A program made the translations under genes and the position numbers. 64,000 nucleotides of DNA, taken from the NCBI GenBank assembly GCA_003150515.1, contig QALW01000021.1, positions 163,644-227,643 on the forward strand, in the 5' to 3' direction. The notes beneath the pieces are model-generated. The model did not search any database, was not told the DNA's origin, and saw only the letters and a program-made list of their open reading frames with translations. Numbering within the stretch: position 1 is the stretch's first letter; each line of letters begins with the position of its first letter. Shown piece after piece: positions 1-64,000 of the stretch. This DNA comes from Selenomonadales bacterium (lineage in GTDB: Bacteria > Bacillota > Clostridia > Christensenellales > QALW01).

Positions 1-836
1 GCATGCCGTCTCGCCCGGCTTAAGCTCTTTAAAATCCTTTTCCCGTTTATGTATTTTATAATACTCTCTAACCGCCTCATCCGTCGCCCAAATAGAGCTG
101 AGACAAGTGGTTTCAGTAGTCATAACGTCTATTCCGCAGCGGTAATCCACGCTCAGATTTTTTATGCCGTCCCCTATAAATTCCAGCACCTTATTCTTAA
201 CCCGGCCGCCGGAAAACACCTCTTTAATAAGCGCTATGGCTACGTCGTGCGGCCCTACGCCCGGCCTGGGAGCCCCCTTAAGCATTACTGCTATTATTTC
301 AGGATAATTTATATCGTAGGTTTTATTTAAGAGCTGCTTAACCAGTTCTGGCCCGCCTTCTCCTACTGCCATGCAGCCTAATGCGCCGTAACGGGTATGA
401 CTGTCGGAGCCCAGCACCATCCTGCCGCATCCGGCCAGTTCTTCCCGGGCATAGGAATGAATAACCGCTATATGGGGAGGAACGAAAATGCCCCCGTATT
501 TGCGCGCGGCGGTATATCCGAAAACGTGGTCGTCTTCATTCAGAGTCCCGCCCACGGCGCAAAGGCTGTTATGACAGTTAGTAAGCGCATAAGGAACGGG
601 GAATTCCTTTAATCCGCTGGCCCGCGCCGTCTGAATTATGCCTACATAAGTTATATCATGGGAAGTAAGCGCGTCGAATTTCAGTTTCAGGCGGCTCATA
701 TCCCCCGACGTATTATGGGCAGAGAGAATGCCGTAGGCCATAGTATTCTTAAACGCGCTGTTGTCCGCGTCCGCATAGCCCTTTAATATTTCGTTCTGAT
801 TTTTTATAAACGTCTTTTCCCAGTTGCAGCTAATCA
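1..836 (-). CDS. Aconitate hydratase (aconitase-family Fe-S dehydratase), N-terminal ~278 aa; gene continues past the left edge
   Basis: Own minus-strand translation from ATG (836-834) gives [21 protein letters not shown]...[14 protein letters not shown]...[31 protein letters not shown]. The frame stays open to base 1. GSDSHT and NCHNS are aconitase-family signatures. The gene is absent from the ORF track because no stop lies inside the window. Track ORFs 49-330 and 397-612 (+) are antisense noise. Confidence 0.75.
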
Positions 837-853
837 TTTTTAAACTCCTTTAA

Positions 854-2362
854 TTACAGAATAACCAGATTCTTGCCGTAGGCCTTTTTAAATATATTTC
901 CGCTGGTCAGAGCGTCCTTGATTTCCAGAGAAGCGTCTGCCGTGGCCGCAGTCTTAACTATAACTGAATCTCCAAGGATATCGCAGCTCACTCCCGTAAT
1001 CACGCCCGACATGCATCTGTCAAAGCTCTCGGCAATTCTTATAAGCACTCCCAATTTATTAATTATATCTATATCGGCGCCGTTTATTATATCGCCGTAT
1101 TTTATATAATCCTTTTTCATCTCCTCTTTGCGGTGGAAAGCCGCTATAAAGGAGGCCATAAGCCTGTCCCTATGATTAAGGCCGTAAAGATTGCCGTTTA
1201 TCATCATATAAAACGTATGCTTATGATGATCGTAATATTTTATGCGCTGGCCTATATCGTGCAGCATGCCCGCCGTCCTTATAAGGCGCAGATAAGAATT
1301 GGGCAGCTTATGCAATTGGCGGAGCTGTTCAAACATGGAAACGGCAAGCTGGGTTACGCGTTCAGCATGCTCTACGTTTTCATTATACTGCCCCGAAAGA
1401 TTTCTGAGGCTGAAATCCAGGACGTTGGGAGTGGGCTTAACTGCAAGCTGAGGATCAATATGCTCAAAGATTATTCCCTCCCGCATGCCCGTGCAGCTCA
1501 CATATACGTCGCTGCTGTTTATGCGCTTTATAAGAGAAGTCATAGCCGCCAGCGCAGCCAGGAATATATCCGCGCGCTCATTGGACAGGCCTTTAATTTT
1601 CATTCTTCCGTCCAAATCCAGCTTTTTAACCCCTTCGTATACTAAATTGACCTCTTTTTCTGTCATAAAATAATTATGGGCTATATCCAGGCTGTACTTT
1701 TTCTTCTTGCGCAGCACTTTGCCCACGTTCCGGAAAGAGCCTCCCACGCCTATAAGAGGCAGATTGGAAATATTCTGAAGCCAGGGCAGCTCGTCAAACT
1801 GAGCGGCGATAAATTCCTCAATAGCGTCCATCTGCTCAGGCTGCACCTTATCATGCAGGCCGAACTGCTCGGTAAGGGTTACAGTCCCAAAAGGCAGGCA
1901 GGCAAGATTTTTAACCTGGCGCTTCTCAAAATGCACCAATTCCACCGTGCCTCCGCCTATATCCATAATCACGCCCGCGTCTATATCCATGGTGTTTATA
2001 ACGCCCTGATAAACATATATGGCTTCCTGTTCCCCAGTAAGCAAAGTAAGATTAATGCCCGTCGCGGCATAAACTTCGTCCAGAAGGCTGCGCTGATTGG
2101 CGGCGCGGCGCACCGCCGCGGTCAGCACGGGAATAATATCCGTTATTTCGTTAGCCGTGCAAAGACGCTTAAACATCTGAAGAGTTTTAATAAGCTGCTG
2201 GATTCGCCTGGGCCTGATTATATTATCCTGCGTCATATCTGAAATCAGCCGGACAGGTTCTTTAAGCTCGTCCACAATTCTATATGAGCCGTTATCATAA
2301 AGATTGACCACCACCATTCTAGTCGTATTTGAGCCAACGTCAATTACCGCAAGCTTTTTCAT
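854..2362 (-). CDS. ppx: Ppx/GppA-family exopolyphosphatase / pppGpp phosphohydrolase with C-terminal HD domain
   Basis: 502-aa ORF. N-terminal sugar-kinase-fold signatures MKKLAVIDVGSNTTRMVVV and DIGGGTVEL. C-terminal HD motif MLHDIGQRIKYYDHHKH. Confidence 0.85.
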   Translation of the reverse strand: MKKLAVIDVGSNTTRMVVVNLYDNGSYRIVDELKEPVRLISDMTQDNIIRPRRIQQLIKTLQMFKRLCTANEITDIIPVLTAAVRRAANQRSLLDEVYAATGINLTLLTGEQEAIYVYQGVINTMDIDAGVIMDIGGGTVELVHFEKRQVKNLACLPFGTVTLTEQFGLHDKVQPEQMDAIEEFIAAQFDELPWLQNISNLPLIGVGGSFRNVGKVLRKKKKYSLDIAHNYFMTEKEVNLVYEGVKKLDLDGRMKIKGLSNERADIFLAALAAMTSLIKRINSSDVYVSCTGMREGIIFEHIDPQLAVKPTPNVLDFSLRNLSGQYNENVEHAERVTQLAVSMFEQLRQLHKLPNSYLRLIRTAGMLHDIGQRIKYYDHHKHTFYMMINGNLYGLNHRDRLMASFIAAFHRKEEMKKDYIKYGDIINGADIDIINKLGVLIRIAESFDRCMSGVITGVSCDILGDSVIVKTAATADASLEIKDALTSGNIFKKAYGKNLVIL

Positions 2363-2417
2363 TTGTCATCTCTCCTTTATCTATACGGCTCGAGCCGGTT
2401 GTATAGCAAAATTATAT

Positions 2418-3200
2418 TCAGCCTAGCCTCAGGCTCTTTTGCGGACAGCGCTCAACGCATTTTCCGCAGCCTATGCATTTTTCATTGTCTATCACAGGCA
2501 AATGATCTATCAAAGTTATCGCATGCTGCTCGCATACTTTCGCGCACAGCCCGCAGGAAACGCAGCCCACTGAACAGACGTCTTTAACCTTTCTGCCCAT
2601 CTCCTTGGCATGGCAGGCTACATATACGCGCGTATTCAAAGGCTTTATGCTTATAAGGCCATGGGGACATTCCTTAACGCACAGCCCGCAGGAAACGCAT
2701 TTAGATTTATCAATCTCAGGAACGCCGTGCTCGTTAAGGCTGATAGCGCCCATGGGACATACCCTCTGACAGCTTAAAAGGCCGACGCATCCGTAAGGAC
2801 AGCCTTTTTTGCCCTCGGCCGCGGCCGCCCGGCAATCAATAAGACCGGTATAATCCGCCCTGTCCACGCATCGCCTGCCGCCCTGACAGCCCACAAAAGC
2901 CGCCGTAGGAGACAGCGCCTCCGCTTCAACTCCTAAGAGCTCGGCAATTTTGTTTCTGTTATCCTGACTGGCCACAGGGCATTGGGATATGCTGGCCTTG
3001 CCCTCCGCCAGCGCCTTAGCCATGGCTCCGCATCCTGCAAAGCCGCAGCTTCCGCAATTAGCGCCTGAAAGCAGAGAAAGGATTTTCTCCTGTTTTTCAT
3101 CCATCGGGACGGCTATATATTTATCCGCCAGCGCAAGAGCCAGCCCCAGAATGAGTCCCAGCCCGGCGACAATGCAGACGCTTGCAATAAAAACTGTCAT
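2418..3200 (-). CDS. rnfB: Rnf electron-transport complex subunit B (polyferredoxin)
   Basis: 260 aa with an N-terminal TM helix, the CGSCGFAGC motif and several CxxCxxCxxxCP 4Fe-4S motifs. It is the last gene of an rnfCDGEAB array. Confidence 0.9.
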   Translation of the reverse strand: MTVFIASVCIVAGLGLILGLALALADKYIAVPMDEKQEKILSLLSGANCGSCGFAGCGAMAKALAEGKASISQCPVASQDNRNKIAELLGVEAEALSPTAAFVGCQGGRRCVDRADYTGLIDCRAAAAEGKKGCPYGCVGLLSCQRVCPMGAISLNEHGVPEIDKSKCVSCGLCVKECPHGLISIKPLNTRVYVACHAKEMGRKVKDVCSVGCVSCGLCAKVCEQHAITLIDHLPVIDNEKCIGCGKCVERCPQKSLRLG

Positions 3201-3213
3201 TTTAAAGCCCTCC

Positions 3214-3801
3214 CTATTTCATCATTCCCGAAAAGCCCAGAAACGCAAGGGACATAAGCCCCGCCGTAATAAGCGCTATGGGCTTTCCCTGCATGGCCCT
3301 GGGGATGCTGAGCGTCTCCTGGCGTTCGCGGATCGCCGCCATAAGCACCAGCGCCAGAGTAAAACCAAGCGCGGCGCCTATGCCTAAGGCTAGAGATTCT
3401 ATTATATCATAACCGTTGTCAATATTCAAGATAGCAGCGCCCAAAACCGCACAATTTGTTGTAATTAACGGAAGATATACGCCCAGGGCCTCATATAGAG
3501 TAACGCTTACTCTTTTTATAATTATCTCCACAAGCTGCACCAAAGACGCAATTACTAATATAAAAACCAGCGTCCTCAGATAGGTAACGTCAAAACGAAG
3601 CAGCACATGATTATAAAGCACATTGGTAATAACGGAGGACAAAGCCATGACAAAAGTAACAGCCGCACCCATGCCCACCGCCGTTTTAACCTTATTGGAA
3701 ACCCCCATAAAAGGACAGATTCCCATAACCCGTGAAAAAACAAAATTATCTACAATTATGGCGCTGACTATTATGCCCAGAATATTAATTACACCGTCCA
3801 T
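3214..3801 (-). CDS. rnfA: Rnf complex subunit A
   Basis: 195-aa polytopic membrane protein (VDNFVFSRVMGICPFMGVS...). Typical RnfA/NqrE family sequence and operon position. Confidence 0.9.
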   Translation of the reverse strand: MDGVINILGIIVSAIIVDNFVFSRVMGICPFMGVSNKVKTAVGMGAAVTFVMALSSVITNVLYNHVLLRFDVTYLRTLVFILVIASLVQLVEIIIKRVSVTLYEALGVYLPLITTNCAVLGAAILNIDNGYDIIESLALGIGAALGFTLALVLMAAIRERQETLSIPRAMQGKPIALITAGLMSLAFLGFSGMMK

Positions 3802-4421
3802 TACGCTTTATTCCCCCTTTTATTGCGCACAGCGGCCAAAACGGCCAGCACAACGCCCAGCGTGATGAATCCGCCTGCGGTCATAGTAAAGCCGCTTATA
3901 GCGGGCACCCCTTCGGGCAGCAGACGCAGCCCGAATATGCTGCCCGAGCCCAAAAGCTCGCGTATGCAGCCCAGAATGGTAAGCGCTATTGTAAAGCCGC
4001 TGCCCGTTCCAAGAGCGTCTGCCGCCGAAGCCAGCAGCCCGTTTTTAGAAGCAAAGCTTTCAGCGCGTTCCAGAATTATGCAGTTAACCACAATAAGAGG
4101 TATAAATATTCCCAGAGAAGCGTTAAGAGAAGGCAGAAAGGCCTCCAGAAGCATCTGCACTATAGTGGAAAAGGAAGCGATGACTACTATAAAACAGGGA
4201 ATGCGCACCTGCTCGGGAATAAATTTTCTCAGCATGGAAACCAGCAGGCTGGAGCAGAGCAGCACGAATATAACGGATACTCCCATGCCCAAGCCGTTAA
4301 AAGCCGAAGTGGTTACAGCTAAAGTAGGGCACATGCCCAGCACCATAACAAACGTAGGATTATTGGTTATGGCTCCCTCTTTGAATATGGTTATTAAGGA
4401 TTTCCCTTTAGGCTTCTCCAT
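3801..4421 (-). CDS. rnfE: Rnf complex subunit E
   Basis: 206-aa membrane protein (NNPTFVMVLGMCPTLAVTTS...). RnfE/NqrD family. Its stop overlaps the rnfA start. Confidence 0.9.
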   Translation of the reverse strand: MEKPKGKSLITIFKEGAITNNPTFVMVLGMCPTLAVTTSAFNGLGMGVSVIFVLLCSSLLVSMLRKFIPEQVRIPCFIVVIASFSTIVQMLLEAFLPSLNASLGIFIPLIVVNCIILERAESFASKNGLLASAADALGTGSGFTIALTILGCIRELLGSGSIFGLRLLPEGVPAISGFTMTAGGFITLGVVLAVLAAVRNKRGNKA

Positions 4422-4980
4422 ACGCCGGCCCCTCCTTAAGAAATATTTCCAGATATGCGTCCATATAAGCGCGCGCCGTATTAACCGCCTCAGTCACTCC
4501 GGCGGAAGAAATGGTAGCGCCCGATATGGGAGTTATATTCTCTCTTAATACGGCCTGTTCTTTAAGCCCGTTAAATTGGCCCCGAAATTCCTCCTCGGTA
4601 ATTTTAGCGCCCAGATTGGGAGTTTCGCTATGCGAACCCACTATTATTCCCGCAATCCCGCCGTTTGCGTCAAAGCCCACTCTCAGGGCAATATCCCCGC
4701 CGTATCCCTTAGCGCGTATTATTACGGCGCAGCCCGCGTATTCCCCGCCTTTATATGCAATATAGGCCTCGTCTATCCGGGAAAATTCTTCTCCCGCGTT
4801 TTGAGCCGTCATAGGCATGTATGTAGCGTCAGGAATAAGCTGGCTGAGCGCCCGCTGTATTTCTTCTCTTTCATTTTCGGCTATTTTATCAGCCGTTACC
4901 GCGTTTACCCCGGCCAGAGCGGCCACGCATATCAGGCAGACGAAGAACAGCCTGAAGGCAATGCTTAATATCTTTTTCAT
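4408..4980 (-). CDS. rnfG: Rnf complex subunit G (FMN-binding)
   Basis: 190 aa with an N-terminal anchor helix and an FMN_bind-type C-terminus (ISGATISSAGVTEAVN). Overlaps rnfD and rnfE. Confidence 0.88.
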   Translation of the reverse strand: MKKILSIAFRLFFVCLICVAALAGVNAVTADKIAENEREEIQRALSQLIPDATYMPMTAQNAGEEFSRIDEAYIAYKGGEYAGCAVIIRAKGYGGDIALRVGFDANGGIAGIIVGSHSETPNLGAKITEEEFRGQFNGLKEQAVLRENITPISGATISSAGVTEAVNTARAYMDAYLEIFLKEGPAYGEA

Positions 4981-5906
4981 TTACTCTTCACCTCACCAAA
5001 AACGCGGGGCTTTATGTACTTGTCAATCAGAGGAGTGACAAGATTCATAAGCAGTATTGCAAACATGGTGCCTTCCGGCCAGGCGGCAAACTGCCTTATA
5101 AGGATGGTCAGCACGCCGCACCCGGCAGCATAAATTATTTGCCCCAGCGGGGTTATGGGAGACGTGGCGTAATCGGTGGCCATAAAAACCGCGCCGAAGA
5201 GAAGGCCGCCTGAAAGCAAATCGGCAGCCACGCCGCATTCCCTGCCTAATATAAGGGAAGTCAGAGCCGCGGCGGCCAGCATGACGGCCGGGATGCGCCA
5301 GGATATCACCCTGCGGAGTAATAAATAAAGCAGGCCCAAAAGAATGGCCCATTTGCAGGTTTCTCCCAGCGCGCCGCCGTAATTGCCCAGGATAAGCTCC
5401 CAAAGGCTCATCTCGCCCGGCTGATAGCCTATATCTAGAGGCGTCGCGCCCGTTACTGCGTCCGCCAGCGGCTGATTATATTGAATACTGCTGAAAACGC
5501 CCGCAAAGGACAGGAACATAAACGCACGGCCGGCCAGCGCGGGATTTAAAATATTCGCTCCCAGCCCGCCGAAGCATTGCTTGGCTATTATAATTGCAAA
5601 CGCGCTGCCCAGAATTACAACGTATACCGGCGCGCCCACAGGCAGCACCAGCGCATAAAGCAGGCCGGTTACCACGGCGCTCAAATCATTGACGGTATTT
5701 CTGCGTTTCATGACTTTTAAGCAAAGCGCTTCGCAGGCAACCGCCGTAAGCACGGAAAGCCCCATCACCAGCAGGCTCCTGGAGCCGAAAATGAATATTG
5801 AGCAAATTGCGGCGGGCGCCAAGGCGATTATAACGTCCAGCATTATGCGGCGGGTGGAATTGCCGTGCCTTATATGAGGAGAGGAAGAAATATTCAGTTG
5901 GCTCAT
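4977..5906 (-). CDS. rnfD: Rnf complex subunit D
   Basis: Polytopic membrane protein. The likely start is MSQLNISSSPHIRHG at 5906, which forms an ATGA overlap with the rnfC stop at 5903-5905. The track's longer start at 6014 would lie inside rnfC. Confidence 0.88.
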   Translation of the reverse strand: MSQLNISSSPHIRHGNSTRRIMLDVIIALAPAAICSIFIFGSRSLLVMGLSVLTAVACEALCLKVMKRRNTVNDLSAVVTGLLYALVLPVGAPVYVVILGSAFAIIIAKQCFGGLGANILNPALAGRAFMFLSFAGVFSSIQYNQPLADAVTGATPLDIGYQPGEMSLWELILGNYGGALGETCKWAILLGLLYLLLRRVISWRIPAVMLAAAALTSLILGRECGVAADLLSGGLLFGAVFMATDYATSPITPLGQIIYAAGCGVLTILIRQFAAWPEGTMFAILLMNLVTPLIDKYIKPRVFGEVKSK

Positions 5907-7216
5907 TTTGCTTCCCTCTCTTTCCTTATAACAGCCGCTTTGCCCAGCCTGAGCGACTGCATTAAATAGCGTTTGGCCGGACATACGAACGTGCAGCTTC
6001 CGCATTCTATGCAATCCTTAATATGCCAGGCGGCGCATTCCTCCAATTTGCCGGCGCGCTGAAATGCGTCCAGCGCAGCGGGCACCAGCCCGACAGGACA
6101 TGCCTGAACGCATTTCCCGCAGCGTATGCAGGCAGATTCCTCGGGCAGCTCGGCGTCCTTTTTATTAAGCAGAAGCAAGCCCGACGTGCCTTTTATTACC
6201 GGTGAATTTATATCTGCGGCAGCCGTCCCCATCATGGGCCCGCCTGAAATAATTTTTGCAACTTTATAACTGTCTATATCAAGAAAATTCAGCACATCGC
6301 AGATACGCGTGCCTAAAGGAATATAAAGATTATAGCCGTCCCCTATAGCGCTTCCGGCAACGGTAGTTATTCTGCCCGTAACGGGCTCCCCTTTTACGGC
6401 AGCCGCATACAGAGCCGCGGCAGTAGCCACATTCTGCACTACGCAGCCTATTTTTGACGGAAGCGCGCCCGAAGGCACCTGCCGGCGGGTAAGCTGATAT
6501 ATAAGCTGCTTTTCCGCTCCCATGGGATAGCGTTTGGGCAGCACATGAACTGCAATTTCATCAAACCGCTCAGCCTGCTCCTTCATAATTTTAATAGCCT
6601 CGGGCTTATTGGCCTCTATTCCAATTAAAATTCTCGGCGCCCCTACAGCCATGGCCGAAAGACGCGCGCCCAGCAGTATATCCAGAGAATGCTCTATCAT
6701 CAGCCTGTTATCCGCCGTTAAATAGGGCTCGCACTCGGCGCCGTTTATAATGAGAAAATCTATTTTATCTTGGGTAGCCAGCTTAACATGAGTGGGAAAA
6801 GCCGCTCCTCCCATGCCTGCAAGGCCCATCTGCTCAGCCGCGGCGATAATCTCTTCCCGGCTGGGCGACGGATTCTGACTAAACTCCGCCCGTTCATATA
6901 CGTTATCGTTATCTATGACAATAGTGGGCACGGGCTTCCCGGCGGCGTTATTATAATTTGCAATTTCCACTACTTTGCCCGACACGCTGGAATGTATATT
7001 TGCGCTTATCTGGCCGTGCCTGGCAGCTATGAGCTCGCCCAAACGGACATACTGGCCTTTAGCCACCAAGGGCTCAGCGGGGCTGCCCAGATGCTGAACC
7101 AAAGGAATATACACTCTTTCGGGCGCGGGCATGATTTGTATGGGCTTATCGGCCCAGATTACAGCCTCTTCCTGCTTGCGGCTAAGCGGATGAATACCCC
7201 CTCTTTTTTTAAACAC
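5903..7216 (-). CDS. rnfC: Rnf complex subunit C (NADH-binding, 2x4Fe-4S)
   Basis: RnfC-type sequence (FKKRGGIHP..., two CxxCxxCxxxCP motifs near the C-terminus). I place the start at GTG 7216-7214, seven nt downstream of AGGAGG (complement of 7224-7229). The track start at 7279 lies upstream of the predicted promoter. Confidence 0.88.
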   Translation of the reverse strand: MFKKRGGIHPLSRKQEEAVIWADKPIQIMPAPERVYIPLVQHLGSPAEPLVAKGQYVRLGELIAARHGQISANIHSSVSGKVVEIANYNNAAGKPVPTIVIDNDNVYERAEFSQNPSPSREEIIAAAEQMGLAGMGGAAFPTHVKLATQDKIDFLIINGAECEPYLTADNRLMIEHSLDILLGARLSAMAVGAPRILIGIEANKPEAIKIMKEQAERFDEIAVHVLPKRYPMGAEKQLIYQLTRRQVPSGALPSKIGCVVQNVATAAALYAAAVKGEPVTGRITTVAGSAIGDGYNLYIPLGTRICDVLNFLDIDSYKVAKIISGGPMMGTAAADINSPVIKGTSGLLLLNKKDAELPEESACIRCGKCVQACPVGLVPAALDAFQRAGKLEECAAWHIKDCIECGSCTFVCPAKRYLMQSLRLGKAAVIRKEREAK

Positions 7217-7244
7217 AAAAATTCCTCCTAATAAAATTCGTTTT

Positions 7245-7273
7245 ATTATAGCATATTTTATCCTCTTTGAAAA
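7245..7273 (-). promoter_or_regulatory. Putative sigma-A promoter of the rnf operon
   Basis: Minus strand reads TTTTCA (7273-7268), a 17-nt spacer, then TGcTATAAT (extended -10; TATAAT = 7250-7245). It sits about 30 nt upstream of the GTG start. Confidence 0.5.
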
Positions 7274-7620
7274 TACCAAAAATTAAGAAATAACGCATGT
7301 TTTCTTAATAAAAATAAGACGCTTGCCCATATGGATAAATTGTTATATACTATTCATAAACTCAGGGGAATAAAAAGCCCGCCCGCGCCATATAGTTCCT
7401 ATGCCAAATAGGCTCTGCGCATATACCGCCGCGGACGCCGCCTTTTTAATAAGGAAACTCCGCGCAGCCGTCCGGCTTGCGGCGCGCTCCGGGCGCCTAA
7501 CTGTTTTTTTGATTTCCCCTGCCGCAGCGCGGACGCGCGTATTTTCCTTTTTAAGCTTTTTCGGGCTTATAAACTTATTAAAAGCTCCGCTCAGAGCAAA
7601 TAACCAGAAAAGAGGTACTT

Positions 7621-8493
7621 ATGGAAAACAAAGATTCTAACGTGCAGACAATTCCCCAGAATAAAATGACTCCGGCGCAATGGCTTCTGCGCCTTTTGCA
7701 GGGCGCCATTATAGGCGCGGGCGCCGTGCTGCCGGGAATAAGCGGCGGCGTGCTCTGCGTAGTTTTCGGCATCTATCAGCCCATGATGGAGCTGCTCGCT
7801 CATCCCTTTAAAATGTTTAAAAAATACTATATGATGTTTATACCCATTCTGCTGGGAGTTGCGGCCGGCTTTTTCCTGCTGGCTAAGCTGCTCAGCCTGC
7901 TCTTCAATGCAAACGAAACCATCATGGTATGCATTTTTATAGGGCTTATTATCGGCACTCTTCCCTCTTTGTACCGTGAATCCAGCCAGAAAGGCCATCC
8001 TAAATCCGCATGGATTGCTTTTATTCTGGCCTTTATCGCGCTCTATGCCCTGCTTATGTTCCTTAAGCTGGGCGGAAAGCTGGATATAACTCCTAATATG
8101 TGGTGGTTTTTATTCTGCGGAATAATTTTCGGAATAAGCATAATTGTCCCCGGAATGTCCTTTTCCTCCCCTCTAATGGCTTTAAGCCTCTACGAGCCCA
8201 TGATAGATTCGATAACCGCCTTTTCTCTTGAAGCCATTATTCCCATAGGCATAGGGACAATCTTGGTTATAGCCTCCCTTTCCCGCGCGGTTAATTATCT
8301 ATTTGACAGACATTACGCCGTTGCCAGCCATATAATTCTGGCCGCCGTCCTGGCCACCACTTTCTCTATAATTCCCTATCAGTTTGACAGCACGGGACAT
8401 TTCTTTATCTGCCTGCTCTGCGCCGTCGCCGGATTCTTCGCGGCATGGGGCTTAGATAAAATCAGCAATAAATATCTCATGCAAAATAAATAA
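7621..8493 (+). CDS. DUF368 family polytopic membrane protein (family recently linked to undecaprenyl-phosphate translocation)
   Basis: 290 aa with the two DUF368-type repeats, LPGISGGVLCVVFGIY and VPGMSFSSPLMAL. RBS AAAGAGG lies upstream of the ATG. Confidence 0.75.
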   Translation: MENKDSNVQTIPQNKMTPAQWLLRLLQGAIIGAGAVLPGISGGVLCVVFGIYQPMMELLAHPFKMFKKYYMMFIPILLGVAAGFFLLAKLLSLLFNANETIMVCIFIGLIIGTLPSLYRESSQKGHPKSAWIAFILAFIALYALLMFLKLGGKLDITPNMWWFLFCGIIFGISIIVPGMSFSSPLMALSLYEPMIDSITAFSLEAIIPIGIGTILVIASLSRAVNYLFDRHYAVASHIILAAVLATTFSIIPYQFDSTGHFFICLLCAVAGFFAAWGLDKISNKYLMQNK

Positions 8494-8502
8494 TGCTTTT
8501 GA

Positions 8503-8549
8503 GCGCAATTCGGCCCAAAACCCAGCGGAATCCGAATTGCGCTTTTTTT
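8503..8549 (+). terminator. Rho-independent terminator after the DUF368 gene
   Basis: Stem gcgcaattcgg (8503-8513) pairs with ccgaattgcgc (8532-8542), followed by a T7 run (8543-8549). Confidence 0.8.
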
Positions 8550-8702
8550 ATGCTCATGTTATTATTTTTTGTCGCTCGGAAGGGTTAGCGCTGTTTTTAT
8601 TAAAACTGCGCGCGATAAAAAGCTGCCGCGCGTTATTTTAATGCCGGCATTTTTCCTTTAAGACTTTTCCGCGGCAGTTCCGAACTAAAAGGAGGCTTTA
8701 AT

Positions 8703-10112
8703 TTGGCGCCTGTTAAAAAGGCTAAAAGAAAATATGAGATAGACATGTGCAGCGGCCCTATATTTAAAAAGGTCGTGCTTTTTGCTTTTCCTCTAATGAT
8801 TTCAGGCATACTGCAGCTTTTATATAACGCGGCCGATATAATAGTCGTAGGGCAGTTTGCCGGCAGCGACGCAATGGCGGCCGTGGGCTCCACTTCCTCT
8901 CTGATTAATCTGCTTACCAACGTTTTTATCGGACTTTCCATGGGAGTAAGCGTGCTGATTTCCAAATTCTACGGAGCCGGGCAGCAAAAGGATATTTTTG
9001 AAACGGTGCATACGGCGATTGGGCTCAGTCTTATATGCGGAGTGCTCATAGGCGCGCTGGGATTTATTTTCGCCGGAGACATGCTGGAGCTTATGGATTC
9101 GCCTGATAACGTGCTGGATAAAGCCACTCTCTATATGCAGATATATTTTCTGGGCATGCCCGCCTTTATGCTTTATAATTTTGGCAGCGCCGCCCTGAGA
9201 GCCGTGGGAGACACCCGCAGGCCCCTGTATTATCTCACCATTGCCGGAATTGTTAACATTCTCCTGAATCTGCTGTTTGTAATAGTATTCAATATGAGCG
9301 TAATGGGAGTGGCCATCGCGACGGTCGTCTCCCAGATTATTTCCGCGTTTCTTATAATCTGGTGCCTGATTAAAACGGACGGAGTGTGCCGGCTCAGCCT
9401 CAAGGAAATCAAAATATATCCCCGAAAATTGGGCTCCATTCTGAGAATAGGCCTGCCCGCAGGTATTCAGGGCTCTCTTTTTTCCATATCCAACGTGCTG
9501 ATTCAATCTTCTGTCAATTCGTTTAATTCCATAGCTATGGCGGGCAATACCGCCGCGGCCAGTCTGGAAGGCTTCGTTTACACCTCCATGAACGCTATGT
9601 CCCAGGCTTCCCTTTCTTTTACCAGCCAAAATTTCGGAGCCGGACAGATGAAGCGAATTAAGAGAATTGCCGGAATATGTCTGCTCTCGGTTACCGTCCT
9701 GGGGCTGTCCCTGGGCATGCTTATAACTCTGCTTGGGCATCCCTTAAGCAGAATATATTCGCCCGACCCGGCCGTTATAGAGGTTAGCATATCCCGTCTG
9801 AGCATTATATGCACCACCTATTTCCTCTGCGGAATTATGGAAGTATTCGTCGGGCTGCTGCGCGGCATGGGGCAATCCCTGCTGCCCACGTCCGTCTCTC
9901 TGCTGGGCGCCTGCGTGTTCCGCATAATATGGATATACACCGTTTTTGCCGCGCATCACACTCTGACGGTGTTATACATTTCCTATCCCGTCTCCTGGCT
10001 GCTGACCTCGTTAATTCATTTTATATGCTTCCTCTTCGTTTATAACTACAACAAGCGAAAGCTTAATAGAATAAAAGAGGAAACCGCGCCCGCCTTGGAC
10101 GCGCCGGCATAG
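8703..10112 (+). CDS. MATE family efflux transporter
   Basis: 469 aa with 12 predicted TM segments and a MATE N-terminus (FKKVVLFAFPLMISGILQLLYNAADIIVVGQF). TTG start lies 8 nt after AGGAGG. Confidence 0.88.
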   Translation: MAPVKKAKRKYEIDMCSGPIFKKVVLFAFPLMISGILQLLYNAADIIVVGQFAGSDAMAAVGSTSSLINLLTNVFIGLSMGVSVLISKFYGAGQQKDIFETVHTAIGLSLICGVLIGALGFIFAGDMLELMDSPDNVLDKATLYMQIYFLGMPAFMLYNFGSAALRAVGDTRRPLYYLTIAGIVNILLNLLFVIVFNMSVMGVAIATVVSQIISAFLIIWCLIKTDGVCRLSLKEIKIYPRKLGSILRIGLPAGIQGSLFSISNVLIQSSVNSFNSIAMAGNTAAASLEGFVYTSMNAMSQASLSFTSQNFGAGQMKRIKRIAGICLLSVTVLGLSLGMLITLLGHPLSRIYSPDPAVIEVSISRLSIICTTYFLCGIMEVFVGLLRGMGQSLLPTSVSLLGACVFRIIWIYTVFAAHHTLTVLYISYPVSWLLTSLIHFICFLFVYNYNKRKLNRIKEETAPALDAPA

Positions 10113-10198
10113 CTTCGCGCGCGCATAATTTCCAAGAGGAACCAATTTAAAACAAAAAGAGAGCGTCTCGGGCTCTCCGTTCAAACAAATTTCAATTT

Positions 10199-10227
10199 GC
10201 CGCCTGCAAAAGCAGGCGGCTTTATTT
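10199..10227. terminator. Bidirectional hairpin terminator between convergent MATE and hemW genes
   Basis: gccgcctgc (10199-10207), loop aaaa, gcaggcggc (10212-10220), then tttattt. Confidence 0.7.
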
Positions 10228-10228
10228 A

Positions 10229-11335
10229 TTAATCCATAAATTTTAATATGACCGAATCAGCCACATCCAAGCCCCGTTCGGTTAATTTCAGGCTGACGGG
10301 CGTCAGCTCTAAAAAGCCGCCCTCAATTAATTGATTTATCACGGCCGTATAGAGCTCATATATATCCGCGCCGAATCGGCTTTTAAAGCGCTTTCTCTCA
10401 ATTCCGGATATAAGGCGCAGCTCCAGCATAATGCATTCAAAACGCCTGTCCTCCAAGCTGAGGCTCTGAACCTCCTGCTTAATTTGAGGCGCTTTAATAT
10501 AATCCTTTAAATTTTCGCTGTTATGATACCTTTGGCCCCTCATAAACGAATGAGCGGCGCACCCCAAACCTATATAATCCCCGCCCAGCCAGTAATTTAG
10601 ATTATGCCGGCATTCTCTGCCCGCAAGCGCATAATTGGAAATTTCATAGCGCGCATATCCCTCGTTCTTAAGATATTTCTCCGTTTGATGATATATAGCG
10701 CGGTCCTCCTCCTCCGAAACGGGCTCCAATTCGCCCCGCCTTATCCTTTGGCCAAGCGGAGTATTATCATTTATAATGAGGGAATAAACTGAAATATGTT
10801 CCGGACGCAGGCCGGCCGCCCGCTCCAGAGTATACATAAAATCCCCGCAGCTCTGGCCGGGCAGCGAGGATATGAGGTCTATATTGATATTATCAAACTT
10901 TTCCCGCGCCTCATTATATACGCGTTCAAAGCAGTTAAAATCATGCAGCCGGCCCAGCATTTTAAGCTCCCGTTCCATTGCGGACTGCAGCCCAATAGAA
11001 AGCCTGTTTATGCCGGCGGCTTTATAGGCTTCCAGCTTTTCCGCGCTGAGGCTGGAGGGATTGGCCTCTATAGTTATTTCAGCATCCTTTTGAATATAAA
11101 AACGCTCGTTTGCCGCATCCAGCAGACGAATAATTCCGCCAGAAGAAATATAGCTGGGCGTGCCGCCGCCTATAAAAACCGTTTCAATATTCTGCGGCCG
11201 TTCTACATTCATTTCTTTAATAACAGCGTTTATATATTCTTCCTCTTCTTCGCCCCCCGCAAAGGAAATAAAATCGCAGTAGGCGCATTTCTTAGCGCAG
11301 AAAGGGATATGTATATACAGCCCCGCCATAATCAA
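10229..11335 (-). CDS. hemW: Radical SAM heme chaperone HemW (oxygen-independent coproporphyrinogen-III oxidase-like)
   Basis: 368 aa with the radical-SAM motif [16 protein letters not shown] and a HemN_C-like tail. Shows the classic lepA-hemW linkage. The start is either TTG at 11335 (TTGA overlap with the lepA stop) or ATG at 11329. Confidence 0.88.
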
Positions 11336-13134
11336 TTAATTTTAAGCACAGCCATAAAGGCCTCGGAAGGCACTTCCACCGTCCCTATCTGGCGCATGCG
11401 CTTTTTGCCTTCCTTCTGCTTTTCCAGCAGCTTTTTCTTGCGGGTTATATCTCCGCCGTAACATTTGGCCAATACATCCTTGCGCAGGGCTTTAACCGTT
11501 TCCCTAGCTATTACCTTGCCTCCTATGGCGGCCTGAATGGGAATCTCAAACATCTGGCGGGGAATTACTTCCCTTAAACGCTCCGCTATGGCTCTGCCCC
11601 GCGCGTACGCCTTATCCTTATGCACTATGGTGCTCATAGCGTCGCAGACGTCCCCATTGAGCAGTATATCCAATTTTACAAGCTGGCTTTCCTGATAGCC
11701 GATTATATCATAATCAAAGGAAGCATAGCCTCGCGTGCGCGATTTCAAGGAATCAAAAAAATCATAGATTATTTCGTTTAAAGGAAGATGATATTCCAGC
11801 ACGGCGCGGTTATCTTCTATATATTTCATGTTGATATACACTCCGCGCTTCTCCTGGCAAAGCTCCATAATTGTGCCTATATAATCGGGCGGCGTCATAA
11901 TATCCGCCTTGACTACAGGCTCTTCCATGCTCTGAATTTCCTCAGGCCGGGGCATATCGGCAGGATTATCCAATATAAGTTCGGAGCCGTCAGCGCGCTT
12001 AATCTTATAAATAACGCTGGGAGCGGTGGTAACCAAATCAAAATCAAATTCCCTCTCCAGGCGCTCCTGTATAATTTCCATATGCAGCATGCCCAGAAAA
12101 CCGCATCTAAATCCGAAGCCCAGCGCGGCCGAAGTTTCGGGCTCAAACACTAAGGAAGCGTCGTTTAGGCGAAGCTTTTCCAAAGCCTCCTTTAAATCCT
12201 CATATTCCGAGCCGTCCGCCGGATATATCCCGCAGAACACCATGGGCTGCACCTCTTTATAGCCCGGAAGCGCTTCCTTAGCCGGCCTGTCCGCTTGAGT
12301 TATGGTATCCCCCACTCTTGTCTGGGAGACGTTTTTAATGCTGGCCGCTATATATCCCACATCCCCGGCGCTTAGGCTCTCGCAGGGAGTATAGCCGGGA
12401 GTAAACACGCCCGTTTCAGTCACTTCAAACTGGGCGCCTGTGCTCATCATCAGTATTTTGTCTCCCACCCGGACCGTACCGTTTTTAATGCGCACAAAGC
12501 TCAGCGCGCCTTTAAAATTATCATAGCAGGAATCGAATATTAAAGCCTGAAGAGGCGCGTCCGCGTCTCCCTGGGGAGGCGGCACGTTTTTAACTATGGT
12601 ATGCAGCACGTCCTCGATATTAAGCCCCTCTTTAGCCGAAATACGCGGGGCGTCCCCGGCAGGCAGGCCGATAACGTCTTCTATTTCCTTAACCGTATTC
12701 TCAACGTCCGCGCTGGGCAAATCTATTTTATTTATAACCGGAAGAATCTCCAAATTCTGTTCCAGCGCCAAATAGACGTTGGCCAAAGTCTGCGCCTCTA
12801 TGCCCTGAGTGGCATCCACCACCAGCAGCGCGCCCTCGCAGGCGTTGAGGCTGCGCGATACCTCGTATGTAAAATCCACATGACCGGGCGTATCTATAAG
12901 ATTGAGGATATATTCTTCCCCTTCAAACTCATAGAACATACGCACGGCCTTGGATTTTATAGTAATTCCCCGCTCGCGTTCCAACTCCATATCGTCCAGG
13001 ACCTGCTGCTGCATATCCCTCGCGGAGATTGTGCCGGTAGAATCCAAAAGCCTGTCCGCCAGCGTAGATTTGCCGTGATCAATATGCGCAATTATGCAAA
13101 AATTGCGTATTTTTTCCATTCTGTTATTAATCAT
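11332..13134 (-). CDS. lepA: Translation elongation factor 4 (LepA)
   Basis: GTPase motifs AHIDHGKST and DTPGHVDF plus the LepA C-terminal domain. The likely start is [12 protein letters not shown] (13134) or MEK (13119). The track start at 13194 would overlap the upstream gene. Confidence 0.95.
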
Positions 13135-13138
13135 AAAA

Positions 13139-13639
13139 CTATTTTCCGCAGCAGAACTTATATTTTTTGCCGCTGCCGCAAGGGCAGGGATCATTTCTGC
13201 CTACCTTAACGCTCTTAGCTATATTTTCGTCCTTCCATTTTTCCAGTATTTCATGCCGTTTTTCCTTGGAAAGCACATCCTCCCATTCGGGAAGATTGTA
13301 AAGCCATTTAGCTCGCGCATTAAGCATATTGTAATAAAGCTTTTCAGGCTCGAATTCCATATTTAATTCCGTGACATCCTCCAGGCTCTCTAAATCCACC
13401 TGTTCTTTAAGGCTGGTATTGGCTCCGTCGATAAAGCCCGCAAACATAGCCGGCTCCATATTGAACTGACCTGCTAATTCCGCTTCCGTGCCCTTTAAAA
13501 CGAAATTTTTCTCTCCCAGTATTTTTTTATAATTCTGAGTTTCCTGAGCATAATAATCTCCCCAGAATAAGGCCTCTTCCCTTTCGCCGCCGAGCATTTC
13601 CAGCGTCTTTTTCCATGCCTCATAAACCTTCATATTCAT
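13139..13639 (-). CDS. SEC-C metal-binding motif protein, function unknown
   Basis: 166 aa. The C-terminus [19 protein letters not shown] is a canonical SEC-C zinc motif. The rest of the protein is acidic and unrecognised. Confidence 0.7.
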
Positions 13640-13657
13640 TTAACCTCTCATAAATAA

Positions 13658-14863
13658 TTATAAAATAGCCTCCAGCGTATTTCTTATAGCCGCAATAAAT
13701 TCCGAAGAAGTAACGCTTTTTTTATTCTCCAATTCGCTCATGGCATAAAGATCTCCCGTCATTATACCCGATTCTACAGTCGCTATAACCGCCCGTTCCA
13801 GCTTTTTGGCAAATTCGCATAATTGCGGCGTGCCGTCCAGCTCGCCCCGCTTATTAAGAGCGCCCGTCCAGGCAAAAATGGTAGCTATGGGATTGGTGCT
13901 CGTGCGTTCTCCCTTGAGATAGCGATAATAGTGGCGGGTAACCGTGCCGTGAGCCGCTTCATATTCATAATTGCCCTCAGGCGAAACCAGCACGCTGGTC
14001 ATCATGGAAAGAGAGCCGAAAGCCGTGGCCACCATATCGCTCATAACATCTCCGTCATAATTCTTGCACGCCCATATAAAGCCGCCCTCCGAGCGGATTA
14101 CCCTTGCCACGGCGTCGTCAATAAGCGTATAGAAATATTCTATGCCCGCCTTTTCAAAACGCTCCTTATATTCCTTAAAAATCTCCGCGAATATATCTTT
14201 AAAGCGATGGTCATAGGTTTTGGAGATAGTGTCCTTAGTTGAGAACCACAAATCCTGCTTCTGATCCAGAGCGTAATTAAAGCAGGCATGAGCAAAGCTG
14301 GATATGGAAGCGTCGGTATTATGCATGCCCATGACTATGCCCGGAGCGTCAAAGGAATGGATTTCGGCGCGCTTTTCCTCCCCGTCGGGCAGAGTGAGCA
14401 CCAATTCGGCCTTAGCTCCCGCAGGGGCTTTAAGCTCAGTATTTTTATAAACATCGCCGTAAGCATGACGCGCGATTATTATGGGCTTTTTCCAGCTCCG
14501 CACGCTTGGACTTACTCCCTTTACTATAATAGGAGCGCGGAAAACCGTTCCGTCCAATATGGCTCTTATGGTGCCGTTGGGGCTTTTCCACATTTTTTTA
14601 AGCTTATATTCCTCTACGCGCTGGGCGTTGGGAGTTATTGTCGCGCATTTTACGCCTACTCCGTATTTTTTTATTGCCTCGGCAGCCTGAACTGTTACCT
14701 GATCGTCCGTCTCATCCCTTTTAGGCAGCCCTAAATCATAATAAGCGGTATTAAGCTCTATATAGGGCGAAAGCAGCTCGTCCTTAATCTCCTGCCATAA
14801 TATTCTGGTCATCTCGTCCCCATCCATCTCAACCAGCGGGGTGTTCATCCTTATTCTTTCCAA
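13658..14863 (-). CDS. icd: NADP-dependent isocitrate dehydrogenase (eukaryotic-type, ~400 aa)
   Basis: N-terminus (M)[22 protein letters not shown] and overall IDH1-like sequence. TTG start at 14863 lies 7 nt after GGAGG (complement of 14871-14875). Confidence 0.93.
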
Positions 14864-14900
14864 GGCGCATCCTCCTTCTATATACTTGCTGTTCTAAAGA

Positions 14901-14929
14901 ATTTTACTATAATTCCGGCGAAAAATCAA
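14901..14929 (-). promoter_or_regulatory. Putative sigma-A promoter of icd
   Basis: Minus strand reads TTGATT (14929-14924), a 17-nt spacer, then TAAAAT (14906-14901). Confidence 0.5.
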
Positions 14930-14958
14930 ATGCTTTTAAGCGAAGAGGGCAATGATTG

Positions 14959-15115
14959 AAAACATCCAGGGCGCATATAAAGGGGCGGGGCGGCTCGCGG
15001 CCCGGCCTGCGGCCGGGACAGGGGCGTTTTTGCAAAGCAAAAACCGCCCCTGCTTTGGCGCTAGGCACCAAAGCCGCGAGCCGCCCCGCCCCTTTATATG
15101 CACCCTGGATGTTTT
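14959..15115. repeat. GC-rich four-way-junction palindrome (hairpin cluster H1)
   Basis: A 43-bp outer stem (14959-15001 with 15073-15115, one mismatch) encloses three hairpins at 15002-15016, 15019-15052 and 15053-15073. Confidence 0.9.
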
Positions 15116-15141
15116 AGCGCTCTCAAACAAACAAAAACCGC

Positions 15142-15170
15142 TTGCATAAATATTCATTTTAATGTATAAT
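15142..15170 (+). promoter_or_regulatory. Putative sigma-A promoter of the arg operon with an overlapping ARG-box-like operator
   Basis: TTGCAT (15142-15147), a 17-nt spacer, then TATAAT (15165-15170). TGCATAAATATTCA (15143-15156) matches the TGAATwwwwATTCA ArgR/AhrC half-palindrome with one mismatch. Confidence 0.55.
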
Positions 15171-15205
15171 CCCATTAAATATTAAAGGACAGGATATGAT
15201 TAATT

Positions 15206-16246
15206 ATGATTAAAGCAAGCGTCATAGGCGCCACGGGATACGCCGGAGCAGAGTTGACCAGGCTTTTAACATCTCATCCAGACGTGGAAATAACCCATCT
15301 GGTCTCGCACAGCTATGCCGGCCAGGATATAAATCAAATATACAAGAGCTTTGACGGAAAATTTTCCAAAACTCTGGACGAATTGGATATAGACATGCTC
15401 ATCAGGGACAGCGACTGCATTTTCACCAGCCTGCCCCACGCTGCGGGCGGGGAGGTTATTCCTCAGCTTTACGCGGGCGGAAAAACCGTTATAGATTTAA
15501 GCGGGGACTACCGATATAACGATGTATCAATATACGAAAAATGGTACGGCGCCAGCCATCCTCATCCCGAACTGCTTAAAAAAAGCGTTTACGGCCTGCC
15601 CGAGCTGCACAGGGAGGAAATAAAAAAAGCCAGGCTTATAGGCAATCCCGGCTGCTATACAACCTGCTCCATACTGGCCCTGGCTCCTTTAGCCAAGGCG
15701 GGAATTATAGATAACTCCAGCATAGTAATAGACGCCAAATCAGGTTCCACGGGAGCGGGCCGTTCCGTCTCCCAAGCTATGCATTTCTGTGAGGTAAATG
15801 AAAGCGCAAAGGCATATAAAGTGGCCTCCCACCGTCATACCTCTGAAATTGAACAGGAATTATCCCTGCTTGCAGGAGAAGAGATTATGCTCTCCTTCAC
15901 CCCCCATTTGCTTCCCATAAACAGAGGCATACTGGCCACCAGCTATGCAAAGCTTACGGCGGACGTAGATTTTGATTACGTCTATAACCTCTATATGCAG
16001 GCGTATGCGCCCCATCCCTTTGTCGTTGTCTTAAATAACGGAGAGCTGCCCGAAATTAAGCATGTCGTCGGCTCCAACTATATCCATATAGGCTTTGTAA
16101 TAGATAAACGGCTTAAACGGATAATAGTAGTTTCGGTTATAGACAACCTGATAAAGGGCGCGGCAGGCCAGGCAATGCAAAATATGAATCTCTGCTTCGG
16201 CCTGGATGAAACCGCCGCTCTGAAAATGCCCGCGTGGTATCTCTAA
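15206..16246 (+). CDS. argC: N-acetyl-gamma-glutamyl-phosphate reductase
   Basis: 346 aa. Contains VIGATGYAG Rossmann motif and the active-site context GNPGCYTT. Confidence 0.95.
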   Translation: MIKASVIGATGYAGAELTRLLTSHPDVEITHLVSHSYAGQDINQIYKSFDGKFSKTLDELDIDMLIRDSDCIFTSLPHAAGGEVIPQLYAGGKTVIDLSGDYRYNDVSIYEKWYGASHPHPELLKKSVYGLPELHREEIKKARLIGNPGCYTTCSILALAPLAKAGIIDNSSIVIDAKSGSTGAGRSVSQAMHFCEVNESAKAYKVASHRHTSEIEQELSLLAGEEIMLSFTPHLLPINRGILATSYAKLTADVDFDYVYNLYMQAYAPHPFVVVLNNGELPEIKHVVGSNYIHIGFVIDKRLKRIIVVSVIDNLIKGAAGQAMQNMNLCFGLDETAALKMPAWYL

Positions 16247-16261
16247 AAGGAGGAATAAAAT

Positions 16262-17140
16262 ATGAACGACATATATAACGAATATATAGCCAAGGCAAAT
16301 ATTCTTATGGAGGCCCTGCCCTATATTCAAAAGCTTTCGGGCAAAACGGTTGTTATTAAATACGGCGGCAACGCTATGACAAACCAGGACATAACCAAAA
16401 CCATTCTGCAGGATATTACCCTGCTTAAATATGTAGGAGTAAACCCGGTAGTGGTGCACGGAGGCGGGCCCGAAATAAATAAAATGCTGGCCAAACTGGA
16501 GATTCAATCCTCTTTTCATAACGGACTGCGCATAACGGATGCCGCTACAATGGAAGTTGTGCAGATGGTGCTGACGGGCAAAATCAATAAGGACATCGTT
16601 TCCAGCATTAACGCCCTCGGGGGCAAAGCAATAGGTTTAAGCGGCAAGGATGCCTCTCTTATAACGGTAGAAAAAAAGCCTCCGACTTCAGACGGCGTAG
16701 ATTTAGGCTTTGTAGGAAAAGTAACGGGAATAAACACCAAACTGCTTGAAAAGCTTGTGCAGGACGAATATATTCCCGTAATAGCGCCCGTAGGAGCGGA
16801 CGAACAAGGCAACAGCTATAATATCAACGCCGATACCGTAGCGGGAGAAATCGCCGCCCGGCTCCAGGCGGAAAAACTTATATTCCTGACCGACACAGAC
16901 GGCATATATGAAGATTACCAGGACAAAAATTCCCTGATGAGCGTTATATCCATCGAAAAAATAAACGATATGATAGCTTCAGGCGCCATTGAGGGAGGCA
17001 TGATCCCAAAGGTGCAGGGCTGCATAAAAGGTATAGAATCAGGCGTGCACCGCACCCATATTCTTAACGGTACCATTCCTCACCCTCTTATACTTGAAAT
17101 ATTCACCGACAAAGGTATCGGCACAATGGTGCATAAATAG
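16262..17140 (+). CDS. argB: Acetylglutamate kinase
   Basis: 292 aa. Contains VIKYGGNAM and HGGGPEI motifs. RBS AGGAGG lies upstream. Confidence 0.95.
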
Positions 17141-17153
17141 GGAGGCGCGCAAA

Positions 17154-18347
17154 ATGAAGCTGGATAAAATAATGGAATTGGATAAGCAATATTATATGAA
17201 TACGTTCGGCAGCCGCACGCCTATATGCTTTGAATACGGCAAGGGCAGCACGCTTTATGATACGTCGGGCAGGGCCTATACCGATTTTCTCGGCGGAATA
17301 GCCGTAAACTGCCTGGGATACGGAGACCAGGGCTTAATTGACGCCATAAGCGGGCAGGCGGCGAAAATAATTCATTGCTCCAATCTTTTCTATATAGAAA
17401 ATCAGGCCGAGCTGGCTCGAGAATTAAATGGGTTATCGGGCGGCTATAAATGCTTTTTCTGCAACAGCGGCGCCGAAGCCAACGAGGGCGCTTTTAAGCT
17501 GGCCCGCAAATATTTTTACGCACGCGGCCAGGACAGATATGAAATTATCTCCGCCAAGAATTCCTTCCACGGCCGCACTATGGCCGCCCTTGCGGCTACA
17601 GGCCAGGAAAAATATCAATTGCCCTATTCCCCGCTGCCCGCAGGCTTTATAAACGTCCAATACAATTCCATAGAGGCCATCAAAGAAGCGCTTACTCCCC
17701 ATACGGCCGCCGTAATGCTTGAAACAATTCAGGGAGAGAGCGGAGTTATAGAGGGAACTCCCCAATATCTTGAGGCGGTAAGCGATTTATGCAAAAAAGA
17801 AGGGCTCCTGCTTATAATAGACGAAGTGCAGACGGGCATGGGGCGCACAGGCGTTATGTTCTCCTTCCAGCGCTATAATTTAAAGCCGGATATTTTCACT
17901 CTGGCCAAAGGCCTGGGGGGCGGCGTGCCCATAGGGGCCGTGCTCGCCCTTCCCGGCGTATCCGACGCTTTCGCCCCGGGAGATCACGGCACCACTTTCG
18001 GCGGCAACCCCTTAGCCTGTGCCGCGGCGCTTTATATAACCGGGCGCCTGGATGAAAATATGATGAAACAGGTAACGCAAAAAGGCGAATATTTGAAAAG
18101 CCGCCTGGCCGGATTGGCTCAGAAATTTTCCTTTATAAAAGAAATCCGCGGCAAAGGGCTGTTAACGGGCATGGAACTGGATAACGGCGTGCCCGGCAGG
18201 GAAATTGTCTCCAAAGCATTGGAAAAGGGTTTTATTCTCAACTGCGCCGGACATAACACCCTGCGCTTCGCCCCGCCCTTTATAATAACTGCCGAAGAAA
18301 TAGACGCGCTTATAACTGCGCTCAACGAGATTTTTATTACTATTTAA
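17154..18347 (+). CDS. argD: Acetylornithine aminotransferase (class III PLP)
   Basis: The start MKLDKIMELDKQYYMNTFG follows GGAGG. The track start at 17094 would overlap argB. Class-III aminotransferase motifs are present (DEVQTGMGRTG, LAKGLGGG). Confidence 0.93.
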   Translation: MKLDKIMELDKQYYMNTFGSRTPICFEYGKGSTLYDTSGRAYTDFLGGIAVNCLGYGDQGLIDAISGQAAKIIHCSNLFYIENQAELARELNGLSGGYKCFFCNSGAEANEGAFKLARKYFYARGQDRYEIISAKNSFHGRTMAALAATGQEKYQLPYSPLPAGFINVQYNSIEAIKEALTPHTAAVMLETIQGESGVIEGTPQYLEAVSDLCKKEGLLLIIDEVQTGMGRTGVMFSFQRYNLKPDIFTLAKGLGGGVPIGAVLALPGVSDAFAPGDHGTTFGGNPLACAAALYITGRLDENMMKQVTQKGEYLKSRLAGLAQKFSFIKEIRGKGLLTGMELDNGVPGREIVSKALEKGFILNCAGHNTLRFAPPFIITAEEIDALITALNEIFITI

Positions 18348-18362
18348 AAGGAGTTGTCAAAG

Positions 18363-19331
18363 ATGAATCTGGAAAACTACGCTCCCCAAAAGCCATTTAG
18401 CCAAAAACATCTGCTGCGCCTGCAGGATTATACTAAAGACGAAATATTGCAGGTGCTCTCTCTTGCCCTGGATTTAAAGGCCAGGCAGAAGGCCCATATC
18501 CCCCATAAATTGCTTGAGGGCAAAACGCTGGCTATGATATTTACTAAATCCTCCACCCGCACGCGCGTTTCCTTTGAAACGGGAATGCAGCAGCTTGGCG
18601 GGCACGCCATGTTTTTAAGCGGCAATGATATACAGCTTGGCCGCGGCGAGCCTATATCGGATACGGCCAGAGTTATGTCCCGCATGGTGGACGGCATAAT
18701 GATCCGCACCTTTAAGCAGTCGGACGTGGAGGAACTGGCCAAATACGGCTCGGTGCCGGTCATCAACGGCTTGACCGACCTGCTGCACCCATGCCAGGTT
18801 CTGGCCGATCTGCTGACAATATACGAACACAAAAAAGCTCTGAAAGGGCTTAAATTGGCTTATCTCGGAGACGGCAACAATATGGCGCATTCTCTGCTTA
18901 TAGGATGCTCCAAGGTTGGAATGGACGTAGCCGTCGGCTGCCCCGAAGGATATATGCCCGAGGAAGAAATCGTCCGCCAGGCGCAGGCAAACGCTCAGGC
19001 GGAAGGCTCCAAGGTATTAATTACATCCAGCCCCCAGGAAGCAGTGGAACAGGCCGACGTAGTTTACGCCGACGTATGGGCCAGCATGGGCCAGGAAGCC
19101 GAGCAGAAAAAGCGTGAAAAAATATTCCCGCCCTACCAGGTAAATAAAGCGCTTTTTTCTCTGGCTAAGCCCGGCGCAATATTTTTGCATTGCCTGCCCG
19201 CTCACCGCGGCGAAGAGGTGACTTCTGACGTAATAGATTCAGACGCAAGCGTAATCTTCGACGAAGCGGAAAACCGCCTGCACGCGCAAAAAGCCGTAAT
19301 GGCCCTGCTTATGGGGGAGGCCTCCAAATAA
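18363..19331 (+). CDS. argF: Ornithine carbamoyltransferase
   Basis: Contains STRTRVSFE, HPCQ and HCLP motifs. ATG at 18363 lies 9 nt after AAAGGAG. The track's TTG at 18354 overlaps the RBS. Confidence 0.93.
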   Translation: MNLENYAPQKPFSQKHLLRLQDYTKDEILQVLSLALDLKARQKAHIPHKLLEGKTLAMIFTKSSTRTRVSFETGMQQLGGHAMFLSGNDIQLGRGEPISDTARVMSRMVDGIMIRTFKQSDVEELAKYGSVPVINGLTDLLHPCQVLADLLTIYEHKKALKGLKLAYLGDGNNMAHSLLIGCSKVGMDVAVGCPEGYMPEEEIVRQAQANAQAEGSKVLITSSPQEAVEQADVVYADVWASMGQEAEQKKREKIFPPYQVNKALFSLAKPGAIFLHCLPAHRGEEVTSDVIDSDASVIFDEAENRLHAQKAVMALLMGEASK

Positions 19332-19843
19332 TGACGCAGATACGCTCGGCAAACGAAAGTGATGTTAAGGATATCCTGTATATAACAAAAGAGGCCTTTA
19401 AAAAATACGCCTCGGATCTGGGCCAGCCTGAAAAGGTAATGGCCCTTAAGGAAAATGAGGCGACCATTCTGGACGAATTAAAGAGAAAGACTATTCTGCT
19501 CGGCTTTTACGACGGACGGGCCGTAGGAACAGTACGATTTGAAAAAATCCCGGGAAATCTTGCATATATAACCCGTTTCGGAGTGCTGCCCGAAGCGCAG
19601 AAATGCGGCATGGGACGCCTGCTTATTTCAGAAGTATGCGCCCGCTGCGCGCAGGAAGGCATAACGGCCGTGGCCCTTCATACCTGCACTAAAATGTTCC
19701 CCCTTGTTCGCTTTTATTACGGACAGGGCTTCTATATTCATTCCACCACCCAAGACCGCGGCTATGTGCGCGGACTGTTTCTGAAGGAATTAACGGGGCA
19801 AACCCATGAAACCATGGATTTAAATTTTGTAAGCAAACTCTAA
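19331..19843 (+). CDS. GNAT family N-acetyltransferase, last gene of the arg cluster (candidate short N-acetylglutamate synthase)
   Basis: 170 aa, single GNAT domain (acetyl-CoA loop QKCGMGRLL). TAATG overlap with the argF stop implies co-translation with the arg genes. Confidence 0.7.
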   Translation: MTQIRSANESDVKDILYITKEAFKKYASDLGQPEKVMALKENEATILDELKRKTILLGFYDGRAVGTVRFEKIPGNLAYITRFGVLPEAQKCGMGRLLISEVCARCAQEGITAVALHTCTKMFPLVRFYYGQGFYIHSTTQDRGYVRGLFLKELTGQTHETMDLNFVSKL

Positions 19844-19920
19844 AAGCTCCTTTTTGGGCGTTTTAAAAGTCTTGCGCGAACAATAAGATTATGCTATCAT
19901 AAATTGCCGGATGATATGCA

Positions 19921-20006
19921 GGGGTATTTCAAGACAACGCAACAAAGCGGACGCGCGGGCATTCTTCGCAAAAACGCATTGTACTTTAATTGTATTCTCT
20001 AAAGCT
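19921..20006. repeat. MITE-like repeat family, copy A (single conserved arm; possible degenerate partner at 19876-19920)
   Basis: The reverse complement, TTAGAGAATACAATTAAAGTACAATGCGTTTTTGCGAAGAATGCCCGCGCGTCCGCTTTGTTGCGTTGTCTTGAAATACCCC, aligns position by position with 27787-27871, with most positions matching. Confidence 0.7.
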
Positions 20007-20101
20007 TATACGCGGCGGCCGCTTAATATTAAAACTTTTAAGCCCACGCCTTGGCCCCGGCGAAATATTCTTTCAGATTAATTAAAAAGGAAGTGTAGAA
20101 T

Positions 20102-20305
20102 ATGAAGCAGATTAATAAGGATATGACCATCAGAGAGGTATTAAGCATTTGCCCTGATTCGGCGGCTATTTTCGCCGGTTACGGAATGTTTTGCATAGGC
20201 TGCCCCAGCGCCCAGGCAGAAACAGTAGAAGAAGCCTGCCAGGCTCACGGCATAGACTGCGAGGCTCTTATAACGGATATTAACGCCCAGGCGGAAAAAG
20301 CTTAA
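20102..20305 (+). CDS. DUF1858 / hybrid-cluster-protein-associated redox disulfide domain protein
   Basis: 67 aa: MTIREVLSICPDSAAIFAGYGMFCIGCPSAQAETVEEAC. This is a typical DUF1858 CxxC small protein. Confidence 0.75.
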   Translation: MKQINKDMTIREVLSICPDSAAIFAGYGMFCIGCPSAQAETVEEACQAHGIDCEALITDINAQAEKA

Positions 20306-20312
20306 AAATATC

Positions 20313-20340
20313 TTGACAAATAATTTAATAAATATAAAAT
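20313..20340 (+). promoter_or_regulatory. Putative sigma-A promoter of the marR-ABC operon
   Basis: TTGACA (20313-20318), a 16-nt spacer, then TAAAAT (20335-20340). Confidence 0.45.
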
Positions 20341-20375
20341 ATACTTAACCGGTTAATTATTAATTGGTTAAGTAT
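20341..20375. promoter_or_regulatory. Inverted-repeat operator candidate (MarR-type)
   Basis: ATACTTAACC (20341-20350) and GGTTAAGTAT (20366-20375) form a perfect 10-bp inverted repeat. Inside it are the palindrome TTAACCGGTTAA and the near-copy TTAATTGGTTAA. It lies immediately downstream of the -10 element and upstream of marR. Confidence 0.5.
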
Positions 20376-20419
20376 TTTTTGTTTAAGGGGCTGATATTAT
20401 TATAGAGCATCGCAAAGTT

Positions 20420-20899
20420 ATGAGACAGCTTAATAAGCTGCATCTGCTTCACCGCATTTATCTTCAGAGAGCCGCGGTTAATAACGGCCTTTACAACGGG
20501 CAGCCGCCTCTGCTTGAATATGTGGAAAAACATCCGGGCTGCACCCAGGCGGAGCTGGCGGATTTTTTAAAGGTATCTCCCCCCTGCATAGCCACATCCG
20601 TCAAACGCCTGCAAAAAGCCGGAATTATTACTAAAACCGAGGACGCCAGCGATATGCGCCGCTCCCACCTCTATCTTACTCCGCTCGGCCAAACAAAAAG
20701 CGAGCAATGCAGGCAGGCCGCCGACCAAATAGACAAGCAGATATTCAACGGCTTTACTTCGGAGGAAACAGAATGCTTTTACAGTATGCTGGACAGAATG
20801 CTTGCCAATCTATCTATTGACGAATTTGCCGGAAAAAGCTTTGGCGCGCTGATGCAGACCGCCAAGGAGCTGGAAAAAAAAGAACCTGAACAAAATTGA
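20420..20899 (+). CDS. MarR family transcriptional regulator
   Basis: 159 aa with a winged-HTH region (GCTQAELADFLKVSPPCIATSVKRLQKAGIITK...DMRRSHLYLTPLG). Confidence 0.85.
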   Translation: MRQLNKLHLLHRIYLQRAAVNNGLYNGQPPLLEYVEKHPGCTQAELADFLKVSPPCIATSVKRLQKAGIITKTEDASDMRRSHLYLTPLGQTKSEQCRQAADQIDKQIFNGFTSEETECFYSMLDRMLANLSIDEFAGKSFGALMQTAKELEKKEPEQN

Positions 20900-20929
20900 T
20901 TATCATGCTAGGAGGTATAAGACTGAATT

Positions 20930-22655
20930 ATGTTCAAAGCGCTGCTGCCATATATGAAAAAAATACAAATATTCAACCATATTCGCGCCGTTATCCATTA
21001 TCGCGGAAGTGCTTCTGGAAATATCCATACCCGTGCTTATGAGCCGGATAGTGGATATAGGCATTCCCCGGCAGGACTTGGCCTACATAGTAAAGATAGG
21101 GCTGCTCATGGTGTTGATGGCTATATTAGGCATGTTCGCAGGCGCGCTTTCTTCCCGGCTGGCCGCTAAAGCCAGCATGGGCTTTGCAAGCGAATTGCGC
21201 AACGGACTATTTAAAAGCGTGCAAAGCTTCAGCTTTTCCAATATAGACCGTTTCAGCTCAGCTTCCCTCGTTACCCGGCTCACTACTGACGTAACCAACG
21301 CTCAGAACGCGTTTCAGATGTGCATACGAATGCTGGTGCGCTCCCCCGTCATGCTGATAGGAGCCACAATAATGGCTTTCAGCATTAACAGCAGTCTTGT
21401 AGCCGTCTTTCTTATAACCATACCCATTCTTGCCGTTACTCTGTTTTTAATAACCAAAACCGCACATCCGCGTTTTATCGCAATGCTGAAAAAATACGAC
21501 GGCCTTAATTCAGCCGTACAGGAAAATTTGATTTCCATAAGAGTAGTTAAATCTTTCGTCCGCTCGGACTACGAAAAAGCCAAATTTAAAAACGCCAACG
21601 ACGGCCTTATGGACGCTTCCCTGCGTGCTGAAAAAGTAGTAATTTTCAATATGCCCATTATGCAGCTTTCGGTATACGCCTGCATAATAGCCATATTATG
21701 GTTCGGTGGCGGGCTCATTGCTAACGGCAGCATGGAAACGGGCGAGCTGATCAGCTTCATCAGTTATGTTACCCAGATACTTATGAGCCTTATGATGATA
21801 TGCATGGCTTTTACAAATCTTGTTATATCCCGAGCCTCTTTAACACGCATAACCGAAGTGCTCAACGAGCAGCCCGTCATTAAGGACAGCGCGCAGGAGG
21901 ATCTGGAGGTGGCAGACGGCTCCATAGAATTCCGAAACGTCACCTTCGCATATTATTCCACGGCTGAAGAAGTCAATATTAAGAATGTAAATTTAAAAAT
22001 ACATTCGGGAGAAACCATAGGCATTATAGGAGGCACGGGTTCAGCCAAATCCACTCTCGTTCAGCTTATTCCGCGGCTGTATGACGTTAACCAGGGCGAA
22101 GTTCTCGTCGGAGGCCGAAATGTTAAAGATTACAAGCTCAAAACCCTGCGCAGCTCTGTGGCCATGGTGCTTCAGAAAAACGTGCTTTTCAGCGGCACTA
22201 TAAAGGATAATCTGCGCTGGGGCAACGCTCAGGCGACCGACCAGGAAATAGAGGAGTCCTGCCGCGCCGCCTGCGCTCATGATTTTATAACCGGCTTCCC
22301 CAACGGCTATGAAACCGAGCTGGGACAGGGAGGCGTTAACGTATCAGGCGGACAGAAGCAGCGCCTTTGCATAGCGCGGGCGCTTCTGTGCAAACCTAAA
22401 ATATTAATCCTGGACGACAGCACCAGCGCCGTGGACACGGCCACAGACGCAAGCATAAGAGACGCGCTCAAAACCGCCCTTAAAGGAAGCACCAAAATTA
22501 TTATTGCGCAGAGAATAACCAGCGTTTGCGAAGCGGACAGAATAATTGTAATGGACGACGGCAGCATAAGCGATATAGGCACGCATAAAGAGCTGCTTGA
22601 AAGAAATGAAATTTACAGGGAAGTTTATAACTCCCAGCAGAAAGGAGTGGAATAA
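20930..22655 (+). CDS. ABC exporter half-transporter (TMD-NBD), interrupted by an apparent frameshift in an A7 run
   Basis: ATG at 20930 encodes MFKALLPYMKK. After the A7 run (20957-20963) the family-typical continuation YKYSTIFAPLSIIAEVLLEISIPVLMSRIVDIGI is in the +1 frame, which is the frame of track ORF 21009-22655. Walker A GGTGSAKST, signature VSGGQKQR and Walker B ILILDD are present. Confidence 0.8.
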
Positions 22656-22657
22656 AT

Positions 22658-24556
22658 ATGCCCCCTATCGCGCACGCGCACGGCGGAAGAAAGCCTCAAA
22701 ATGCCGCGGCGGCTTTAAAACGGCTATTGAAATATATGCTTAAAAGCAAATGGATGCTCTTTGCCGTATTTATCTTTGTTATTTTTACTTCCCTTGCGGG
22801 CGTTATCGGCACATCCATGCTGGAGCCCATTATTAACGATACTATTCTTCCTCTTGTGGGCATTTCTCCTGTATTTGAGGATTTTCTGCCCCTGCTGAAA
22901 ATGTTGACTCTGCTGGCGCTCGTATATATCATAGGCGCGCTAAGCTCGTATTTCCAGCAGTTTTTTATGATACGCATATCCAACCGCGCCTTGAATAATA
23001 TCAGGCATGATTTATTCAACCGCCTGGAGGATTTGCCTATAAAATATTTTGACACTCATACCCACGGCGAGATAATGAGCCGCTTTACCAACGACGTGGA
23101 TACCGTCCGCGAAGCCATGAGCCAGGGGATAACCCAGCTTATGTCCAGCGCGATAACCATAACCGCGACCTTTATCGCCATGCTTATAAAAAGCCCGCTG
23201 CTTACATTAATTATAGTTTTAATGCTGGTTATAATGCTTTTCATAACAAAATACATAGGCACGCGCTCCTCTAAAAATTTCCGGCTTCAGCAAAAGGCTC
23301 TGGGACGCGCCAACGGCTATATAGAGGAAATAATTGAGGGACAAAAGGTTGTTAAGGTATTCTGTCACGAAAACGCCGTAGAAAGCGAATTTGCCGGGCT
23401 TAACGAAGATTTGCGCCAGGCAGCCACAAGCGCCAACACCTACGCCAGCATTATAATGCCTATTATGGGCAATCTATCCTATGTAAATTACGCGCTTATA
23501 GCGGCTCTGGGAGCATGGATGACCATTTCGGGCATAGGAGGCATGGATATAGGCAAGCTTGCTTCCTTTCTGCAATATTCCCGTTCCTTCTCTCAGCCTA
23601 TCACCCAAATCAGCATGCTCTTTAATTCCATCCTGGCTTCTCTGGCGGGAGCAGAACGAATTTTTGAAGTTATTGACGCTCAGCCCGAGCAGGACAATGG
23701 GACTGTTACGCTGGTAAATTTAAAGCGTTCTCCTGACGGGAATTTAAGCGAATGCTCCCAGCGCACGGGCCTCTGGGCCTGGAAACGCCCGCACGAAGAC
23801 GGAAGCGCGACTTATTCTCAGCTTAAGGGAGACGTACGCCTTGAAAACGTCGTTTTTGCATACCAGCCTGAAAAAACCATACTGCATAATATAAGCCTGT
23901 ACGCCAAACCCGGCCAAAAAATAGCTTTCGTAGGCTCGACAGGCGCGGGCAAAACCACTATAACCAATTTAATCAACCGCTTTTATGAAATAAACGCGGG
24001 CAGTATACAATATGACGGCATAAACATTTCTGAAATAAAAAAGGATTCACTTCGCCGGAGCCTGGCGCTCGTCTTGCAGGATACGCATCTTTTTACCGGG
24101 ACAGTGCGCGAAAACATACGTTACGGACGTCTGGACGCAACGGACAAGGAAGTAGAAGAAGCCGCCAGGCTGGCTAATGCCGACGCTTTTATAAAGCATC
24201 TGCCTGACGGATACGATACTGTGCTAACCTCGGACGGTTCCAATCTCAGCCAGGGACAGCGCCAGCTTATAGCTATAGCGCGCGCGGCTGTAGCCGACCC
24301 GCCTGTGCTCATTCTGGACGAGGCCACCAGCAGCATTGACACCCGAACCGAGCATTTAATAGAACTGGGAATGGATAAGCTGATGCACGGACGGACGGTA
24401 TTTGTTATAGCGCATCGTCTTTCTACCGTCCGCAATGCCGACGCTATTATGGTGCTGGAAAACGGAGAAATAATAGAACGGGGCAGCCATGACGAATTGC
24501 TCGCCCAAAAGGGCAAATACTATCAGCTTTATACGGGCCAGTTCGAATTATCCTGA
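22658..24556 (+). CDS. ABC exporter half-transporter (TMD-NBD), partner of the upstream gene
   Basis: 632 aa. Walker A GSTGAGKTT, signature LSQGQRQL and Walker B LILDEATS. Has a roughly 45-aa insertion between the TMD and the NBD. The start lies 3 nt after the upstream stop. Confidence 0.9.
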   Translation: MPPIAHAHGGRKPQNAAAALKRLLKYMLKSKWMLFAVFIFVIFTSLAGVIGTSMLEPIINDTILPLVGISPVFEDFLPLLKMLTLLALVYIIGALSSYFQQFFMIRISNRALNNIRHDLFNRLEDLPIKYFDTHTHGEIMSRFTNDVDTVREAMSQGITQLMSSAITITATFIAMLIKSPLLTLIIVLMLVIMLFITKYIGTRSSKNFRLQQKALGRANGYIEEIIEGQKVVKVFCHENAVESEFAGLNEDLRQAATSANTYASIIMPIMGNLSYVNYALIAALGAWMTISGIGGMDIGKLASFLQYSRSFSQPITQISMLFNSILASLAGAERIFEVIDAQPEQDNGTVTLVNLKRSPDGNLSECSQRTGLWAWKRPHEDGSATYSQLKGDVRLENVVFAYQPEKTILHNISLYAKPGQKIAFVGSTGAGKTTITNLINRFYEINAGSIQYDGINISEIKKDSLRRSLALVLQDTHLFTGTVRENIRYGRLDATDKEVEEAARLANADAFIKHLPDGYDTVLTSDGSNLSQGQRQLIAIARAAVADPPVLILDEATSSIDTRTEHLIELGMDKLMHGRTVFVIAHRLSTVRNADAIMVLENGEIIERGSHDELLAQKGKYYQLYTGQFELS

Positions 24557-24583
24557 TATATTTCTAAAACCCTCGGCATAATA

Positions 24584-24743
24584 AAAAGGCCGTGATAAGG
24601 GGGGCGTTAAGCCCAATAGGGGGGCGGCGTTTGGCAGGCTGAACCGCCTGCCCGGCCGGAGCCTTCGGCTTCGGCCGGCGGCCCTTCGGGCCGCAAACGC
24701 CGCCCCCCTATTGGGCTTAACGCCCCCTTATCACGGCCTTTTA
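24584..24743. repeat. GC-rich four-way-junction palindrome (hairpin cluster H2), also a probable bidirectional terminator
   Basis: A ~50-bp outer stem (24584-24633 with 24694-24743, one G bulge) is flanked by an A-run and a T-run. It encloses three hairpins at 24634-24651, 24652-24678 (cUUCGg loop) and 24679-24693 (cUUCGg loop). Confidence 0.9.
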
Positions 24744-24779
24744 TTCCAGCATGAATTTTATCGGTATTTTGCAAAAGTA

Positions 24780-24808
24780 TTGACTGACGTAAAAAAAGCC
24801 TTTAAAAT
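24780..24808 (+). promoter_or_regulatory. Putative sigma-A promoter of the FAD-oxidoreductase gene
   Basis: TTGACT (24780-24785), a 17-nt spacer, then TAAAAT (24803-24808). Confidence 0.5.
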
Positions 24809-24868
24809 ATATAAAAAAATAATCAAGCGGCCTTTATTATTACAGCAGGACGTTAAAAGGTGAACAAT

Positions 24869-26167
24869 ATGATTTATAAAAAAGAATTAAAGCAGAAATA
24901 TGATGTAGACGTATTCATAGCCGGAGGAGGTCCTTCCGGCTTTGCCGCCGCAACAGCCTGCGCTCGTCAGGGAAAAAGCGTTTTCCTGGCCGAAAGCCGC
25001 GGCTCATTCGGCGGCGCGGGAACGGTAGGCATGGTGCCTGCGTTCATGTGCTTCGGAGACGGCGTCAACTTTCTTGCGGGCGGAATAGGCCGGGAAATCA
25101 GGGACGCGCTTTATTCCGACAGAAGCAATAACGCTTACGGCTATGCAATACACGCGGAAACCCTTAAACGCCTATATGACAATATGGCCGTAGAAGCCGG
25201 GTTCCATTTCTCCTTTTTCACAACCCTTTCGGATGTAATAGTCTCAAACGGCCGAATAGAATACGCCGTAATCTCCTCCAAAAGCGGCATGTATCTTATT
25301 AAGGCCAAGGTTTTTATAGACGCCACCGGAGACGGCGACCTCTGCGTATGGGCAGGCGCGCAATATGAATTAGGAGACCAAAACCAAAACACCATGCCCG
25401 CAACTTTATGCAGCCTTTGGGCTAATATAGATTTTTCGCGGAGAGACGCCCGGGATGACAGCAGGCTGGAGGAAGCTATAAACGATCATATTTTTACTCT
25501 GGAGGACAGACATCTGCCCGGCATTGCCGACGCAGACCCTCCGCGCGGAGTGGGCGGCGGCAATATAGGCCATTGTTTTAACGTCAATCCTATTGATGAA
25601 GCCTCCCTGACAAAAGCTATGCTTTGGGGACGCAAAACCCTGCCCGAATACGAGCGCTATTACAACAATTACCTCAAGGGCTTCGAACACGCGGGCATCT
25701 GTTCTACGGCAGACCTTTTAGGAGTAAGGGAATCCCGCCGCATAAAAGGCGATTATGAGCTTTGCGCTCAGGATTTTCTTGATAGAGCGGTATTTGAAGA
25801 TGAAATAGGGCGGTATTGTTATCCTGTGGACATACACATCATGGCTCCCGATAAAGAATCATATGAAGCGTTTAAGGCAGAATACGCGCGTTTCAGCTAT
25901 GCCCCGGGCGAATCCTACGGCATCCCCTACCGTTCTCTGCTTCCTGCCGGCCTTTCAAACGTGCTGGTAACAGGCAAATGCATAAGCACGGACCGCCAGA
26001 TGCAAGCCTCCATAAGAGTTATGCCCGGCTGCTACATAACCGGGCAGGCAGCCGGAATAGCGGCGGCGCTGGCCTGTTCCCGCGGCAGCGAAACCCGCGG
26101 CATAGATATAAAAGAGCTGCAGCGCCGCATAAAAAATATGGGCGGTTTTCTCCCCAACGTCCGATAA
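24869..26167 (+). CDS. FAD-dependent oxidoreductase (FAD_oxidored / GlcNAc-type flavoprotein family)
   Basis: Dinucleotide fold DVFIAGGGPSGFAAA. About 432 aa. ATG at 24869 lies 8 nt after AAAAGG. The alternative start is GTG at 24860 (track). Confidence 0.75.
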   Translation: MIYKKELKQKYDVDVFIAGGGPSGFAAATACARQGKSVFLAESRGSFGGAGTVGMVPAFMCFGDGVNFLAGGIGREIRDALYSDRSNNAYGYAIHAETLKRLYDNMAVEAGFHFSFFTTLSDVIVSNGRIEYAVISSKSGMYLIKAKVFIDATGDGDLCVWAGAQYELGDQNQNTMPATLCSLWANIDFSRRDARDDSRLEEAINDHIFTLEDRHLPGIADADPPRGVGGGNIGHCFNVNPIDEASLTKAMLWGRKTLPEYERYYNNYLKGFEHAGICSTADLLGVRESRRIKGDYELCAQDFLDRAVFEDEIGRYCYPVDIHIMAPDKESYEAFKAEYARFSYAPGESYGIPYRSLLPAGLSNVLVTGKCISTDRQMQASIRVMPGCYITGQAAGIAAALACSRGSETRGIDIKELQRRIKNMGGFLPNVR

Positions 26168-26324
26168 GACAACTCAATCAGAATACAATGCTATGCAAAG
26201 GAAGAAATGATCCGTTTTACTGCGCCCTCCTCTTTCAAATATCTTAAATATTTTTAAGAGCTTGCATTAAAACGGACGCGTCTCTTCCGCAAAAAACATT
26301 GTATTCTGATTGATTTATCTAAGC
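26165..26324. repeat. MITE-like repeat family, copy B (complete, compact)
   Basis: The terminal inverted repeat caatcagaatacaatg (26178-26193) is the exact complement of cattgtattctgattg (26297-26312). The arms align with the two arms of copy C in the opposite orientation. The first bases, TAAGAC, include the stop codon of the upstream CDS. Confidence 0.8.
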
Positions 26325-26333
26325 ATTCAAAGC

Positions 26334-27104
26334 TCAGCTCATATAAAGCTCCGCAGAAATGCGCAGCCTGCCCTTTTTGCTCTGGCCCTGAACACCGTTA
26401 TATATGAATCTGCCTCTTCCCCTTACGGAGATTAAATCCCCCGCCTTAATAAGAACAGCCGCGTCATAGCTCGTTCTATGATTAATCTGCACCAAACCGG
26501 CTTTTATTAATTGAGCGGTATTGCCGCGCGAAAGATTATATACGGCCGAAACAACGCCGTCCAAACGCTCCGAAGCAGCCGTGCAGACCATTCTTTCGGT
26601 TTTAGGCCTAAGCCCGTCTAACGCCTCAGCGACAGAACAATCCAGCAATTCGCATTTCACAGGAGTATTTTTGACTTTGTTAAGATTATCCGCCGCAAAG
26701 GCTGCTATACTCTCCTTTAAAAACATATAAGCGGAATTGCCGTTAACAAAAATATCTCCTACTACCTGCCTTTTAACCCCTAAATTCATAACCGCGCCTA
26801 AAAAATCCCTATGTCCGAGCTCCTGAGCAAATTTCTCCGCCGCCGGACGCACTCGCATCAGCGTTATAGGAAATTCAGGCTGGTATCCCATTATTTCAGG
26901 AGTACCGAAGCATATAAGCTTCCTTTCGCAATATTCCAGGCCGCCCCAAAGCATATGGGGCGTTTTTCTTATAACGGGCAGATCTAAAGCTGCACGCGCC
27001 TGCTCGGGCGAAAGAAAATCCGAAAAGACATATATTCCCCGCCCCTCCCATTTCTCCGCCAAATCTTCCAGCCGGGAAAACAATATTTCTTCTTTATCGT
27101 CCAT
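26334..27104 (-). CDS. ylmH: YlmH-like RNA-binding S4-domain protein
   Basis: About 256 aa. The C-terminal S4-like segment (RLDGVVSAVYNLSRGNTAQLIKAGLVQINH) and the overall length match the YlmH/Sll1252 family. ATG at 27104 overlaps the tmk 3' end. The track start is 27119. Confidence 0.65.
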   Translation of the reverse strand: MDDKEEILFSRLEDLAEKWEGRGIYVFSDFLSPEQARAALDLPVIRKTPHMLWGGLEYCERKLICFGTPEIMGYQPEFPITLMRVRPAAEKFAQELGHRDFLGAVMNLGVKRQVVGDIFVNGNSAYMFLKESIAAFAADNLNKVKNTPVKCELLDCSVAEALDGLRPKTERMVCTAASERLDGVVSAVYNLSRGNTAQLIKAGLVQINHRTSYDAAVLIKAGDLISVRGRGRFIYNGVQGQSKKGRLRISAELYMS

Positions 27105-27735
27105 GGCCCCGCCCTTCACGCAATTTCTCCTTCACTATCTGATACACCGTTTCGGAAGTCTGCTGCTTTGTACAGCCCGCGACGTCCAGCATAACAAAAT
27201 TATCGTTCTGCCCAGCCATTTCTTCAAAGCCGCGGTATACTTCCTGATGAAAGGCCATGCCCTGCATTTCCATGCGGTCCTCCTCGTCCATGCCTCCCTT
27301 GCGTTCAAAGGAAAGGCCCGGTTCAATATGCAGAAAGATGGTCAAATCCGGATGACAGCCCTGAACCGCTATTTCATTAAGGCTCTGAACAAGCCCTATA
27401 TTCAGCCCGCGCGCATAGCCCTGATAAGCTATGGTAGAATGGGTAAAGCGGTCGCATATAACTATTTTCCCCTTTTTCAGGGCAGGGGAAATAATTTCAT
27501 TCACATGCTGAGCGCGGGCTCCCTCAAAGAGCATAAGCTCCGCCAAAGGAGAAATCTCGCTTCTGCCCTCCAGAAGCAATTTGCGCACCTTCTCGGCCAG
27601 CTCGCAGCCGCCCGGCTCTCTTGTGAGCAATACGTCCAGGCCGTCCTGCCGCAGACGCTCGCAGAGCATTTTTATCTGCGTGCTCTTGCCGCTGCCCTCC
27701 GTTCCCTCAAAAGTTATAAAAAAGCCTCTGTTCAT
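27094..27735 (-). CDS. tmk: Thymidylate (dTMP) kinase
   Basis: P-loop FITFEGTEGSGKST and the TREPGG motif. ATG at 27735. The track's GTG is at 27744. Confidence 0.93.
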   Translation of the reverse strand: MNRGFFITFEGTEGSGKSTQIKMLCERLRQDGLDVLLTREPGGCELAEKVRKLLLEGRSEISPLAELMLFEGARAQHVNEIISPALKKGKIVICDRFTHSTIAYQGYARGLNIGLVQSLNEIAVQGCHPDLTIFLHIEPGLSFERKGGMDEEDRMEMQGMAFHQEVYRGFEEMAGQNDNFVMLDVAGCTKQQTSETVYQIVKEKLREGRGHGR

Positions 27736-27786
27736 CCCATACACACCCTTAATTTTATCATTAGCTAAAATAATTATATTACTTGA

Positions 27787-28068
27787 TTAGACAATATAAT
27801 CAGAGTAAAATGCGTTTTTGCTCAGAGCGCCCGCTGCGTCCTCTTTGCTGCGCGGTCTTAAAATACTCCGGTATGTCTTCGACCGCGCGCCCCGCGGCCT
27901 TTCATTGGGCGCTTTGAGCAAAAATCTTTGACCGCAGAGAAAAGGAGATTTTTTGTTTTGCAAGGCGGCAGGACGCAGAAATATTGGAATATTTCAAGGA
28001 CGACAACGCGGCAAAACGGAAAATCTCCTCCTATGCGGCGCATTGTACTTTGATTGTATTGTCTAAGC
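27787..28068. repeat. MITE-like repeat family, copy C (long form) between the decarboxylase gene and tmk
   Basis: The 28-nt terminal inverted repeats ttagacaatataatcagagtaaaatgcg (27787-27814) and cgcattgtactttgattgtattgtctaa (28039-28066) differ at 3 of 28 positions. A further partial direct copy of the left end lies at 28069-28094. Confidence 0.8.
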
Positions 28069-28093
28069 AATATAATCAGAGCAAAACATCCGC

Positions 28094-29440
28094 CTATTCT
28101 TCCGAACATACCAGCACACGCCCTTTGCGCACGCCAAAAAGCTCCCGTCCGCTTTTTGCGGCGCTTAATATATAGTCTATCATATCTCCGTCTATGCGCT
28201 CGCCTCTATCGGCTAACGGCACTCCCGGAGGATATGTCCCAAAAGCCTGCGCGCAGATTTTTCCCGGCGATTCTTCAAGCGGAACATATATATGCCGCCT
28301 ATTAAAAGCCGCCTGCCGCGGAGATATAACTCTCTCGGGCAGTTTATCGGGCATATCCGGAAAAGGAACAAACGGCTCGGGCTTTAAGGCCAAAAGCGCG
28401 TTATATAAGCGTTCCAGCTTTTCAGGCGTATCTTTATGGGTTAATATAAAAATTACCTGATATTCGTCCGCGCATTCGGGATAAATTCCCATATTTTCAA
28501 GCTGCTTGGCCCCGTTAAGCCCGCTGAGAGCAGGGGCGGTTATTACGCACAGCCGGGTTATATCCTGCCTATCCCCCTCATTCAGGCGAAACCCGGCTTC
28601 CTTAAGCCCAAAACGCAGGCTTTGAATACGGCTTAGCACAGCCTCCCTATCGCATCCTTCCAATTCCGCGCGCGCTAAATCCATGCTGGCCATTATCAGA
28701 TAGCTTGGGCTGGAAGTGCCCAGCGCGGGCAAAAACGCCCAAAGCTCGTTTTCAAAGCGATTGTCCTTTATATTAAGCAGAGCCGCCTGAGTCAGCGCGC
28801 CCATGGTCTTATGCATGGACTGCACCCACATATCCGCTTCCGCTTGGGCCGCGCCTTCAAAGCCGTAATAGGGAAAATGCGCTCCGTGCGCTTCGTCCAC
28901 AAGCAAAAGCATGCCCTTTTCCCTCGCCAGCGCGCCGATTTCTTTCAGCGGCGCGCTATTGCCGCAATAATCGGGAGAAGTTATAAAAATTCCTTTAGCC
29001 TCCGGATGCTCCAAAACGCATTGCCTAACCTCTTCAAAAACAGGTTGAGCCAGCCGCCCCTCTTTTATGCGGGGAGAAATATATATAGGCTCCGCGCCCG
29101 AAAGAACCAGGCCGTCTCCGGCGCTTCTATGGGAATTCCGGCTTAAAATGAGCTTTTCGCCCTCTCTCAGCGCCGCGCACAGCATAGCCTTGACTCCCTC
29201 GCTGGAGCCGCCTGTAAGCATAAAGCTTTTATAGGCCCCCGCAGCCTGCGCGATAAGCTCCTGAGCCTGCTTAATCGCTCCCTGAGGCGCATAAAGATTA
29301 TCGCTGAAAGAAAGCTCGGTTATATCGTACTGCTCGCAGCCCAAACCGCCCATGCCTTTATGGCCGGGCATATGAAAGCGCGCGCAGTCCGCTCCGGCAT
29401 ATTTTTTCAGCATTTCATATAAAGGAGCATTCGTTTTCAT
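28094..29440 (-). CDS. Orn/Lys/Arg decarboxylase-family PLP enzyme (YaaO-like)
   Basis: 448 aa. Contains FHMPGHKG and the PLP-lysine context SMHKTMGALTQ. It shows the same decarboxylase-then-tmk linkage as the Bacillus yaaO-tmk locus. Confidence 0.85.
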   Translation of the reverse strand: MKTNAPLYEMLKKYAGADCARFHMPGHKGMGGLGCEQYDITELSFSDNLYAPQGAIKQAQELIAQAAGAYKSFMLTGGSSEGVKAMLCAALREGEKLILSRNSHRSAGDGLVLSGAEPIYISPRIKEGRLAQPVFEEVRQCVLEHPEAKGIFITSPDYCGNSAPLKEIGALAREKGMLLLVDEAHGAHFPYYGFEGAAQAEADMWVQSMHKTMGALTQAALLNIKDNRFENELWAFLPALGTSSPSYLIMASMDLARAELEGCDREAVLSRIQSLRFGLKEAGFRLNEGDRQDITRLCVITAPALSGLNGAKQLENMGIYPECADEYQVIFILTHKDTPEKLERLYNALLALKPEPFVPFPDMPDKLPERVISPRQAAFNRRHIYVPLEESPGKICAQAFGTYPPGVPLADRGERIDGDMIDYILSAAKSGRELFGVRKGRVLVCSEE

Positions 29441-29720
29441 TATAAACCCCCGTATAACGTCATTTTATTGTAAATAATATTTTAAAATTTATCAAGCTGT
29501 TTTTTCAAAAGCATATTTTGCAGGAATTATTTCATCCAACTTGCATTTTAAAAATTATTAACTCTTTGTTCATTTTAAATCTCTTCAATATTGCTTGACA
29601 AAAATACTTGATTTATAGTATGCTTTAAAAAAATGGGGAAAGATGGCCAGCAAAAAGACGGCCGATATCCTATTCTCTAAAAAAAACAAACAAAATGAAT
29701 TATGAAAGGGGATTTCTTGC

Positions 29721-31295
29721 ATGAACACCTACGGACTTGAAAAGCTCGGAATCATCGCTCCCAAAGCGGTCTACCGCAATTTATCCATTCCGGCTCTGGT
29801 AGAAAAAGCGCTCCAGGCCAACGAGGGGAGCTTAAGCGAAACAGGCGCGCTTGTAGTTAATACCGGCAAATATACGGGCCGCTCTCCTGACGATAAATTT
29901 GTAGTGGATTATCCCTCCATACACGATGAAATAGCCTGGGGCAAAGTAAACGTGCCTATGGACGTTGAAACTTTCGACAAAATATACAACAAAATGACCG
30001 CCTATCTCCAAGGCCGGGACATCTATATCTTTGATGGATTTGCAGGCGCCGATCCCAAATATACTCAGCGCTTCCGCATTATAAACGAATTTGCCTCCCA
30101 GAATTTATTCATCCATCAGCTTTTAATACGTCCCGAAAAGGAGCAGCTTGAAAATTTTGAGCCTGATTTCACAATTATCGCCGCGCCCGGCTTCAAATGC
30201 ATTCCCGAAATAGACGGCACGAACAGCGAAGCCGCCATAATCGTTTCTTTTGAAAGAAAAATGGTTATAATCGCGGGTTCCCAGTATGCGGGCGAAATTA
30301 AGAAGAGCGTGTTCTCCGTTATGAACTACTTGCTGCCCAAAAACGGAGTATTCCCCATGCACTGCTCGGCCAATATAGGCGCCGAGGGAGATACTGCCCT
30401 TTTCTTCGGGCTTTCAGGCACCGGCAAAACCACTCTCAGCGCCGATCCGGAGCGCATGCTTATAGGGGACGACGAGCACGGCTGGTCGGATAACGGCGTA
30501 TTTAACTTTGAGGGCGGCTGCTATGCAAAATGCATTAACCTTTCCAAGGAAAACGAGCCGCAGATATGGAACGCTATCAAATTCGGCGCCCTTGTGGAAA
30601 ACGTTGTTATGGATCCTGAAACAAGAGAATTTGATTTCAACGACGGCAGCCTGACCGAAAACACCCGCGTAGGCTATCCCGTTGAATTTATCCCCAACGC
30701 CGCCATTCCCGGCGTGGGCGGACAGCCTAAAACCGTAGTATTCCTCACGGCCGACGCTTTCGGCGTGCTCCCCCCCATCGCCAAGCTGGATAAGGATATG
30801 GCCATGTTCCATTTTGTTTCGGGCTACACCTCCAAGCTTGCGGGCACCGAGCGCGGAATAACCGAGCCCCAGGCCACGTTCTCCACCTGCTTCGGCGCTC
30901 CCTTCCTGCCCCTGGATCCCAGCGTATACGCTCAAATGCTGGGCGAAAAAGTTGCGGGCAGCGACGCTAAGGTATATTTGATTAATACCGGATGGTCGGG
31001 CGGAAGCTACGGCGTTGGCAAGCGCATGAGCCTTAAATATACCCGCGCCATGGTAACGGCCGCGCTCACCGGCGCTTTGGACAACGTTAAATTTGAGCTG
31101 GATCCCATCTTTAACGTATATGTTCCCACAGAATGCCCCAACGTACCGGCTGAGATCCTCAATCCCAAGAATACCTGGACTGATAAGGCTGAATACGACA
31201 AAACCGCCAGAATGCTGGCCGCGCGCTTTACTGAGAACTTTAAAAAATATACTCACATGCCTGAGAATATTGTTAAGGCCGGCCCTAAAGCTTAA
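29721..31295 (+). CDS. pckA: Phosphoenolpyruvate carboxykinase (ATP)
   Basis: 524 aa. Kinase-1a motif GLSGTGKTT and the GDDEHGW motif. Full-length PckA-type sequence. Confidence 0.95.
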
Positions 31296-31342
31296 TTTTG
31301 AATAGTTTTTGCCTCGCCTTAGCTATTGCCTTATATTAATTA

Positions 31343-31390
31343 AAAGAACGTTCCTGAGCTCCTCGCGGTGCTTCGGAACGTTCTTTATTT
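31343..31390 (+). terminator. Rho-independent terminator after pckA
   Basis: aaagaacgttcc (31343-31354) pairs with ggaacgttcttt (31375-31386), with a T-rich tail. Confidence 0.7.
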
Positions 31391-31526
31391 ATATCTAGAT
31401 TTCAGCATTCTGCCATAAGAGCGGGTACATAAAAAAATAATATACCCTTATGGATAACGCATATGGCTGCGCATGCCGGAGATTTGTTATAATGCTGAAA
31501 ATATATTTAAGAAAGGAATGTAATTA

Positions 31527-33011
31527 ATGAAAGCATTAAAATTTTGCGCCGCGGCGCTGACGGCTATATGCGTTCTGGCGCTGGCAAGCTGCGGCAAGGA
31601 CGCAAATCCCAGCACGCAGGCAACGCCCTCCCCCACTTCTCCGCAAAATACAGCCGCGCAGGAATCTTCCTATCTCCGCCCGCGCGGAGATTTAAAGAAC
31701 AGTCTGAAACAGGGCGAGAAATACAATTATCTGCTTTGGGCCGTAAACGACGTCTCCAATCCCTTTGAGCATGAGACTGAAATAAACAAAGTGGGCTGGA
31801 CTCAGCGCAAGGCCGACCTGGAGAGCAAATACGGAATTACCATTCAATACGTTATGCCCACTCCTAATTGGTGGCAGGACGCATGCGCCAGCGCGTTTTC
31901 AGGCAATCCCTCGGTTGATTTCATGCATTGCGGCGGACCGTTTACAGTTTTGCCCATGTACGCCTATAACGGTACGGCCGCAAGCGTGGTTCTGCCTTTA
32001 AGCGATTATTCGCAGAGCGCGGATTTCAGCGATAATAATTGGTGGAATCAGGCTCTTCAGACGGCGAATACCACTTTTAACGGCAAGCTTTATTTTGCCG
32101 TGCCCCAAAGCACGGGCATAGGCAGCATTGCTTTTAACCAGGTAGTGCTTTTTAATAAGGAAATATTGGAGCGCAACGGTTATTCGGCCGAAACCCTATA
32201 TTCGGCAAATCAAAACGGAGAATGGACGTGGGAAAAATTCAGAGAAGCGGCCATTGCCTGCACGGATCCGGATAACTCCATATACGGAATAGCGCCCGCT
32301 TATCAAAACGCGCTGATTTGGTCTCTGGCCGCCTCAAACGGAGCCTCGTTTGTCAGCCAGATGAATAATAACGGAACTACATATTTTGAATTTACAGGCA
32401 ATTCGGACAAAATGCTGGACGCCTGGAATTTCCTCGTTCAATTAGGCAGAGACGGAGTGCTTTACCGCGACCAAGGCTTTACGGCCGATCATGAAACTTT
32501 CCTGGCAGGCAAAACGGCCATGATGCCCACTTATGTAAACCGGACCTCCCAGCTTGTCAACGCGGGCACCTACCCAGAATACGGCGTGCTTATGCCTCCC
32601 AAGGCTCCCGGCGCTGAAGATTATGTTTCAGACGTTAACTGGTTTGATCCCTATTGCGCTTTTAAGGGCACGGCCAATCCTGAAGGAACGGTTCAGCTTC
32701 TGAGCGATTATTGCTGTCCCCTTTATTCTCTGGACGACGAGCGCAATGAGGCTTCCTTTGACGCGGAGCTTCTCAGCCTTACCACCGACCAGGGCTCGCA
32801 ATGGACACTGCGCAATATCTCGGAAAAGAGCGCTCCTCAAAGCTATTTTATGTTTTCCAATCTTACTTTCCCGGATGGAGCCAATTTTATGAATAAAATT
32901 ACCGAGCAATGGCCCGCCTTTGTGGACGGACAGCAGACTCCGGGCACCTATTTTGATTCCATAGCCGAAAGCGTAAACCAACTGCTCAAGGATGCGCAGG
33001 GGCTTAAATAA
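31527..33011 (+). CDS. Extracellular solute-binding lipoprotein (ABC-type, family 1), orphan
   Basis: 494 aa. Lipobox LALASCGKD, a low-complexity linker, then a large SBP_bac_1-like body. No permease or ATPase gene is adjacent. Confidence 0.7.
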   Translation: MKALKFCAAALTAICVLALASCGKDANPSTQATPSPTSPQNTAAQESSYLRPRGDLKNSLKQGEKYNYLLWAVNDVSNPFEHETEINKVGWTQRKADLESKYGITIQYVMPTPNWWQDACASAFSGNPSVDFMHCGGPFTVLPMYAYNGTAASVVLPLSDYSQSADFSDNNWWNQALQTANTTFNGKLYFAVPQSTGIGSIAFNQVVLFNKEILERNGYSAETLYSANQNGEWTWEKFREAAIACTDPDNSIYGIAPAYQNALIWSLAASNGASFVSQMNNNGTTYFEFTGNSDKMLDAWNFLVQLGRDGVLYRDQGFTADHETFLAGKTAMMPTYVNRTSQLVNAGTYPEYGVLMPPKAPGAEDYVSDVNWFDPYCAFKGTANPEGTVQLLSDYCCPLYSLDDERNEASFDAELLSLTTDQGSQWTLRNISEKSAPQSYFMFSNLTFPDGANFMNKITEQWPAFVDGQQTPGTYFDSIAESVNQLLKDAQGLK

Positions 33012-33085
33012 TTTAATTTTATACACCCAAATCATTTTAACACGCTCATACTCAAAGCGCACAGGCTTTAAATTAATAAAGCTGC

Positions 33086-33125
33086 GAAGCCCTGAGAAAG
33101 CTTTTGCTTTCCCAGGGCTTCTTTT
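33086..33125. terminator. Hairpin terminator between convergent genes
   Basis: gaagccctgagaaagc, loop tttt, gctttcccagggcttc (one mismatch), followed by TTTT. Confidence 0.7.
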
Positions 33126-33137
33126 AAAACAAACCTC

Positions 33138-34664
33138 TTACGCCTTAATCTGCCTATAAACTATAAGCCTTGTTCCCGCGGGCGGATTATCCGATATTTC
33201 CGGATTTACTTCTTTTAAATCTTCAATGCCTACTCCCAGCTCCCGGCCTACGCTCCAAAGCGTATCTCCCGGCTGCATTATATAAATACATATCCCATAG
33301 CCGTCCGGTCTGGTTTCGCCCGAATCCTCAACTGACAGCAGGACGTTGGCCGTTTTGCTCTCATATCCCATTAAATCTACGGTTATTCCAAACCGTATTT
33401 CACATTCGCTGGAGCCAAGCAGGGCGGATACCATCTGCTCTACCGCAGTATTCACAAATATTTCCATGCCAGAGCGTATATCAGGGTTATCGAAAATAAG
33501 TTCAAAATTAATAATCTGGTCAAAAGAACTTATTTCGCCCGTTCCCGAAGCAATATAAATTACATATACCCTGGCCGCCATATTAAGCAGCGCGCGGCCG
33601 TCCATAGCCGTAACGCTTTCAGCATAGGGCTGAGCAAGCACGGCGGAAATACGCGCCATGGGCGGCATGCCCTTGGGCAGAGAAGCGGCCACCCGCGCCG
33701 CAAGATTAGCCTGCGCCTGCACGGCGCATTTCTTATATTCAATCTCCTTTTGCACAAGAGCCAGCTCGTTCTGCGTTGAATATGCGTCCATGATAAGATT
33801 GACGCTCTTCTGGCTGCAAGCGCTTGCGCAGGCGTTAATAAGGCATTCGCAGGTCAATATGCGGTATTCGCCCTGCTGGTTGGTTTCAATCTGTATATTG
33901 CATTCCTCAACCATGGCGCATACGTCCGCTTCCATGCCCGCCCGCACAGGCGCCTCTATAACCCTGCTGAAAGGTATTTTATCCGCCACCTGCGCTATCG
34001 GCTCATACTCGTCCTCGCAGTCGTATGTAATCCTGAGCACGATATCTCCCTCAAAGAGAATTTCATTATCCTCGCAGCGGGCTTCGCTTATAACGGCGCT
34101 GGCCTGAGTGCAGAGCACTCGTTTAACCTCAGGCATGCGGACCGAAAGCTCTATATCCTCCTTAACGCTGAAACGGGAATAAAACACGCCCTCGTTGACC
34201 GTGCTTTCCACCTCGGCGGAGAGCACATGCACATTTTCATCCTGTATTTCGGATACCGCGCTGATATCCTCCGCAGTTATGCTCATAATCCGCAGCAGCA
34301 ATTCTACGTCAAAGACTACGCTGCCTCCCTGAATAGCAGCCGTATAATCCTTAACGACAGGGCAAACCTTGATTGTGGCCTTGGGGCTCAGCCCAGGAAG
34401 CTTCGCAGCATAATCAAAGGCCTGGCTTCCGTTCACCCTCATAAGCGCATCCCCCTGAGAAACAACCGCGCAGCCCCGCACCGTTCCTTCCAGGATACAC
34501 TCCGAGGCAAGAGCCTCGCATCTTCCCATGCTTACTTCAACATCCGCTCCGAGCAAAACGGCTTGAGCGTCCGTGCTCGGCAACTGAGCAATTATCCGCA
34601 CGCTGCGAGTAAACTCCGCTGCGGCGACCTCATCATAACGTAACTGTTCCATGGTTATATCCAT
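33138..34664 (-). CDS. sipL: DUF3794 (SPOCS) repeat protein with C-terminal LysM domain; SipL-like spore morphogenetic protein
   Basis: 508 aa. The C-terminal LysM is YIMQPGDTLWSVGRELGVGIEDLKEVNPEI...GTRLIVY. The size and architecture match clostridial SipL (DUF3794 + LysM). Confidence 0.6.
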   Translation of the reverse strand: MDITMEQLRYDEVAAAEFTRSVRIIAQLPSTDAQAVLLGADVEVSMGRCEALASECILEGTVRGCAVVSQGDALMRVNGSQAFDYAAKLPGLSPKATIKVCPVVKDYTAAIQGGSVVFDVELLLRIMSITAEDISAVSEIQDENVHVLSAEVESTVNEGVFYSRFSVKEDIELSVRMPEVKRVLCTQASAVISEARCEDNEILFEGDIVLRITYDCEDEYEPIAQVADKIPFSRVIEAPVRAGMEADVCAMVEECNIQIETNQQGEYRILTCECLINACASACSQKSVNLIMDAYSTQNELALVQKEIEYKKCAVQAQANLAARVAASLPKGMPPMARISAVLAQPYAESVTAMDGRALLNMAARVYVIYIASGTGEISSFDQIINFELIFDNPDIRSGMEIFVNTAVEQMVSALLGSSECEIRFGITVDLMGYESKTANVLLSVEDSGETRPDGYGICIYIMQPGDTLWSVGRELGVGIEDLKEVNPEISDNPPAGTRLIVYRQIKA

Positions 34665-34961
34665 ATTCGCTCCTCCCTCGGCACAATCAAAATTTGTCCC
34701 ATTAATTGTTATTACATTCTATAAACCCTTTAACTCAAATATGACTGTTCATTTCAGGTTTTTTAAAATTTTATGCAGCCGTTTGCCCCCTTTGGGCCCG
34801 TGCTTAGAATTTATATGCAGCTTTTGTTAAATAATTTCAAAAAAACTATTCACAAAACTCGCCGGCATATGCTATAATATAATCAATAAATTGTTGATAA
34901 CTGTTTTTAAGGCAGTATTATTCAAATTACTTGTCCGCCGAGCGAAGAAACGGAGTAAATT

Positions 34962-35504
34962 ATGGCCAATTACAGATTGAGTATAAGGAAAATCGAGCGC
35001 AGCGATATGCCGGCTATTATTGCCTGGGCAAGAAATCAAAATCTTATGAAATATCTTCATATATCTCTGCCTCAAACCGAACAGAACGGCAATCAATGGT
35101 TCCAGCGTTCTCTTATAGACCGCACGCGCGACGATTTTGTTATTCACGCCGTAAACGAGGAAGGAGAACGCACTCCTATTGGTCTGCTGGGACTCTTTAA
35201 TATAGACGAGGCCAATAAAAAAGCTGAATACTATATTCTAATAGGCAACAGTGATTTTGCACGAAGAGGCATAGCTTCCAGAGCCACTGCTGAAATGCTG
35301 GGCAACTGCTTCAAGCTGCTTAATTATAATAAAATTACAGTCATGGTGGATAAAGAGCATTATGACGCGCAGAAGCTTGCCGAAAAGCTCGGCTTTAAAA
35401 AAGAAGGGCTTCTTATTCAGGATATACTGCCGGAGGGCGGCGAATATATAGACCGCTTTATTTACAGCATAACCAAAGCGCAATATGAAGAATGGTCAAA
35501 ATAA
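34962..35504 (+). CDS. GNAT family N-acetyltransferase (RimJ/RimL-like)
   Basis: 180 aa. Acetyltransf_3-like pattern (IGLLGLFNIDEANKKAEYYILIG...RRGIASRA). Confidence 0.75.
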   Translation: MANYRLSIRKIERSDMPAIIAWARNQNLMKYLHISLPQTEQNGNQWFQRSLIDRTRDDFVIHAVNEEGERTPIGLLGLFNIDEANKKAEYYILIGNSDFARRGIASRATAEMLGNCFKLLNYNKITVMVDKEHYDAQKLAEKLGFKKEGLLIQDILPEGGEYIDRFIYSITKAQYEEWSK

Positions 35505-35520
35505 TACGCTGATTGTTCAG

Positions 35521-35543
35521 CCCGCTTAAGCGGGCTTTTTTTA
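35521..35543 (+). terminator. Rho-independent terminator
   Basis: gcccgc, loop ttaa, gcgggc, followed by T7. Confidence 0.8.
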
Positions 35544-35801
35544 TTTCTCCATTTATACAATGCAAGCAGAGCGCAGAATCTTTGCCAAAAGGCTGCGCCC
35601 TTTTTGCCCCGCGGGCATGAAAATTTCCAGCTCCGCTTTTATTTTCGCGGCTTTAAGCTGCCCTTAAACTCCTCCGTGCAAAAAGCCGCATAAAAGAATT
35701 CCATCTCCTTTTTATTAAAAAATCACTTCTACAACATCCTGCGGGAGCATATTGTATTTCAGGAGGACAAACCCTCCCCATTAATAACGAGGACTGATAT
35801 C

Positions 35802-36737
35802 ATGAAAGAAATACTGGACATTCTTCCCGAGCGGATATCGGGCATGCTCTCAGCCGTATCCCCCGCCAAGCAGGCAGGAATCCGGGAAATACGCCTCAGA
35901 AGGGAAAAACCCATTCTGCTTAAGACGCCCGACGGCGAATACGGATTAAATAAAACCGGGCTGAGCAGATATGACGGCGAAAAATTCACCAGGGACGACT
36001 GCGAACGCTTCTGGCGCCGGCTTACAGCCCATTCCCCCTATGCACTGGCGGTATGCGGACGTCAGGGATATATCACAATTCCGGGAGGGCATAGAATAGG
36101 CCTATGCGGAGAAGCTGTAATTAAAGAAAACGATATACACCTTTTTAAAAACGTATCTTCCTTCCTGATAAGGATAGCTCATCAGGTGCGCGGATGCGCT
36201 CTGCCCCTTATAGACCGCATTACATATAATTCCAAGCCTTTGAGCTCGTTAATCATATCCCCGCCCGGCTGCGGCAAAACCACCATGCTGCGCGATTTGG
36301 CACGGATTTTTTCCGAAATGGGCTTTAATGTCTGCATAGCGGACGAGCGGGGAGAAATTTCATCGGGAAGGGACGGAATTGCCTGCCTGGATATCGGCCC
36401 CAGGACGGATTTTATATGCGGCGCGGACAAGGCGGACGGGATGAACATACTTTTGCGCAGCATGAGCCCAGATCTTATAATTACGGACGAATTAGGCAGC
36501 GCCGGAGAAGCAAGGGCCGTATTGGACGCCGCCGCCGCGGGAGTAAGCGTAATAGCCAGCGCGCACGGCGGCAGCCTTGACGGCATTCTGGCCCGCCCCA
36601 GTCTCTCAGGGCTTTTTGAAGCAGGCGTTTTCAGCAGATACATAATACTCTCGGATATACCCGGCCGTATTAAAGAAATTTACGACGCCGAAGGCCGCCC
36701 GCTTGAAACGCCCGGCGCCGGAAGAATGGTTATATAA
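35802..36737 (+). CDS. spoIIIAA: Stage III sporulation protein AA (ATPase)
   Basis: 311 aa. Walker A SPPGCGKTT. First gene of an eight-gene spoIIIA array. Confidence 0.9.
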   Translation: MKEILDILPERISGMLSAVSPAKQAGIREIRLRREKPILLKTPDGEYGLNKTGLSRYDGEKFTRDDCERFWRRLTAHSPYALAVCGRQGYITIPGGHRIGLCGEAVIKENDIHLFKNVSSFLIRIAHQVRGCALPLIDRITYNSKPLSSLIISPPGCGKTTMLRDLARIFSEMGFNVCIADERGEISSGRDGIACLDIGPRTDFICGADKADGMNILLRSMSPDLIITDELGSAGEARAVLDAAAAGVSVIASAHGGSLDGILARPSLSGLFEAGVFSRYIILSDIPGRIKEIYDAEGRPLETPGAGRMVI

Positions 36738-36847
36738 GAAATATTGCCGCGATAAAAAACTGCGCGCCGGAATTTTTCAGAACACGCGCCGCTATGAATT
36801 AAGCGTCCGTCTCCATAAAAGCCTATGATAAAAAAGGAGAGTAAAAT

Positions 36848-37363
36848 ATGCTTTTAATTAAATTGGCCTGCTGCGCGCTGTTAATCTGGCTGTGCGCTTC
36901 AGTTGGACAAAAGCGAGCGCTTTCCGCGCGTTCAAAGGCGCAAAGCCAGCTTGAGCTTGCAGGCGCAATTCTCAAAATTAAAAGCCTTATCATTTACGAT
37001 AACGCAACTGTGAAGGAAATATTATCCTCCCCTTTATCTGAAAACAGTCAGGTCCGTCTTTATTTTGAATCAATCCGCCGGCAGCTATCGGATAATCCAG
37101 AGCTTTCTCTGGGCCAGGCAGCCCGCGGCGCGGCCATGAATAATGAATTAGAGCCCGTCAAAGAAGCTTTTTTAACAGCCGCGGACGGCTTAAAGGAAAT
37201 TGAATGCGCAGACACGGAGCACAGCGCCGCCCGGCTGACTCTTGCATATGAAAGCATCAAAAACAGCGGAGACGCGGCCATGGAAATATATAAGCAAAAA
37301 TCCTCTCTCTATCGCAGCATAGGCATACTTTCAGGCCTGTTAGCATCTATATTAATAATTTAA
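36848..37363 (+). CDS. spoIIIAB: Stage III sporulation protein AB
   Basis: 171 aa with N- and C-terminal TM helices. Position and size are typical. RBS AAGGAGAG. Confidence 0.85.
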   Translation: MLLIKLACCALLIWLCASVGQKRALSARSKAQSQLELAGAILKIKSLIIYDNATVKEILSSPLSENSQVRLYFESIRRQLSDNPELSLGQAARGAAMNNELEPVKEAFLTAADGLKEIECADTEHSAARLTLAYESIKNSGDAAMEIYKQKSSLYRSIGILSGLLASILII

Positions 37364-37383
37364 GAATACTTAGGAGGCCGGTT

Positions 37384-37581
37384 ATGGACATAGATATAAT
37401 TTTTAAAATAGCTGCGGTAGGCATTTTAGTGGCCATACTTAATCAGCTTCTTAACAAAGCGGGCAAGGAAGAAATCGCCATGATGACTACAATCGCCGGC
37501 CTTATAATTGTGCTTCTGATGGTAATTGATATGATAAGCGGACTGTTTGAAACCATCAGACAGATTTTCGGGCTTTTCTGA
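37384..37581 (+). CDS. spoIIIAC: Stage III sporulation protein AC
   Basis: 65-aa two-TM protein (MDIDIIFKIAAVGILVAILNQLL...). Confidence 0.88.
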   Translation: MDIDIIFKIAAVGILVAILNQLLNKAGKEEIAMMTTIAGLIIVLLMVIDMISGLFETIRQIFGLF

Positions 37582-37583
37582 CC

Positions 37584-37982
37584 ATGGGCGGAATATTTAC
37601 CCTTCTGGGAATAGCCGTAACGGCCGTTATTGCTTCTGTTTTATTAAAGCGGGAAGGGGCGCATTGGGGATTAATTATTTCCGCGGCGGCAGGCGTGATA
37701 CTTTTTATTACCGTACTGCCCGAGCTTAGAGATATAATATCCGCTTTATCCGGGCTTGCCGACGTTTCCCAAATTGGCTCGGCATGGCTCTCCCCCCTGT
37801 TAAAAATAGTAGGAGTGGCTTTTTTAGGAGAATGGGGCGTGCAGTTATGCAAAGACGCCGGCGAAAACGCCATAGCGGTTAAACTGGAAATGGGTGTAAA
37901 AATCGTGCTGCTTGTGCTTTGCATACCAGTTATATCCCAGCTTTTAAATCTAATTACCTCTCTTTTAAACGGAGGAATATAA
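37584..37982 (+). CDS. spoIIIAD: Stage III sporulation protein AD
   Basis: 132-aa polytopic membrane protein following spoIIIAC. Confidence 0.88.
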   Translation: MGGIFTLLGIAVTAVIASVLLKREGAHWGLIISAAAGVILFITVLPELRDIISALSGLADVSQIGSAWLSPLLKIVGVAFLGEWGVQLCKDAGENAIAVKLEMGVKIVLLVLCIPVISQLLNLITSLLNGGI

Positions 37983-39137
37983 ATGTGCAAAAGATTATGG
38001 ATTATAATTCTTTTAGCTTTAACTCTTACAGCAATGGTTTTTCCCTCTCTTGGATCGCAGGCGAAGGATATTATCGACGAAAGCATAAAAGGCCTGGATT
38101 TAACCGAATGGGAGCAATTTCTTAATACCCTGAGCGAGGACGAGCGCGCCCTGCTGCCCGAAGGCGGCGCTCAGAGCCTTATTGAGGATATTGTACAGGG
38201 AAAACTGGAATTAAGCTATGACAGCGTTTTGGAAGGACTGCTTTCCCTGCTTCTGCATCAGTTTTATAAATTGCTTCCGTTTATGCTGGAAATAACCGTG
38301 CTGGCCATTCTTGCTTCTGTTATTTCCAATCTTCAGAATAACGGGCAGGGAGTAAACGAGATTATACGCTTCGTGCTTTATGCCCTTATTGCGCTTATAT
38401 TATGCCAAAGCCTGTTTTCACTAGTAAGCTATGCAAAAAATACCGTAGAAAAAATAGGCTCTCTTATACAATTAGCTACTCCCATATTGCTGGCTTTGCT
38501 TATATCCATCGGGGCTTCCTCCTCTGCCGGAGTGCTCCAGCCCGATTCAGCTATATTGGTCTCAGGAGTAGGAAGCATTCTCGCCTCCTTTGTCATCCCC
38601 ATAATTCTTGTAATGACCGTACTAGTTTTTTTATCCAATCTTTCCCCCAGAATAAAGCTGGGAGGGATAGCCGCCCTTATGCGCAGCGTTGCAAGCTGGA
38701 CGATGGGCATTGTTTTTACAATCTTTGCGGGAGTGATTTCTATTCACGGGCTGGCGGCGGCCAGCTATGACGGCGTATCCCTGCGAGCCGTAAAATATGC
38801 CATAAATACCGGTATCCCCATAATCGGAGGCATGGTGGGAGAAAGTATGAATATGGTGCTTTCCTGCACCCTTCTGATTAAAAACGCCGTAGGAATAGTT
38901 TCCCTGCTCTGCATGGCCGGGATAATGCTTGCTCCTTGCATAAATATAATAGCGTATATCTTTATGCTGAAATTCGGAGCGGCCGTTCTCTCCCCTATTT
39001 CAGAGGGCAATATATCGAATTTTTTCAATCAGCTTGCCGATTCGCTGAAATTACTGCTTACAGCCGTCTGCGGAATGAGCGTTATAGCCATTATCCTGAT
39101 TGGAATTATAATAGGCGCCGGCAATGCGGCGGTATAA
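37983..39137 (+). CDS. spoIIIAE: Stage III sporulation protein AE
   Basis: 384 aa with a signal/anchor segment plus multiple TM segments. Abuts the spoIIIAD stop. Confidence 0.9.
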   Translation: MCKRLWIIILLALTLTAMVFPSLGSQAKDIIDESIKGLDLTEWEQFLNTLSEDERALLPEGGAQSLIEDIVQGKLELSYDSVLEGLLSLLLHQFYKLLPFMLEITVLAILASVISNLQNNGQGVNEIIRFVLYALIALILCQSLFSLVSYAKNTVEKIGSLIQLATPILLALLISIGASSSAGVLQPDSAILVSGVGSILASFVIPIILVMTVLVFLSNLSPRIKLGGIAALMRSVASWTMGIVFTIFAGVISIHGLAAASYDGVSLRAVKYAINTGIPIIGGMVGESMNMVLSCTLLIKNAVGIVSLLCMAGIMLAPCINIIAYIFMLKFGAAVLSPISEGNISNFFNQLADSLKLLLTAVCGMSVIAIILIGIIIGAGNAAV

Positions 39138-39151
39138 GAGGGAGCGTTAAT

Positions 39152-39601
39152 ATGGAATGGCTTACAGGATATGTAGTTAAAATATGCGCCGCCGCGCTTA
39201 TTTCCTTTGTAGTAGATATGCTGCTGCCCGAAGGAAATATAAAAAGAACCGCACGCTTCTGCGCGTCTTTAGTAATAACCATAATAATATGCGCGCCGCT
39301 GATAAATCTTTTTACGCAGCAACAGACTGTTATAACTCCCCCTGATAAAAATCACAGCGTTCCTGATGAATATCAGATAAAACAAAGCGTGGAAAAGGCG
39401 ATAACCCAGCTTATAAAAACAGTAGACGGATTTAATGAAGCACAGGTAACAGTGACCCTCTCAGACGGAAATCCGTATTCAGTAGAAATATATAAAAATC
39501 AAAACGGCGCGCCCATAAACAAATTAAACGAACAAAAAATTATTGAGCTAATCTCTGTTCTATATAAAATTGATGAGAATAAGATTTATATAAGAGAATA
39601 A
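39152..39601 (+). CDS. spoIIIAF: Stage III sporulation protein AF
   Basis: The start MEWLTGYVVKICAAALISFVVDMLLPEG at 39152 follows GAGGGAG. The track ORF start at 38936 lies inside spoIIIAE. Confidence 0.85.
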   Translation: MEWLTGYVVKICAAALISFVVDMLLPEGNIKRTARFCASLVITIIICAPLINLFTQQQTVITPPDKNHSVPDEYQIKQSVEKAITQLIKTVDGFNEAQVTVTLSDGNPYSVEIYKNQNGAPINKLNEQKIIELISVLYKIDENKIYIRE

Positions 39602-39616
39602 AACCATATATAAAGG

Positions 39617-40186
39617 ATGGATAAACCAATGAAAGGATTTAAGGAACTGGTAAACAAACTGAAAGGAATAAAGAACATTGAAATTATTCTGGCGGTGGCA
39701 ATAGGAATCATAATACTCGTAATATATTTTTTCCCATCAGAAAATAAAAATAAGAATCAACAGACCGAATCGGGCATAACAATTAATACGAGCAGCGAAC
39801 TTACAGACGAACAAAAGCTTAAAAACGTGCTATCGGAAATCAAAGGCGCAGGGAGGATAGAGGTGATGATTACATATGAATCCAGTCCGGAGCTGGTGCC
39901 TGCATTCAGCACCGACACTCAGGAGACCACCAATGTGCAGTCGGGACAGAACAGCACAACCGAGTCACAGACTGTTTCCCAGAATCAGAATCCCATCACC
40001 ATCAGCAAAGACGGAGAAAGCCAAGCGCTTATATTGGTGGAAAAAAAGCCGAAGATAAGGGGGGTGATTGTGGTTGCCGAGGGTGCTGCGGACTTAGGAG
40101 TAAAATTAAACCTGTATAGCGCCGTACAGACGGCATTGCAGGTGGACGCCAACAAAGTAGATGTTTTTGAAATGAATAAAAATTAA
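39617..40186 (+). CDS. spoIIIAG: Stage III sporulation protein AG
   Basis: 189 aa with an N-terminal TM helix, a polar linker, and a ring-building-motif-like C-terminus (IRGVIVVAEGA). The alternative start is 39629. Confidence 0.85.
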   Translation: MDKPMKGFKELVNKLKGIKNIEIILAVAIGIIILVIYFFPSENKNKNQQTESGITINTSSELTDEQKLKNVLSEIKGAGRIEVMITYESSPELVPAFSTDTQETTNVQSGQNSTTESQTVSQNQNPITISKDGESQALILVEKKPKIRGVIVVAEGAADLGVKLNLYSAVQTALQVDANKVDVFEMNKN

Positions 40187-40207
40187 TTATAAGGGAGTGT
40201 ATGTAAA

Positions 40208-40711
40208 ATGTTCAAAATTAACCGTAAAACCATTGTGATTGCTTCCATGGTGCTGCTGCTACTTGTTACCGGCTTTTTAAATTGGAGATATACCCAAGCC
40301 AAAGCTGACGAGGATTTAAATAACAATAATAATATAACCAATCCGGACGACGGAGTAACCACCTCCAGCACCTTTTCAGATTACCGGCTGGAACGCGAGC
40401 GCACCCGCACCCAGGAAATAACCTATATAGACAGCATTATCAGCAACACGAACACTGACCAGGAAACGCTGGCGGAAGCACAGCTTATGAAGCTTGAGCT
40501 AACCGACACTATGGAAAAGGAAATGCTGCTCGAAGGACTTTTAAAGGCTAAAGGCTTTGAGGACGTATTTGTAACACTGGGTGATGAATCTATTAACGTA
40601 GTAGTTAAAGATGCGGAACTGAATCAATCAGAAGTAGCGCAGATACTTGAATTAGTCCAGCGTGAAACCTCCGCTTCAGCCCAGAATGTTAAAATCATTC
40701 CCACTACATGA
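40208..40711 (+). CDS. spoIIIAH: Stage III sporulation protein AH
   Basis: 167 aa with an N-terminal TM helix, an acidic linker and a C-terminal YscJ/FliF-like region. Last gene of the operon. Confidence 0.85.
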   Translation: MFKINRKTIVIASMVLLLLVTGFLNWRYTQAKADEDLNNNNNITNPDDGVTTSSTFSDYRLERERTRTQEITYIDSIISNTNTDQETLAEAQLMKLELTDTMEKEMLLEGLLKAKGFEDVFVTLGDESINVVVKDAELNQSEVAQILELVQRETSASAQNVKIIPTT

Positions 40712-40724
40712 ATATATGTTATTT

Positions 40725-40756
40725 AGCAGGGTTAAAAATTAGCCCTGCTTTTTTAT
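40725..40756 (+). terminator. Rho-independent terminator of the spoIIIA operon
   Basis: agcaggg (40725-40731) pairs with ccctgct (40743-40749), followed by a T-run to 40756. Confidence 0.7.
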
Positions 40757-40785
40757 TTAAATAATTATGCCCCGGATATAGGCGG

Positions 40786-41061
40786 GGATGGCGAAATGGC
40801 GCCCAGACCGGCATAAATGCCGGCCTGGGCGCCGGGGGCGCGCCGTTGGGCAAGCCTTAAGGCTTGCCCTTGGCCGAGCATAGCTCGGCCCGAGCGGCCT
40901 ACGGCCGCTCAACGGCGCGCCCCCGGCGGCCCCCATTCAAGCGCCCTATAGGGCGCTTGAATGGGGGCCGCAAAAGAGCGTGCAAAGAAAGCAAGCTTTC
41001 TTTGCACGCTCTTTTGCGGGCAAGGCCTGCTTTGCAGGCCTTGCCCGCCATTTCGCCATCC
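40786..41061. repeat. GC-rich nested hairpin array (cluster H3a), 276 nt
   Basis: A closing stem (40786-40799 with 41048-41061) encloses these hairpins:
- 40800-40831
- a four-way junction at 40832-40927, with arms at 40848-40869, 40872-40890 and 40892-40910
- 40927-40970
- 40971-41016
- 41017-41047
The hairpins are tiled with essentially no unpaired spacer. Confidence 0.9.
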
Positions 41062-41079
41062 TAGCCCCTTGCTCTAAAT

Positions 41080-41190
41080 TTCAAAGCCGGCGCAGCATGC
41101 GGCGTTTGGCAGGCTAATAGCCTGCCCGGCCGAACTTTGTTCGGCCCGCGGCCGCAGGCCGCAAACGCCGCATGCTGCGCCGGCTTTGAA
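41080..41190. repeat. GC-rich four-way-junction palindrome (cluster H3b), same core as H2
   Basis: A 29-bp outer stem (41080-41108 with 41162-41190) closes three hairpins at 41109-41125, 41128-41146 and 41148-41162. It shares GCGGCGTTTGGCAGGCT, GCCTGCCCGGCCG and GGCCGCAAACGCCGC with 24625-24705. Confidence 0.9.
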
Positions 41191-41234
41191 TCAAACCTTC
41201 ATGCAGCAAACCCAAAAATCTGCTAAACTCACTT

Positions 41235-42659
41235 CTATTTAATTACGCTTATCGCATCCGTTATAGTCTTTTCATAGGCTTCCATGCCATACTTATCGAC
41301 TTCCGCCTTATTCTTCTCCCCATGCGTTAAGCAGCCCGCGCCTCCTATGCATCCTCCCACGCAAGCCATTCCCTCAATAAAATTGCCTACCGGCAGTTTT
41401 TTAGAAGCCTTAAGCAGCGCGACTCTGCATTCCTCTATGCCATCGCAGGCCACCGGCTTAAATTCAAAATCAGTAAGCCCCTGCTCTTTAAGCGCCTGGC
41501 GCACCGCGTCAGTAAGCCCCCCGCTGCGCGCAAAAATCCGGCCAAAATATGAAGCGTTATCCAAAACGTCCTCAGACAATGCTGTAATATCAATATCCCG
41601 GCTGTCAAAAAGCGCCTGAAGCTCTTCAAAAGTAATAACGCAATCTATATACGGTCTAACCGACTCCTTCTGGAACTCCATCTTTTTAGCCGTACAAGGC
41701 CCTATAAAAATCACCTTAGCCTCAGGAGTGGTATCCTTTATGTATTTAGCAATAGTAGCCATGGGCGACAGATTATGCGATATATTAGCTTCAAGCTCCG
41801 GAAACTGCTTTTTAATATAATCCACAAACGCCGGGCAGCAGGAACTGGTTAAAAAGCCCTTTTCCGCTAATTCCGCGGCCTCAGCATATGAAACCATATC
41901 CGCTCCCAGCGCCGCCTCCACTACATGGAAAAAGCCTAATTGCTTAATCCCGCTTATCACCTGCCCCAGTTTTGCATATGTAAACTGGCTTGATATGGAC
42001 GGCGCCACCACGGCATAAAGCTTATAATTCTTATTCTCTTCGCTCTCCTTTATAAGCTTTACTACGTCCAGAATAAAAGATTTATCCATAATGGCTCCAA
42101 ACGGGCACTGATATACGCACGCTCCGCAGGCTATGCATTTGCTGTTGTCTATGCAGGCCGCCTTGGATTCGTTCATAGATATCGCCTTAACCTTGCACGC
42201 GTTCTGACAGGGGCGCTTATCGTTCACTATTGCGCTGTACGGGCACACTTTAGCGCACTTTCCGCATTCAATGCATTTGGATTTATCAATTATAGCCTTT
42301 TGGTTATTGTCAAAGGATATGGCGCCGCGGGGGCAGGCTCCTTCGCAGCGATGAGCTATGCAGCCGCGGCAGGCGTTTGTAACTTCATAGCCGCCTACAG
42401 GGCATTCATCACAGGCAATTTCTATTACTTCAATTACATTTTCGTTGTTTTTATCCCCGCCCATCGCCAGCTTAACACGCTCTGAAAGAATAGCTCTTTC
42501 TTTATATACGCAGCAGCGCATAGTAGGCTTATTGCCCGGAACAATTATTTTAGGAATATCCAGCAGATTTTCCTGCAAGGTTCCGTTAAAGGCCTGCCGC
42601 GCAACCTCTTTAAGCACATTGTATTTTAAATCCTGAACTTTGGTGTCAAACTTTCTCAT
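41235..42659 (-). CDS. hfsD: [FeFe]-hydrogenase-like protein with N-terminal ferredoxin-type clusters (HfsD-like)
   Basis: H-cluster motifs TSSCCPAF, GPCTAKKMEF and EGMACVGGCIGG, plus several CxxCxxCxxxCP motifs. The likely start MRKFDTK at 42659 follows AAAGGA. The track's TTG at 42674 abuts the upstream stop. Confidence 0.85.
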   Translation of the reverse strand: MRKFDTKVQDLKYNVLKEVARQAFNGTLQENLLDIPKIIVPGNKPTMRCCVYKERAILSERVKLAMGGDKNNENVIEVIEIACDECPVGGYEVTNACRGCIAHRCEGACPRGAISFDNNQKAIIDKSKCIECGKCAKVCPYSAIVNDKRPCQNACKVKAISMNESKAACIDNSKCIACGACVYQCPFGAIMDKSFILDVVKLIKESEENKNYKLYAVVAPSISSQFTYAKLGQVISGIKQLGFFHVVEAALGADMVSYAEAAELAEKGFLTSSCCPAFVDYIKKQFPELEANISHNLSPMATIAKYIKDTTPEAKVIFIGPCTAKKMEFQKESVRPYIDCVITFEELQALFDSRDIDITALSEDVLDNASYFGRIFARSGGLTDAVRQALKEQGLTDFEFKPVACDGIEECRVALLKASKKLPVGNFIEGMACVGGCIGGAGCLTHGEKNKAEVDKYGMEAYEKTITDAISVIK

Positions 42660-42674
42660 AATTATCCTTTCCAA

Positions 42675-43844
42675 TTAAAAATAGCTTACCTTTATTCGCT
42701 TGCCCATTTTTTTAAGGCAATCGGCTAATTCGTCAACCAATCTCATCTTAATATTGAAATTTATAGGCAAATCCGGATTCTGATGAGCTGGATTGACCGC
42801 CCGCCCTACGTAAAAATTTATATCCGTAGCGTCCTCAAAGAGCATGCGCGCGATACAGGAAGCTCCGTCCTTTTTATAGCTCCATTGAGTGTAGGATTGA
42901 TTTTCGCGCAAATAATCCTGCGCATAGCTCAATACTTTATTTATGGTGATTACCCCTTCGGTTACAAGATCTACTCCCTCAATTTCTGCCGTAGGAGGTA
43001 TATCCGGATCGAAAAAATCTAATTTAGGCTTTAATTCCTTATGCAGATACGCCGCGGCAATGGTGGAGGTGGTGCCTCCGCATACGATATGCTTGCCCTC
43101 TTTAGAGAAAAATAAAGACATCATCTTATCGTTATCCTCCCTATTGGAAGGCGGCCCTATAACAAGATTGACAGGCTCCCGCCTACGTATGCGTATTGTG
43201 CAGACAGTAGTGTCGTCCCCCGGCTCATAGCCGTATAGCTTGTCGCATTCGTCCAGAAGAATGGTAGTAAGAGTTTTGGCAGTAAAGCCAACGTCATAGA
43301 AAGTCTCCATGAATTCTATAATATTCTTTCTTTCCCAGCCAAAATTCAGCGTCATGCCCACCCCGGCATGTATGCATCCATCGCTCATAGCTATAAATAT
43401 ATCGTTTTCTTTCAGCGCAATCTTAGATTGATAGATGGTCTTTCCGTCTATGCTCAGAATGGAGGAAGGAATTTCATAATTAGCTCCGTCCCGCAAAAGG
43501 ATGACATGGGGATTGTCATACTGAATAATCTCCGCCTCCTCATTATTCACTATGCGAATAATGGTAAACGTAGAATAAGCCACGCCCCGTTCAGAGCATA
43601 CCGGAAGAGTCGCGGCTATGGTATGCACGCATTCCTGTATATCCATGCCGTCCGCCATCATAGTAGAAATAATCTTAGAGGTCAGAGTAGACAATATGCT
43701 TGCTTTAACGCCGCTGCCCATGCCGTCCGCCAGTACGATAATTTCCGAATTATCCTGCCGCACAACATCGACATGGTCGCCGCATAGCTGCTCTCCCATT
43801 TTATTCAGGCTCCTCCAGCCTATATCAGCGCAAAGATCATTCAT
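42675..43844 (-). CDS. hfsC: PP2C/SpoIIE-family serine phosphatase (HfsC-like)
   Basis: 389 aa. The N-terminal half has SpoIIE/PP2C-like metal-binding segments (GEQLCGDH, VLADGMGSG). Overlaps the upstream gene by 8 nt. Confidence 0.8.
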   Translation of the reverse strand: MNDLCADIGWRSLNKMGEQLCGDHVDVVRQDNSEIIVLADGMGSGVKASILSTLTSKIISTMMADGMDIQECVHTIAATLPVCSERGVAYSTFTIIRIVNNEEAEIIQYDNPHVILLRDGANYEIPSSILSIDGKTIYQSKIALKENDIFIAMSDGCIHAGVGMTLNFGWERKNIIEFMETFYDVGFTAKTLTTILLDECDKLYGYEPGDDTTVCTIRIRRREPVNLVIGPPSNREDNDKMMSLFFSKEGKHIVCGGTTSTIAAAYLHKELKPKLDFFDPDIPPTAEIEGVDLVTEGVITINKVLSYAQDYLRENQSYTQWSYKKDGASCIARMLFEDATDINFYVGRAVNPAHQNPDLPINFNIKMRLVDELADCLKKMGKRIKVSYF

Positions 43845-45510
43845 CTGAAATGCTCTCCTTAAGCTTGGCCAGAGCTATTTTAGTTTCGGCCGCGGTTTCT
43901 CCCAACAGGGACGCAATTTCCTGCACTACGCGCATCTGCTTATCCACGACTTTATCGGCCGTCTCAATAGTGGCGCGGCTAATAGCTTCCTTTTTCTCCT
44001 TTTCATTCTCTATATCGGTTATATCCCTCATGATGCAGATAATAATCTTATATTCCTTATCATACAGGATTGTCTCTTCTACATATTTTCTATATTCGGC
44101 TAAATATACTCTGCGGTCCCGTATGCTCGTCCCGCTCTGCTTTACTTCCAGAAAATCCTTCGGATCCAAAATACGCACAACCTGCTCGCCCAGCACGTCG
44201 CCGGCGCTCCTGATATTCATTATATCCCGCGCCGCCGCGTTAATTTGCTGCACTTCAAAATCCTCGTTCAGCACAATAATGCCGTTGGGCGTATTGCTTA
44301 TAATATTATCAGAAAAGCTTTCCGCCTTATCCTTCAAATAAGGCAGGCACATATTTAAATCCGCCTTTCCCTGATAAACTGCAATCGCTTTTTCCCGGCA
44401 GGTATTATATCCGCAGCTTCCGCAGTTTAATTCGTCCTCAGGCTTAAGCTTGCCTATTTTTTTGAGAATCGCTTCTATTTCGGACTGCGTGGGCATAGCT
44501 CTGGACGTCCCAATAAAATCATGTTCGCGATATATTTCCTCCGGAGAAACAGGCGCCACGTCGAAATCCTCGCTTTTAGCATATGAGGCCACCTGATTAT
44601 AATTGCTCACCGGACTGCAATGATATTTTTCCATAACCGGACCGCCTACGCAGCTTCCCCGGCAGGCGGACATCTCTATAAAGCAATTTCTTAAATTGCC
44701 TTTTTCAATTTCCCTGAGCGCCGCTATACAGTCCTCCGTGCCGTCCAGCGCCAAATAGCTGTAATCCTTTCGGGGCAAAAACATAGATTTCAGAATGCCG
44801 CCCGTTGTAGGAAACAACCGCGCTCTTCCCTTGGAATTATCCTCCCTTGTGCGCTCCAGGCTAACTCCGCGCTTGCGCATAAGACTGGAAAGCTCCTCAA
44901 AGGTCAGCACGCAGTCCACGGGCCCGGGGTATCTATCCGCCTCGTCCTTTTTAGAAACGCACGGACCGATAAAAATGGTCTTCGCGTCAGGATAGCGCTT
45001 TTTTATATCCATACAATGAGCCTGCATGGGCGAAACCACTTTGGCAAGATATCTAAGAGCGGAAGGAAAATATTTTTCTATGAGCAGGTTAATAGAATGA
45101 CAGCAGGAAGATATAATTACATCCTGTTCTCCCTCTTGTAAAAGCCTGTCGTATTCTTTCTTAACTATAGTCGCGCCGATAGCCGTTTCCTCGGCGGCAT
45201 AAAAGCCAAGCTGCTTAAGCGCCTTTTCCATAGCCTCTATGCCCGCTCCGTCATAATTAGCCGTAAAGGAAGGCGCCAGGCTGGCTATTACCTTGCCACT
45301 GTTAAGCAGCACTTCCGCCTTTTCAGTATTGTCCGCAATCTCTTTGGCGCCCTGCGGACATACTACAAAGCATTGTCCGCATAAAATGCATTCTTCCGGC
45401 ACAATATGCGCCTGATTAGCCGAAATCCTTATGGATTTTACCGGACAATGACGTATGCATTTATAACAGTTTTTGCAATTAGATTTTTTCAGCCTTAAAA
45501 ATTCAGCCAT
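43837..45510 (-). CDS. hydS: Sensory [FeFe]-hydrogenase (group C, HydS/HfsB-like) with C-terminal PAS domain
   Basis: 557 aa with the following parts in order:
- two N-terminal 4Fe-4S motifs
- H-domain motifs SSCCHS, GPCVSKKDE and EMSACRGSCVGG
- an extra Cx2Cx4Cx16C motif (CGSCGYNTC...C)
- a PAS-like segment (NGIIVLNEDFEVQQINAAARDIM)
- a coiled-coil tail. Confidence 0.85.
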   Translation of the reverse strand: MAEFLRLKKSNCKNCYKCIRHCPVKSIRISANQAHIVPEECILCGQCFVVCPQGAKEIADNTEKAEVLLNSGKVIASLAPSFTANYDGAGIEAMEKALKQLGFYAAEETAIGATIVKKEYDRLLQEGEQDVIISSCCHSINLLIEKYFPSALRYLAKVVSPMQAHCMDIKKRYPDAKTIFIGPCVSKKDEADRYPGPVDCVLTFEELSSLMRKRGVSLERTREDNSKGRARLFPTTGGILKSMFLPRKDYSYLALDGTEDCIAALREIEKGNLRNCFIEMSACRGSCVGGPVMEKYHCSPVSNYNQVASYAKSEDFDVAPVSPEEIYREHDFIGTSRAMPTQSEIEAILKKIGKLKPEDELNCGSCGYNTCREKAIAVYQGKADLNMCLPYLKDKAESFSDNIISNTPNGIIVLNEDFEVQQINAAARDIMNIRSAGDVLGEQVVRILDPKDFLEVKQSGTSIRDRRVYLAEYRKYVEETILYDKEYKIIICIMRDITDIENEKEKKEAISRATIETADKVVDKQMRVVQEIASLLGETAAETKIALAKLKESISDE

Positions 45511-45556
45511 TTTAGTCCTCCCTGCCCTTTTTTAAGAGTGCTGGTTAATTGATAGC

Positions 45557-45796
45557 TTATATCCTGCTCAGTATTTCACGGTTAAAGAACTGCTCTGTGC
45601 TCTCGGGCGAAAGAGAATATAATTCCCCGTCCAGCGTCACGCACACGCCTTTCTGGCAGTTGCCCATGCAAAAGGTGCCGCTTAATTCCACCCTGTCTCC
45701 AAGAGCGTTCTTCTCAATAAGCTGCTGCAAGCCCTGCACCACCTGTCTGGAACCCTTAAGATGGCACGAGCTGCCAATACATACCGTAATTTTCAT
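45557..45796 (-). CDS. hfsA: Thioredoxin-like [2Fe-2S] ferredoxin-domain protein (HfsA-like)
   Basis: 79 aa: MKITVCIGSSCHLKGS...GTFCMGNCQKGVCV. The four Cys are in the NuoE/HndA-like pattern. Confidence 0.8.
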   Translation of the reverse strand: MKITVCIGSSCHLKGSRQVVQGLQQLIEKNALGDRVELSGTFCMGNCQKGVCVTLDGELYSLSPESTEQFFNREILSRI

Positions 45797-45921
45797 GCTT
45801 GCGTCTCCTTTCCTGATGCTCTTTTCCTAGCCCGTCCGCCGTTATCAGCAGCGGATAATATATTTTTATTCTAAACGCATCCCGAATCCATTTTTCAAAT
45901 CTCCGGCGCGTTTTTTACAAT

Positions 45922-47685
45922 TCAGCCTACAGCTTCGCTGACGGCGTAAGTCACGGGGAAATCGCCTCTGGAGGTTGAATAGGTGGTGCGAACCAACAGC
46001 TCTCCCTCTCTGCCCGCGTCCAGAATGCCGTTTACGCAGTCAAACAGCTTGGACAGGCTGCCCGAAGCTATATCGTAGCAATATATTTCATGCATAAATA
46101 CGTCTTCCTCCGTATCGGATACGACATACACTTTATCGTTATTAACCGAGAAGAAATAATCGCTTATTATCCGCTCCCCTATAAGCTCCTTGCTCTCGCC
46201 CGTCTGGTTATCATATAAACTAAGCTTTGTATAGCCGTCCGACATATCCGCTTCATTGCTCTGCAAAAGAATATATCTGCCGTCCGAGCTCATAGAAAAC
46301 ATGCCCACCTCGGCTATTTCGTTCTGTTCGCCGCTCTCAAGCTCCAGGCTTACAAGAGTTTCCGCCTCATCCACGACATCAATATAATATAATTTTCCGT
46401 CAAAGGCATAAAGGGAGGTATCTATTCCCGCTCCCTCTGAAACAGGGGAAGTCTCTCCCGAGGCAATATCGTATTTCTTAAGATTGAGCATTATATCCAC
46501 AGCGGACATCATATATATGCTCTGGCTGTCGGAAGCCCAGGCAATGCCGGAAATATATGTTCCCACCTCTTCCTCGGGAAGATTGGTCCGGGTGTGAGTA
46601 TTAAAATCATAGATAGAGCAATACTGAATTTCATCAACCTGCTCTATTATAAGCAGCTTGGAGCCGTCGGGCGAATAAGCTCCGAACACAATCTGGGCGT
46701 ATTCGTCGTTAAGCAATTGGGTTTTAACCCCCTGGCTATCCACCGTAAAGAGATATTCCAGGGCCATCTCGTCGTAAGACGTGCCCTCGCTTCTCTTAGA
46801 AAATACCGCCGTGCTCTTATCGGGCGACCAGCATATAAATACTCCGTCGGGGAAGAGCGCCTGAGCGGTTTCCTCCTGCCCGTCCCGACGTATTACCTTT
46901 TTTAAATTAATGGCGTCCAAATCCTCCTGGGCATAATATTCAGGAAGCTTGCCCGCTTCAAGCTGAATGACTCTTAATTCCTTGCCGGCCAGCGCCTCGG
47001 AAAAATCAGTTTTGATTTTATTCATAAGAGCCTCGGCTTCGCTTTGCTCCCCAAAGGCGCGGCTAATCATTACAACGTTGGTAAGATCCGTCGCAAGCGT
47101 GGGCGTGAGCTCCGCTTCCTCGGGCAGGCTGCCCTCTGAATATTCGTAATAGAGATTGCCCACGACATAATAAGCCTGAGAAGCCTGGAAATCCTTTTTA
47201 GCCAAATCTACAACAAGCCGGCCGTCCTCTTCAGAAACCGTCATATTGGTCATAGAGGATAAATTAAAATATAAATCAGTCGCGCCCGAACGGCTTTCAG
47301 AAGGCAGCACCTTTACAACTCCTCCTTGGATAAGGCCGGTTTCGTCGCTGATAATGCTGTTGTTGACATAATCCCAATGGGCAAGCGCCGCAATGCTTAA
47401 TTTAAGTCTGTACGGAGTATCCGTTAAGGAAAGCGTATAGGGCGGCAGGCCCTTCATGGCCTGTTCCTGCGCCGTGACTCCCTCGCTTCCGCATACAAAG
47501 GAAAACACCAGCCTTACTCCCTGTTCGGTTTTTTCCACAAGAATATCCTTTAAATTTGCGCTTTCCTGCTCGGAGCCTCCAGAGACAACGTTCAAAGCGT
47601 CCGAAGGATTGTTTGTCTCTTTTCCGCACGAGCTGAGACATAAGAGCATAATGCCCGCAAGCATAAAAGCTATTAATTTTTTCAT
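45922..47685 (-). CDS. Lipoprotein with C-terminal beta-propeller (PD40/TolB-like) repeats, function unknown
   Basis: 587 aa. Lipobox LCLSSCGKE. The C-terminal half has repeated YSPDGSKLL / SSDGRYILL type blades. RBS AAAGGAA. Confidence 0.55.
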   Translation of the reverse strand: MKKLIAFMLAGIMLLCLSSCGKETNNPSDALNVVSGGSEQESANLKDILVEKTEQGVRLVFSFVCGSEGVTAQEQAMKGLPPYTLSLTDTPYRLKLSIAALAHWDYVNNSIISDETGLIQGGVVKVLPSESRSGATDLYFNLSSMTNMTVSEEDGRLVVDLAKKDFQASQAYYVVGNLYYEYSEGSLPEEAELTPTLATDLTNVVMISRAFGEQSEAEALMNKIKTDFSEALAGKELRVIQLEAGKLPEYYAQEDLDAINLKKVIRRDGQEETAQALFPDGVFICWSPDKSTAVFSKRSEGTSYDEMALEYLFTVDSQGVKTQLLNDEYAQIVFGAYSPDGSKLLIIEQVDEIQYCSIYDFNTHTRTNLPEEEVGTYISGIAWASDSQSIYMMSAVDIMLNLKKYDIASGETSPVSEGAGIDTSLYAFDGKLYYIDVVDEAETLVSLELESGEQNEIAEVGMFSMSSDGRYILLQSNEADMSDGYTKLSLYDNQTGESKELIGERIISDYFFSVNNDKVYVVSDTEEDVFMHEIYCYDIASGSLSKLFDCVNGILDAGREGELLVRTTYSTSRGDFPVTYAVSEAVG

Positions 47686-47788
47686 ACTGCTATTCCTTTC
47701 ATGATTATTTCCGTCTTGCAGACGGGATAAAGTTATATTCCCCGTAAAAATACACGTCCCCGTCCCTAAAAGGGCATTATAAATAATT

Positions 47789-49060
47789 TCAGAACAAAGC
47801 TGCGCAAAGCTCCTTCAGCCGCGCGGCCGCGCGTTCCTTATCCACAGTAAGGCATTCCCCTTCTTTAACCAGCACGCGCCCGTTTACAATATTATAGCGA
47901 ACATCGCAGCTTTCAGCGCTGTATGCAATAATTCCATAGACGTCGTGCACAGGCTCTAAAAACAGAGAGGGATACAATACGAGCACATCGGCCGCGAAGC
48001 CCTCTTTAATCCTGCCTCCCTTATAGCCCAAAGCGGCCGCGCCGTTGACCGTGGCCATTTCAACAGCCGAATAAGCGTCAAGCGCCTGAGCGTCAAGCGT
48101 ATAGCCCTTTTGGAGCACAGAAGCCGTAAAGAGCTCCCTAAACATATCCAAATTATTATTGCTGCCGTTTCCGTCCGTCCCTAAGGCCGGCTTTATACCC
48201 GTTTCCAGCATAAGCTTGACAGGCGCTATGCCGCTGGCCAGCTTTAGATTGCTGACGGGATTATGCACGGGAATAATGTTATGCTCCAGCATTAACGACA
48301 TATCCTCCCTGCTCACCACCGTACAATGAGCGGCTATGGTGCTTTCAGGCAGGCCCAGGCTCGCAAGCCATTTAATGGGCGAGACGCCGTGCCGCTCCAT
48401 GCAGCCCTGAACTTCCGCGACAGTTTCGCTTGCATGTATATAAAACGGACTTCCCCAGCTTTTCGCCCGGCTTATAACTTCCCTGAGCGCGTTTTCCGAA
48501 CATGTGTATTCGGCGTGAGCCGAGGCCAGCACGTTAATCCTGCCCTCCCGGCCGTTATAGAGCTTATACATTTCTTCCAGTTCAGCCAGCCGGCGCTTTA
48601 AGCCGGCCTCGCCGTCTGCGTCCACAACATTTCTGCTTATAAACGCCCTTACGCCGCTCTCCAGGCAGGCCCGGGCTGTCCCCGTAACGTCCAGATACAT
48701 ATCGTTTACGCAGGCGCTGCCTCTCTCCAGGGCTTCGGCGCAGGCTATAAGAGCAAAATGATAAATCAGTTGATCGTCCAGCTTATCTTCAATCTTAAAA
48801 ATCCTCTCCAGCCATTTATTCAAGGGCAAATCTGAGGCAAAGCTTCGGAAGCAGCTCATGCCCAAATGCGTATGGGCGTTTACCAGGCCGGGCATAACTA
48901 TGCCTCCGCGCGCGTCAATAACTTCGGCGTTATCAGCATTAACCAGAGCCTCCCCCACATATTTTATTTCTGTGCCGCTGATTAAAACGCATCCGTTTCT
49001 ATATACAGCGCCGTCATCCATTGTAACTATATGCGCATTTTTGATTAAAATGTCTTTCAT
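47789..49060 (-). CDS. mtaD: Amidohydrolase, 5'-methylthioadenosine/S-adenosylhomocysteine deaminase type
   Basis: 423 aa. Contains the metal-binding motif NAHTHLGMS and the motif HASET. Has a 4-nt overlap with ahcY. Confidence 0.8.
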   Translation of the reverse strand: MKDILIKNAHIVTMDDGAVYRNGCVLISGTEIKYVGEALVNADNAEVIDARGGIVMPGLVNAHTHLGMSCFRSFASDLPLNKWLERIFKIEDKLDDQLIYHFALIACAEALERGSACVNDMYLDVTGTARACLESGVRAFISRNVVDADGEAGLKRRLAELEEMYKLYNGREGRINVLASAHAEYTCSENALREVISRAKSWGSPFYIHASETVAEVQGCMERHGVSPIKWLASLGLPESTIAAHCTVVSREDMSLMLEHNIIPVHNPVSNLKLASGIAPVKLMLETGIKPALGTDGNGSNNNLDMFRELFTASVLQKGYTLDAQALDAYSAVEMATVNGAAALGYKGGRIKEGFAADVLVLYPSLFLEPVHDVYGIIAYSAESCDVRYNIVNGRVLVKEGECLTVDKERAAARLKELCAALF

Positions 49061-50310
49061 AGCCCCTCCCTCTCGGCGTCGCCGTATAAATACTCTCTCT
49101 GCGCCGGGGAAAGCTCGTCAATAGCCGCTCCCATGCTTCTGAGCTTAAGCCGGGCTACCCGCTTATCCAATTCCTCCGGAACATCATACACCTTATTCTT
49201 CAGAATTGAATAATTTTGAGCTATATAGCGTGCGGTAAGAAGCTGCAAAGCAAAAGAAGTATCCATTATTTCGGCCGGATGTCCGTCTCCGGCGGCTAAA
49301 TTAACCAATCTGCCCTCAGCCAGCAGATATAATTTCCTTCCGTCCCGCATATAATAGCAATCAATATTTTTGCGGACGCATTCTTTTTTAACGGCCGCGC
49401 TTTCCAGAAACGCTTTATCCACTTCAACGTCAAAATGGCCTGCATTGCACATAATCGCCCCATCCCGCATTTGCTTCATATGGGCTTCAGTAATCACTTG
49501 CTTGCAGCCGGTAGCCGTTATAAAGAGCTCGCCCAGTTTGCACGCTTCCAGCATAGGCATAACTTCATAGCCGTCCATGACCGCCTCTATTGCTTTAAAT
49601 GGGTTTATTTCGCAGACAGTTACCCTTGCTCCCAGAGCCTTAGCGCGCATAGCTATGCCTCTTCCGCACCAGCCATAACCAGCTATAACCACTCTGCGCC
49701 CCGCCACCAGCAGATTAGTCGTGCGCATTATGCCGTCCCATACAGACTGGCCCGTGCCGTATCTATTATCAAAAAGATATTTGCTCATAGCGTCGTTTAC
49801 AGCAATCATGGGAAAAAGGAGCTCGCCTCTGTTTTGACGCGCGCGCAGCCGCAGCACTCCGGTCGTCGTTTCTTCAGCGCCGCCCCTGATATTCTCCGCA
49901 GCGTTTTTCAATTTTCCATGCAGCAGCGAAACCAGATCGCCGCCGTCGTCTATTATCTGATGGGGCTTATTCTCAAGCGTGCAGCACAAATGCCGTTCAT
50001 ATTCCTCCTCGTTCGCTCCATGAACTGCAAAAACTTCAACCTCCTGAGCAAGAGCGGCCGCAACATCGTCCTGAGTGGAAAGTGGATTGCAGCCCGTAGC
50101 ATAAACCTGAGCTCCTCCCGCTTTAAGGACTAAAGCCATATACGCCGTTTTAGCTTCCATATGGATGGACAAAGCTATTCTTATTCCCTCCAAAGGCCGC
50201 TCGCGCGCAAACTCTTCTTCTATAATATTTAATACAGGCATATGGGCGCGCACCCACTGTATTTTACGCCAGCCTTCTTCGGCCAGACTCATATCCTTAA
50301 TAAGGCTCAT
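49057..50310 (-). CDS. ahcY: Adenosylhomocysteinase
   Basis: 417 aa. NAD-binding motif GYGWCGRG. Full-length AhcY-type sequence. Confidence 0.93.
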   Translation of the reverse strand: MSLIKDMSLAEEGWRKIQWVRAHMPVLNIIEEEFARERPLEGIRIALSIHMEAKTAYMALVLKAGGAQVYATGCNPLSTQDDVAAALAQEVEVFAVHGANEEEYERHLCCTLENKPHQIIDDGGDLVSLLHGKLKNAAENIRGGAEETTTGVLRLRARQNRGELLFPMIAVNDAMSKYLFDNRYGTGQSVWDGIMRTTNLLVAGRRVVIAGYGWCGRGIAMRAKALGARVTVCEINPFKAIEAVMDGYEVMPMLEACKLGELFITATGCKQVITEAHMKQMRDGAIMCNAGHFDVEVDKAFLESAAVKKECVRKNIDCYYMRDGRKLYLLAEGRLVNLAAGDGHPAEIMDTSFALQLLTARYIAQNYSILKNKVYDVPEELDKRVARLKLRSMGAAIDELSPAQREYLYGDAEREGL

Positions 50311-50473
50311 GAAAGTTCTCCTTTTATAGATTAACGCTAAGATAATTATACAATAAAAAACGAAAAAACGCTATAAAAATCTAAAAATATATTCAGGGAA
50401 TCACTTGATATATTGTAAATAATTATATGTGTTATTTTGCCTGTTTTTTGCAATATTTTAATTGCAAAAATTA

Positions 50474-50658
50474 CTGAGGCCCGCAAATAAATAAGGCGCT
50501 CAAGCGCCTTATTTATTTGCGGGCCTCAGCCTCCTGGCAGGGGTATGCCAATAGTCTTAAAGCGCGGGCGGCTCGCGCTTTAAGACTATTGGCATACCCC
50601 TGCCAGGAGGAACAAATGACGGCCTATGTCCGGCAACGCCGGACATAGGCCGTCATTT
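50474..50658. repeat. Three tandem perfect long hairpins (cluster H4)
   Basis: Three hairpins: 26-bp stem at 50474-50529 (loop tcaa), 37-bp stem at 50530-50610 (loop ggcggct) and 21-bp stem at 50614-50658 (loop aac). All stems are perfect. Confidence 0.9.
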
Positions 50659-50687
50659 ACAAAAACTAATCTCTCATAAACAGAAAC

Positions 50688-51935
50688 TCACACATAAAAA
50701 GCATGATTTCCTAATATGCAATAGAGACTTCTATTTCTCGCCGCCCACGAATTAGTAACAGATTTATTATTAAAATATAAACTGTTGCCCACGGGCTTCG
50801 CTCCAAAATATGCCTCAATAGCCGCGTTTAAACTGGACTGCGAAGGAGTATTGGAAAAATAGCCTTTCTTGGCTGTGCTGAATTGATTCTTAGCAAATAT
50901 AACGCCCTCAATGGTGCCGTTAGTCTGCTTAACGCGATTCATTACAACACTTCCAACGGCCACCTGTCCTGTATAGCTCTCATGTCCTGATTCCGCATAA
51001 ATCAACTGCGCCAAGAGATAAATATCTTCTTTTTTGCTGCTGGAAAGCGAATCATATTTATCCTGAAGGGAACTTGAATCACTAGCAGTAAAATTAACTT
51101 CCTTGGAGCCGGAACTTTCTCCTTTGAGGGCGCTCTCTAATTTAGCAAACGTCTTAGTACCCGCAATTCCATCTACAACCAGACCGTTATCTCTCTGAAA
51201 ATCCTTAACTGCATCACGCGTTATTTCCAGAAACAGACCGGTAGAAGTAGCGTCAAAATAGCCGAGCTTTTTAAGCTGATTCTGCAATTCCTGCACTTTG
51301 CTGCCCTTGTCTCCGTAACGCAGAGTGCCCGCCTTGGCTATATATGTGCTGGTAGTGGTGGTAGTAGATTTAACGGATGTACCCGTCTCGCCTGAAGCGG
51401 AAACGCATTTGCCGGTTAATTTAGCAATGGTATCCTCTCCGACTATACCGTCCGCTTTCAAATTATTATTTTTCTGGAACTGCTTAACGGCGTTGTAAGT
51501 AAGCGAACCGAAATATCCAGTATCATATCTTGAGCCCAGATAACCCTTAATTATGAGCAATCTTTGTATTGCCCGTACATCCTCGCTTCTCTGCCCCATC
51601 TTATATACATCGCTGGTATCAAAAGAAGTGCTGTCAAATAAGGACATCAAAGTTTTGGGACCAACTACGCCTATAGCGTCTATGCCGTTGTCTTCCTGAT
51701 ATTCAATAACCGCAGCCTCAGTAATGGTACCAAAATATCCCGTAGTATGCTTCTGCTGCATGTATCCTAAATCAACCAGTCTCTGCTGTATAAGCTTAAC
51801 ATCATCTCCGCGGCAAGTAATCTCAAACTGTCCAACCGGCCGTTCCGAGGCCGCAGCCGCCGGAAACGCCATAATCATTACGGTTAAAACAAGCAATACT
51901 GCAACAATTAATTTACTCTTTAAAAATCGTTTCAT
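50688..51935 (-). CDS. sleB: SleB/CwlJ-family cell-wall (spore cortex) hydrolase with three PG_binding_1 repeats
   Basis: 415 aa with a signal peptide, three peptidoglycan-binding repeats (GYFG...AV..FQ..N.L..DGI.G..T) and a C-terminal Hydrolase_2 domain (LLAQLIYAESGHESYTGQVAVGSVVMNRV). Confidence 0.8.
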   Translation of the reverse strand: MKRFLKSKLIVAVLLVLTVMIMAFPAAAASERPVGQFEITCRGDDVKLIQQRLVDLGYMQQKHTTGYFGTITEAAVIEYQEDNGIDAIGVVGPKTLMSLFDSTSFDTSDVYKMGQRSEDVRAIQRLLIIKGYLGSRYDTGYFGSLTYNAVKQFQKNNNLKADGIVGEDTIAKLTGKCVSASGETGTSVKSTTTTTSTYIAKAGTLRYGDKGSKVQELQNQLKKLGYFDATSTGLFLEITRDAVKDFQRDNGLVVDGIAGTKTFAKLESALKGESSGSKEVNFTASDSSSLQDKYDSLSSSKKEDIYLLAQLIYAESGHESYTGQVAVGSVVMNRVKQTNGTIEGVIFAKNQFSTAKKGYFSNTPSQSSLNAAIEAYFGAKPVGNSLYFNNKSVTNSWAARNRSLYCILGNHAFYV

Positions 51936-52136
51936 CAGGTTTGCCTCCTTAATGCGCCTTAACAGGGTATGGGCGCTTCAAATTGCTACCCTATGGCAAT
52001 AATTATGCCTCTTGTTTTTAATTTATGCACGCATTATAACACGAGTGAAATGAAAATGCAATAGTTTTGTAATATTTAATTGTGAATTTTTTATGTGCGC
52101 CTTTTTACGAGGAAATATTTTAAAATTTTTCAGGCT

Positions 52137-52309
52137 GGCCCTGGGCGCGTAAACGCGCCCAGGGCCAAAGTCTCAATATAGCCCGGAAAGCTTTGCTTTC
52201 CGGGCTATATTGAGACTTTGCGCCCGGCCTAAAGGCCGGGCGCAGCCCTTTAAATAAACGGCCGATGGGCTCAAGATATCAAAAATGATATCTTGAGCCC
52301 ATCGGCCGT
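52137..52309. repeat. Four tandem perfect hairpins (cluster H5)
   Basis: Four perfect hairpins at 52137-52166 (13 bp, taaa), 52167-52219 (25 bp, ttt), 52220-52243 (10 bp, taaa) and 52258-52309 (24 bp, aaaa). Confidence 0.9.
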
Positions 52310-52347
52310 AATTTAAAAATAACTCAATTAAATCAGTTAAAAATAAA

Positions 52348-52629
52348 TTAAGATTCAGCTATTTCACTATTCTCAGGACTGGCATTATCCTCCGAAGCAT
52401 CCGAAGTCGCTCCCGAAGTAGCTCCAAAAGTTCCGTTTGACATTGAATTATACGGCGGCGTATAGTAATGCGTTGCCGTTTGAGTATTATCGGGCTTTTG
52501 CGTTTCTTCCGGCTTAACTGTCTGAGTATTTCTCTCTGGCGAAGCCGAAGGCAGCATATCATCCGCCGCACATGAACCCAAAATCAAACAAGCCGCGGCA
52601 ATTACACCCGCAACTAATGCTTTTTTCAT
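52348..52629 (-). CDS. Small secreted lipoprotein, unknown function
   Basis: 93 aa. Lipobox LILGSCAADD followed by a low-complexity Thr/Pro/Ser-rich tail. Confidence 0.5.
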   Translation of the reverse strand: MKKALVAGVIAAACLILGSCAADDMLPSASPERNTQTVKPEETQKPDNTQTATHYYTPPYNSMSNGTFGATSGATSDASEDNASPENSEIAES

Positions 52630-52878
52630 CTGTTCTCTCCTTCATAATATATTAATTTAAGCGCAATACCCCTTGCATATAAGCACACAGTTTTATTACG
52701 CTATAAAGAATATTGCGATATAGCAATTTCGGCATTAAAACTATAATGCGATGCTTATATATCAATAAGTAAATAATGCGTTAATATTATTATGCCGAAA
52801 AAAACAGAAAAAATTATATTATTTATTGGTATATGTCATTGCTTAACAACACATAAAAGTATTTTTTCACAATATCAG

Positions 52879-52905
52879 TTGCTAAAATGTTAAAGTTGGT
52901 ATAAT
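52879..52905 (+). promoter_or_regulatory. Putative extended -10 promoter of tyrS
   Basis: TTGCTA (52879-52884), a 15-nt spacer, then TGgTATAAT (TATAAT = 52900-52905). Confidence 0.4.
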
Positions 52906-52974
52906 ATAAATAATTAACAAAGCTTTGATTATTCTGTTCTGCCCAAAGAATAACAAAATTAAGGAGTGAAAAAA

Positions 52975-54198
52975 ATGGCAAACGTTTTGGATACTCTCAG
53001 AAGCCGCGGATTTGTCAAACAAGTGGTATTTGAGGAGGAGCTATATAAATTACTGGACAGCCAAAGCGTAACCTTTTATTCGGGATTTGATCCCACTGCC
53101 GACAGCCTGCATGTAGGACATTTCGTTCTGCTTATGGCCTTGGCTCATATGCAGAGGGCCGGTCATAAACCCATTGTGCTGGTAGGCGGTGGTACGGTTA
53201 TCATCGGTGATCCATCGGGACGCACGGACATGCGTCAAATGCTGGACGGCAATTCAATAAATAATAACGTAGAGCGATTTAAACAGCAGATTTCCCGGTT
53301 TATTGATTTTTCAGACGATAAAGCCCTGATGGTTAATAACGCCGAATGGCTGATGAATATTAATTACCTCGAATTTATGAGAGATATCGGCGTGCATTTT
53401 TCCGTAAACAAAATGCTTACAGCCGAATGCTTTAAATCCCGGATGGAACGGGGCTTGACTTTTTTTGAATTCAATTACATGCTGCTTCAGGCATACGACT
53501 TTCTGCGGCTGAACAGAACTGAGGGCGCAGTATTGCAAATGGGCGGCGACGACCAATGGTCCAACATGCTGGCCGGAGCCGATTTAATACGCCGCAAAGA
53601 GCGCAAGGATGCCTTTGTTTTAACCATTCCTCTGCTTACTACGGCTGACGGGCGTAAAATGGGCAAAACCCAGGCGGGAGCCGTATGGCTGGATCCTGAA
53701 AAAACTTCCCCCTATGATTTTTATCAGTATTGGCGCAATACTGACGACAGAGACGTGGAAAAATGCCTTAAGCTGCTTACTTTTCTGCCCCTCGACGAAA
53801 TCAGCGAGCTTTGCGCTTATAAGGATGAGCGCATTAATATGGCTAAACGCAGGCTGGCGTTTGAAGTATGCTCCATAGTACACGGCCGGGATGAGGCCGT
53901 AAAGGCTCAAAACGCCGCGGAAGCCGTTTTCGGAGTTGGAAATTTGGATAATATGCCCTCTTTGGAACTCCTCCGCAGCCAAACGGGCGAAAGCTTAAAA
54001 GTAGTAGACGCGCTGAGCCTGGCTCAAATGGTTAAAAGCAAGAGCGAAGCGCGGCGGCTTATTGAAGGAGGAGGCGTCTCGGTCAACGATATTAAAATTC
54101 AGAGCGTAGACGACTTTATTCCCGCCGAGGCCATGCAGGAGGGGCAATTCATTCTGCATAAGGGCAAAAAAGCGCATCTGCGCATTATATTAAAATAA
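52975..54198 (+). CDS. tyrS: Tyrosine--tRNA ligase
   Basis: HIGH-type motif HVGH, KMSKS-type motif KMGKT, and a C-terminal S4 domain. ATG at 52975 lies 8 nt after AAGGAG. The track's GTG at 52966 overlaps the RBS. Confidence 0.93.
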   Translation: MANVLDTLRSRGFVKQVVFEEELYKLLDSQSVTFYSGFDPTADSLHVGHFVLLMALAHMQRAGHKPIVLVGGGTVIIGDPSGRTDMRQMLDGNSINNNVERFKQQISRFIDFSDDKALMVNNAEWLMNINYLEFMRDIGVHFSVNKMLTAECFKSRMERGLTFFEFNYMLLQAYDFLRLNRTEGAVLQMGGDDQWSNMLAGADLIRRKERKDAFVLTIPLLTTADGRKMGKTQAGAVWLDPEKTSPYDFYQYWRNTDDRDVEKCLKLLTFLPLDEISELCAYKDERINMAKRRLAFEVCSIVHGRDEAVKAQNAAEAVFGVGNLDNMPSLELLRSQTGESLKVVDALSLAQMVKSKSEARRLIEGGGVSVNDIKIQSVDDFIPAEAMQEGQFILHKGKKAHLRIILK

Positions 54199-54845
54199 TG
54201 GAGACCTACCGTACCCTCCTTAATGACGGGAAAAGCGAATACATTATAAATAAATCCCGCTTTATCGCCCGCGCGCAGCATATTAACTGCCAGGAAGAAG
54301 CAGATAAAGCGCTTAGTGAAGAAAAAAAGGCGTATCCTGACGCTACCCATCATTGCAGCGCATATATTTTGGACCCTAAAGGGAATGTTGCCCGCTTTAA
54401 CGACGACGGAGAACCGCAGGGCACGGCGGGCAAACCCATTCTGGAGGTTATGCGCCGCCAGGAGCTTGCGCAGGCCATTGTAATTGTAACCCGCTATTTC
54501 GGCGGTATTCTTCTGGGCGCCGCCGGCCTTATCCGGGCATACGCGCATTCGGCCGCTTTGGCCGTTGAGCAAGCAGGGATATGCCAGATGTATAAAAGCG
54601 TGTTTTTTGAGCTTAAAACAGATTATAAGGAATTGGACAGGCTTAAATATCTGCTCTCTCTGCCCGAAAACAGCTTTATACGTCAGCTTGAAACCATATA
54701 CGCCGAACGCCCCGTCCTCAAAATGCTGATTAAAAAGGCGGACGCGGAAAACGCGCGGGAGAAACTAAATAAATATCTGTCCGGACGCTTAATACTGAAC
54801 ATATCCGAGGCTGGCTATATGCCTTGGCAAACGGATATTAAATAA
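54198..54845 (+). CDS. yigZ: YigZ / IMPACT-family protein (UPF0029)
   Basis: 215 aa: KSRFIARAQHI...HHCSAYIL...DDGEPQGTAGKPIL...VTRYFGGILLG. Typical YigZ sequence. Confidence 0.85.
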   Translation: METYRTLLNDGKSEYIINKSRFIARAQHINCQEEADKALSEEKKAYPDATHHCSAYILDPKGNVARFNDDGEPQGTAGKPILEVMRRQELAQAIVIVTRYFGGILLGAAGLIRAYAHSAALAVEQAGICQMYKSVFFELKTDYKELDRLKYLLSLPENSFIRQLETIYAERPVLKMLIKKADAENAREKLNKYLSGRLILNISEAGYMPWQTDIK

Positions 54846-54864
54846 TTTATTGAGGTGATATAAA

Positions 54865-55923
54865 ATGAGAATTCAAAAAGCTACGGTGCTTAAGGAAAAG
54901 CCCCAGGACGAAAATAAGCTTGGTTTCGGCCAGGTCTATACCGACCATATGCTTATGATGGACTATTCCCCCCAGGAGGGCTGGCATGATATGCGCGTCG
55001 TTCCTTATCAATCCCTGCCCCTGGATCCCGCCTGCATGGCTCTGCATTACGGGCAGGCTATTTTTGAGGGACTTAAGGCTTATAAGGGAAAGGACGGCCA
55101 GATACGCTTATTCCGTCCCAGCAGCAATTTCGAGCGCATGAACCGTTCGGGAGAAAGGCTTTGCATTCCGCCCATCAATGTTGATGAAGCGGTTAAAGGC
55201 CTGGAAGAGCTTATAAGAATAGAGCAGGATTGGATTCCTACCGCCCCCAACACCTCTCTTTATATTCGTCCTACCATAATAGCTACCGACGCTCATCTTG
55301 GAGTGCGCGCGTCCAATACATATCTGTTTTATATTATTCTCTCCCCCGTCGGCCCCTATTATAAGGAGGGACTTAACCCTGTCAAAATATTCGTGGAGGA
55401 CGAATATGTCCGCGCCGTGCGCGGAGGCACAGGCTTTACCAAATGCGCGGGCAATTATGCAGCCAGCCTTATAGGAAGCGAGCACGCCAAAGAGGTGGGC
55501 TATTCCCAGGTGCTCTGGCTGGACGGCGTAGAGCGCAAATATGTTGAAGAAGTGGGCTCCATGAACATATTCTTCGTTATAGACAACACTCTTATCACTC
55601 CTCCCCTGGAAGGAAGCATCCTGGGAGGCATAACCAGGGATTCAGTAATTAAATACGCCAAATATAAAGGCCTGAAAGTGGAAGAGCGCAGGCTGCCCAT
55701 TAAGGAAGTATTTGACGCCGCCGCTCAGGGCAGGCTGAACGAATGCTTCGGCACGGGAACCGCCGCCGTAATTTCTCCTGTAGGAATGCTGCGCATGGAG
55801 GATCAGGAAATAGTCATAAACAATAATCAGATAGGCCCCATGGCGCAGATGATGTATGATGAAATAACCGGCATACAATACGGACGTCTGGAAGATCCCT
55901 TCGGCTGGGTTATAAAGCTATAA
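54865..55923 (+). CDS. ilvE: Branched-chain amino acid aminotransferase
   Basis: 352 aa, class IV aminotransferase (HYGQAIFEGLKAY, GTGFTKCAGNYAAS). Confidence 0.92.
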   Translation: MRIQKATVLKEKPQDENKLGFGQVYTDHMLMMDYSPQEGWHDMRVVPYQSLPLDPACMALHYGQAIFEGLKAYKGKDGQIRLFRPSSNFERMNRSGERLCIPPINVDEAVKGLEELIRIEQDWIPTAPNTSLYIRPTIIATDAHLGVRASNTYLFYIILSPVGPYYKEGLNPVKIFVEDEYVRAVRGGTGFTKCAGNYAASLIGSEHAKEVGYSQVLWLDGVERKYVEEVGSMNIFFVIDNTLITPPLEGSILGGITRDSVIKYAKYKGLKVEERRLPIKEVFDAAAQGRLNECFGTGTAAVISPVGMLRMEDQEIVINNNQIGPMAQMMYDEITGIQYGRLEDPFGWVIKL

Positions 55924-55950
55924 AATATATTTTATAGCTGCCGCTTTAAA

Positions 55951-55980
55951 GGCCGCGGAATAATAATTCCGCGGCCTTTT
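55951..55980. terminator. Hairpin terminator after ilvE (convergent with the feo operon)
   Basis: ggccgcggaat pairs with attccgcggcc, followed by TTTT. Preceded by AAA. Confidence 0.75.
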
Positions 55981-56022
55981 CGCATTTAATTATAAAACGC
56001 TCCGCCTGCGCCGGCGGATAAA

Positions 56023-56184
56023 GCTAATTTTCCATATCTCCGTCCTGTTTGGAAGAACGCCCGGAACACTGCGCGCAGCCTGAGCAGCCCCAGCAGCGGC
56101 TTTTATTCTTTTTTCTGCGCAAATAAATCCTGCGCGCAGCCCAGGCTGCATAAAGCAGCAGAAGAATTATTATCACAGCCGCCA
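56023..56184 (-). CDS. FeoB-associated Cys-rich small membrane protein (53 aa), not in the ORF track
   Basis: Own translation gives MAAVIIILLLLYAAWAARRIYLRRKKNKSRCWGCSGCAQCSGRSSKQDGDMEN. It has one TM helix, a basic stretch and a CxxCxxCxxC cluster. It lies downstream of feoB on the same strand. Confidence 0.75.
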
Positions 56185-56205
56185 TTGAAAATTAAAAATC
56201 CTTTC

Positions 56206-56305
56206 GTTAGGCGATGCAAACAGGATACAATGCGTTTTGCAGGAAAAGCCCGCCGAGGGGAAAATCCTTCCACGCCCGGCGCATTATATCCTGATCCTAC
56301 CGCCT
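56206..56305. repeat. MITE-like repeat family, copy D (short form) between feoB and the Cys-rich ORF
   Basis: The left end ttaggcgatgcaaacaggatacaatgcgttttgc resembles the family end. The right end gcgcattatatcctgatcctaccgcct is its imperfect complement. It is followed by gacaatataagcaaag, a partial direct copy of the family terminus. Confidence 0.6.
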
Positions 56306-56346
56306 GGACAATATAAGCAAAGAGGCGTTAAATATCCGCTCCTGAT

Positions 56347-58389
56347 CTATACAAATAACAGAGCTATATGATAAACGCAGAATGTAATCAGCCACGCTAC
56401 TGCGAGCTGGAAAAAGGCCGTAAAGCCCATCCAGCCCCAGCTATTGGATTCCTTGCGGATAGCCGCCAGCGCCGCGGCGCAGGGAATATAAAGCAGGCAA
56501 AATACCATAAGGCAAAAGGCGTTGAGCGCGCCGAAGCCTATGCCCTGCAATGCGGCCGAAAACGCCGCCATGCCTTCGGGCGAGCTGGCGTTGACTATTC
56601 CAAAAAGTATCGCGCAGCTAGATACCACCACTTCTTTGGCGGATATTCCAGCTATAAGCGCCACGGCTATCTGCCAGAAGCCAAGCCCTATAGGCGCAAA
56701 AAATGGAGTAAGCCATCTGCCTATAATCGCCCCGAAGCTGCCCGTCATATCCTCGGCAAAGCCGTGCGGCCCAAAATTAAGCAGCGCCCAAATTATAATG
56801 GTAGCAAGGAAAATGGTCGTGCCCGCTTTTCCCAAATAATCCTTTACCTTTTCCCAGACGTAAATAGCCACCGTCCTGGCGTCGGGCAGCTTATATTCGG
56901 GCAGTTCTATCATCAGATAATTCAAGCTCTTCTTTCTATCCAGCAAATGCAGAACAGCCGAAACCAGAATGGCTACCAGAATGCCTATTAAATACATCGA
57001 ATACGCCGCCAGCATGGCGTTCTCATGGAAAAACATCTCCGCGAAGAGAATATATATAGTCAGCCGGGCATTGCAGCTCATAAACGGAGTAACCAGCATA
57101 ACCTTATATCTATCCCGCTTATTTTCCAGCGCACGGGAAGCCATAATGGCGGGAACAGTGCATCCGAAGCCCAGCAGCATAGGTATAAACGCCTTGCCCG
57201 AAAGCCCCAGCTTACTCATAATGCCCTCCATTACATAGGCGACGCGGGCCATATAGCCGCTGTCCTCCAAAAGCGCAAGACATAGAAAAAGTATAAGAAT
57301 ATTAGGCAGAAAAGTAATAATTGTGCCCACGCCCGCAATAATTCCGTCCACTACCAGCGAGGTTATAATTTCTCCTGCGTTGATTGCCCCAAGGCCCGTT
57401 TCAACCACGCCCGAAAGCCAGCCTATGCCTAATTCAAAAAAGCCCTTAAGCCAGTCCCCTACTGTAAAAGTAAGAAAAAAGGTAACAGCCATAATAAGCA
57501 GAAAAATAGGAATGCTCCAGATTCTGCTGGTTAAAAGCTTGTCCACGCGCTCGGTAAACATATCCTGCTTCTGTTTATGAAGCACAACCTCGTCTATTAT
57601 TTCGCTTATAAAATCATATTTCTGATTGATAATATCCGATTCATAGCTGCGGTCCAGCACCTCGGGCAGATTAACGGGATATTTCTGAGCAATCTCTTTA
57701 TCTCCCTCCAGCAGTTTCAATGCATGCCAGCGAAGATTATTTAAATCAGGATATAATTTTTGCAGTTCCGGAATTATTTTATCAATTTTATCCTCAAGCT
57801 CATCCGAATAGACCATGGCATATTCCGAATGATGATCGTGCGCGTGCTGGGAAATATCCTTATGATTATGCAGCAGGAAATCATTATTAGAGCCGTCCTT
57901 ATGATGAGCCGCGGCATGAAGCAGGGCGTCCAGCCCCCTGCGCTTGCGCGCCGAAACGGGAATAACAGGAATGCCCAGCATTTCGGGCAGACGGTGCATA
58001 TCTATTTCCATACCCCGTTTTTCCACAATATCCATCATATTGAGAGCCAGCACAACCGGCTTGCCTAATTCCAGAAGCTGCAAAGTTAAATATAAGCTCC
58101 GTTCCAAAGCGGACGCGTCCGCAACGTTGATAATAACATCCACTTCCGAGCTCAGGATAAACTGCCGGGAAACCGTCTCCTCCATAGTATAGGAGGTAAG
58201 GCTGTAAGTGCCCGGCAAATCCACCAGGCGTATATTAAGGTCATGATCCTTAATGGCCCCCTCCACCTTCTCAACGGTAACGCCAGGCCAATTGGCAACT
58301 TTCAGATTTGCTCCGGTATAAGCGTTAAAAAGGGTGGTCTTGCCGCAGTTGGGATTGCCTATAAAGCCTATAGTCATGCTACCGCTCAT
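56347..58389 (-). CDS. feoB: Ferrous iron transporter FeoB
   Basis: 680 aa. N-terminal G-domain GNPNCGKTT followed by a polytopic membrane domain. Confidence 0.95.
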   Translation of the reverse strand: MSGSMTIGFIGNPNCGKTTLFNAYTGANLKVANWPGVTVEKVEGAIKDHDLNIRLVDLPGTYSLTSYTMEETVSRQFILSSEVDVIINVADASALERSLYLTLQLLELGKPVVLALNMMDIVEKRGMEIDMHRLPEMLGIPVIPVSARKRRGLDALLHAAAHHKDGSNNDFLLHNHKDISQHAHDHHSEYAMVYSDELEDKIDKIIPELQKLYPDLNNLRWHALKLLEGDKEIAQKYPVNLPEVLDRSYESDIINQKYDFISEIIDEVVLHKQKQDMFTERVDKLLTSRIWSIPIFLLIMAVTFFLTFTVGDWLKGFFELGIGWLSGVVETGLGAINAGEIITSLVVDGIIAGVGTIITFLPNILILFLCLALLEDSGYMARVAYVMEGIMSKLGLSGKAFIPMLLGFGCTVPAIMASRALENKRDRYKVMLVTPFMSCNARLTIYILFAEMFFHENAMLAAYSMYLIGILVAILVSAVLHLLDRKKSLNYLMIELPEYKLPDARTVAIYVWEKVKDYLGKAGTTIFLATIIIWALLNFGPHGFAEDMTGSFGAIIGRWLTPFFAPIGLGFWQIAVALIAGISAKEVVVSSCAILFGIVNASSPEGMAAFSAALQGIGFGALNAFCLMVFCLLYIPCAAALAAIRKESNSWGWMGFTAFFQLAVAWLITFCVYHIALLFV

Positions 58390-58615
58390 TTTCCCCGTCT
58401 TCCTTTACCTCAATATTTTTAGTAATATTATACCCAAGCGCAAAACGGGTGCCTCTCAATTTTATAATAAGGATTCCCTTTCCCTTGCGGTTGAGAACAG
58501 AAACCGGAGTTTGGCGAGTCATGCCCAGAGCCTCCAGCCTGCGTTCCATTTCAAAAGGCAGCTTGATATTTTCCACTATATACGCGCGCCCTATTTGTGC
58601 GTCCTTTAAAAGCAT
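58379..58615 (-). CDS. feoA: FeoA family protein
   Basis: 78 aa, SH3-like FeoA sequence (LGMTRQTPVSVLNRKGKGILIIKLRGTRFALG). Overlaps the feoB start. Confidence 0.9.
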   Translation of the reverse strand: MLLKDAQIGRAYIVENIKLPFEMERRLEALGMTRQTPVSVLNRKGKGILIIKLRGTRFALGYNITKNIEVKEDGENER

Positions 58616-58687
58616 TTATACCCCTCCAAGGCCTGTTAAAATCTATTGGCTTTCATCCGAATAAGGCCGCCGCAGGCACAGCACCAT

Positions 58688-58719
58688 AAAAAAGCCCGCC
58701 GCAGCAATACGCGGCAGGC
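58688..58719 (-). terminator. Terminator after the ABC-2 operon
   Basis: Minus strand reads gcctgccgc, loop gtattgct, gcggcgggc (one mismatch), followed by T6 (the plus-strand A-run at 58688-58693). Confidence 0.6.
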
Positions 58720-58734
58720 TAATACGCAGGCGTA

Positions 58735-59559
58735 TTATTCAAGATTCAGCCTTTTAGTCATTATGCTCTTGCATATTCCGAAAGCAGCTCCGAAAATACA
58801 GATATAAAGCGCGGAATTGACAGCGGTAACAATATGATATGCTCCGCCCGCTTCCAAAGCAGGCATTCCGTTAAAGGATATGCCGGCGACTATTATATTC
58901 ACCAGGCCGGTAACCCAGGAAAGGCCCATAGTTATCGCAAAATACAGCAATATGGCTATCAGCACCTTATGCTTAGCCGCAACAGCGCTGCCTAAAGTTA
59001 TACAAAGATAAATAATCATCATATTGGAAAACACGCTGATTAACAGGCTGACCAGCAATTCGGCAACAAATAAGCCCGGCTGAATTCCTGTGACCGAAAG
59101 GATATATTCAATAGACGTCGTTATATAGGCAAAAATATTTTCTCCCGTATAATTCCCCGCCGCCTGAATTATTCCTCCGAACAGAAGTCCAAAAGAGACT
59201 ATAACGCCCGCTCCTGAAATAACCGTCCAAAAAGCTCCGGAAATCAGCTTGGCCCAAAGCTGCTGAGAAGGAGTAACGGGCAGGGTAAAGGAAAGATAGC
59301 CCTCGTCCTTATAAAGGTTGGTATAAAATCTCTGAATAATAAATACCAGCGTTAAAATGCCCACAGCCGCCAAAGCAAGAACTGTAAAAATCATGCCGCT
59401 GCTCCAAAAAAGCTGAAGCATTATATTATTGCCGCCCGAAGTCACGGCAAGCTGAAATAAAAGCAGAGTTAAAAGAGAAATGAGCATCCCGCCCAAAACA
59501 CAAAGCAGAATTTTTTTATACAGCGCTTTAAATTCATATTTAATGAGCTTGCCTAACAT
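58735..59559 (-). CDS. ABC-2-type transporter permease
   Basis: About 274 aa with six predicted TM segments. The likely start MLGKLIKYEFK (59559) overlaps the ATPase stop. The track start is 59610. Confidence 0.7.
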   Translation of the reverse strand: MLGKLIKYEFKALYKKILLCVLGGMLISLLTLLLFQLAVTSGGNNIMLQLFWSSGMIFTVLALAAVGILTLVFIIQRFYTNLYKDEGYLSFTLPVTPSQQLWAKLISGAFWTVISGAGVIVSFGLLFGGIIQAAGNYTGENIFAYITTSIEYILSVTGIQPGLFVAELLVSLLISVFSNMMIIYLCITLGSAVAAKHKVLIAILLYFAITMGLSWVTGLVNIIVAGISFNGMPALEAGGAYHIVTAVNSALYICIFGAAFGICKSIMTKRLNLE

Positions 59560-60260
59560 CTGAAAACCTCCCTGAATAATTCGTCCAGGCTCTTGCCCTG
59601 CTCGGAACATACCTGCGAAACGTTGCCCTGCATCACAAGCTGGCCGTATTTTAAAAATACAAAATCGTTCAGCACCCGTTCGATATCAGAGATTAAATGA
59701 GTGGAAATCAAAACGGTGGCTCCCTCTGAATAATTGGAGATAATTGTATCCAGAATATATTCGCGCGCCGCCGGATCCACGCCTCCAATGGGCTCGTCCA
59801 AAAGATATAATTTCGCTCTGCGCGCCATAACCATAACCAGCTGCACTTTTTCCTTAGTGCCCTTAGAGAGGGTTTTGAATTTAGCCGTTGGATTGACATT
59901 CAGCCGCTTGAGCATATCCTCCGCCTTGGCCCGGTCGAAATCCTCGTAAAAATCGCAGAAATAATTCAATATCTCCGCCACTTTCATTCCGTTATTGAAA
60001 TAAGTGCGCTCAGGCAGATAACTGACTATTTTTTTAGTCTCCACTCCCGGCTCCATGCCGTCTATAAGCAAAGAACCGCCGGCAGGCGCCAGCAGCCCCG
60101 CCGCCATTTTAATAAGAGTGGTCTTGCCGCTGCCGTTAGGCCCTAAAAGCCCTATAATCCGGCCGCTCTCCAGCGAAAGATTAAGATTGCTTACCGCCAT
60201 CAGACCGTTGAAATTCTTAGACAGATTAACGCATTCCAGAATTAACGACAATCTCTTCAA
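59553..60260 (-). CDS. ABC transporter ATP-binding protein
   Basis: 235 aa. Walker A GPNGSGKTT, signature LSKGTKEK and Walker B LYLLDEP. Confidence 0.9.
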   Translation of the reverse strand: MKRLSLILECVNLSKNFNGLMAVSNLNLSLESGRIIGLLGPNGSGKTTLIKMAAGLLAPAGGSLLIDGMEPGVETKKIVSYLPERTYFNNGMKVAEILNYFCDFYEDFDRAKAEDMLKRLNVNPTAKFKTLSKGTKEKVQLVMVMARRAKLYLLDEPIGGVDPAAREYILDTIISNYSEGATVLISTHLISDIERVLNDFVFLKYGQLVMQGNVSQVCSEQGKSLDELFREVFRC

Positions 60261-60577
60261 CTCCTTTTTTATATAATCAGCAGTTTATCTTATATTACAC
60301 TATTTTATACGCTTGTCAACTCTCAAGGCGCATTTTTTTATTTTCATCGCCGCAGGCGACATATAAAACCAGCGCTCAGAGTAAAATTAATTTATAAATA
60401 ACGCTTGCTCTTCCTCTTAATTGATGTTATTATATTTATATAAATTTACGCTTTATTCGCGCTTTTTTCTCTTGCAAAATATTCAAAAAAGGCGCGGGAC
60501 AGGCAAAAAGCATGCTTAACAGCTATTATATTAGCGTATAATAATATTGACCTCGCCCGAGGCGTTATTGTCCAATT

Positions 60578-61786
60578 TTGTTGGGGGGAATTAATTTGAC
60601 TTTGGAGCAGGCGCTGAAAACTCAAAATTTGCTTTTTGACGGCGCAATGGATTCCTATCTGCAAAAAAGCGGAATTGCTCCCGGCCTTAATACGGCCGCC
60701 TGCAATTTATCCCATCCCGAAATTATAAGAGGCGTGCACGCCGCATATATCCTCGCCGGAGCAGACATAATCACAGCCGCAAGCGAAGGAGCCGACGGCA
60801 TAACCCTTAAAGCAGAGGGCGCCGAACGTTCCAGTTATGATATATGCTGCGCAGCCGCGCAAAACGCCAAAGCCGGAGGCGGAAACGCCTTTACCCTCAT
60901 GGCCCTCGGCCCTATTGACTGCCCGGACGCTGATTTAGACGAGCTATACAACGCGTATGAGCCTCAAATAAAGGCTGCCGCAGACTGCAAGCTGGACGGC
61001 ATAATTTTGCAGGGAATGAACAATTTATTTCAAGCCCGGGCGGCCTATTTAGCGGCGCGGGATAATTGCTCTCTCCCTGTTATAGCATGCTTTGAAATGG
61101 AAAACGGCCGTCTTTTGGACGGCACCCCCGCGGCGGTGGCCGCAAGCATTTTTCAGGCGATGGGAGCGGACGCCCTGGGGCTCAACTGCTCAGAATCTCC
61201 TCTCTCCCTCTTAAGCGCTCTGCGCGATTTTAAGGACAGCTCCTCTCTGCCCATATTAATCAGGCCCAACGCTATAAAAGACGGAGCTAAAATGGAGCCC
61301 GAAGAATTCAGGGAAAGCCTCAAAGCCCTGGTAGACGCCGGAGCAGTTCATATAGGCGGCCGACGCGGCTCAACCCCCGAGCATATCCGCTCTCTTGCCT
61401 CTATAACGCCTCCCGGCAATATAAAAAACGAATTAGACCGTCCGTATATGCTGGCGGACAGCCGGAAGCTTTATCAAATCAACTATCAGCTCAATAAGCC
61501 TTTTGCTCCTTCAGCCTCTCAATCGGCCGGCCTCATATGCTCGCAGGCAATCCAAACGGCGGACAGCGGCGATTTTTATATTGATATTTCCCTGCTTGAC
61601 GAAAAAACAATTTCTCAATTAATGCCCTTATTGGAAAAACGCCTGCATAGGCCGCTGATTATAAAAGCCGCGTCTCCCGAGCAATATAAGCTCGCTCTAA
61701 AATATTACTGCGGCATAGCCGGAGTCACCGGCTGCGATTTTGAGACTTTCCACGCCCTTTCCCATTACGGCCCTGTTCTGATTTAA
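60578..61786 (+). CDS. Homocysteine S-methyltransferase-domain protein, degenerate (Cys-Cys zinc ligands replaced)
   Basis: 402 aa. It has the Hcy-binding-domain pattern LLFDGAMDSYL...GADALGLNCSESP. The usual GGCCGTTPEHI reads GGRRGSTPEHI here. The start codon is uncertain because several TTG codons are candidates. Confidence 0.6.
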   Translation: MLGGINLTLEQALKTQNLLFDGAMDSYLQKSGIAPGLNTAACNLSHPEIIRGVHAAYILAGADIITAASEGADGITLKAEGAERSSYDICCAAAQNAKAGGGNAFTLMALGPIDCPDADLDELYNAYEPQIKAAADCKLDGIILQGMNNLFQARAAYLAARDNCSLPVIACFEMENGRLLDGTPAAVAASIFQAMGADALGLNCSESPLSLLSALRDFKDSSSLPILIRPNAIKDGAKMEPEEFRESLKALVDAGAVHIGGRRGSTPEHIRSLASITPPGNIKNELDRPYMLADSRKLYQINYQLNKPFAPSASQSAGLICSQAIQTADSGDFYIDISLLDEKTISQLMPLLEKRLHRPLIIKAASPEQYKLALKYYCGIAGVTGCDFETFHALSHYGPVLI

Positions 61787-63578
61787 TCTGTCTGGGCTTT
61801 ATAAGGCATTGAGGCGCAAAACCTATTAAATCCTGACGGCCCGCAGCAATGAGGGCCTTTTTTACAAGCTCATAATTTTCAGGCTTTTTATACTGCATCA
61901 GGGCTCGCTGCATCGCTTTTTCAAGAGGCGATTTCGGGACGTATATGCTTTTCATGGTGCGCGGATCCAGCCCGGTATAGAACATGCAGGTGCTCATAGT
62001 GCCCGGCGTGGGATAAAAATCCTGCACCTGCTCGGGCATATGATTGATATCCCTCAGATATTCGGCCAGCTGGATTGCGTCTTTAAGCGTGCATCCCGGA
62101 TGAGAGGACATCAAATAAGGCACTAAATATTGCTCCTTGCCCAATTTCTCATTAATTTCATAGAATTTTTCGCGGAATTTTTCATATATTTTATGCTCCG
62201 GCTTGCCCATAGCTTCAAGCGCTCCCGGCGCCACATGCTCGGGAGCCACTTTAAGCTGCCCGCTTACATGATATTTGCATAATTCGTTCATAAAACGCGT
62301 TCCGTCCTTTTTATCCGCCAAAACATAATCAAATCTTATCCCCGAACGCACAAACACCTTTTTCACACCCGGCAGGTTTCTTAATTTACTCAATAATTCA
62401 ATATAATCAGAATGCTCCGCCTTTAGATTTTTACAGGGCGCAGGGAAAAGGCACTGCTTATGAGGACAGGGCGCGTCCTTTTCCTGCCTTGAACAGGAGG
62501 GAGAACGAAAATTCGCCGTAGGTCCGCCCACGTCGTGTATATATCCCTTAAAATCCTTATCTCCTATTATCAGCCTGGCCTCCTCAAGAATAGAAGCATG
62601 GCTGCGCGAAACCACCTTCCTGCCCTGATGAAAGGTAAGAGCGCAGAAATTGCAGCCTCCGAAACAGCCGCGGCTGCTGGTTATGCTATATTTAACCTCT
62701 TCAATAGCAGGCACTCCTCCGTCCCGCTCATACATAGGATGATACGTCCGTTCAAAGGGAAGCGCATAGGTTGAATCCATTTCTTCCCGTGAAAGCGCCT
62801 CCTGAGGCGGATTGCATACCACCCATTCTCCTCCGTGCTTTTGCACCAATCTTTTCCCCTGCGGATTCTGCTGGACATACTGCTTCATAAAAGCCGAGGC
62901 ATACGCTCTTTTATTCTCCCGCACCTCCTCAAAGCTCTCTATAATCTCATAATCATAAACATTTTCCAAACTGTCCGCAATATAAGCCGAACCGTTAATA
63001 TACGTTATATCCCTAATAGGAATGCCCGCATCCAGCGCGTCCGCCAATTCTATGATGCTTCTCTCTCCCATGCCGAAAAGCAGCAAATCCGCGCCGCTGT
63101 CCGCAAGTATGGAAGCGCGCACCTTATCCGACCAATAGTCGTAATGAGCCAGACGGCGCAGGCTCGCCTCCACTCCGCCTAAAATCACGGGGATATTTTT
63201 ATAAGCCTGCCTTATGCAGTTGGTGTAAACTATATCCGCCCTATTGGGCCTGAGCCCCGTTTTCCCTCCGGGAGAATATACGTCCCGGCTCCTGGGGCGC
63301 CTGGCGGCGGTATAAGCGTTCACCATGGAATCAATATTTCCTGACGATACCAAAAAGCCCAGCCGGGGCCTGCCGAATTCCTTAAAAGCCTTTATATTCT
63401 TCCAATCAGGCTGAGCCAGCATCCCGACCTTATATCCCCTGCTCTCCAGCATTCTGGTTATAATGGCATGGCCGAAGCTGGGATGATCCACATATGCGTC
63501 TCCGGATACGTATACAAAATCCGGCCTGTCCCAGCCTCTTAGCAGCATTTCGGATTTATTAACGGGCAAAAAGGGCAT
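61725..63578 (-). CDS. ygiQ: YgiQ family radical SAM protein (UPF0313)
   Basis: N-terminus MPFLPVNKSEMLLRGWDRPDFVYVSGDAYVDHPSFG, radical SAM cluster motif CFGGCNFC, and a Lys/Arg-rich tail. ATG at 63578 lies 9 nt after AAAGGA. The track's TTG is at 63596. Confidence 0.88.
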   Translation of the reverse strand: MPFLPVNKSEMLLRGWDRPDFVYVSGDAYVDHPSFGHAIITRMLESRGYKVGMLAQPDWKNIKAFKEFGRPRLGFLVSSGNIDSMVNAYTAARRPRSRDVYSPGGKTGLRPNRADIVYTNCIRQAYKNIPVILGGVEASLRRLAHYDYWSDKVRASILADSGADLLLFGMGERSIIELADALDAGIPIRDITYINGSAYIADSLENVYDYEIIESFEEVRENKRAYASAFMKQYVQQNPQGKRLVQKHGGEWVVCNPPQEALSREEMDSTYALPFERTYHPMYERDGGVPAIEEVKYSITSSRGCFGGCNFCALTFHQGRKVVSRSHASILEEARLIIGDKDFKGYIHDVGGPTANFRSPSCSRQEKDAPCPHKQCLFPAPCKNLKAEHSDYIELLSKLRNLPGVKKVFVRSGIRFDYVLADKKDGTRFMNELCKYHVSGQLKVAPEHVAPGALEAMGKPEHKIYEKFREKFYEINEKLGKEQYLVPYLMSSHPGCTLKDAIQLAEYLRDINHMPEQVQDFYPTPGTMSTCMFYTGLDPRTMKSIYVPKSPLEKAMQRALMQYKKPENYELVKKALIAAGRQDLIGFAPQCLIKPRQIKSEQGRNGKGRGKSQNRSR

Positions 63579-63773
63579 AAGCATACTTCCTTTCAAATCA
63601 GACGGAATTAGTATACCATTCCTGCGCCCATTAACGCAACCCTATATTCTTCCGCTTCCGCCGCCTGCCTGAAAATCCGGCGAACTTACGGCAAAAAATC
63701 TTTCAGCGCATATTAACGCGCCCGCATAAAGCAAACGGTTAGAATTTACAGCCATTTTTACTCCAGACGAAAC

Positions 63774-63806
63774 GGAAAAAGAAAGACGCGGCAAAAACGC
63801 CGCGTC
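63774..63806 (-). terminator. Terminator after the right-edge partial gene
   Basis: gacgcggc (63785-63792) pairs with gccgcgtc (63799-63806). On the minus strand this is followed by TTTCTTTTTCC. Confidence 0.6.
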
Positions 63807-63873
63807 AAAAGTTCAATTGCGAAAAGAGCCTTAAAACCGCCGTGAGCGCCCGCGCGGATATGCTCCGGGAAAA

Positions 63874-64000
63874 TTATATAACAATTTTTATATAATGAGC
63901 GGCTTTATCATCCTTAAGAACAATCTCTCCGCAGGGCTTCCCGTCCATGAGCAGGCTGTGCACTCCCGTGCTCCTGCCTTCAGGATTAAATAATTCAATC
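63874..64000 (-). CDS. C-terminal 41 codons of an unidentified protein; gene continues past the right edge
   Basis: Own minus-strand translation gives ...IELFNPEGRSTGVHSLLMDGKPCGEIVLKDDKAAHYIKIVI, with stop TAA at 63876-63874. I cannot assign a family from this fragment. Confidence 0.4.
   Translation of the reverse strand, partial: IELFNPEGRSTGVHSLLMDGKPCGEIVLKDDKAAHYIKIVI

What the first reader, a model, noticed from the sequence alone, without database searches (positions are those of the whole stretch)
14959..52309. Five intergenic clusters of tiled, near-perfect GC-rich hairpins
Seen directly: five intergenic regions contain roughly 25 stem-loops between them. The regions are 14959-15115, 24584-24743, 40786-41190, 50474-50658 and 52137-52309.
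- Stems are 6 to about 50 bp long and almost all are perfect.
- Loops are mostly 3-4 nt (taaa x3, ttcg x2, ttt x4, aaaa, tata, gca, tac).
- Hairpins are packed back to back with almost no unpaired spacer.
- The clusters are visibly more GC-rich than their AT-rich intergenic surroundings.
- Most arm sequences are unique, so this is not a simple dispersed repeat and not CRISPR.
- Sub-motifs do recur. CCCGGCC...GGCCGGG hairpins occur in four clusters. An identical 12-mer GGGCGGCTCGCG occurs at 14988-14999 and 50566-50577.
- The clusters sit in every type of gene context: divergent promoters, co-directional gaps and convergent ends. Only some carry flanking A/T runs, so ordinary intrinsic terminators do not explain them.

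Inference: a lineage-specific class of structured elements. They could be mRNA-end protectors or insulators, or cruciform-forming DNA. Alternatively they could be the products of a palindrome-generating (template-switch or fold-back) process that keeps the arms perfect.
Basis: partly seen in the sequence, partly recalled or inferred. Interest (0 to 1): 0.8.

Follow-up and report, generated by a model that had tools for sequence, protein, structure and literature searches.

The report
Nested GC-rich palindromic repeat modules
An uncultured gut Christensenellaceae bacterium carries, in about one intergenic gap in five, hyper-stable nested DNA palindromes built from two related repeat modules that fold as perfect four-way junctions; they behave like selfish REP/MITE-type DNA whose arms are kept complementary by strand-switch copying, not like a structured RNA gene.

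Summary
The five regions are the window's hyper-stable outliers (one marginal GC-rich coding segment aside), with folds 14-27 SD below shuffles, and independent assemblies reproduce them. The description needs two corrections.

- The hairpins are nested: outer stems of 5-50 bp enclose three or more hairpins.
- The inner cores are dispersed repeats. Module A has about 20 non-redundant strong model matches in 281 kb of DNA fetched largely by an A-core pattern. Module B occurs in all five carrier species. Both share the ends GGGGCGG(GG)CGGC...

Family A shows strong covariation, almost all Watson-Crick to Watson-Crick. On the sense strand, G.U is not favoured over A.C. Module orientation is not fixed.

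Strains of one species differ by loop reverse-complement flips, mirrored substitutions and deletions of whole hairpins. One cluster (c3) is absent from a sister species. Samples of 13.5-21.6 kb from each of four more distant relatives hold none.

No partner transposase, target-site duplication or Rfam match was found.

Best reading: a lineage-restricted family of REP/MITE-like palindromic DNA. It sits mostly just past stop codons, sometimes doubles as a terminator, and is maintained by template switching. I rate it a new variant of a known kind, of moderate to high interest.

The parts
14959..15115 (.). Cluster c1. A locus-specific host palindrome (arms 14959-14981 and 15093-15115) encloses one family B module. 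It lies between the divergently transcribed icd-like (-) and argC (+) genes.
   Evidence: I1: 43-nt arms, 98% complementary; z=-14.8.
14982..15092 (-). Family B four-way-junction module. P1 is 14982-15000 with 15074-15092 (GGGGCGGGGCGGCTCGCGG). hp_c (GCCCGGCC type) is 15001-15017, hp_b is 15019-15051 and hp_a (TTTGGCGC type) is 15052-15073.
   Evidence: fold -96.3 kcal/mol, and the same architecture in L010, L014, L016, L034, L035, L036. (38.3 bits, a generic junction match to the family A model).
24584..24743 (.). Cluster c2. A host palindrome of about 35 bp (AAAAAGGCCGTGAT...ATCACGGCCTTTT, with A and T tracts at its base) encloses a family A module. It begins 28 nt after the stop codon of the ABC transporter gene.
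   Evidence: I3, I14; z=-19.0.
24619..24708 (+). Family A module. P1 is 24619-24633 with 24694-24708, P2 is 24634-24651, P3 is 24652-24678 and P4 is 24679-24693.
   Evidence: covariation; 81.3 bits, E=6.5e-14.
40781..41066 (.). Cluster c3a. A 21-bp outer stem (40781-40801 with 41046-41066) encloses five units: one hairpin, one A-like four-way junction, and three long hairpins (40926-40971, 40968-41019, 41016-41048).
   Evidence: I16, I9-I11; -265.8 kcal/mol, z=-21.2. Absent from the sister species.
40832..40926 (+). A-like module nested inside c3a (P1 GGCGCGCCGTTG with three hairpins).
   Evidence: 73.6 bits, E=2.4e-12.
41080..41190 (.). Cluster c3b. A 29-bp stem (its outer part locus-specific, its inner part the P1 helix of the module) encloses a family A module; the model match spans 41091-41179 on the + strand. 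Strains L048 and L051 lack exactly P3+P4 (36 nt).
   Evidence: I5; z=-13.6; (89.8 bits, E=1.2e-15).
50474..50658 (.). Cluster c4. Three back-to-back long hairpins (50474-50529, 50530-50610, 50614-50658), 30 nt downstream of the SleB-like gene (-). The tip of the middle hairpin (50563-50577, holding the 12-mer) is a one-arm remnant of a family B module that is complete in strain L022 and in the sister species.
   Evidence: I2, I8, I13; z=-24.1.
52136..52244 (.). Cluster c5a. A B-like triple of hairpins (52136-52167, 52166-52220, 52219-52244) inside a short GGCTG/CAGCC stem. The middle hairpin ends in the recurrent tip GGAAAGC-nnn-GCTTTCC.
   Evidence: one compensated substitution within the species; in the sister species the middle hairpin is replaced by a stem carrying family A.
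52249..52318 (-). Cluster c5b. A 24-bp perfect hairpin (52258-52309) with an A/T extension. It is terminator-like for the upstream lipoprotein ORF (52348-52629, -).
   Evidence: I6; called a terminator on the - strand; two compensated substitutions plus the loop flip TTTT to AAAA between strains.
40725..40749 (+). Ordinary intrinsic terminator of spoIIIAH, given for context. It precedes c3 and is conserved in the sister species that lacks c3.

Best explanation
The clusters are a lineage-restricted family of nested palindromic DNA repeats. In kind they resemble REP/REPIN, MITE or organellar GC-cluster elements.

Building blocks (shown): two related modules.
- Module A is about 90 nt: P1 GGGGCGGCGTTTG, P2 GCAGGC, P3 CCGGCCG..., P4 CGGCC.
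- Module B is 110-220 nt: P1 GGGGCGGCGCGG, hp_a TTTTGGCGC, a long variable hp_b, and hp_c GCCCGGCC.
- Both share the ends GGGGCGG(GG)CGGC...GCCG(CC)CCGCCCC. Each folds on either strand into a perfect four-way junction with almost no unpaired bases.

Arrangement (shown):
- Modules sit at the exact centre of larger, locus-specific palindromes.
- They also sit at the tips of hairpins of other modules, which gives the nested look.
- They lie in intergenic DNA, mostly 3-90 nt past a stop codon and clear of the next promoter.

How they spread (inferred): an unidentified copying or insertion process that favours the centres of existing palindromes.

How they are maintained:
- Complementarity of the arms acts at the DNA level, not through selection on an RNA (shown by the strand-symmetry tests).
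- The mechanism is replication template switching, in other words arm-to-arm conversion. This copies changes from one arm to the other and inverts loops (inferred from the strain differences and from published work).

How they decay (shown): slippage deletions remove whole hairpins.

Side effects: some outer stems carry A/T tracts and act as bidirectional terminators (inferred). The elements break short-read assemblies (shown). They may mediate rearrangements (possible).
For: Repeat families:
- The A core pattern hits only two species among GTDB representatives and 12 metagenome contigs.
- The family A model finds about 20 non-redundant strong sites in 281 kb and none in the distant relatives L055 and L056.
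- B copies occur in five species. L031 343-437 is an intermediate with B-type ends and an A-type interior.

Structure is conserved while sequence varies:
- 97.9% of cells are paired, against 84.1 +/- 1.1% in shuffles and 33-49% with slid partners.
- 18 of 35 pairs show changes on both sides, against 8.1 +/- 1.5 in shuffles. 0 of 500 shuffles reach the observed values.
- The changes include GC to CG. Only three G.U cells occur among 378.

DNA level rather than RNA level:
- Helix-internal G.U 7 vs A.C 11 on the sense strand, p=0.48.
- Sense-strand loops TTC 7 vs GAA 6.
- Orientation is 7 sense to 4 antisense. L002 matches only on the strand opposite to the orthologous window c2.
- c1 lies between divergent genes.
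- Folds are equally extreme with DNA parameters and on the other strand.

Template-switch signature between strains with identical flanking proteins:
- Loop flips TTTT/AAAA, GTT/AAC, ATA/TAT and GATA/TATC.
- Three mirrored substitutions with none unmirrored in c5, in hairpins of 52-55 nt. These are too short for a k-mer collapse artefact, and the variant appears in four assemblies.
- Mirrored substitution and mirrored 1-nt indel in L002.
- The published model for such correction is PMC5941160.

Turnover and persistence:
- Stems stay about 97% Watson-Crick in both species despite 22-28% cluster divergence.
- Indel positions are about 14 times denser in clusters than in flanks. Examples are the 36-nt loss of exactly P3+P4, the roughly 120-nt loss of a B module that leaves a one-arm scar, and the decayed copy in L037.
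- c3 is missing from a sister species that keeps the ordinary terminator.
- Clusters spread over co-directional, convergent and divergent gaps roughly in proportion to availability: 17/56, 6/21, 3/16. For divergent against the other two classes pooled, Fisher p=0.54.
Against: - No partner enzyme was found. No transposase-like family recurs next to clusters in 224 kb. The window itself is all housekeeping genes.
- There is no direct target-site duplication.
- No near-identical paralogous copies exist. Paralogues share only the 75-95 nt core at 80-90% identity. Mobility is therefore inferred from dispersal and from differences between species. No insertion was caught in progress.
- The origin of the locus-specific outer stems is unexplained. 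They match nothing in 214 kb of non-cluster DNA.
- Most very recent substitutions are single-sided, and substitution density is only about 1.7 times that of the flanks. Conversion is therefore slow relative to mutation. Selection for pairing cannot be separated from conversion over longer times.
- Position just after stop codons, and A/T tracts at stem bases, are also what a selected terminator function would give.
- The G.U vs A.C sample is small (18 sites).
Confidence: 0.58

Rival explanations
1. The clusters are selected RNA-level elements: extra-strong, often bidirectional transcription terminators and 3'-end protectors against exonucleases. Selection on RNA pairing keeps the stems perfect. 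The shared cores reflect convergent or duplicated terminator modules.
For: - Most clusters start 3-90 nt after a stop codon and leave the next promoter free.
- c5b is called a terminator in the sense of its upstream gene.
- Module flanks follow the layout A-tract, GC stem, T-tract.
- Clusters at c4 and c5 persist at the same sites in two species despite 22-28% divergence.
- The structures are so stable that they would block 3' exonucleases.
Against: - No sense-strand preference for G.U over A.C.
- Loops are strand-symmetric and flip between strains.
- Module orientation is mixed and flips at an orthologous site.
- c1 lies between divergent genes and, as I read the promoter motifs, upstream of both promoters.
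- c3 follows an ordinary terminator and is absent from a sister species.
- Most hairpins lack a U tract.
- A conserved P1 sequence at many loci is not expected of independently evolved terminators.
Confidence: 0.22
2. The modules are multi-copy structured non-coding RNA genes or cis-regulatory RNAs with a four-way-junction fold.
For: Conserved four-helix architecture with covariation; GC-rich islands in AT-rich intergenic DNA.
Against: - No Rfam family at gathering score. Sub-threshold hits are generic hairpin models, mostly miRNA precursors, several of which match both strands about equally.
- There are no conserved unpaired nucleotides and almost no G.U pairs.
- Both orientations occur.
- Whole helices are deleted in some strains.
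- No promoter is associated with the modules.
Confidence: 0.05
3. The elements are cruciform-forming or protein-bound DNA with a chromosomal function, for example supercoiling sinks, nucleoid-protein or junction-binding sites, or insulators between transcription units.
For: Strand-symmetric, DNA-level conservation of perfect palindromes and four-way junctions. They occur in all types of intergenic context, including a divergent promoter region.
Against: There is no evidence for any binding protein. c3 is dispensable and clusters are absent from relatives. Indels and decay are frequent.
Confidence: 0.1
4. The palindromes are assembly or sequencing artefacts, either fold-back chimeras or de Bruijn graph collapse that makes the arms look perfect.
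For: Many contigs end inside clusters. Arms longer than k collapse in de Bruijn graphs. L005 may be a chimeric join.
Against: - Identical cluster sequences are recovered from many samples and assemblers.
- The assemblies retain mismatches and bulges.
- The key compensated changes and loop flips lie in hairpins of 52-55 nt with arms shorter than k=31, and they are seen in four assemblies.
- Homologous modules occur in MAGs from human and chicken samples.
Confidence: 0.02

Closest known systems
REP / BIME / REPIN elements with RAYT transposases (Proteobacteria; PMC3116915, PMC3337134, PMC3733652)
   Same: - Short intergenic palindromic repeats, dispersed in many copies and often just downstream of genes.
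- They occur in higher-order clusters.
- Compensatory changes keep the hairpin.
- They are inherited vertically for long periods.
- REPINs can fold as one long hairpin or as a clover shape.
   Different: - The ends are GGGGCGG..., with no GTAG or CGTC head.
- The unit is a perfect four-way junction with three inner hairpins, not a doublet of two REPs.
- Modules nest inside each other's hairpin tips and inside locus-specific palindromes.
- The host is a member of the Clostridia.
- No RAYT was found, although the whole genome could not be searched.
MITEs (non-autonomous DDE transposon derivatives, for example Correia/NEMIS, ERIC, RUP, bcr1)
   Same: Conserved terminal inverted repeats with a variable interior; small size; intergenic; presence or absence differs between related genomes.
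   Different: There are no target-site duplications, and the flanks are inverted repeats rather than direct ones. No related autonomous element was seen. The internal structure is an all-helical junction, and paralogues are 80-90% identical only in the core.
Organellar GC clusters and hairpin elements (yeast mitochondrial GC42 and others, PMC4478555; sponge RHE, PMC2800124; Volvox palindromic repeats, PMC2670323; Allomyces double-hairpin elements)
   Same: - GC-rich palindromic elements in AT-rich intergenic DNA.
- Structure is constrained while sequence varies.
- Elements merge and shuffle into composites.
- Presence or absence is polymorphic.
- No encoded enzyme and an unknown mechanism of spread.
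   Different: These are mitochondrial or plastid families, unrelated in sequence, and mostly single or double hairpins. Here the host is a bacterial chromosome, the modules are four-way junctions and the nesting is recursive.
Perfect inverted repeats maintained by template switching (Ripley model; Lavi et al. 2018, PMC5941160)
   Same: Imperfect arms are corrected to perfect ones, and perfect repeats are conserved between related genomes. The loop inversions and mirrored changes seen here are the expected footprints.
   Different: That work concerns ordinary short repeats (arms under 20 bp) scattered in proteobacterial non-coding DNA. It does not concern a dispersed family of nested modules of 90-290 nt with arms up to 50 bp.
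Parvovirus/AAV inverted terminal repeats (T-shaped hairpins with flip and flop forms; from my own knowledge, not checked here)
   Same: A long stem carries small palindromes at its tip, and the interior exists in two orientations that are reverse complements. Compare L002 with window c2.
   Different: Those are ends of linear single-stranded viral genomes replicated by rolling-hairpin synthesis with a Rep nickase. Here the elements are internal to a bacterial chromosome, and the family A core pattern is absent from viral contigs.

Membership tests
REP/REPIN-RAYT system | Short intergenic palindromic repeat present in many dispersed copies | tested here: met
   About 20 non-redundant strong family A matches in 281 kb, plus B copies in five species, all of them intergenic.
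REP/REPIN-RAYT system | Conserved GTAG or CGTC tetranucleotide at one end of the palindrome (PMC3733652) | tested here: not met
   Module ends are GGGGCGG(GG)CGGC and the adjacent flanks are A/T-rich. No GTAG or CGTC head is visible in the listed copies.
REP/REPIN-RAYT system | Replicative unit is two inverted REPs separated by a spacer and forming a hairpin | tested here: inconclusive
   The P1 arms are inverted repeats around an interior. That interior is three self-folding hairpins (a four-way junction), not a simple spacer.
REP/REPIN-RAYT system | A single-copy RAYT (Y1/HUH transposase) gene flanked by the repeats | tested here: inconclusive
   No recurrent transposase-like ORF in 224 kb of element-bearing loci, and none in the window. 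A complete genome could not be searched.
MITE (DDE-type non-autonomous transposon) | Terminal inverted repeats conserved among copies | tested here: met
   The shared ends GGGGCGG(GG)CGGC...GCCG(CC)CCGCCCC occur across A, B and the intermediate copy in several species.
MITE (DDE-type non-autonomous transposon) | Direct target-site duplication flanking each copy | tested here: not met
   In 12 copies the longest direct repeat at the junction is 0-2 nt. The flanks are inverted repeats instead, perfect for 9 to at least 14 nt in 5 of 12 copies.
MITE (DDE-type non-autonomous transposon) | A related autonomous element with the same ends | not testable with these tools
   This needs a whole-genome search. 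None was seen in the DNA held.
Intrinsic (Rho-independent) terminators | GC-rich hairpin followed directly by a U tract, downstream of a gene in its sense | tested here: inconclusive
   Met for c5b, and by reading for the outer stems of c1 and c2. Not met for most inner hairpins. c1 lies between divergent genes, and c3 follows an ordinary terminator.
Known structured RNA families (Rfam 15) | Match to a covariance model at its gathering score | tested here: not met
   No match at gathering score over the whole window. In the E-value scan, run on 40600-52500 only (c3-c5), the hits are generic hairpin models, mostly miRNA precursors, several of which match both strands about equally.
Structured RNA under RNA-level selection (general) | Sense-strand tolerance of G.U over A.C, fixed orientation relative to transcription, strand-specific loops | tested here: not met
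   G.U 7 vs A.C 11, p=0.48. Loops TTC 7 vs GAA 6. Orientation 7 sense to 4 antisense, with a flip at an orthologous site.
Template-switch-maintained inverted repeats | Arm-to-arm copying of changes and inversion of the spacer between related genomes | tested here: met
   Four loop reverse-complement flips, one flip of a module interior, three mirrored substitutions in c5, and a mirrored substitution plus mirrored indel in L002.
CRISPR array | Regularly spaced direct repeats separated by unique spacers | tested here: not met
   The repeats are inverted and nested with no regular direct-repeat spacing. Only a weak sub-threshold CRISPR-DR9 match to a 22-nt palindrome, on both strands.

The most novel reading that the evidence does not exclude
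The elements could be a new kind of structure-targeting mobile DNA. In that reading, four-way-junction modules integrate specifically at the tips or centres of existing DNA hairpins. Alternatively, palindromes could grow around the modules by repeated strand switching. Either an as yet unrecognised enzyme or host replication alone would drive this. The result would be recursive, fractal-like palindromes without target-site duplications. This would be a self-propagating palindrome-building process in a bacterial chromosome.
Probability: 0.2. Interest if true: 0.8.

Novelty: new variant of a known kind. Interest (0 to 1): 0.6.

Why it matters
- If the reading is right, this is a little-explored type of bacterial repeat, found in Clostridia, where REP-like elements are poorly described. 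Its unit is a perfect four-way junction and it nests recursively.
- Public metagenomes already give visible footprints of template switching between strains: loop flips and mirrored changes. That makes the elements a natural system for measuring palindrome correction, inversion and deletion in the wild.
- There is a practical consequence. The elements end contigs, including contigs of 122-468 kb. They generate spurious small ORFs and possibly chimeric joins. They therefore degrade MAGs of a common human-gut lineage.
- If some copies act as bidirectional terminators, they also show how selfish palindromes can be co-opted at gene ends.

Tried and rejected
- tRNA and Rfam searches found nothing relevant.
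- The family A core pattern is absent from viral contigs, and a composite B+A element has no match in PLSDB plasmids or INPHARED phages.
- Partner-gene search by clustering 194 ORFs from element-bearing loci returned only orthologous housekeeping families. Pfam annotation of the window found no transposase or nuclease.
- I tested whether the outer stem arms are inverted copies of other DNA, as a fold-back origin would predict. There is no match in 214 kb of non-cluster sequence. The only hits were family A cores at contig ends that my mask had missed.
- My T-run analysis on MFE folds was uninformative, because folding absorbs the A and T tracts into the stems. I used the consensus scanner instead.
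- Counts of compensated pairs between species on MAFFT alignments are unreliable, because diverged palindromes misalign. For those comparisons I relied on reading hairpin by hairpin.
- My first impression that the stems evolve very fast was tempered by the tally: substitutions are only about 1.7 times denser than in flanks, and indels about 14 times.
- The shared 9-mer GGGGCGGCG alone is not significantly enriched in the window: 4 matches against 1.7 expected.
- The assembly-artefact explanation was rejected because independent assemblies reproduce the sequences and the key hairpins are shorter than the k-mer collapse limit.

Full report
**1.

Reading the five regions shows dense, near-perfect inverted repeats. 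Of the 25 longest inverted repeats in the window, 16 fall inside them.

Each region folds far below its dinucleotide shuffles:

| Cluster | RNA fold (kcal/mol) | z-score |
|---|---|---|
| c1 | -136 | -14.8 |
| c2 | -152 | -19.0 |
| c3a | -266 | -21.2 |
| c3b | -98 | -13.6 |
| c4 | -170 | -24.1 |
| c5 | -156 | -21.2 |

No shuffle of 200 reached the observed energy in any case. DNA parameters give the same structures, also on the other strand (z=-18.7 for c2 and -26.8 for c4).

An 80-nt sliding MFE scan of the whole window flags exactly these five regions plus one marginal GC-rich coding segment. Background is -16.3 +/- 6.9 kcal/mol, and the clusters reach -49 to -78.

The clusters fill 5 of 25 intergenic gaps of at least 100 nt and make up 12% of intergenic DNA. 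Their GC is 52-67%, against 27-40% in the flanks. The chance that all five fall in intergenic DNA is 6e-5.

They are not artefacts. The same sequences appear in many independent assemblies from different samples and assemblers.

**2. Two corrections to the description**

First, the hairpins are nested. c1, c2 and c3b are each one long outer stem (29-50 bp) enclosing three hairpins. c3a is a 21-bp stem enclosing five units, one of which is itself a stem with three hairpins. c5a is three hairpins in a short stem. Only c4 is simply tiled.

Second, the inner cores are dispersed repeats.

- **Family A:** the cores of c2 and c3b are homologous. The pattern GTTTGGCAGGC-N(3-12)-GCCTGCCCGGCC hits only two species among 185,579 GTDB representatives: Candidatus Neochristensenella gallicola and the uncultured Clostridiales MAG UMGS1037. 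It also hits 12 metagenome contigs and no viral contig.
- **Family A fold:** eleven copies align as a four-way junction with helices P1 to P4. A covariance model finds about 20 non-redundant strong sites in 281 kb. In the window these are c3b (89.8 bits), c2 (81.3) and the inner unit of c3a (73.6).
- **Family B:** this module has P1 GGGGCGGCGCGG, hp_a TTTTGGCGC, a long variable hp_b and hp_c GCCCGGCC. The tip of hp_b is often GAAAGC-nn(n)-GCTTTC, or it carries a nested A module. B is present in all five carrier species, including window c1.
- **Relationship:** a copy with B-type ends and an A-type interior (L031 343-437) links the two families. All modules share the ends GGGGCGG(GG)CGGC.
it is a one-arm remnant of a B module. 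That module is complete in strain L022 and in the sister species.

**3. Organism and context**

The window is housekeeping chromosome of a spore-forming Firmicute: the Rnf operon, LepA, PEPCK, the spoIIIA operon, arg genes, FeoB and others. Proteins identical to those in the window are labelled in their source records as Christensenellaceae, Clostridiales or Selenomonadales bacterium MAGs.

Position of each cluster:

- c2, c4 and c5 begin about 30 nt after a stop codon.
- c3 lies between convergent genes, after an ordinary terminator.
- c1 lies between the divergently transcribed icd-like and argC genes. As I read the promoter motifs, it is upstream of both promoters.

Over 224 kb from several species, clusters occupy 17 of 56 co-directional gaps, 6 of 21 convergent gaps and 3 of 16 divergent gaps. 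For divergent gaps against the other two classes pooled, Fisher p=0.54. They usually lie 3-90 nt past the upstream stop codon.

**4. The structure is conserved at the DNA level**

On the family A alignment:

| Measure | Observed | Shuffled | Partners slid |
|---|---|---|---|
| Cells forming a standard pair | 97.9% | 84.1 +/- 1.1% | 33-49% |
| Pairs with a change on both sides | 18 of 35 | 8.1 +/- 1.5 | 4-7 |

No shuffle of 500 reaches the observed values. The changes are nearly all Watson-Crick to Watson-Crick, including GC to CG, and only three cells are G.U.

Across 38 clusters, 96.8% of helix-internal positions are Watson-Crick. On the sense strand of the upstream gene, G.U (7) is not favoured over A.C (11), p=0.48. 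Loops are almost all 3-4 nt and are strand-symmetric, with TTC 7 against GAA 6. Module orientation relative to the upstream gene is 7 sense to 4 antisense. Rfam offers only generic hairpin matches, mostly miRNA precursors, and several match both strands about equally. Selection on a specific RNA strand predicts none of this.

**5. Strain and species comparisons show how the elements change**

Between strains whose flanking proteins are identical:

- **Loop flips:** whole loops are replaced by their reverse complements. The cases are TTTT/AAAA in c5b, GTT/AAC in c4, and ATA/TAT and GATA/TATC in c3.
- **Module flip:** the interior of c2 is flipped in L002, which matches the A model only on the opposite strand.
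- **Mirrored changes:** c5 carries three substitutions, each mirrored on the opposite arm, and none unmirrored. These lie in hairpins of 52-55 nt, which are too short for k-mer collapse, and the variant is seen in four assemblies. L002 has a mirrored substitution and a mirrored 1-nt insertion.
- **Whole-hairpin deletions:** L048 and L051 lack exactly P3+P4 (36 nt). The window and L023 lack a B module of about 120 nt. The copy in L037 is decayed.

Pooled over the within-species pairs:

| Measure | Clusters | Flanks |
|---|---|---|
| Substitutions | 2.2% | 1.3% |
| Gap positions | 57 of 2,865 | 8 of 5,508 |

Most very recent substitutions are still single-sided.

Between the window species and a sister species whose SleB-like protein is 89% identical, the orthologous c4 and c5 hairpins differ at 22-28% of positions and in length. 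Both species nevertheless keep near-perfect stems. The adjacent promoter DNA is highly conserved.

Loop inversion together with arm-to-arm copying is the published footprint of replication template switching at inverted repeats (PMC5941160).

**6. The elements are dispensable and confined to one lineage**

In a sister species whose SpoIIIAH is 96% identical, the ordinary terminator of spoIIIAH is conserved. The whole 410-nt c3 complex is replaced there by about 250 nt of unrelated, non-palindromic DNA.

A species at 78-88% protein identity has only single B modules.

Four more distant relatives have no cluster in samples of 13.5-21.6 kb each. One of them is the cultured Gehongia tenuis.

**7. 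What could not be established**

- **Partner enzyme:** no recurrent transposase-like gene lies near the clusters in 224 kb.
- **Target-site duplication:** there is none. Modules sit at the exact centre of locus-specific palindromes whose inner flank is A/T-rich, which gives the layout A-tract, GC stem, T-tract.
- **Recent copies:** paralogues share only the 75-95 nt core at 80-90% identity, so no recent transposition is visible.
- **Outer arms:** they match nothing else in 214 kb, so their origin is unknown. Possibilities are pre-existing hairpins, outward growth of the palindrome, or old diverged modules.

**8. Conclusion**

- **Best explanation (confidence about 0.58):** a lineage-restricted family of nested palindromic repeat modules. 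It is selfish or near-neutral DNA of the REP/MITE/GC-cluster kind. It resides in permissive intergenic sites, mostly at gene ends, and is sometimes co-opted as a terminator.
- **Maintenance and decay:** complementarity is maintained at the DNA level by template switching. Decay proceeds by hairpin-mediated deletion.
- **Main rival (about 0.22):** a selected RNA-level terminator or stabiliser function. Position and A/T tracts favour it. Strand symmetry, orientation flips, the divergent-region copy and the dispensability of c3 count against it.
- **Family membership:** the elements are not members of the REP/RAYT family as defined, since they lack the GTAG/CGTC head and no RAYT was found. They are not classical MITEs either, since they lack target-site duplications. 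They work most like those families and like organellar GC clusters.
- **Rating:** a new variant of a known kind.

Noticed in passing
window 26167-26320 and 27783-28070 (also 19977-19999 and about 28068-28090): A second, unrelated repeat family. These are AT-rich MITE-like elements with terminal inverted repeats of roughly 23-32 nt, (TTAG)ACAAyWyAATCAGArTAmAATG. There are two full copies of 154 and 288 bp. The search pattern gave 5 matches against 0.00 expected.
   Followed up: partly
L005 about 4960-5280 (orthologue of window c2): This contig matches the window up to P4 of the c2 family A core. It then continues into a different A copy (P1 of the GGAGCCGCCCCCC type) next to purL. This is either a real rearrangement between two A copies or a chimeric assembly join.
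   Followed up: no
L006-L008, L024-L029 and L051-L054 (orthologues of window c2, c3, c4 and c5): Many contigs end inside the clusters. They include contigs of 122-468 kb that end in c3, and contigs of about 1.6 kb that hold only the gene between c4 and c5. The palindromes are systematic breakpoints for short-read assembly in this lineage.
   Followed up: partly
window 52173-52274 (-); L050 2001-2108; ORF proxies over L010, L039 and L035: GC-rich palindromes give open reading frames, so mechanical ORF lists and gene callers place small ORFs across the clusters that are probably spurious.
   Followed up: no
L037 7468-7650 compared with L036 14679-14866: These are orthologous composite B+A elements from related strains. 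The L037 copy has lost part of one hp_b arm and most of hp_c, which is a visible decay intermediate.
   Followed up: partly
window 7671-7760: The only coding segment that reaches the hyper-stability threshold (-40.7 kcal/mol, 68% GC). It lies inside the ORF 7621-8493 (VCA0040-like membrane protein) and is probably just GC-rich coding sequence.
   Followed up: no
window 31527-33011 (+) and 58735-59610 (-): Two sizeable ORFs (494 and 291 aa) with no Pfam match at E<=1e-5. Neither is adjacent to a cluster.
   Followed up: no

Follow-up and report, generated by a model that had tools for sequence, protein, structure and literature searches.

REP and BIME repeats consist of short palindromic units, 20–40 nt long, present in many copies. 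One end of the unit is marked by a conserved tetranucleotide, GTAG or CGTC, and roles in supercoiling, termination and mRNA stabilization have been proposed for these repeats (PMC3733652). Bacterial MITEs, among them Correia/NEMIS, ERIC, RUP and BOX, are intergenic, multi-copy elements of 100–200 nt that can adjoin promoters and alter transcription (PMC3184786). The RHEs of sponge organelles are GC-rich hairpins that have invaded AT-rich intergenic DNA, have proliferated within lineages and fall into families defined less by sequence than by structure (PMC2800124). At inverted repeats, template switching homogenizes the arms, inverts the spacer between them and expands the arms (PMC8604942; PMC8794818; PMC13100816).

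The palindrome considered here lies in the spacer between icd and argC, within a 64-kb stretch of DNA that was analysed as a whole and is referred to hereafter as the window. We consider it reasonably likely that this element is a tolerated, self-maintaining repeat: a resident member of a GC-rich palindromic family specific to this lineage, the gut Christensenellales. The source is an uncultured human-gut member of the Christensenellaceae. The Christensenellaceae are among the most studied heritable bacteria of the human gut, and very stable branched palindromes appear to be scattered through their genomes. The palindrome family itself appears to be undescribed; literature searches gave no account of these repeats in Christensenellales or any other Clostridia, and a survey of inverted repeats in 118,019 genomes gave none either.

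Like REP, BIME and REPIN sequences, these repeats are GC-rich extragenic palindromes that occur at multiple loci and in mosaic intergenic arrays, and as in REP and BIME arrays small hairpin modules are reused, with GCCCGGCC-N3-GGCCGGGC recurring exactly. They differ from REP and BIME repeats in that the units are three-hairpin cores set in perfect stems of 30–50 bp, each stem being the copy's own, in their four-way-junction and nested architecture, and in lineage, which is Clostridia rather than Proteobacteria. The tetranucleotides GTAG, CTAC, CGTC and GACG are all absent from 14959–15115 and occur sporadically in 12 other elements. The likeness to MITEs covers size, intergenic position and copy number, as well as the folding of the whole element into a stable hairpin. 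A MITE, by contrast, keeps its terminal inverted repeats and varies in its centre; in the Christensenellales repeat conservation falls on the centre, and the terminal arms differ from copy to copy. The repeat has no known parent insertion sequence, and no target-site duplication was found at the icd–argC copy, whose left flank (...CAATGATTG) and right flank (AGCGCTCTC...) contain no direct repeat. The Christensenellales element is most like REP/BIME arrays and hairpin-forming MITEs, yet it lacks defining features of each, having no GTAG or CGTC tag, no common terminal repeats and no target-site duplication.

Three further comparisons are instructive. Template-switch mutagenesis at quasipalindromes explains mirrored changes in the arms, inversion of the segment between them and growth of the arms (PMC8604942; PMC8794818; PMC13100816), but it is a general mutational process and leaves the presence of the same core at many loci unexplained. 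Intrinsic and hairpin-cluster terminators share GC-rich stems with A and T runs, and many family members stand directly after stop codons; the family is nevertheless far longer and branched, and the icd–argC element is at no gene's 3' end. The GC clusters of yeast mitochondria are comparable GC-rich, hairpin-forming mobile elements. These clusters and the RHEs differ from the present family in being organellar and in forming simple or double hairpins that lack long unique outer stems.

Structure and setting of the icd–argC palindrome

The gene for NADP isocitrate dehydrogenase, icd (13658–14863, minus strand), and argC (15206–16246, plus strand, in the order argC-argB-argD) were both confirmed. 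A promoter scan gave a predicted icd promoter, TTGATT-17-TAAAAT, on the minus strand at 14901–14929, and its motif is kept in relatives with and without the element. The predicted promoter of the arg operon, TTGCAT-17-TATAAT, at 15139–15172 on the plus strand (hexamers at 15142–15170), was read by eye, its −35 hexamer falling short of the 4-of-6 criterion of the scan. It is conserved in relatives, it overlaps an ARG-box-like palindrome, and its sequence hardly differs in L010, L013 and L018, all element-bearing species. The edges of the element lie 27–30 nt upstream of each predicted −35 box, and both neighbouring genes are transcribed away from it. The position between the −35 boxes, upstream of both predicted promoters, that the sequence-only reading had assigned to the element was therefore borne out, the motifs being conserved even in relatives that lack it. 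That reading had also held that a terminator role was not available here. It was right that no gene ends within the spacer, but the statement was too strong, since the palindrome is edged by AAAAC...GTTTT and promoter-like hexamers face inward.

Inverted-repeat search and folding confirmed a palindrome of 157 nt (14959–15115) with a 43-nt stem that contains a single mismatch and closes three hairpins. The arms of this outer stem (14959–15001 and 15073–15115) are 98% complementary over 43 nt, with 71 nt between them in the inverted-repeat search, and the sole mismatch opposes C14972 to A15102. The distal part of the left arm (14959–14978) was found in the source species only, whereas the proximal part (14979–15001, AAAGGGGCGGGGCGGCTCGCGGC) is kept in orthologues and in a paralogue. 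Hairpin 1, at 15002–15016, is a small GC module, CCGGCC-TGC-GGCCGG. The middle hairpin, at 15019–15052, has 15 bp and one bulged base; its base, (C)AGGGGC...GCCCC(TG), is kept in the orthologues L010 and L013 and reads CCGGGC...GCCCGG in the paralogue L030, and its tip is different in each species yet paired in all. Hairpin 3, at 15053–15073, reads CTTTGGCGC-TAG-GCACCAAAG with one mismatch (C15059 against A15067); it stacks on the outer stem, and orthologues and paralogue alike retain it as CTTTGGCCGC...GCGGCCAAAG. All three hairpins are as originally described, except that G15073 had been given to both hairpin 3 and the outer stem. Because this base cannot serve both at once, the junction can migrate by one pair. 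In the minimum free energy fold the outer stem pairs 14959–15000 with 15074–15115, and hairpin 1 has a seventh pair, C15001–G15017.

The four-way junction is the minimum free energy structure under both RNA and DNA folding. The RNA fold has −136.1 kcal/mol as compared with a shuffle mean of −70.6 (z = −16.6; 0/200 shuffles as stable), and the DNA fold has −85.8 kcal/mol (z = −15.0). Arm pieces of 23 and 25 nt match only the two arms in the window, against a chance expectation of 0, and the GC fraction of the element is 0.64 as compared with 0.33 in the remainder of the spacer. The same 342-nt spacer was found inside long contigs of seven independent metagenome assemblies, and the element is fixed in 8/8 conspecific sequences.

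Other identities were considered for the palindrome. Open reading frames of 53–79 aa cross it on both strands, and in L006 one gene caller places a 65-aa ORF there that has no Pfam match; a protein-coding reading was rejected and these ORFs were taken as a by-product of GC-rich palindromic DNA. A tRNA or tmRNA cloverleaf was likewise rejected, ARAGORN returning 0 genes in 14800–15300. Searches of plasmid and phage collections with blastn gave no match, and viral contigs gave no exact match to the core.

A family of branched palindromes

An inverted-repeat search of the window found ten more long near-perfect pairs, different in sequence but of the same kind. A sliding 100-nt fold scan gave five super-stable intergenic loci, at ∼14.95, 24.6, 40.8–41.2, 50.4–50.7 and 52.1–52.3 kb, and the density of elements is roughly one per 13 kb. 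Repeat search, folding and a covariance model together identified three structures at the second and third of these loci. The element at 24584–24743, between genes for an ABC transporter and an FAD oxidoreductase, is a second family member, with a stem of ∼50 bp closing three hairpins; its core runs from GGCGGCGTTTG through a GCAGGC, a CGGCCG and a GGCC hairpin to CAAACGCCGCC. At 40781–41066 lies a nested complex in which an outer stem closes five branches, one of them (40827–40931) being itself a four-way junction of the family type. It is followed at 41080–41190 by a third four-way-junction member, of the GTTTG subfamily. Repeat search and folding further gave an array of four long near-perfect hairpins at 50445–50660 and a multi-branch structure followed by a long-hairpin array at 52133–52318; the arrays at 50.4–50.7 and 52.1–52.3 kb contain perfect hairpins of 25–40 bp.

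The genes beside the window elements encode SpoIIIAH, an Fe-hydrogenase, AdoHcyase, a cell-wall hydrolase, TyrRS and an ABC transporter, and no transposase was found among them. A 415-aa ORF between the two hairpin arrays was considered as a TnpB and rejected; it is the cell-wall hydrolase. Insertion-sequence ends with a neighbouring transposase were also rejected as an identity for these elements, which are flanked by housekeeping genes. Among window spacers of at least 100 nt, elements occupy 3/14 tandem, 1/7 convergent and 1/5 divergent ones. These rates are similar across the three types, although they rest on five elements, and a preference for one spacer type was rejected.

Related genomes were scanned with the junction motif common to the 24.6-kb and 41.1-kb elements. 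Six copies were found in Candidatus Neochristensenella gallicola and two in the uncultured Clostridiales MAG UMGS1037, together with one chance match. Each of the eight copies has a common core of ∼85 nt and its own perfectly paired long outer stem, and several are nested in further stems. In ten aligned cores the junction sequence is invariant and changes in the middle hairpin are mirrored. A covariance model built from ten GTTTG-subfamily cores with the icd–argC element excluded (R1) finds further members. It reports the icd–argC element itself on the minus strand at 31.2 bits (rough E ∼0.005), leaves the L010 and L013 orthologues unreported and gives the paralogue L030 E = 4.3. A second model, R2, built for the subfamily of the icd–argC element, detects R1-type members at E-values, again rough, of 1e-5 to 1e-6, plus more copies.

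A scan of metagenomes with the element's own junction motif gave 19 matches, of which 11 belong to an unrelated terminator locus of another organism and one is a GC-rich chance match. The scan recovered the icd–argC orthologues and one true paralogue (L030/L034), which lies on another contig between an AraC-family regulator gene and a divergent, uncharacterized gene of 407 aa. Like the icd–argC element, it has GGGGGCGGCCCGCAG as its proximal stem and two of the same hairpins, CTTTGGCCGC..GCGGCCAAAG and CCCGGCC..GGCCGGG. The 18-mer of hairpin 1, GCCCGGCCTGCGGCCGGG, is present exactly in L022 and L025 and near-exactly in several more elements.

These comparisons establish the family and its modular plan, in which a long perfect outer stem, a tip hairpin that continues the stem and two adjacent side hairpins form a four-way junction. 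The three-hairpin plan was found in the window at 24584–24743, 40827–40931 and 41080–41190, and in L010, L013, L019–L027 and L030. The centre and the proximal stem are common between copies, and the outer arms differ in every one. The contexts of the family are known from the five window elements and about a dozen more elsewhere. Within the CTTTGG subfamily, 2/2 known copies lie in divergent spacers, and this placement hints at a context preference.

Gain, inversion and decay of the palindromes

A four-way junction occupies the syntenic position in L010 and L013, whose argC genes are 88% and 85% identical to that of the window. The element is partially present in L018 (argC 84%), where the contig begins inside it; the contig of L048 (argC 86%) begins at the end of its right arm and that of L047 (argC 83%) just past the arm. 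In L016, L017 and L049 (argC 72–74%) both promoter motifs are kept in a spacer that has no such structure. Because the element is present where argC is at least 84% identical and absent at 72–74% with the motifs retained, sequence comparison places its gain within the clade and indicates that the promoters do not require it. Related strains with identical promoter spacing and regulation but no element had been named beforehand as evidence against a role. The three relatives point in that direction as regards the motifs, which alone were compared, the spacing itself differing among species.

The cores of L010 and L013 align with that of the window once the latter is reverse-complemented, so that the order of the core is inverted between species. 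All three retain the proximal stem GGGGCGGC.CGC.G, the hairpins CTTTGG...CCAAAG and CCCGGCC...GGCCGGG, and the base of the middle hairpin. The proximal stem has two differences between species, each mirrored in both arms. The distal outer stem is unrelated between species, though fully paired in each. Comparison by eye of the distal arm of one species with the flank of another, with inverted duplication of a flank in mind as the origin of the arm, gave no homology. Between L010 and L013, 44 nt of the core are 98% identical despite divergence of the surrounding neutral DNA. Conservation of the core between species therefore implies constraint or concerted evolution beyond that of a purely neutral repeat.

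Inversion was also observed between strains. In L010 and L026 the flanks and the outer stem are identical and the core is exactly reverse-complemented, save for two substitutions. Hairpin loops are reverse-complemented between conspecific strains (GTT/AAC, TTGA/TCAA and TAAAA/TTTTA). L031 carries two clustered substitutions, CTTGAGTT to CTTTATTT, with perfect complementarity of its left arm to the right arm, and two other strains each show only one of the two substitutions that make up a single T-A to G-C change of pair.

Relatives of the icd–argC element decay by loss of hairpins. Conspecific strains that encode an identical hydrolase protein have three alleles of the hairpin at 50530–50610: the simple hairpin of the window, a hairpin lengthened by 40 nt, and a form longer by 120 nt that makes a full four-way junction with the family proximal stem and small GC hairpin. 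The junction allele is probably ancestral, because it is present in two diverged haplotype groups, and the shorter alleles are probably precise internal deletions at microhomologies of 1–2 nt. At 41080–41190, two side hairpins (36 nt) have been lost precisely in some conspecific strains, leaving a perfect hairpin. Palindromes are classically lost in this way, by precise deletion across a hairpin base.

In 17 elements, G-U pairs account for 15/1,285 pairs on one strand and 31/1,306 on the other (1–2%), with no consistent bias relative to the direction of transcription. The element thus acts as a DNA palindrome and not as an RNA gene, and its relatives are maintained and decay at the DNA level. 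They flip and shed hairpins within populations, and the centre is conserved while the arms turn over. They offer a natural system for the creation, perfect upkeep and tolerance of long palindromes in a bacterial chromosome, and a source of strain-level structural markers. At icd–argC, the minus-strand fold has more G-U pairs than the plus-strand fold in all three species (2, 3 and 3 as compared with 0, 0 and 1), which could be a weak signal at the RNA level.

Maintenance and possible functions

If the icd–argC palindrome is a resident copy of a tolerated repeat, it would have been acquired by the spacer in the ancestor of the clade with argC identity of 84% or more. As the DNA is replicated, intrastrand template switching or gene conversion would keep the arms complementary and extend them. 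The element may have persisted through filling the only spacer DNA that is free of promoter and operator constraint, up to limits set by the promoters. It would have no dedicated role in the control of icd or arg; blocking of stray transcription both ways, or absorption of negative supercoils by a cruciform, would be by-products only. Some observations sit less easily with this account. No transposase or other mobilizing enzyme was identified, no empty or filled site was seen for the icd–argC copy, and persistence in at least four species together with fixation in eight conspecific sequences could reflect selection.

The palindrome is most likely not built to regulate icd or arg. At this locus the idea of a purpose-made regulatory palindrome is removed, and the element becomes a probable passenger in a freely varying stretch of spacer. 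The sequence-only reading had arrived at a dedicated cruciform, insulator or docking site for shared control of the two genes, and this was not supported, the element being one copy of a dispersed family with a paralogue at an unrelated locus and four more loci in the window.

A selected bidirectional block to transcription, or insulator, that keeps icd and the ArgR-controlled arg operon independent, with other family members acting as terminators or 3' stabilizers, is the main rival, because the core is conserved, the element is retained and the only known paralogue also lies in a divergent spacer. Such a block would halt transcripts initiated on the back side of either promoter or entering from either gene. 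We regard it as unlikely overall. Because of the AAAAC...GTTTT edges, a GC-rich stem of very high stability is followed by a brief run of T on either strand, and hairpin clusters have been proposed as intrinsic terminators (PMC8355165); a terminator scan of 14600–15400 was nevertheless empty, and the T run is just 4 nt and is paired with the A run. Promoter-like sequences face the element from both sides, TTAATA-18-TAAAAT on the minus strand from the arg side (15185–15156, promoter scan) and TTGCTG-16-TATAAT on the plus strand from the icd side (14886–14913, by eye), but judged by eye neither is conserved in L010 or L013. No terminator-like structure other than the element at 24584–24743 (AAAAGGCC...GGCCTTTT) follows the ABC transporter gene, whereas the complex at 40781–41066 is made unneeded in that capacity by a conventional terminator ahead of it (40728–40760). 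Retention at icd–argC in at least four species would fit a selected block; three relatives with the same promoter motifs but no such structure, and the coexistence within one species of alleles with and without side hairpins, would not. Any copies that did work as insulators or terminators would matter for operon annotation in these uncultured organisms. Still less likely is a more elaborate scheme, in which the family would represent an undescribed class of structure-propagating DNA element. A three-hairpin cassette of ∼80–110 nt would spread, would be recognized as a four-way junction by the cell or by a dedicated enzyme, and would extend its arms by template switching into nested, self-maintaining palindromes. 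Copies between back-to-back promoters, such as those at icd–argC and beside the AraC-family gene, would be extruded as cruciforms under transcription-driven negative supercoiling and be selected as topological and transcriptional insulators.

Divergent transcription generates negative supercoiling, which favours extrusion of cruciforms. A cruciform or protein-docking site that is specific to this locus and controls icd and the arg operon jointly, from the upstream region common to both, would draw on this effect, on the centring of the element between the two −35 boxes, on the conservation of core sequence between species and on the location of the paralogue, again in a divergent regulatory spacer. 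It is improbable all the same: tandem and convergent spacers between unrelated genes carry the same modules in the same architecture, relatives retain both promoter motifs and lack the element, the distal arms of one species bear no relation to those of another, and the core is inverted between species in unchanged flanks, which would reposition any asymmetric binding site. Slightly more remote again is a reading as RNA, either structured and non-coding or part of a 5' UTR, with transcription on the minus strand running towards icd. Both mismatches of the window copy become G-U pairs on that strand, the minus-strand fold is the more stable in three species, R1 scores higher there than on the plus strand, and Rfam family RF02616 gives a sub-threshold match on it (33.2 bits as compared with a gathering score of 72). 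That match was taken as one to a generic long hairpin and a known RNA family was rejected, no Rfam family reaching its gathering score anywhere in the window. The helices, moreover, are 98–99% Watson-Crick and up to 43 bp long, unlike those of known functional RNAs; the core flips between strains and species, complementing the loops and reversing the order of the hairpins; and the conserved icd promoter lies downstream of the element, with no conserved promoter ahead of it. The chance that the structure is an artefact of assembly or sequencing is practically negligible, given the identical element within long contigs of seven independent samples and the orthologues in other species. What might suggest one is that such palindromes break short-read assemblies: contigs are broken inside or beside them in L008, L009, L018, L024, L048 and L063–L066, and that of L047 ends beside one.

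Strain alleles and nested structure of family palindromes

Some GC-rich palindromes of this family vary between strains of the same species. At 50530-50610, three alleles were found on comparing the window with conspecific contigs (L052, L054, L055, L056 and L057, at about 2830-3060): a simple hairpin, a form longer by 40 nt, and one longer by 120 nt that folds as a four-way junction. At this locus, adjacent hairpins have loops that are reverse-complemented from strain to strain. In the element at 41080-41190, both side hairpins have been precisely deleted (36 nt, window 41123-41158) in some conspecific strains (contigs L060 and L063), and the remainder is a perfect simple hairpin.

The 286 nt at 40781-41066 form a hierarchical structure with a predicted folding energy of -266 kcal/mol. 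Its five branches are closed by a single 16-bp stem, GGATGGCGAAATGGCG / CGCCATTTCGCCATCC, and one of these branches is in turn a four-way junction with three hairpins. Immediately ahead of the complex, at 40728-40760, is a conventional terminator hairpin with a T run.

The icd-argC spacer

The arg promoter region, CGCTTGCATAAATATTCATTTTAATGTATAATCC (15139-15172), is near-identical in L010 and L013, from other species, and in L018, all of which carry the icd-argC element (14959-15115), and likewise in L047 and L048, contigs of relatives. An ARG-box-like palindrome within it, TGCATAAATATTCA, is suggestive of control by ArgR/AhrC. Promoter-like hexamer pairs at 14886-14913 (plus strand) and 15185-15156 (minus strand) also point into the element from either side, back to back with the icd and arg promoters respectively; neither pair is clearly conserved in L010 or L013. 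Imperfect pairing is also possible between the sequences that flank the perfect stem, GAAGAGGGC and GCGCTCTC (14940-14958 with 15116-15125), with an asymmetric loop in between; these may represent a further outer layer of the palindrome, either an older one or one still in formation.

Folds of the two strands were compared for window 14955-15120, L010 9720-9920 and L013 9730-9925. The minus-strand fold was more stable by 3.5-10.7 kcal/mol in all three species, and contained 2, 3 and 3 G-U pairs, as compared with 0, 0 and 1 on the plus strand. This difference could reflect strand-biased C-to-T mutation, a possible source because the GC skew of the window is negative, or weak selection at the RNA level.

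Contig ends and other repeats

Many metagenome contigs (L008, L009, L018, L023, L024, L047, L048 and L063-L066) terminate within a family palindrome or at its edge. In this Christensenellaceae lineage, the family systematically causes assemblies to break. L030, a contig with a core paralogue, carries three family members in 7.5 kb (1136-1272, 2120-2315 and 6968-7064), two of which bracket an AraC-family regulator gene.

The first 6 kb of the otherwise conspecific contig L003 (1-6200) carry different genes (HSP70, GrpE, HrcA and others), and many stable folding windows there suggest a higher GC content. Either the strain has undergone a rearrangement of its own or the assembly is chimeric. A 24-nt inverted repeat (26167-26320; 92% complementary, 106-nt spacer) occupies a convergent spacer in the window and, unlike the GC-rich palindrome family, is AT-rich.

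Follow-up and report, generated by a model that had tools for sequence, protein, structure and literature searches.

What is the sequence that fills the gap between a decarboxylase gene and tmk in the 64,000-nt stretch of DNA analyzed here (hereafter, the window), how did it come to be there, and is it anything more than a passenger? We find it to be a non-coding miniature transposon (MITE) that belongs to a TA-inserting family scattered in uncultured gut Clostridia; the family is apparently undescribed, while the kind of mobile DNA it represents is an ordinary one. The explanation as a whole, i.e., a non-autonomous family that inserts at TA and is moved by a DDE transposase acting in trans, probably an enzyme of the IS630/Tc1-mariner type, we hold to be highly probable.

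An earlier, sequence-only reading of this DNA had described terminal inverted repeats (TIRs) of 28 nt, and 27787-27814 (TTAGACAATATAATCAGAGTAAAATGCG) does match the reverse complement of 28039-28066 (TTAGACAATACAATCAAAGTACAATGCG) with 3 of the 28 positions mismatched; the outermost T and A of these 28-mers, however, belong to the flank, the element proper being 27790-28063 and the family TIR being 25 nt long (consensus GACAATACAATCARAGTACAATGCG), with a TA on either side of the element (Table 1). The family terminus string following the TA reads GACAATACAATCARAGTACAATG, and only unrelated primers matched the terminus string in the open literature. Compared with the family profile (nhmmer), the window copy is full-length (E 3e-84, model positions 1-280), and it shows 83.7% identity to the consensus of 47 copies. 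The space between the TIRs, said to hold no credible ORF, indeed offers in its 224 nt only short, non-conserved ORFs of 41-83 aa, and the length differences among copies (253 to 292 nt) are not multiples of three. This non-coding core of ~225 nt is instead a near-palindrome that folds into two long hairpins, of which hairpin B is a distant inverted homologue of hairpin A (27783-28070 aligns with its reverse complement at 58% over 306 nt). In hairpin A, the internal loop is conserved (consensus GTCCGCTTTG) and the apex forms an ATAC....GTAT mini-hairpin; pairing within this hairpin (helices 3-6) is retained in 81-95% of cells over the 47 copies, the TIR helices being paired in 93%; the motif AAAAATCTCCGACCGCAGAG beside the inter-hairpin linker is near-invariant across the family. 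Past the right end, the partial copy of the left terminus noticed earlier (the 14-nt caatataatcagag) proved to be part of a longer remnant, which stops 6 nt short of the decarboxylase stop codon. As for the host, the exact tmk protein is recorded in 599 blocks of an assembly collection, the contigs shown being metagenome assemblies and one NCBI MAG.

Table 1. Coordinates of the element, its parts, its neighbors, and the further copies within the window.
Feature	Position	Strand	Details
Full-length MITE copy, flanking TAs included	27788-28065	+	278 nt; A-half then B-half
Left TA, target-site duplication	27788-27789		Ends TA-GACAAT...ATTGTC-TA in nearly all copies
Left TIR, GACAATATAATCAGAGTAAAATGCG	27790-27814	+	TIR profile match, E 5e-8
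Hairpin A, internal, ~110 nt	27815-27924		MFE folds
Unpaired linker joining hairpins A and B	27925-27931		Predicted fold
Hairpin B, internal, ~107 nt	27932-28038		MFE folds; helices 7-12
Right TIR, reverse complement GACAATACAATCAAAGTACAATGCG	28039-28063	-	TIR profile match, E 3.5e-10
Right TA, target-site duplication, common to the element and the following remnant	28064-28065
Left-terminus remnant of a second, formerly abutting copy, AGCAATATAATCAGAGCAAAAC	28066-28087	+	28070-28083 identical to 27792-27805 (14/14)
Flanking gene, Orn/Lys/Arg-type decarboxylase (context only)	28094-29440	-	Pfam OKR_DC_1, E 5e-51
Flanking gene, thymidylate kinase, tmk (context only)	27094-27735	-	Pfam Thymidylate_kin, E 2e-47
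Half copy, TIR and 5' arm of hairpin A	19910-20001	-	nhmmer E 3e-18, model positions 1-94
Short two-armed copy, 157 nt	26165-26321	+	Between convergent genes
Diverged short copy, ~100 nt, both arms, downstream of feoB	56208-56307	+	Arm profile E 1.3e-4
Partial terminus GACAATATAAGCAAAGAGGCG, directly following the copy at 56208-56307 on its right	56308-56328	+	blastn 28018-28081 vs. 56259-56322
Candidate decayed copy (weak), upstream of spoIIIAA	35555-35692	+	nhmmer E 3e-6, model positions 2-151

Several copies had been seen in the 64 kb, and our census amounts to a full copy, a half copy, a pair of short copies, and two or three remnants. In blastn, 27787-27880 (left arm) aligns with 19910-20002 in reverse complement (79% over 94 nt, E 1.5e-16) and 27979-28064 (right arm) aligns with 26253-26167 (74% over 87 nt, E 6e-11), much as the two arm types had been paired before. 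The 28-nt TIR consensus with up to 3 mismatches has 3 matches in the window and a degenerate 26-nt TIR pattern has 5, vs. 0.00 expected for each of the two terminus patterns from 100 shuffles of the window. The half copy sits after a conserved promoter-like sequence upstream of a DUF1858 gene, at a site where a sister species (locus L031) has unrelated sequence; the 157-nt copy, the first TA of which falls within the TAA stop codon of a FAD-oxidoreductase gene, is missing in both sister-species loci available (L031 and L033).

Counting copies outside the window, as the sequence-only reading had proposed, turned up further ones in public genomes and metagenomes, and its notion of a dispersed non-autonomous element is borne out by more than 80 uniform ~280-nt copies from several gut Clostridia genomes and metagenomes; a high copy number in the window's own genome is an extrapolation from the 64 kb. 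More exactly, the public genome and metagenome scans gave 82 full-length profile matches (69 distinct sequences at about 45-55 distinct sites), all of them from gut Clostridia MAGs or gut metagenome contigs, with true matches in UMGS1037 (URIR01), Ca. Neochristensenella gallicola (CAJFSR01), and two Hadza gut MAGs, and with family matches in 109 metagenome stretches; plasmid, phage, and viral-contig collections (blastn/scan) held no family match. Copy sizes peak at 270-289 nt, a range into which the TIR spacing falls for 53 of 76 pairs, and size variants with unchanged termini (~77 nt, 150-178 nt, 226 nt, and 325-403 nt) are counted as deletion derivatives. Copies lie in every gene arrangement and in both orientations, one even within a gene. 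Related gut MAGs also contain a second MITE family with the termini TA-CCCTCAGTTTACAAG...CTTGTAAACTGAGGG-TA, which resembles the first in its size (266-280 nt), its TA flanks, its two-hairpin Y-shaped fold, and the common core islands TACGCCCGGTA, GCGTCC..GC, and AGAAAAAGAATTT, but differs in having unrelated terminal repeats and a consensus-to-consensus identity of only ~47%; no copy of it was found in the 64-kb window.

The family inserts at TA, duplicates it, and prefers the target T.G..TA..C.A. Essentially all sites are flanked by TA, and the palindromic consensus around this dinucleotide rests on 36 sites (G at -3 in 26 and C at +3 in 24; T at -5 in 22 and A at +5 in 20), with which the target of the window copy, TTGAT-TA-AGCAA, agrees. 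The target-site duplication, another feature whose examination had been suggested from the letters alone, could be read from a copy (L043, 9047-9322) that interrupts a GNAT acetyltransferase gene: once this copy is deleted with exactly one TA kept, an open frame of 219 aa results that is collinear with the undisrupted L011 homologue, and the frame is lost if no TA or both TAs are retained, so TA is the 2-bp target duplication. The family's mobility is also seen in a strain pair, where a copy present in L052 (3128-3404) is missing in L132 between flanks that are 99.0-99.9% identical, and L132 has 2 nt in its place; this one clean empty site reads CA instead of TA, which requires a T/C polymorphism at the target. 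The sister species, syntenic with the window, offered no clean empty site from which to read the duplication because their intergenic DNA is too diverged, but they contain zero copies in 20 kb, and their decarboxylase-tmk gap measures 62 and 23 nt (L031 and L033, respectively) vs. 358 nt in the window. The window copy would seem to have entered a short spacer between decarboxylase and tmk once the sister species had branched off, and it is presumably fixed in the species now, most likely as a neutral passenger. Five strains agree in every base of the 358-nt gap, but also in the surrounding 3.5 kb, so that strain SNPs are uninformative on constraint.

Two further peculiarities of placement relate to the ends themselves. 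The element's own end, TTGTC-TA, agrees with the target consensus, which explains the copies that abut each other with a single TA in common (...ATTGTC-TA-GACAAT...), an arrangement frequent in the family; the tandem or nested insertion suspected from the TIR remnant past the right end of the window copy is accounted for in the same way. As the first base of the element following the TA is G, a TAA/TAG stop codon that receives the insertion in its TA is regenerated as TAG, and this may be the reason for the precise location of several copies at stop codons.

Which enzyme moves these copies is a different matter. They would be mobilized in trans by a DDE transposase encoded elsewhere and binding the TIRs, most probably one of the IS630/Tc1-mariner type, the elements of which have TA as their nearly exclusive target and duplicate it (PMC2170065). 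The ~1.27 Mb of fetched loci and the window yielded neither a full-length IS related to the window element nor an autonomous copy (no TIR pair was spaced >403 nt, with pairs sought up to 5 kb), and no autonomous partner came from a generic inverted-repeat scan at 700-3000 nt spacing, from a viral-contig scan, or from plasmid and phage blastn. Pfam found no transposase (IS630-, IS30-, and IS5-types included) among the ORFs beside single arms, the IS630-type catalytic motif P.YSP.LNPIE is absent from the six-frame translations of the sampled DNA, window included, and 10 kb further along the host contig there is no transposase, only one weak remnant. That no IS630-type transposase or motif turned up in the sampled DNA would fit a MITE moved by some other enzyme, e.g., of the IS30-family or the IS5-family (IS427 or ISL2 groups), and so would the palindromic target consensus and the 2-bp spacer seen where copies were inserted beside existing ends. 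IS30-family elements make 2-3 bp duplications at palindromic hot-spot targets and aim at their own inverted repeats, a targeting that the palindromic target and end-adjacent insertion of our family resemble, and the IS427 or ISL2 groups of the IS5-family make 2-4 bp duplications. The duplications of IS30 and IS5, however, vary in sequence, whereas the near-universal TA flank of the family is the IS630/Tc1-mariner signature, and neither an IS30 nor an IS5 transposase turned up near any copy in the Pfam search; such an enzyme is, in our view, unlikely.

The other alternatives concern the fold rather than the ends. The sequence-only reading had left room for a structured repeat family, of which the structure stands, since the element folds, but not the contrast with a transposon, as its behavior is that of mobile DNA. 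Folding into the Y shape is strong for both strands (z = -8.2 for the - and -11.3 for the + strand), 88.7% of cells pair over the 47 copies vs. 35-49% in slid controls, and pairs changed on both sides number 28 vs. 17.4 in shuffles, an excess that subfamily relatedness alone can produce. Together with compensatory changes (e.g., columns 48/148, 49/147, and 179/266), invariant internal-loop residues (T57-59, C182, and G185), and a homologous core with the same fold in the family with unrelated termini, these figures could be taken to mean that the core is a domesticated or selected structured module (an RNase III/mRNA-stability site in operons, a platform for a host protein, or a transposition enhancer), for which transposition is only the means of spread. 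Against this, RNAalifold yields a weak consensus (-10 kcal/mol, 18 pairs), many copies are chimeric with mismatched variable stem segments, G-U (231) and A-C (187) stem mismatches are nearly equal so that neither strand is favored, the copies occur in all gene arrangements (10 in the same and 4 in the opposite orientation relative to neighboring genes, a difference that is not significant and depends on crude ORF calls, plus the copy inside a gene), and the sister species do without any; whichever function is chosen, we regard a selected module as decidedly unlikely. The core might, nevertheless, be under some selection beyond what a pure junk-DNA reading allows. A broader departure from the MITE explanation, namely that the core is such a module, whether a DNA or RNA platform for the transposase or a host protein or an intercistronic element for processing or stability, as its invariant loop residues and its presence in at least two families with unrelated termini would permit, or that the families are moved by a not-yet-recognized type of transposase, as the failure to find an IS630-like gene would permit, is likewise improbable. 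If the operon is transcribed through the gap, the element would place a large Y-shaped structure into the intercistronic RNA, and any effect of it on processing or stability is speculation. That the copies are small RNA genes or cis-regulatory RNAs and not mobile DNA at all is very improbable: the region is strongly folded, intergenic, and within an operon, and a sigma-70-like TTGATT-17-TAAAAT at 27783-27811 reads into the element, but insertion inside an ORF with TA duplication, presence/absence between strains, and the absent strand bias would all be unexpected for an RNA gene, and the whole window has 0 Rfam matches at gathering thresholds (with permissive settings, the best match in 27700-28150 is rli51 at 21.6 bits vs. 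a 48-bit cutoff, E 0.23). As a family feature, the said promoter was rejected because its -35 lies mostly in flanking DNA, and the TIR itself was rejected as a promoter (TAGACA...TACAAT), its spacer being only 12 nt; there is no terminator-like site on the operon strand within the element, and no tRNA in the 64-kb window. A repeated, mostly extragenic palindrome without its own transposase also calls to mind the REP/BIME palindromes that RAYTs (Y1 transposases) mobilize, or palindrome-associated elements derived from IS200/IS605. Those, however, are 20-40 nt units inserted 3' of a specific tetra-/pentanucleotide and are not known to have either TIRs or target duplications; the 25-nt TIRs of the present family and its proven 2-bp TA duplication make this origin extremely improbable.

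The MITE explanation adds an apparently undescribed family, along with its sister family, to uncultured gut Clostridia that have been little studied and are related to Christensenella-like lineages. Elements of this kind break metagenome assemblies, can inactivate genes (the acetyltransferase gene split by one copy being an example), and are mistakable for RNA genes or regulatory sites, and their strain-level polymorphisms are usable as markers; knowledge of how bacterial MITEs work per se is unchanged by these results.

Among known systems, RUP and Correia/NEMIS would differ from the window family in the hosts (Streptococcus and Neisseria, respectively) and the sizes (107-155 bp) described for them. 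No cognate transposase is known for Correia/NEMIS either, and its TIRs presumably bear no resemblance to those of the window family. Correia elements are, furthermore, 107-155 bp long, proteobacterial, and equipped with an IHF site and promoter elements, neither of which is evident in the copies described here. The likenesses of the Neisseria Correia/NEMIS elements to the window family lie in their TIRs of 24-26 bp, a terminal TA with target duplication, size variants from internal deletion, and stable stem-loops once transcribed (PMC2229807). With autonomous IS630/Tc1-mariner elements (e.g., ISY100 and IS630), the family shares the strict TA target, the 2-bp TA duplication, and the TIR-defined ends (PMC2170065), but those are ~1-1.3 kb long and encode a DDE transposase, whereas the window element is without an ORF. 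RUP, the IS630-Spn1-associated MITE of Streptococcus pneumoniae, is shorter (107 bp with ~9-bp TIRs vs. ~280 bp, 25-nt TIRs, and a two-hairpin core), and a known IS matching its TIRs is present in the same genome, while no cognate IS was found for the window family. TIRs, a terminal TA, and stable stem-loops are common to both RUP and Correia as bacterial MITEs, and RUP is, like the family described here, a non-coding, mostly intergenic, multi-copy Firmicute element with TIRs that inserts at TA and tends to do so beside or into other mobile copies (PMC2229807).

By every testable criterion, the family to which the element between the decarboxylase and tmk genes belongs is one of MITEs, as the sequence-only reading had proposed: terminal inverted repeats (TIRs), a TA duplication, polymorphism between strains and a dispersed family absent from Rfam were all found. 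The 28-nt TIRs which it had marked, 27787-27814 and 28039-28066, are inverted copies of one another with 3 mismatches, and the relationships it had noted for the two arms hold as well, the left ~94 nt matching the reverse complement of 19910-20002 (79%, E 1.5e-16) and the right ~87 nt matching 26253-26167 (74%, E 6e-11). An arm consensus matched the window three times at ≤3 mismatches, and a degenerate 26-nt version of it five times, with 0.00 matches expected in shuffles in either case. The full copy shows 83.7% identity to the family consensus, and its halves are distantly homologous to one another in inverted orientation; the copy folds into a Y shape both on the operon (-) strand (-130.6 kcal/mol, z -8.2 vs shuffles) and on the + strand (-141.7 kcal/mol, z -11.3 vs shuffles).

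Family copies (window census by profile searches), neighbouring genes and related features; L-numbers denote sampled genome and metagenome loci
Feature	Position	Strand	Remarks
Full MITE copy	27788-28065		profile search
TIRs of full copy	each end		25 nt each, enclosing both hairpins
Hairpin A	27815-27924
Linker between hairpins			7 nt
Hairpin B	27932-28038		right TIR next
Terminus remnant	28066-28087		abuts right end of full copy
Half copy	19910-20001
Short two-armed copy	26165-26321
Short two-armed copy	56208-56307
Terminus remnant	56308-56328		abuts right end of short copy
Decayed copy	35555-35692		candidate
Thymidylate kinase gene	27094-27735	-	neighbour
Orn/Lys/Arg-type decarboxylase gene	28094-29440	-	neighbour
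ORFs ending in terminal TAG	L114 984; L053 982; L102 7134; L098 7862; L023 1676; L016 2422; L059 945
ORF ending in element terminus	26165-26167		as TAA
Second-family copies	L024 746-1025, 2800-3063; L046 4000-4271; L073 8489-8754; L107 7770-8047; L118 5366-5641; L136 863-1142
G+C-rich inverted repeats	14959-15115; 24600-24727; 40827-41190; 50474-50610; 52159-52318		unrelated in sequence to MITE

That the family is mobile DNA is supported, first, by two sister species, with Tmk proteins 85% and 66% identical: both keep synteny over 20 kb, none of which contains a family copy in either of them, and their decarboxylase-tmk gaps measure 62 and 23 nt vs 358 nt in the window. Between contigs L052 and L132, which are 99.0-99.9% identical, a 276-nt copy in the former corresponds to two bases in the latter. 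In metagenome contig L043 (ODYI01001333.1), a copy at 9047-9322 interrupts a GNAT-type acetyltransferase gene, whose halves lie in different frames and whose intact homologue is found at L011 2105-2839. Deleting this copy with exactly one TA kept restores a 219-aa open frame reading ...GCVALPNFKSERLHQSLGF..., collinear with ...GGVTLPNRASEGLHESMGF... of the homologue, whereas the frame is lost with no TA or with two; the TA is, therefore, the 2-bp target-site duplication for which the sequence-only reading had suggested looking.

The target preference is itself palindromic, T.G..TA..C.A (36 distinct sites; G at -3 in 26, C at +3 in 24, T at -5 in 22 and A at +5 in 20), and is fitted both by the window site, TTGAT|TA|AGCAA, and by the element's own end, TTGTC|TA. 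The latter accounts for insertion beside existing copies, abutting ones having a single TA in common (...ATTGTC-TA-GACAAT...), and for the partial terminus outside the right end (28070-28083, identical to 27792-27805), from which tandem or nested insertion had been surmised. At least seven copies supply, with their terminal TAG, the stop codon of a neighbouring ORF, which suggests that insertion into a stop-codon TA regenerates a stop and would be tolerated.

The host bacterium is of the Clostridium class and forms spores; the assembly collection has its Tmk protein in 599 blocks, the contigs shown being metagenome assemblies and one NCBI MAG. When one genome per species was scanned with a degenerate terminus pattern, true members came from gut Clostridia MAGs only (nine matching stretches in UMGS1037, three in Ca. 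Neochristensenella gallicola, and members in two Hadza gut MAGs), the remaining matches being rejected as AT-rich chance ones, while a metagenome scan gave 109 stretches. A profile of seven full copies gave 82 full-length matches (69 distinct sequences); mean identity among copies is 80%, and TIR pairs are spaced 270-289 nt apart in 53/76 cases. Variants with unchanged termini include almost coreless ones of ~77 nt, ones with hairpin A alone (150-178 nt) or hairpin B alone, one form of 226 nt, and ones of 325-403 nt with internal duplications.

Such folding might point to an RNA gene, and pairing of the Y structure as defined here is kept in 88.7% of cells vs 35-49% in slid controls, double changes being somewhat in excess (28 pairs vs 17.4 in shuffles). 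The evidence, however, is against this: the RNAalifold consensus is weak (18 pairs, -10 kcal/mol), and the element has no match in Rfam. Many copies are chimeric, with variable stem segments mismatched to each other; G-U and A-C mismatches are nearly equal (231 vs 187), so neither strand is favoured; and copies lie in both orientations between convergent, divergent and tandem genes. The palindromy is, therefore, a DNA-level property of the family, which may be under selection (e.g., for transposition) or may go back to an inverted duplication.

TIRs, TA duplication, target preference, strain polymorphism and gene disruption are directly supported; the copies would be mobilised in trans by a DDE transposase, probably of the IS630/Tc1-mariner type. 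Elements of that type insert almost exclusively at TA, which they duplicate (PMC2170065), and RUP, a Firmicute MITE, has been attributed to an insertion sequence of this kind (PMC2229807). As no autonomous element with the same termini, nor any partner transposase, was found in the window and the sampled loci or in plasmid, phage and viral-contig collections, the transposase family is one that we infer, an IS30- or IS5-type enzyme being a minor alternative.

The window copy most likely does nothing useful. Inside it, the operon strand has no terminator-like site; just outside it, ahead of tmk, lies a TATAAT-like sequence, possibly a -10 element, which is conserved with the sister species. Elsewhere, a promoter-like sequence (TTGCGC/TTGCAC, 17 nt, TATCAT; window 19871-19905) upstream of a DUF1858 gene is conserved with sister species L031 (reverse complement of 19050-19300); the half copy lies just downstream and would, thus, fall in the gene's 5' leader.

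Several other features were also seen. The window holds other long, nearly perfect, G+C-rich intergenic inverted repeats (arms 25-43 nt, 88-100% complementary), of which that at 24600-24727 differs among strains L001-L005, both in sequence and in length. A same-species contig, L144, carries at ~716-2164 a ~1.45-kb insertion between 13-bp direct repeats CAAATTGCAATTT in the hemN-murJ gap (window ~10113-10228), with a 235-aa ORF lacking a Pfam match; in the window and L145 the site is empty, with one copy of the repeat. Metagenome contig L082 is bounded, at 1-47 and 2934-2980, by inverted copies of …AGATGTGTATAAGAGACAG, which we take to be a Nextera-type sequencing adapter; these ends are an assembly artefact, not biology.

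A second MITE family in the same MAGs, absent from the window, is 266-280 nt long and TA-flanked, with unrelated termini (TA|CCCTCAGTTTACAAG...CTTGTAAACTGAGGG) and a homologous core of identical two-hairpin Y fold type (core islands in common, ~47% consensus identity). A third, more diverged core relative without the canonical termini was seen at L016 5177-5437 and L095 5394-5654 (profile E 2e-13 and 6e-11, model positions 11-273). In Rfam and the open literature, no hit for the terminus string and no matching family came to light; so far as these sources go, the studied family is new within a known kind of mobile DNA, and its modest interest lies mainly in gut Clostridia annotation and in the shared structured core. 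It works like the RUP and Correia elements, but is longer (~280 nt vs 107-155 nt), has TIRs longer than those of RUP and contains a distinctive two-hairpin core.
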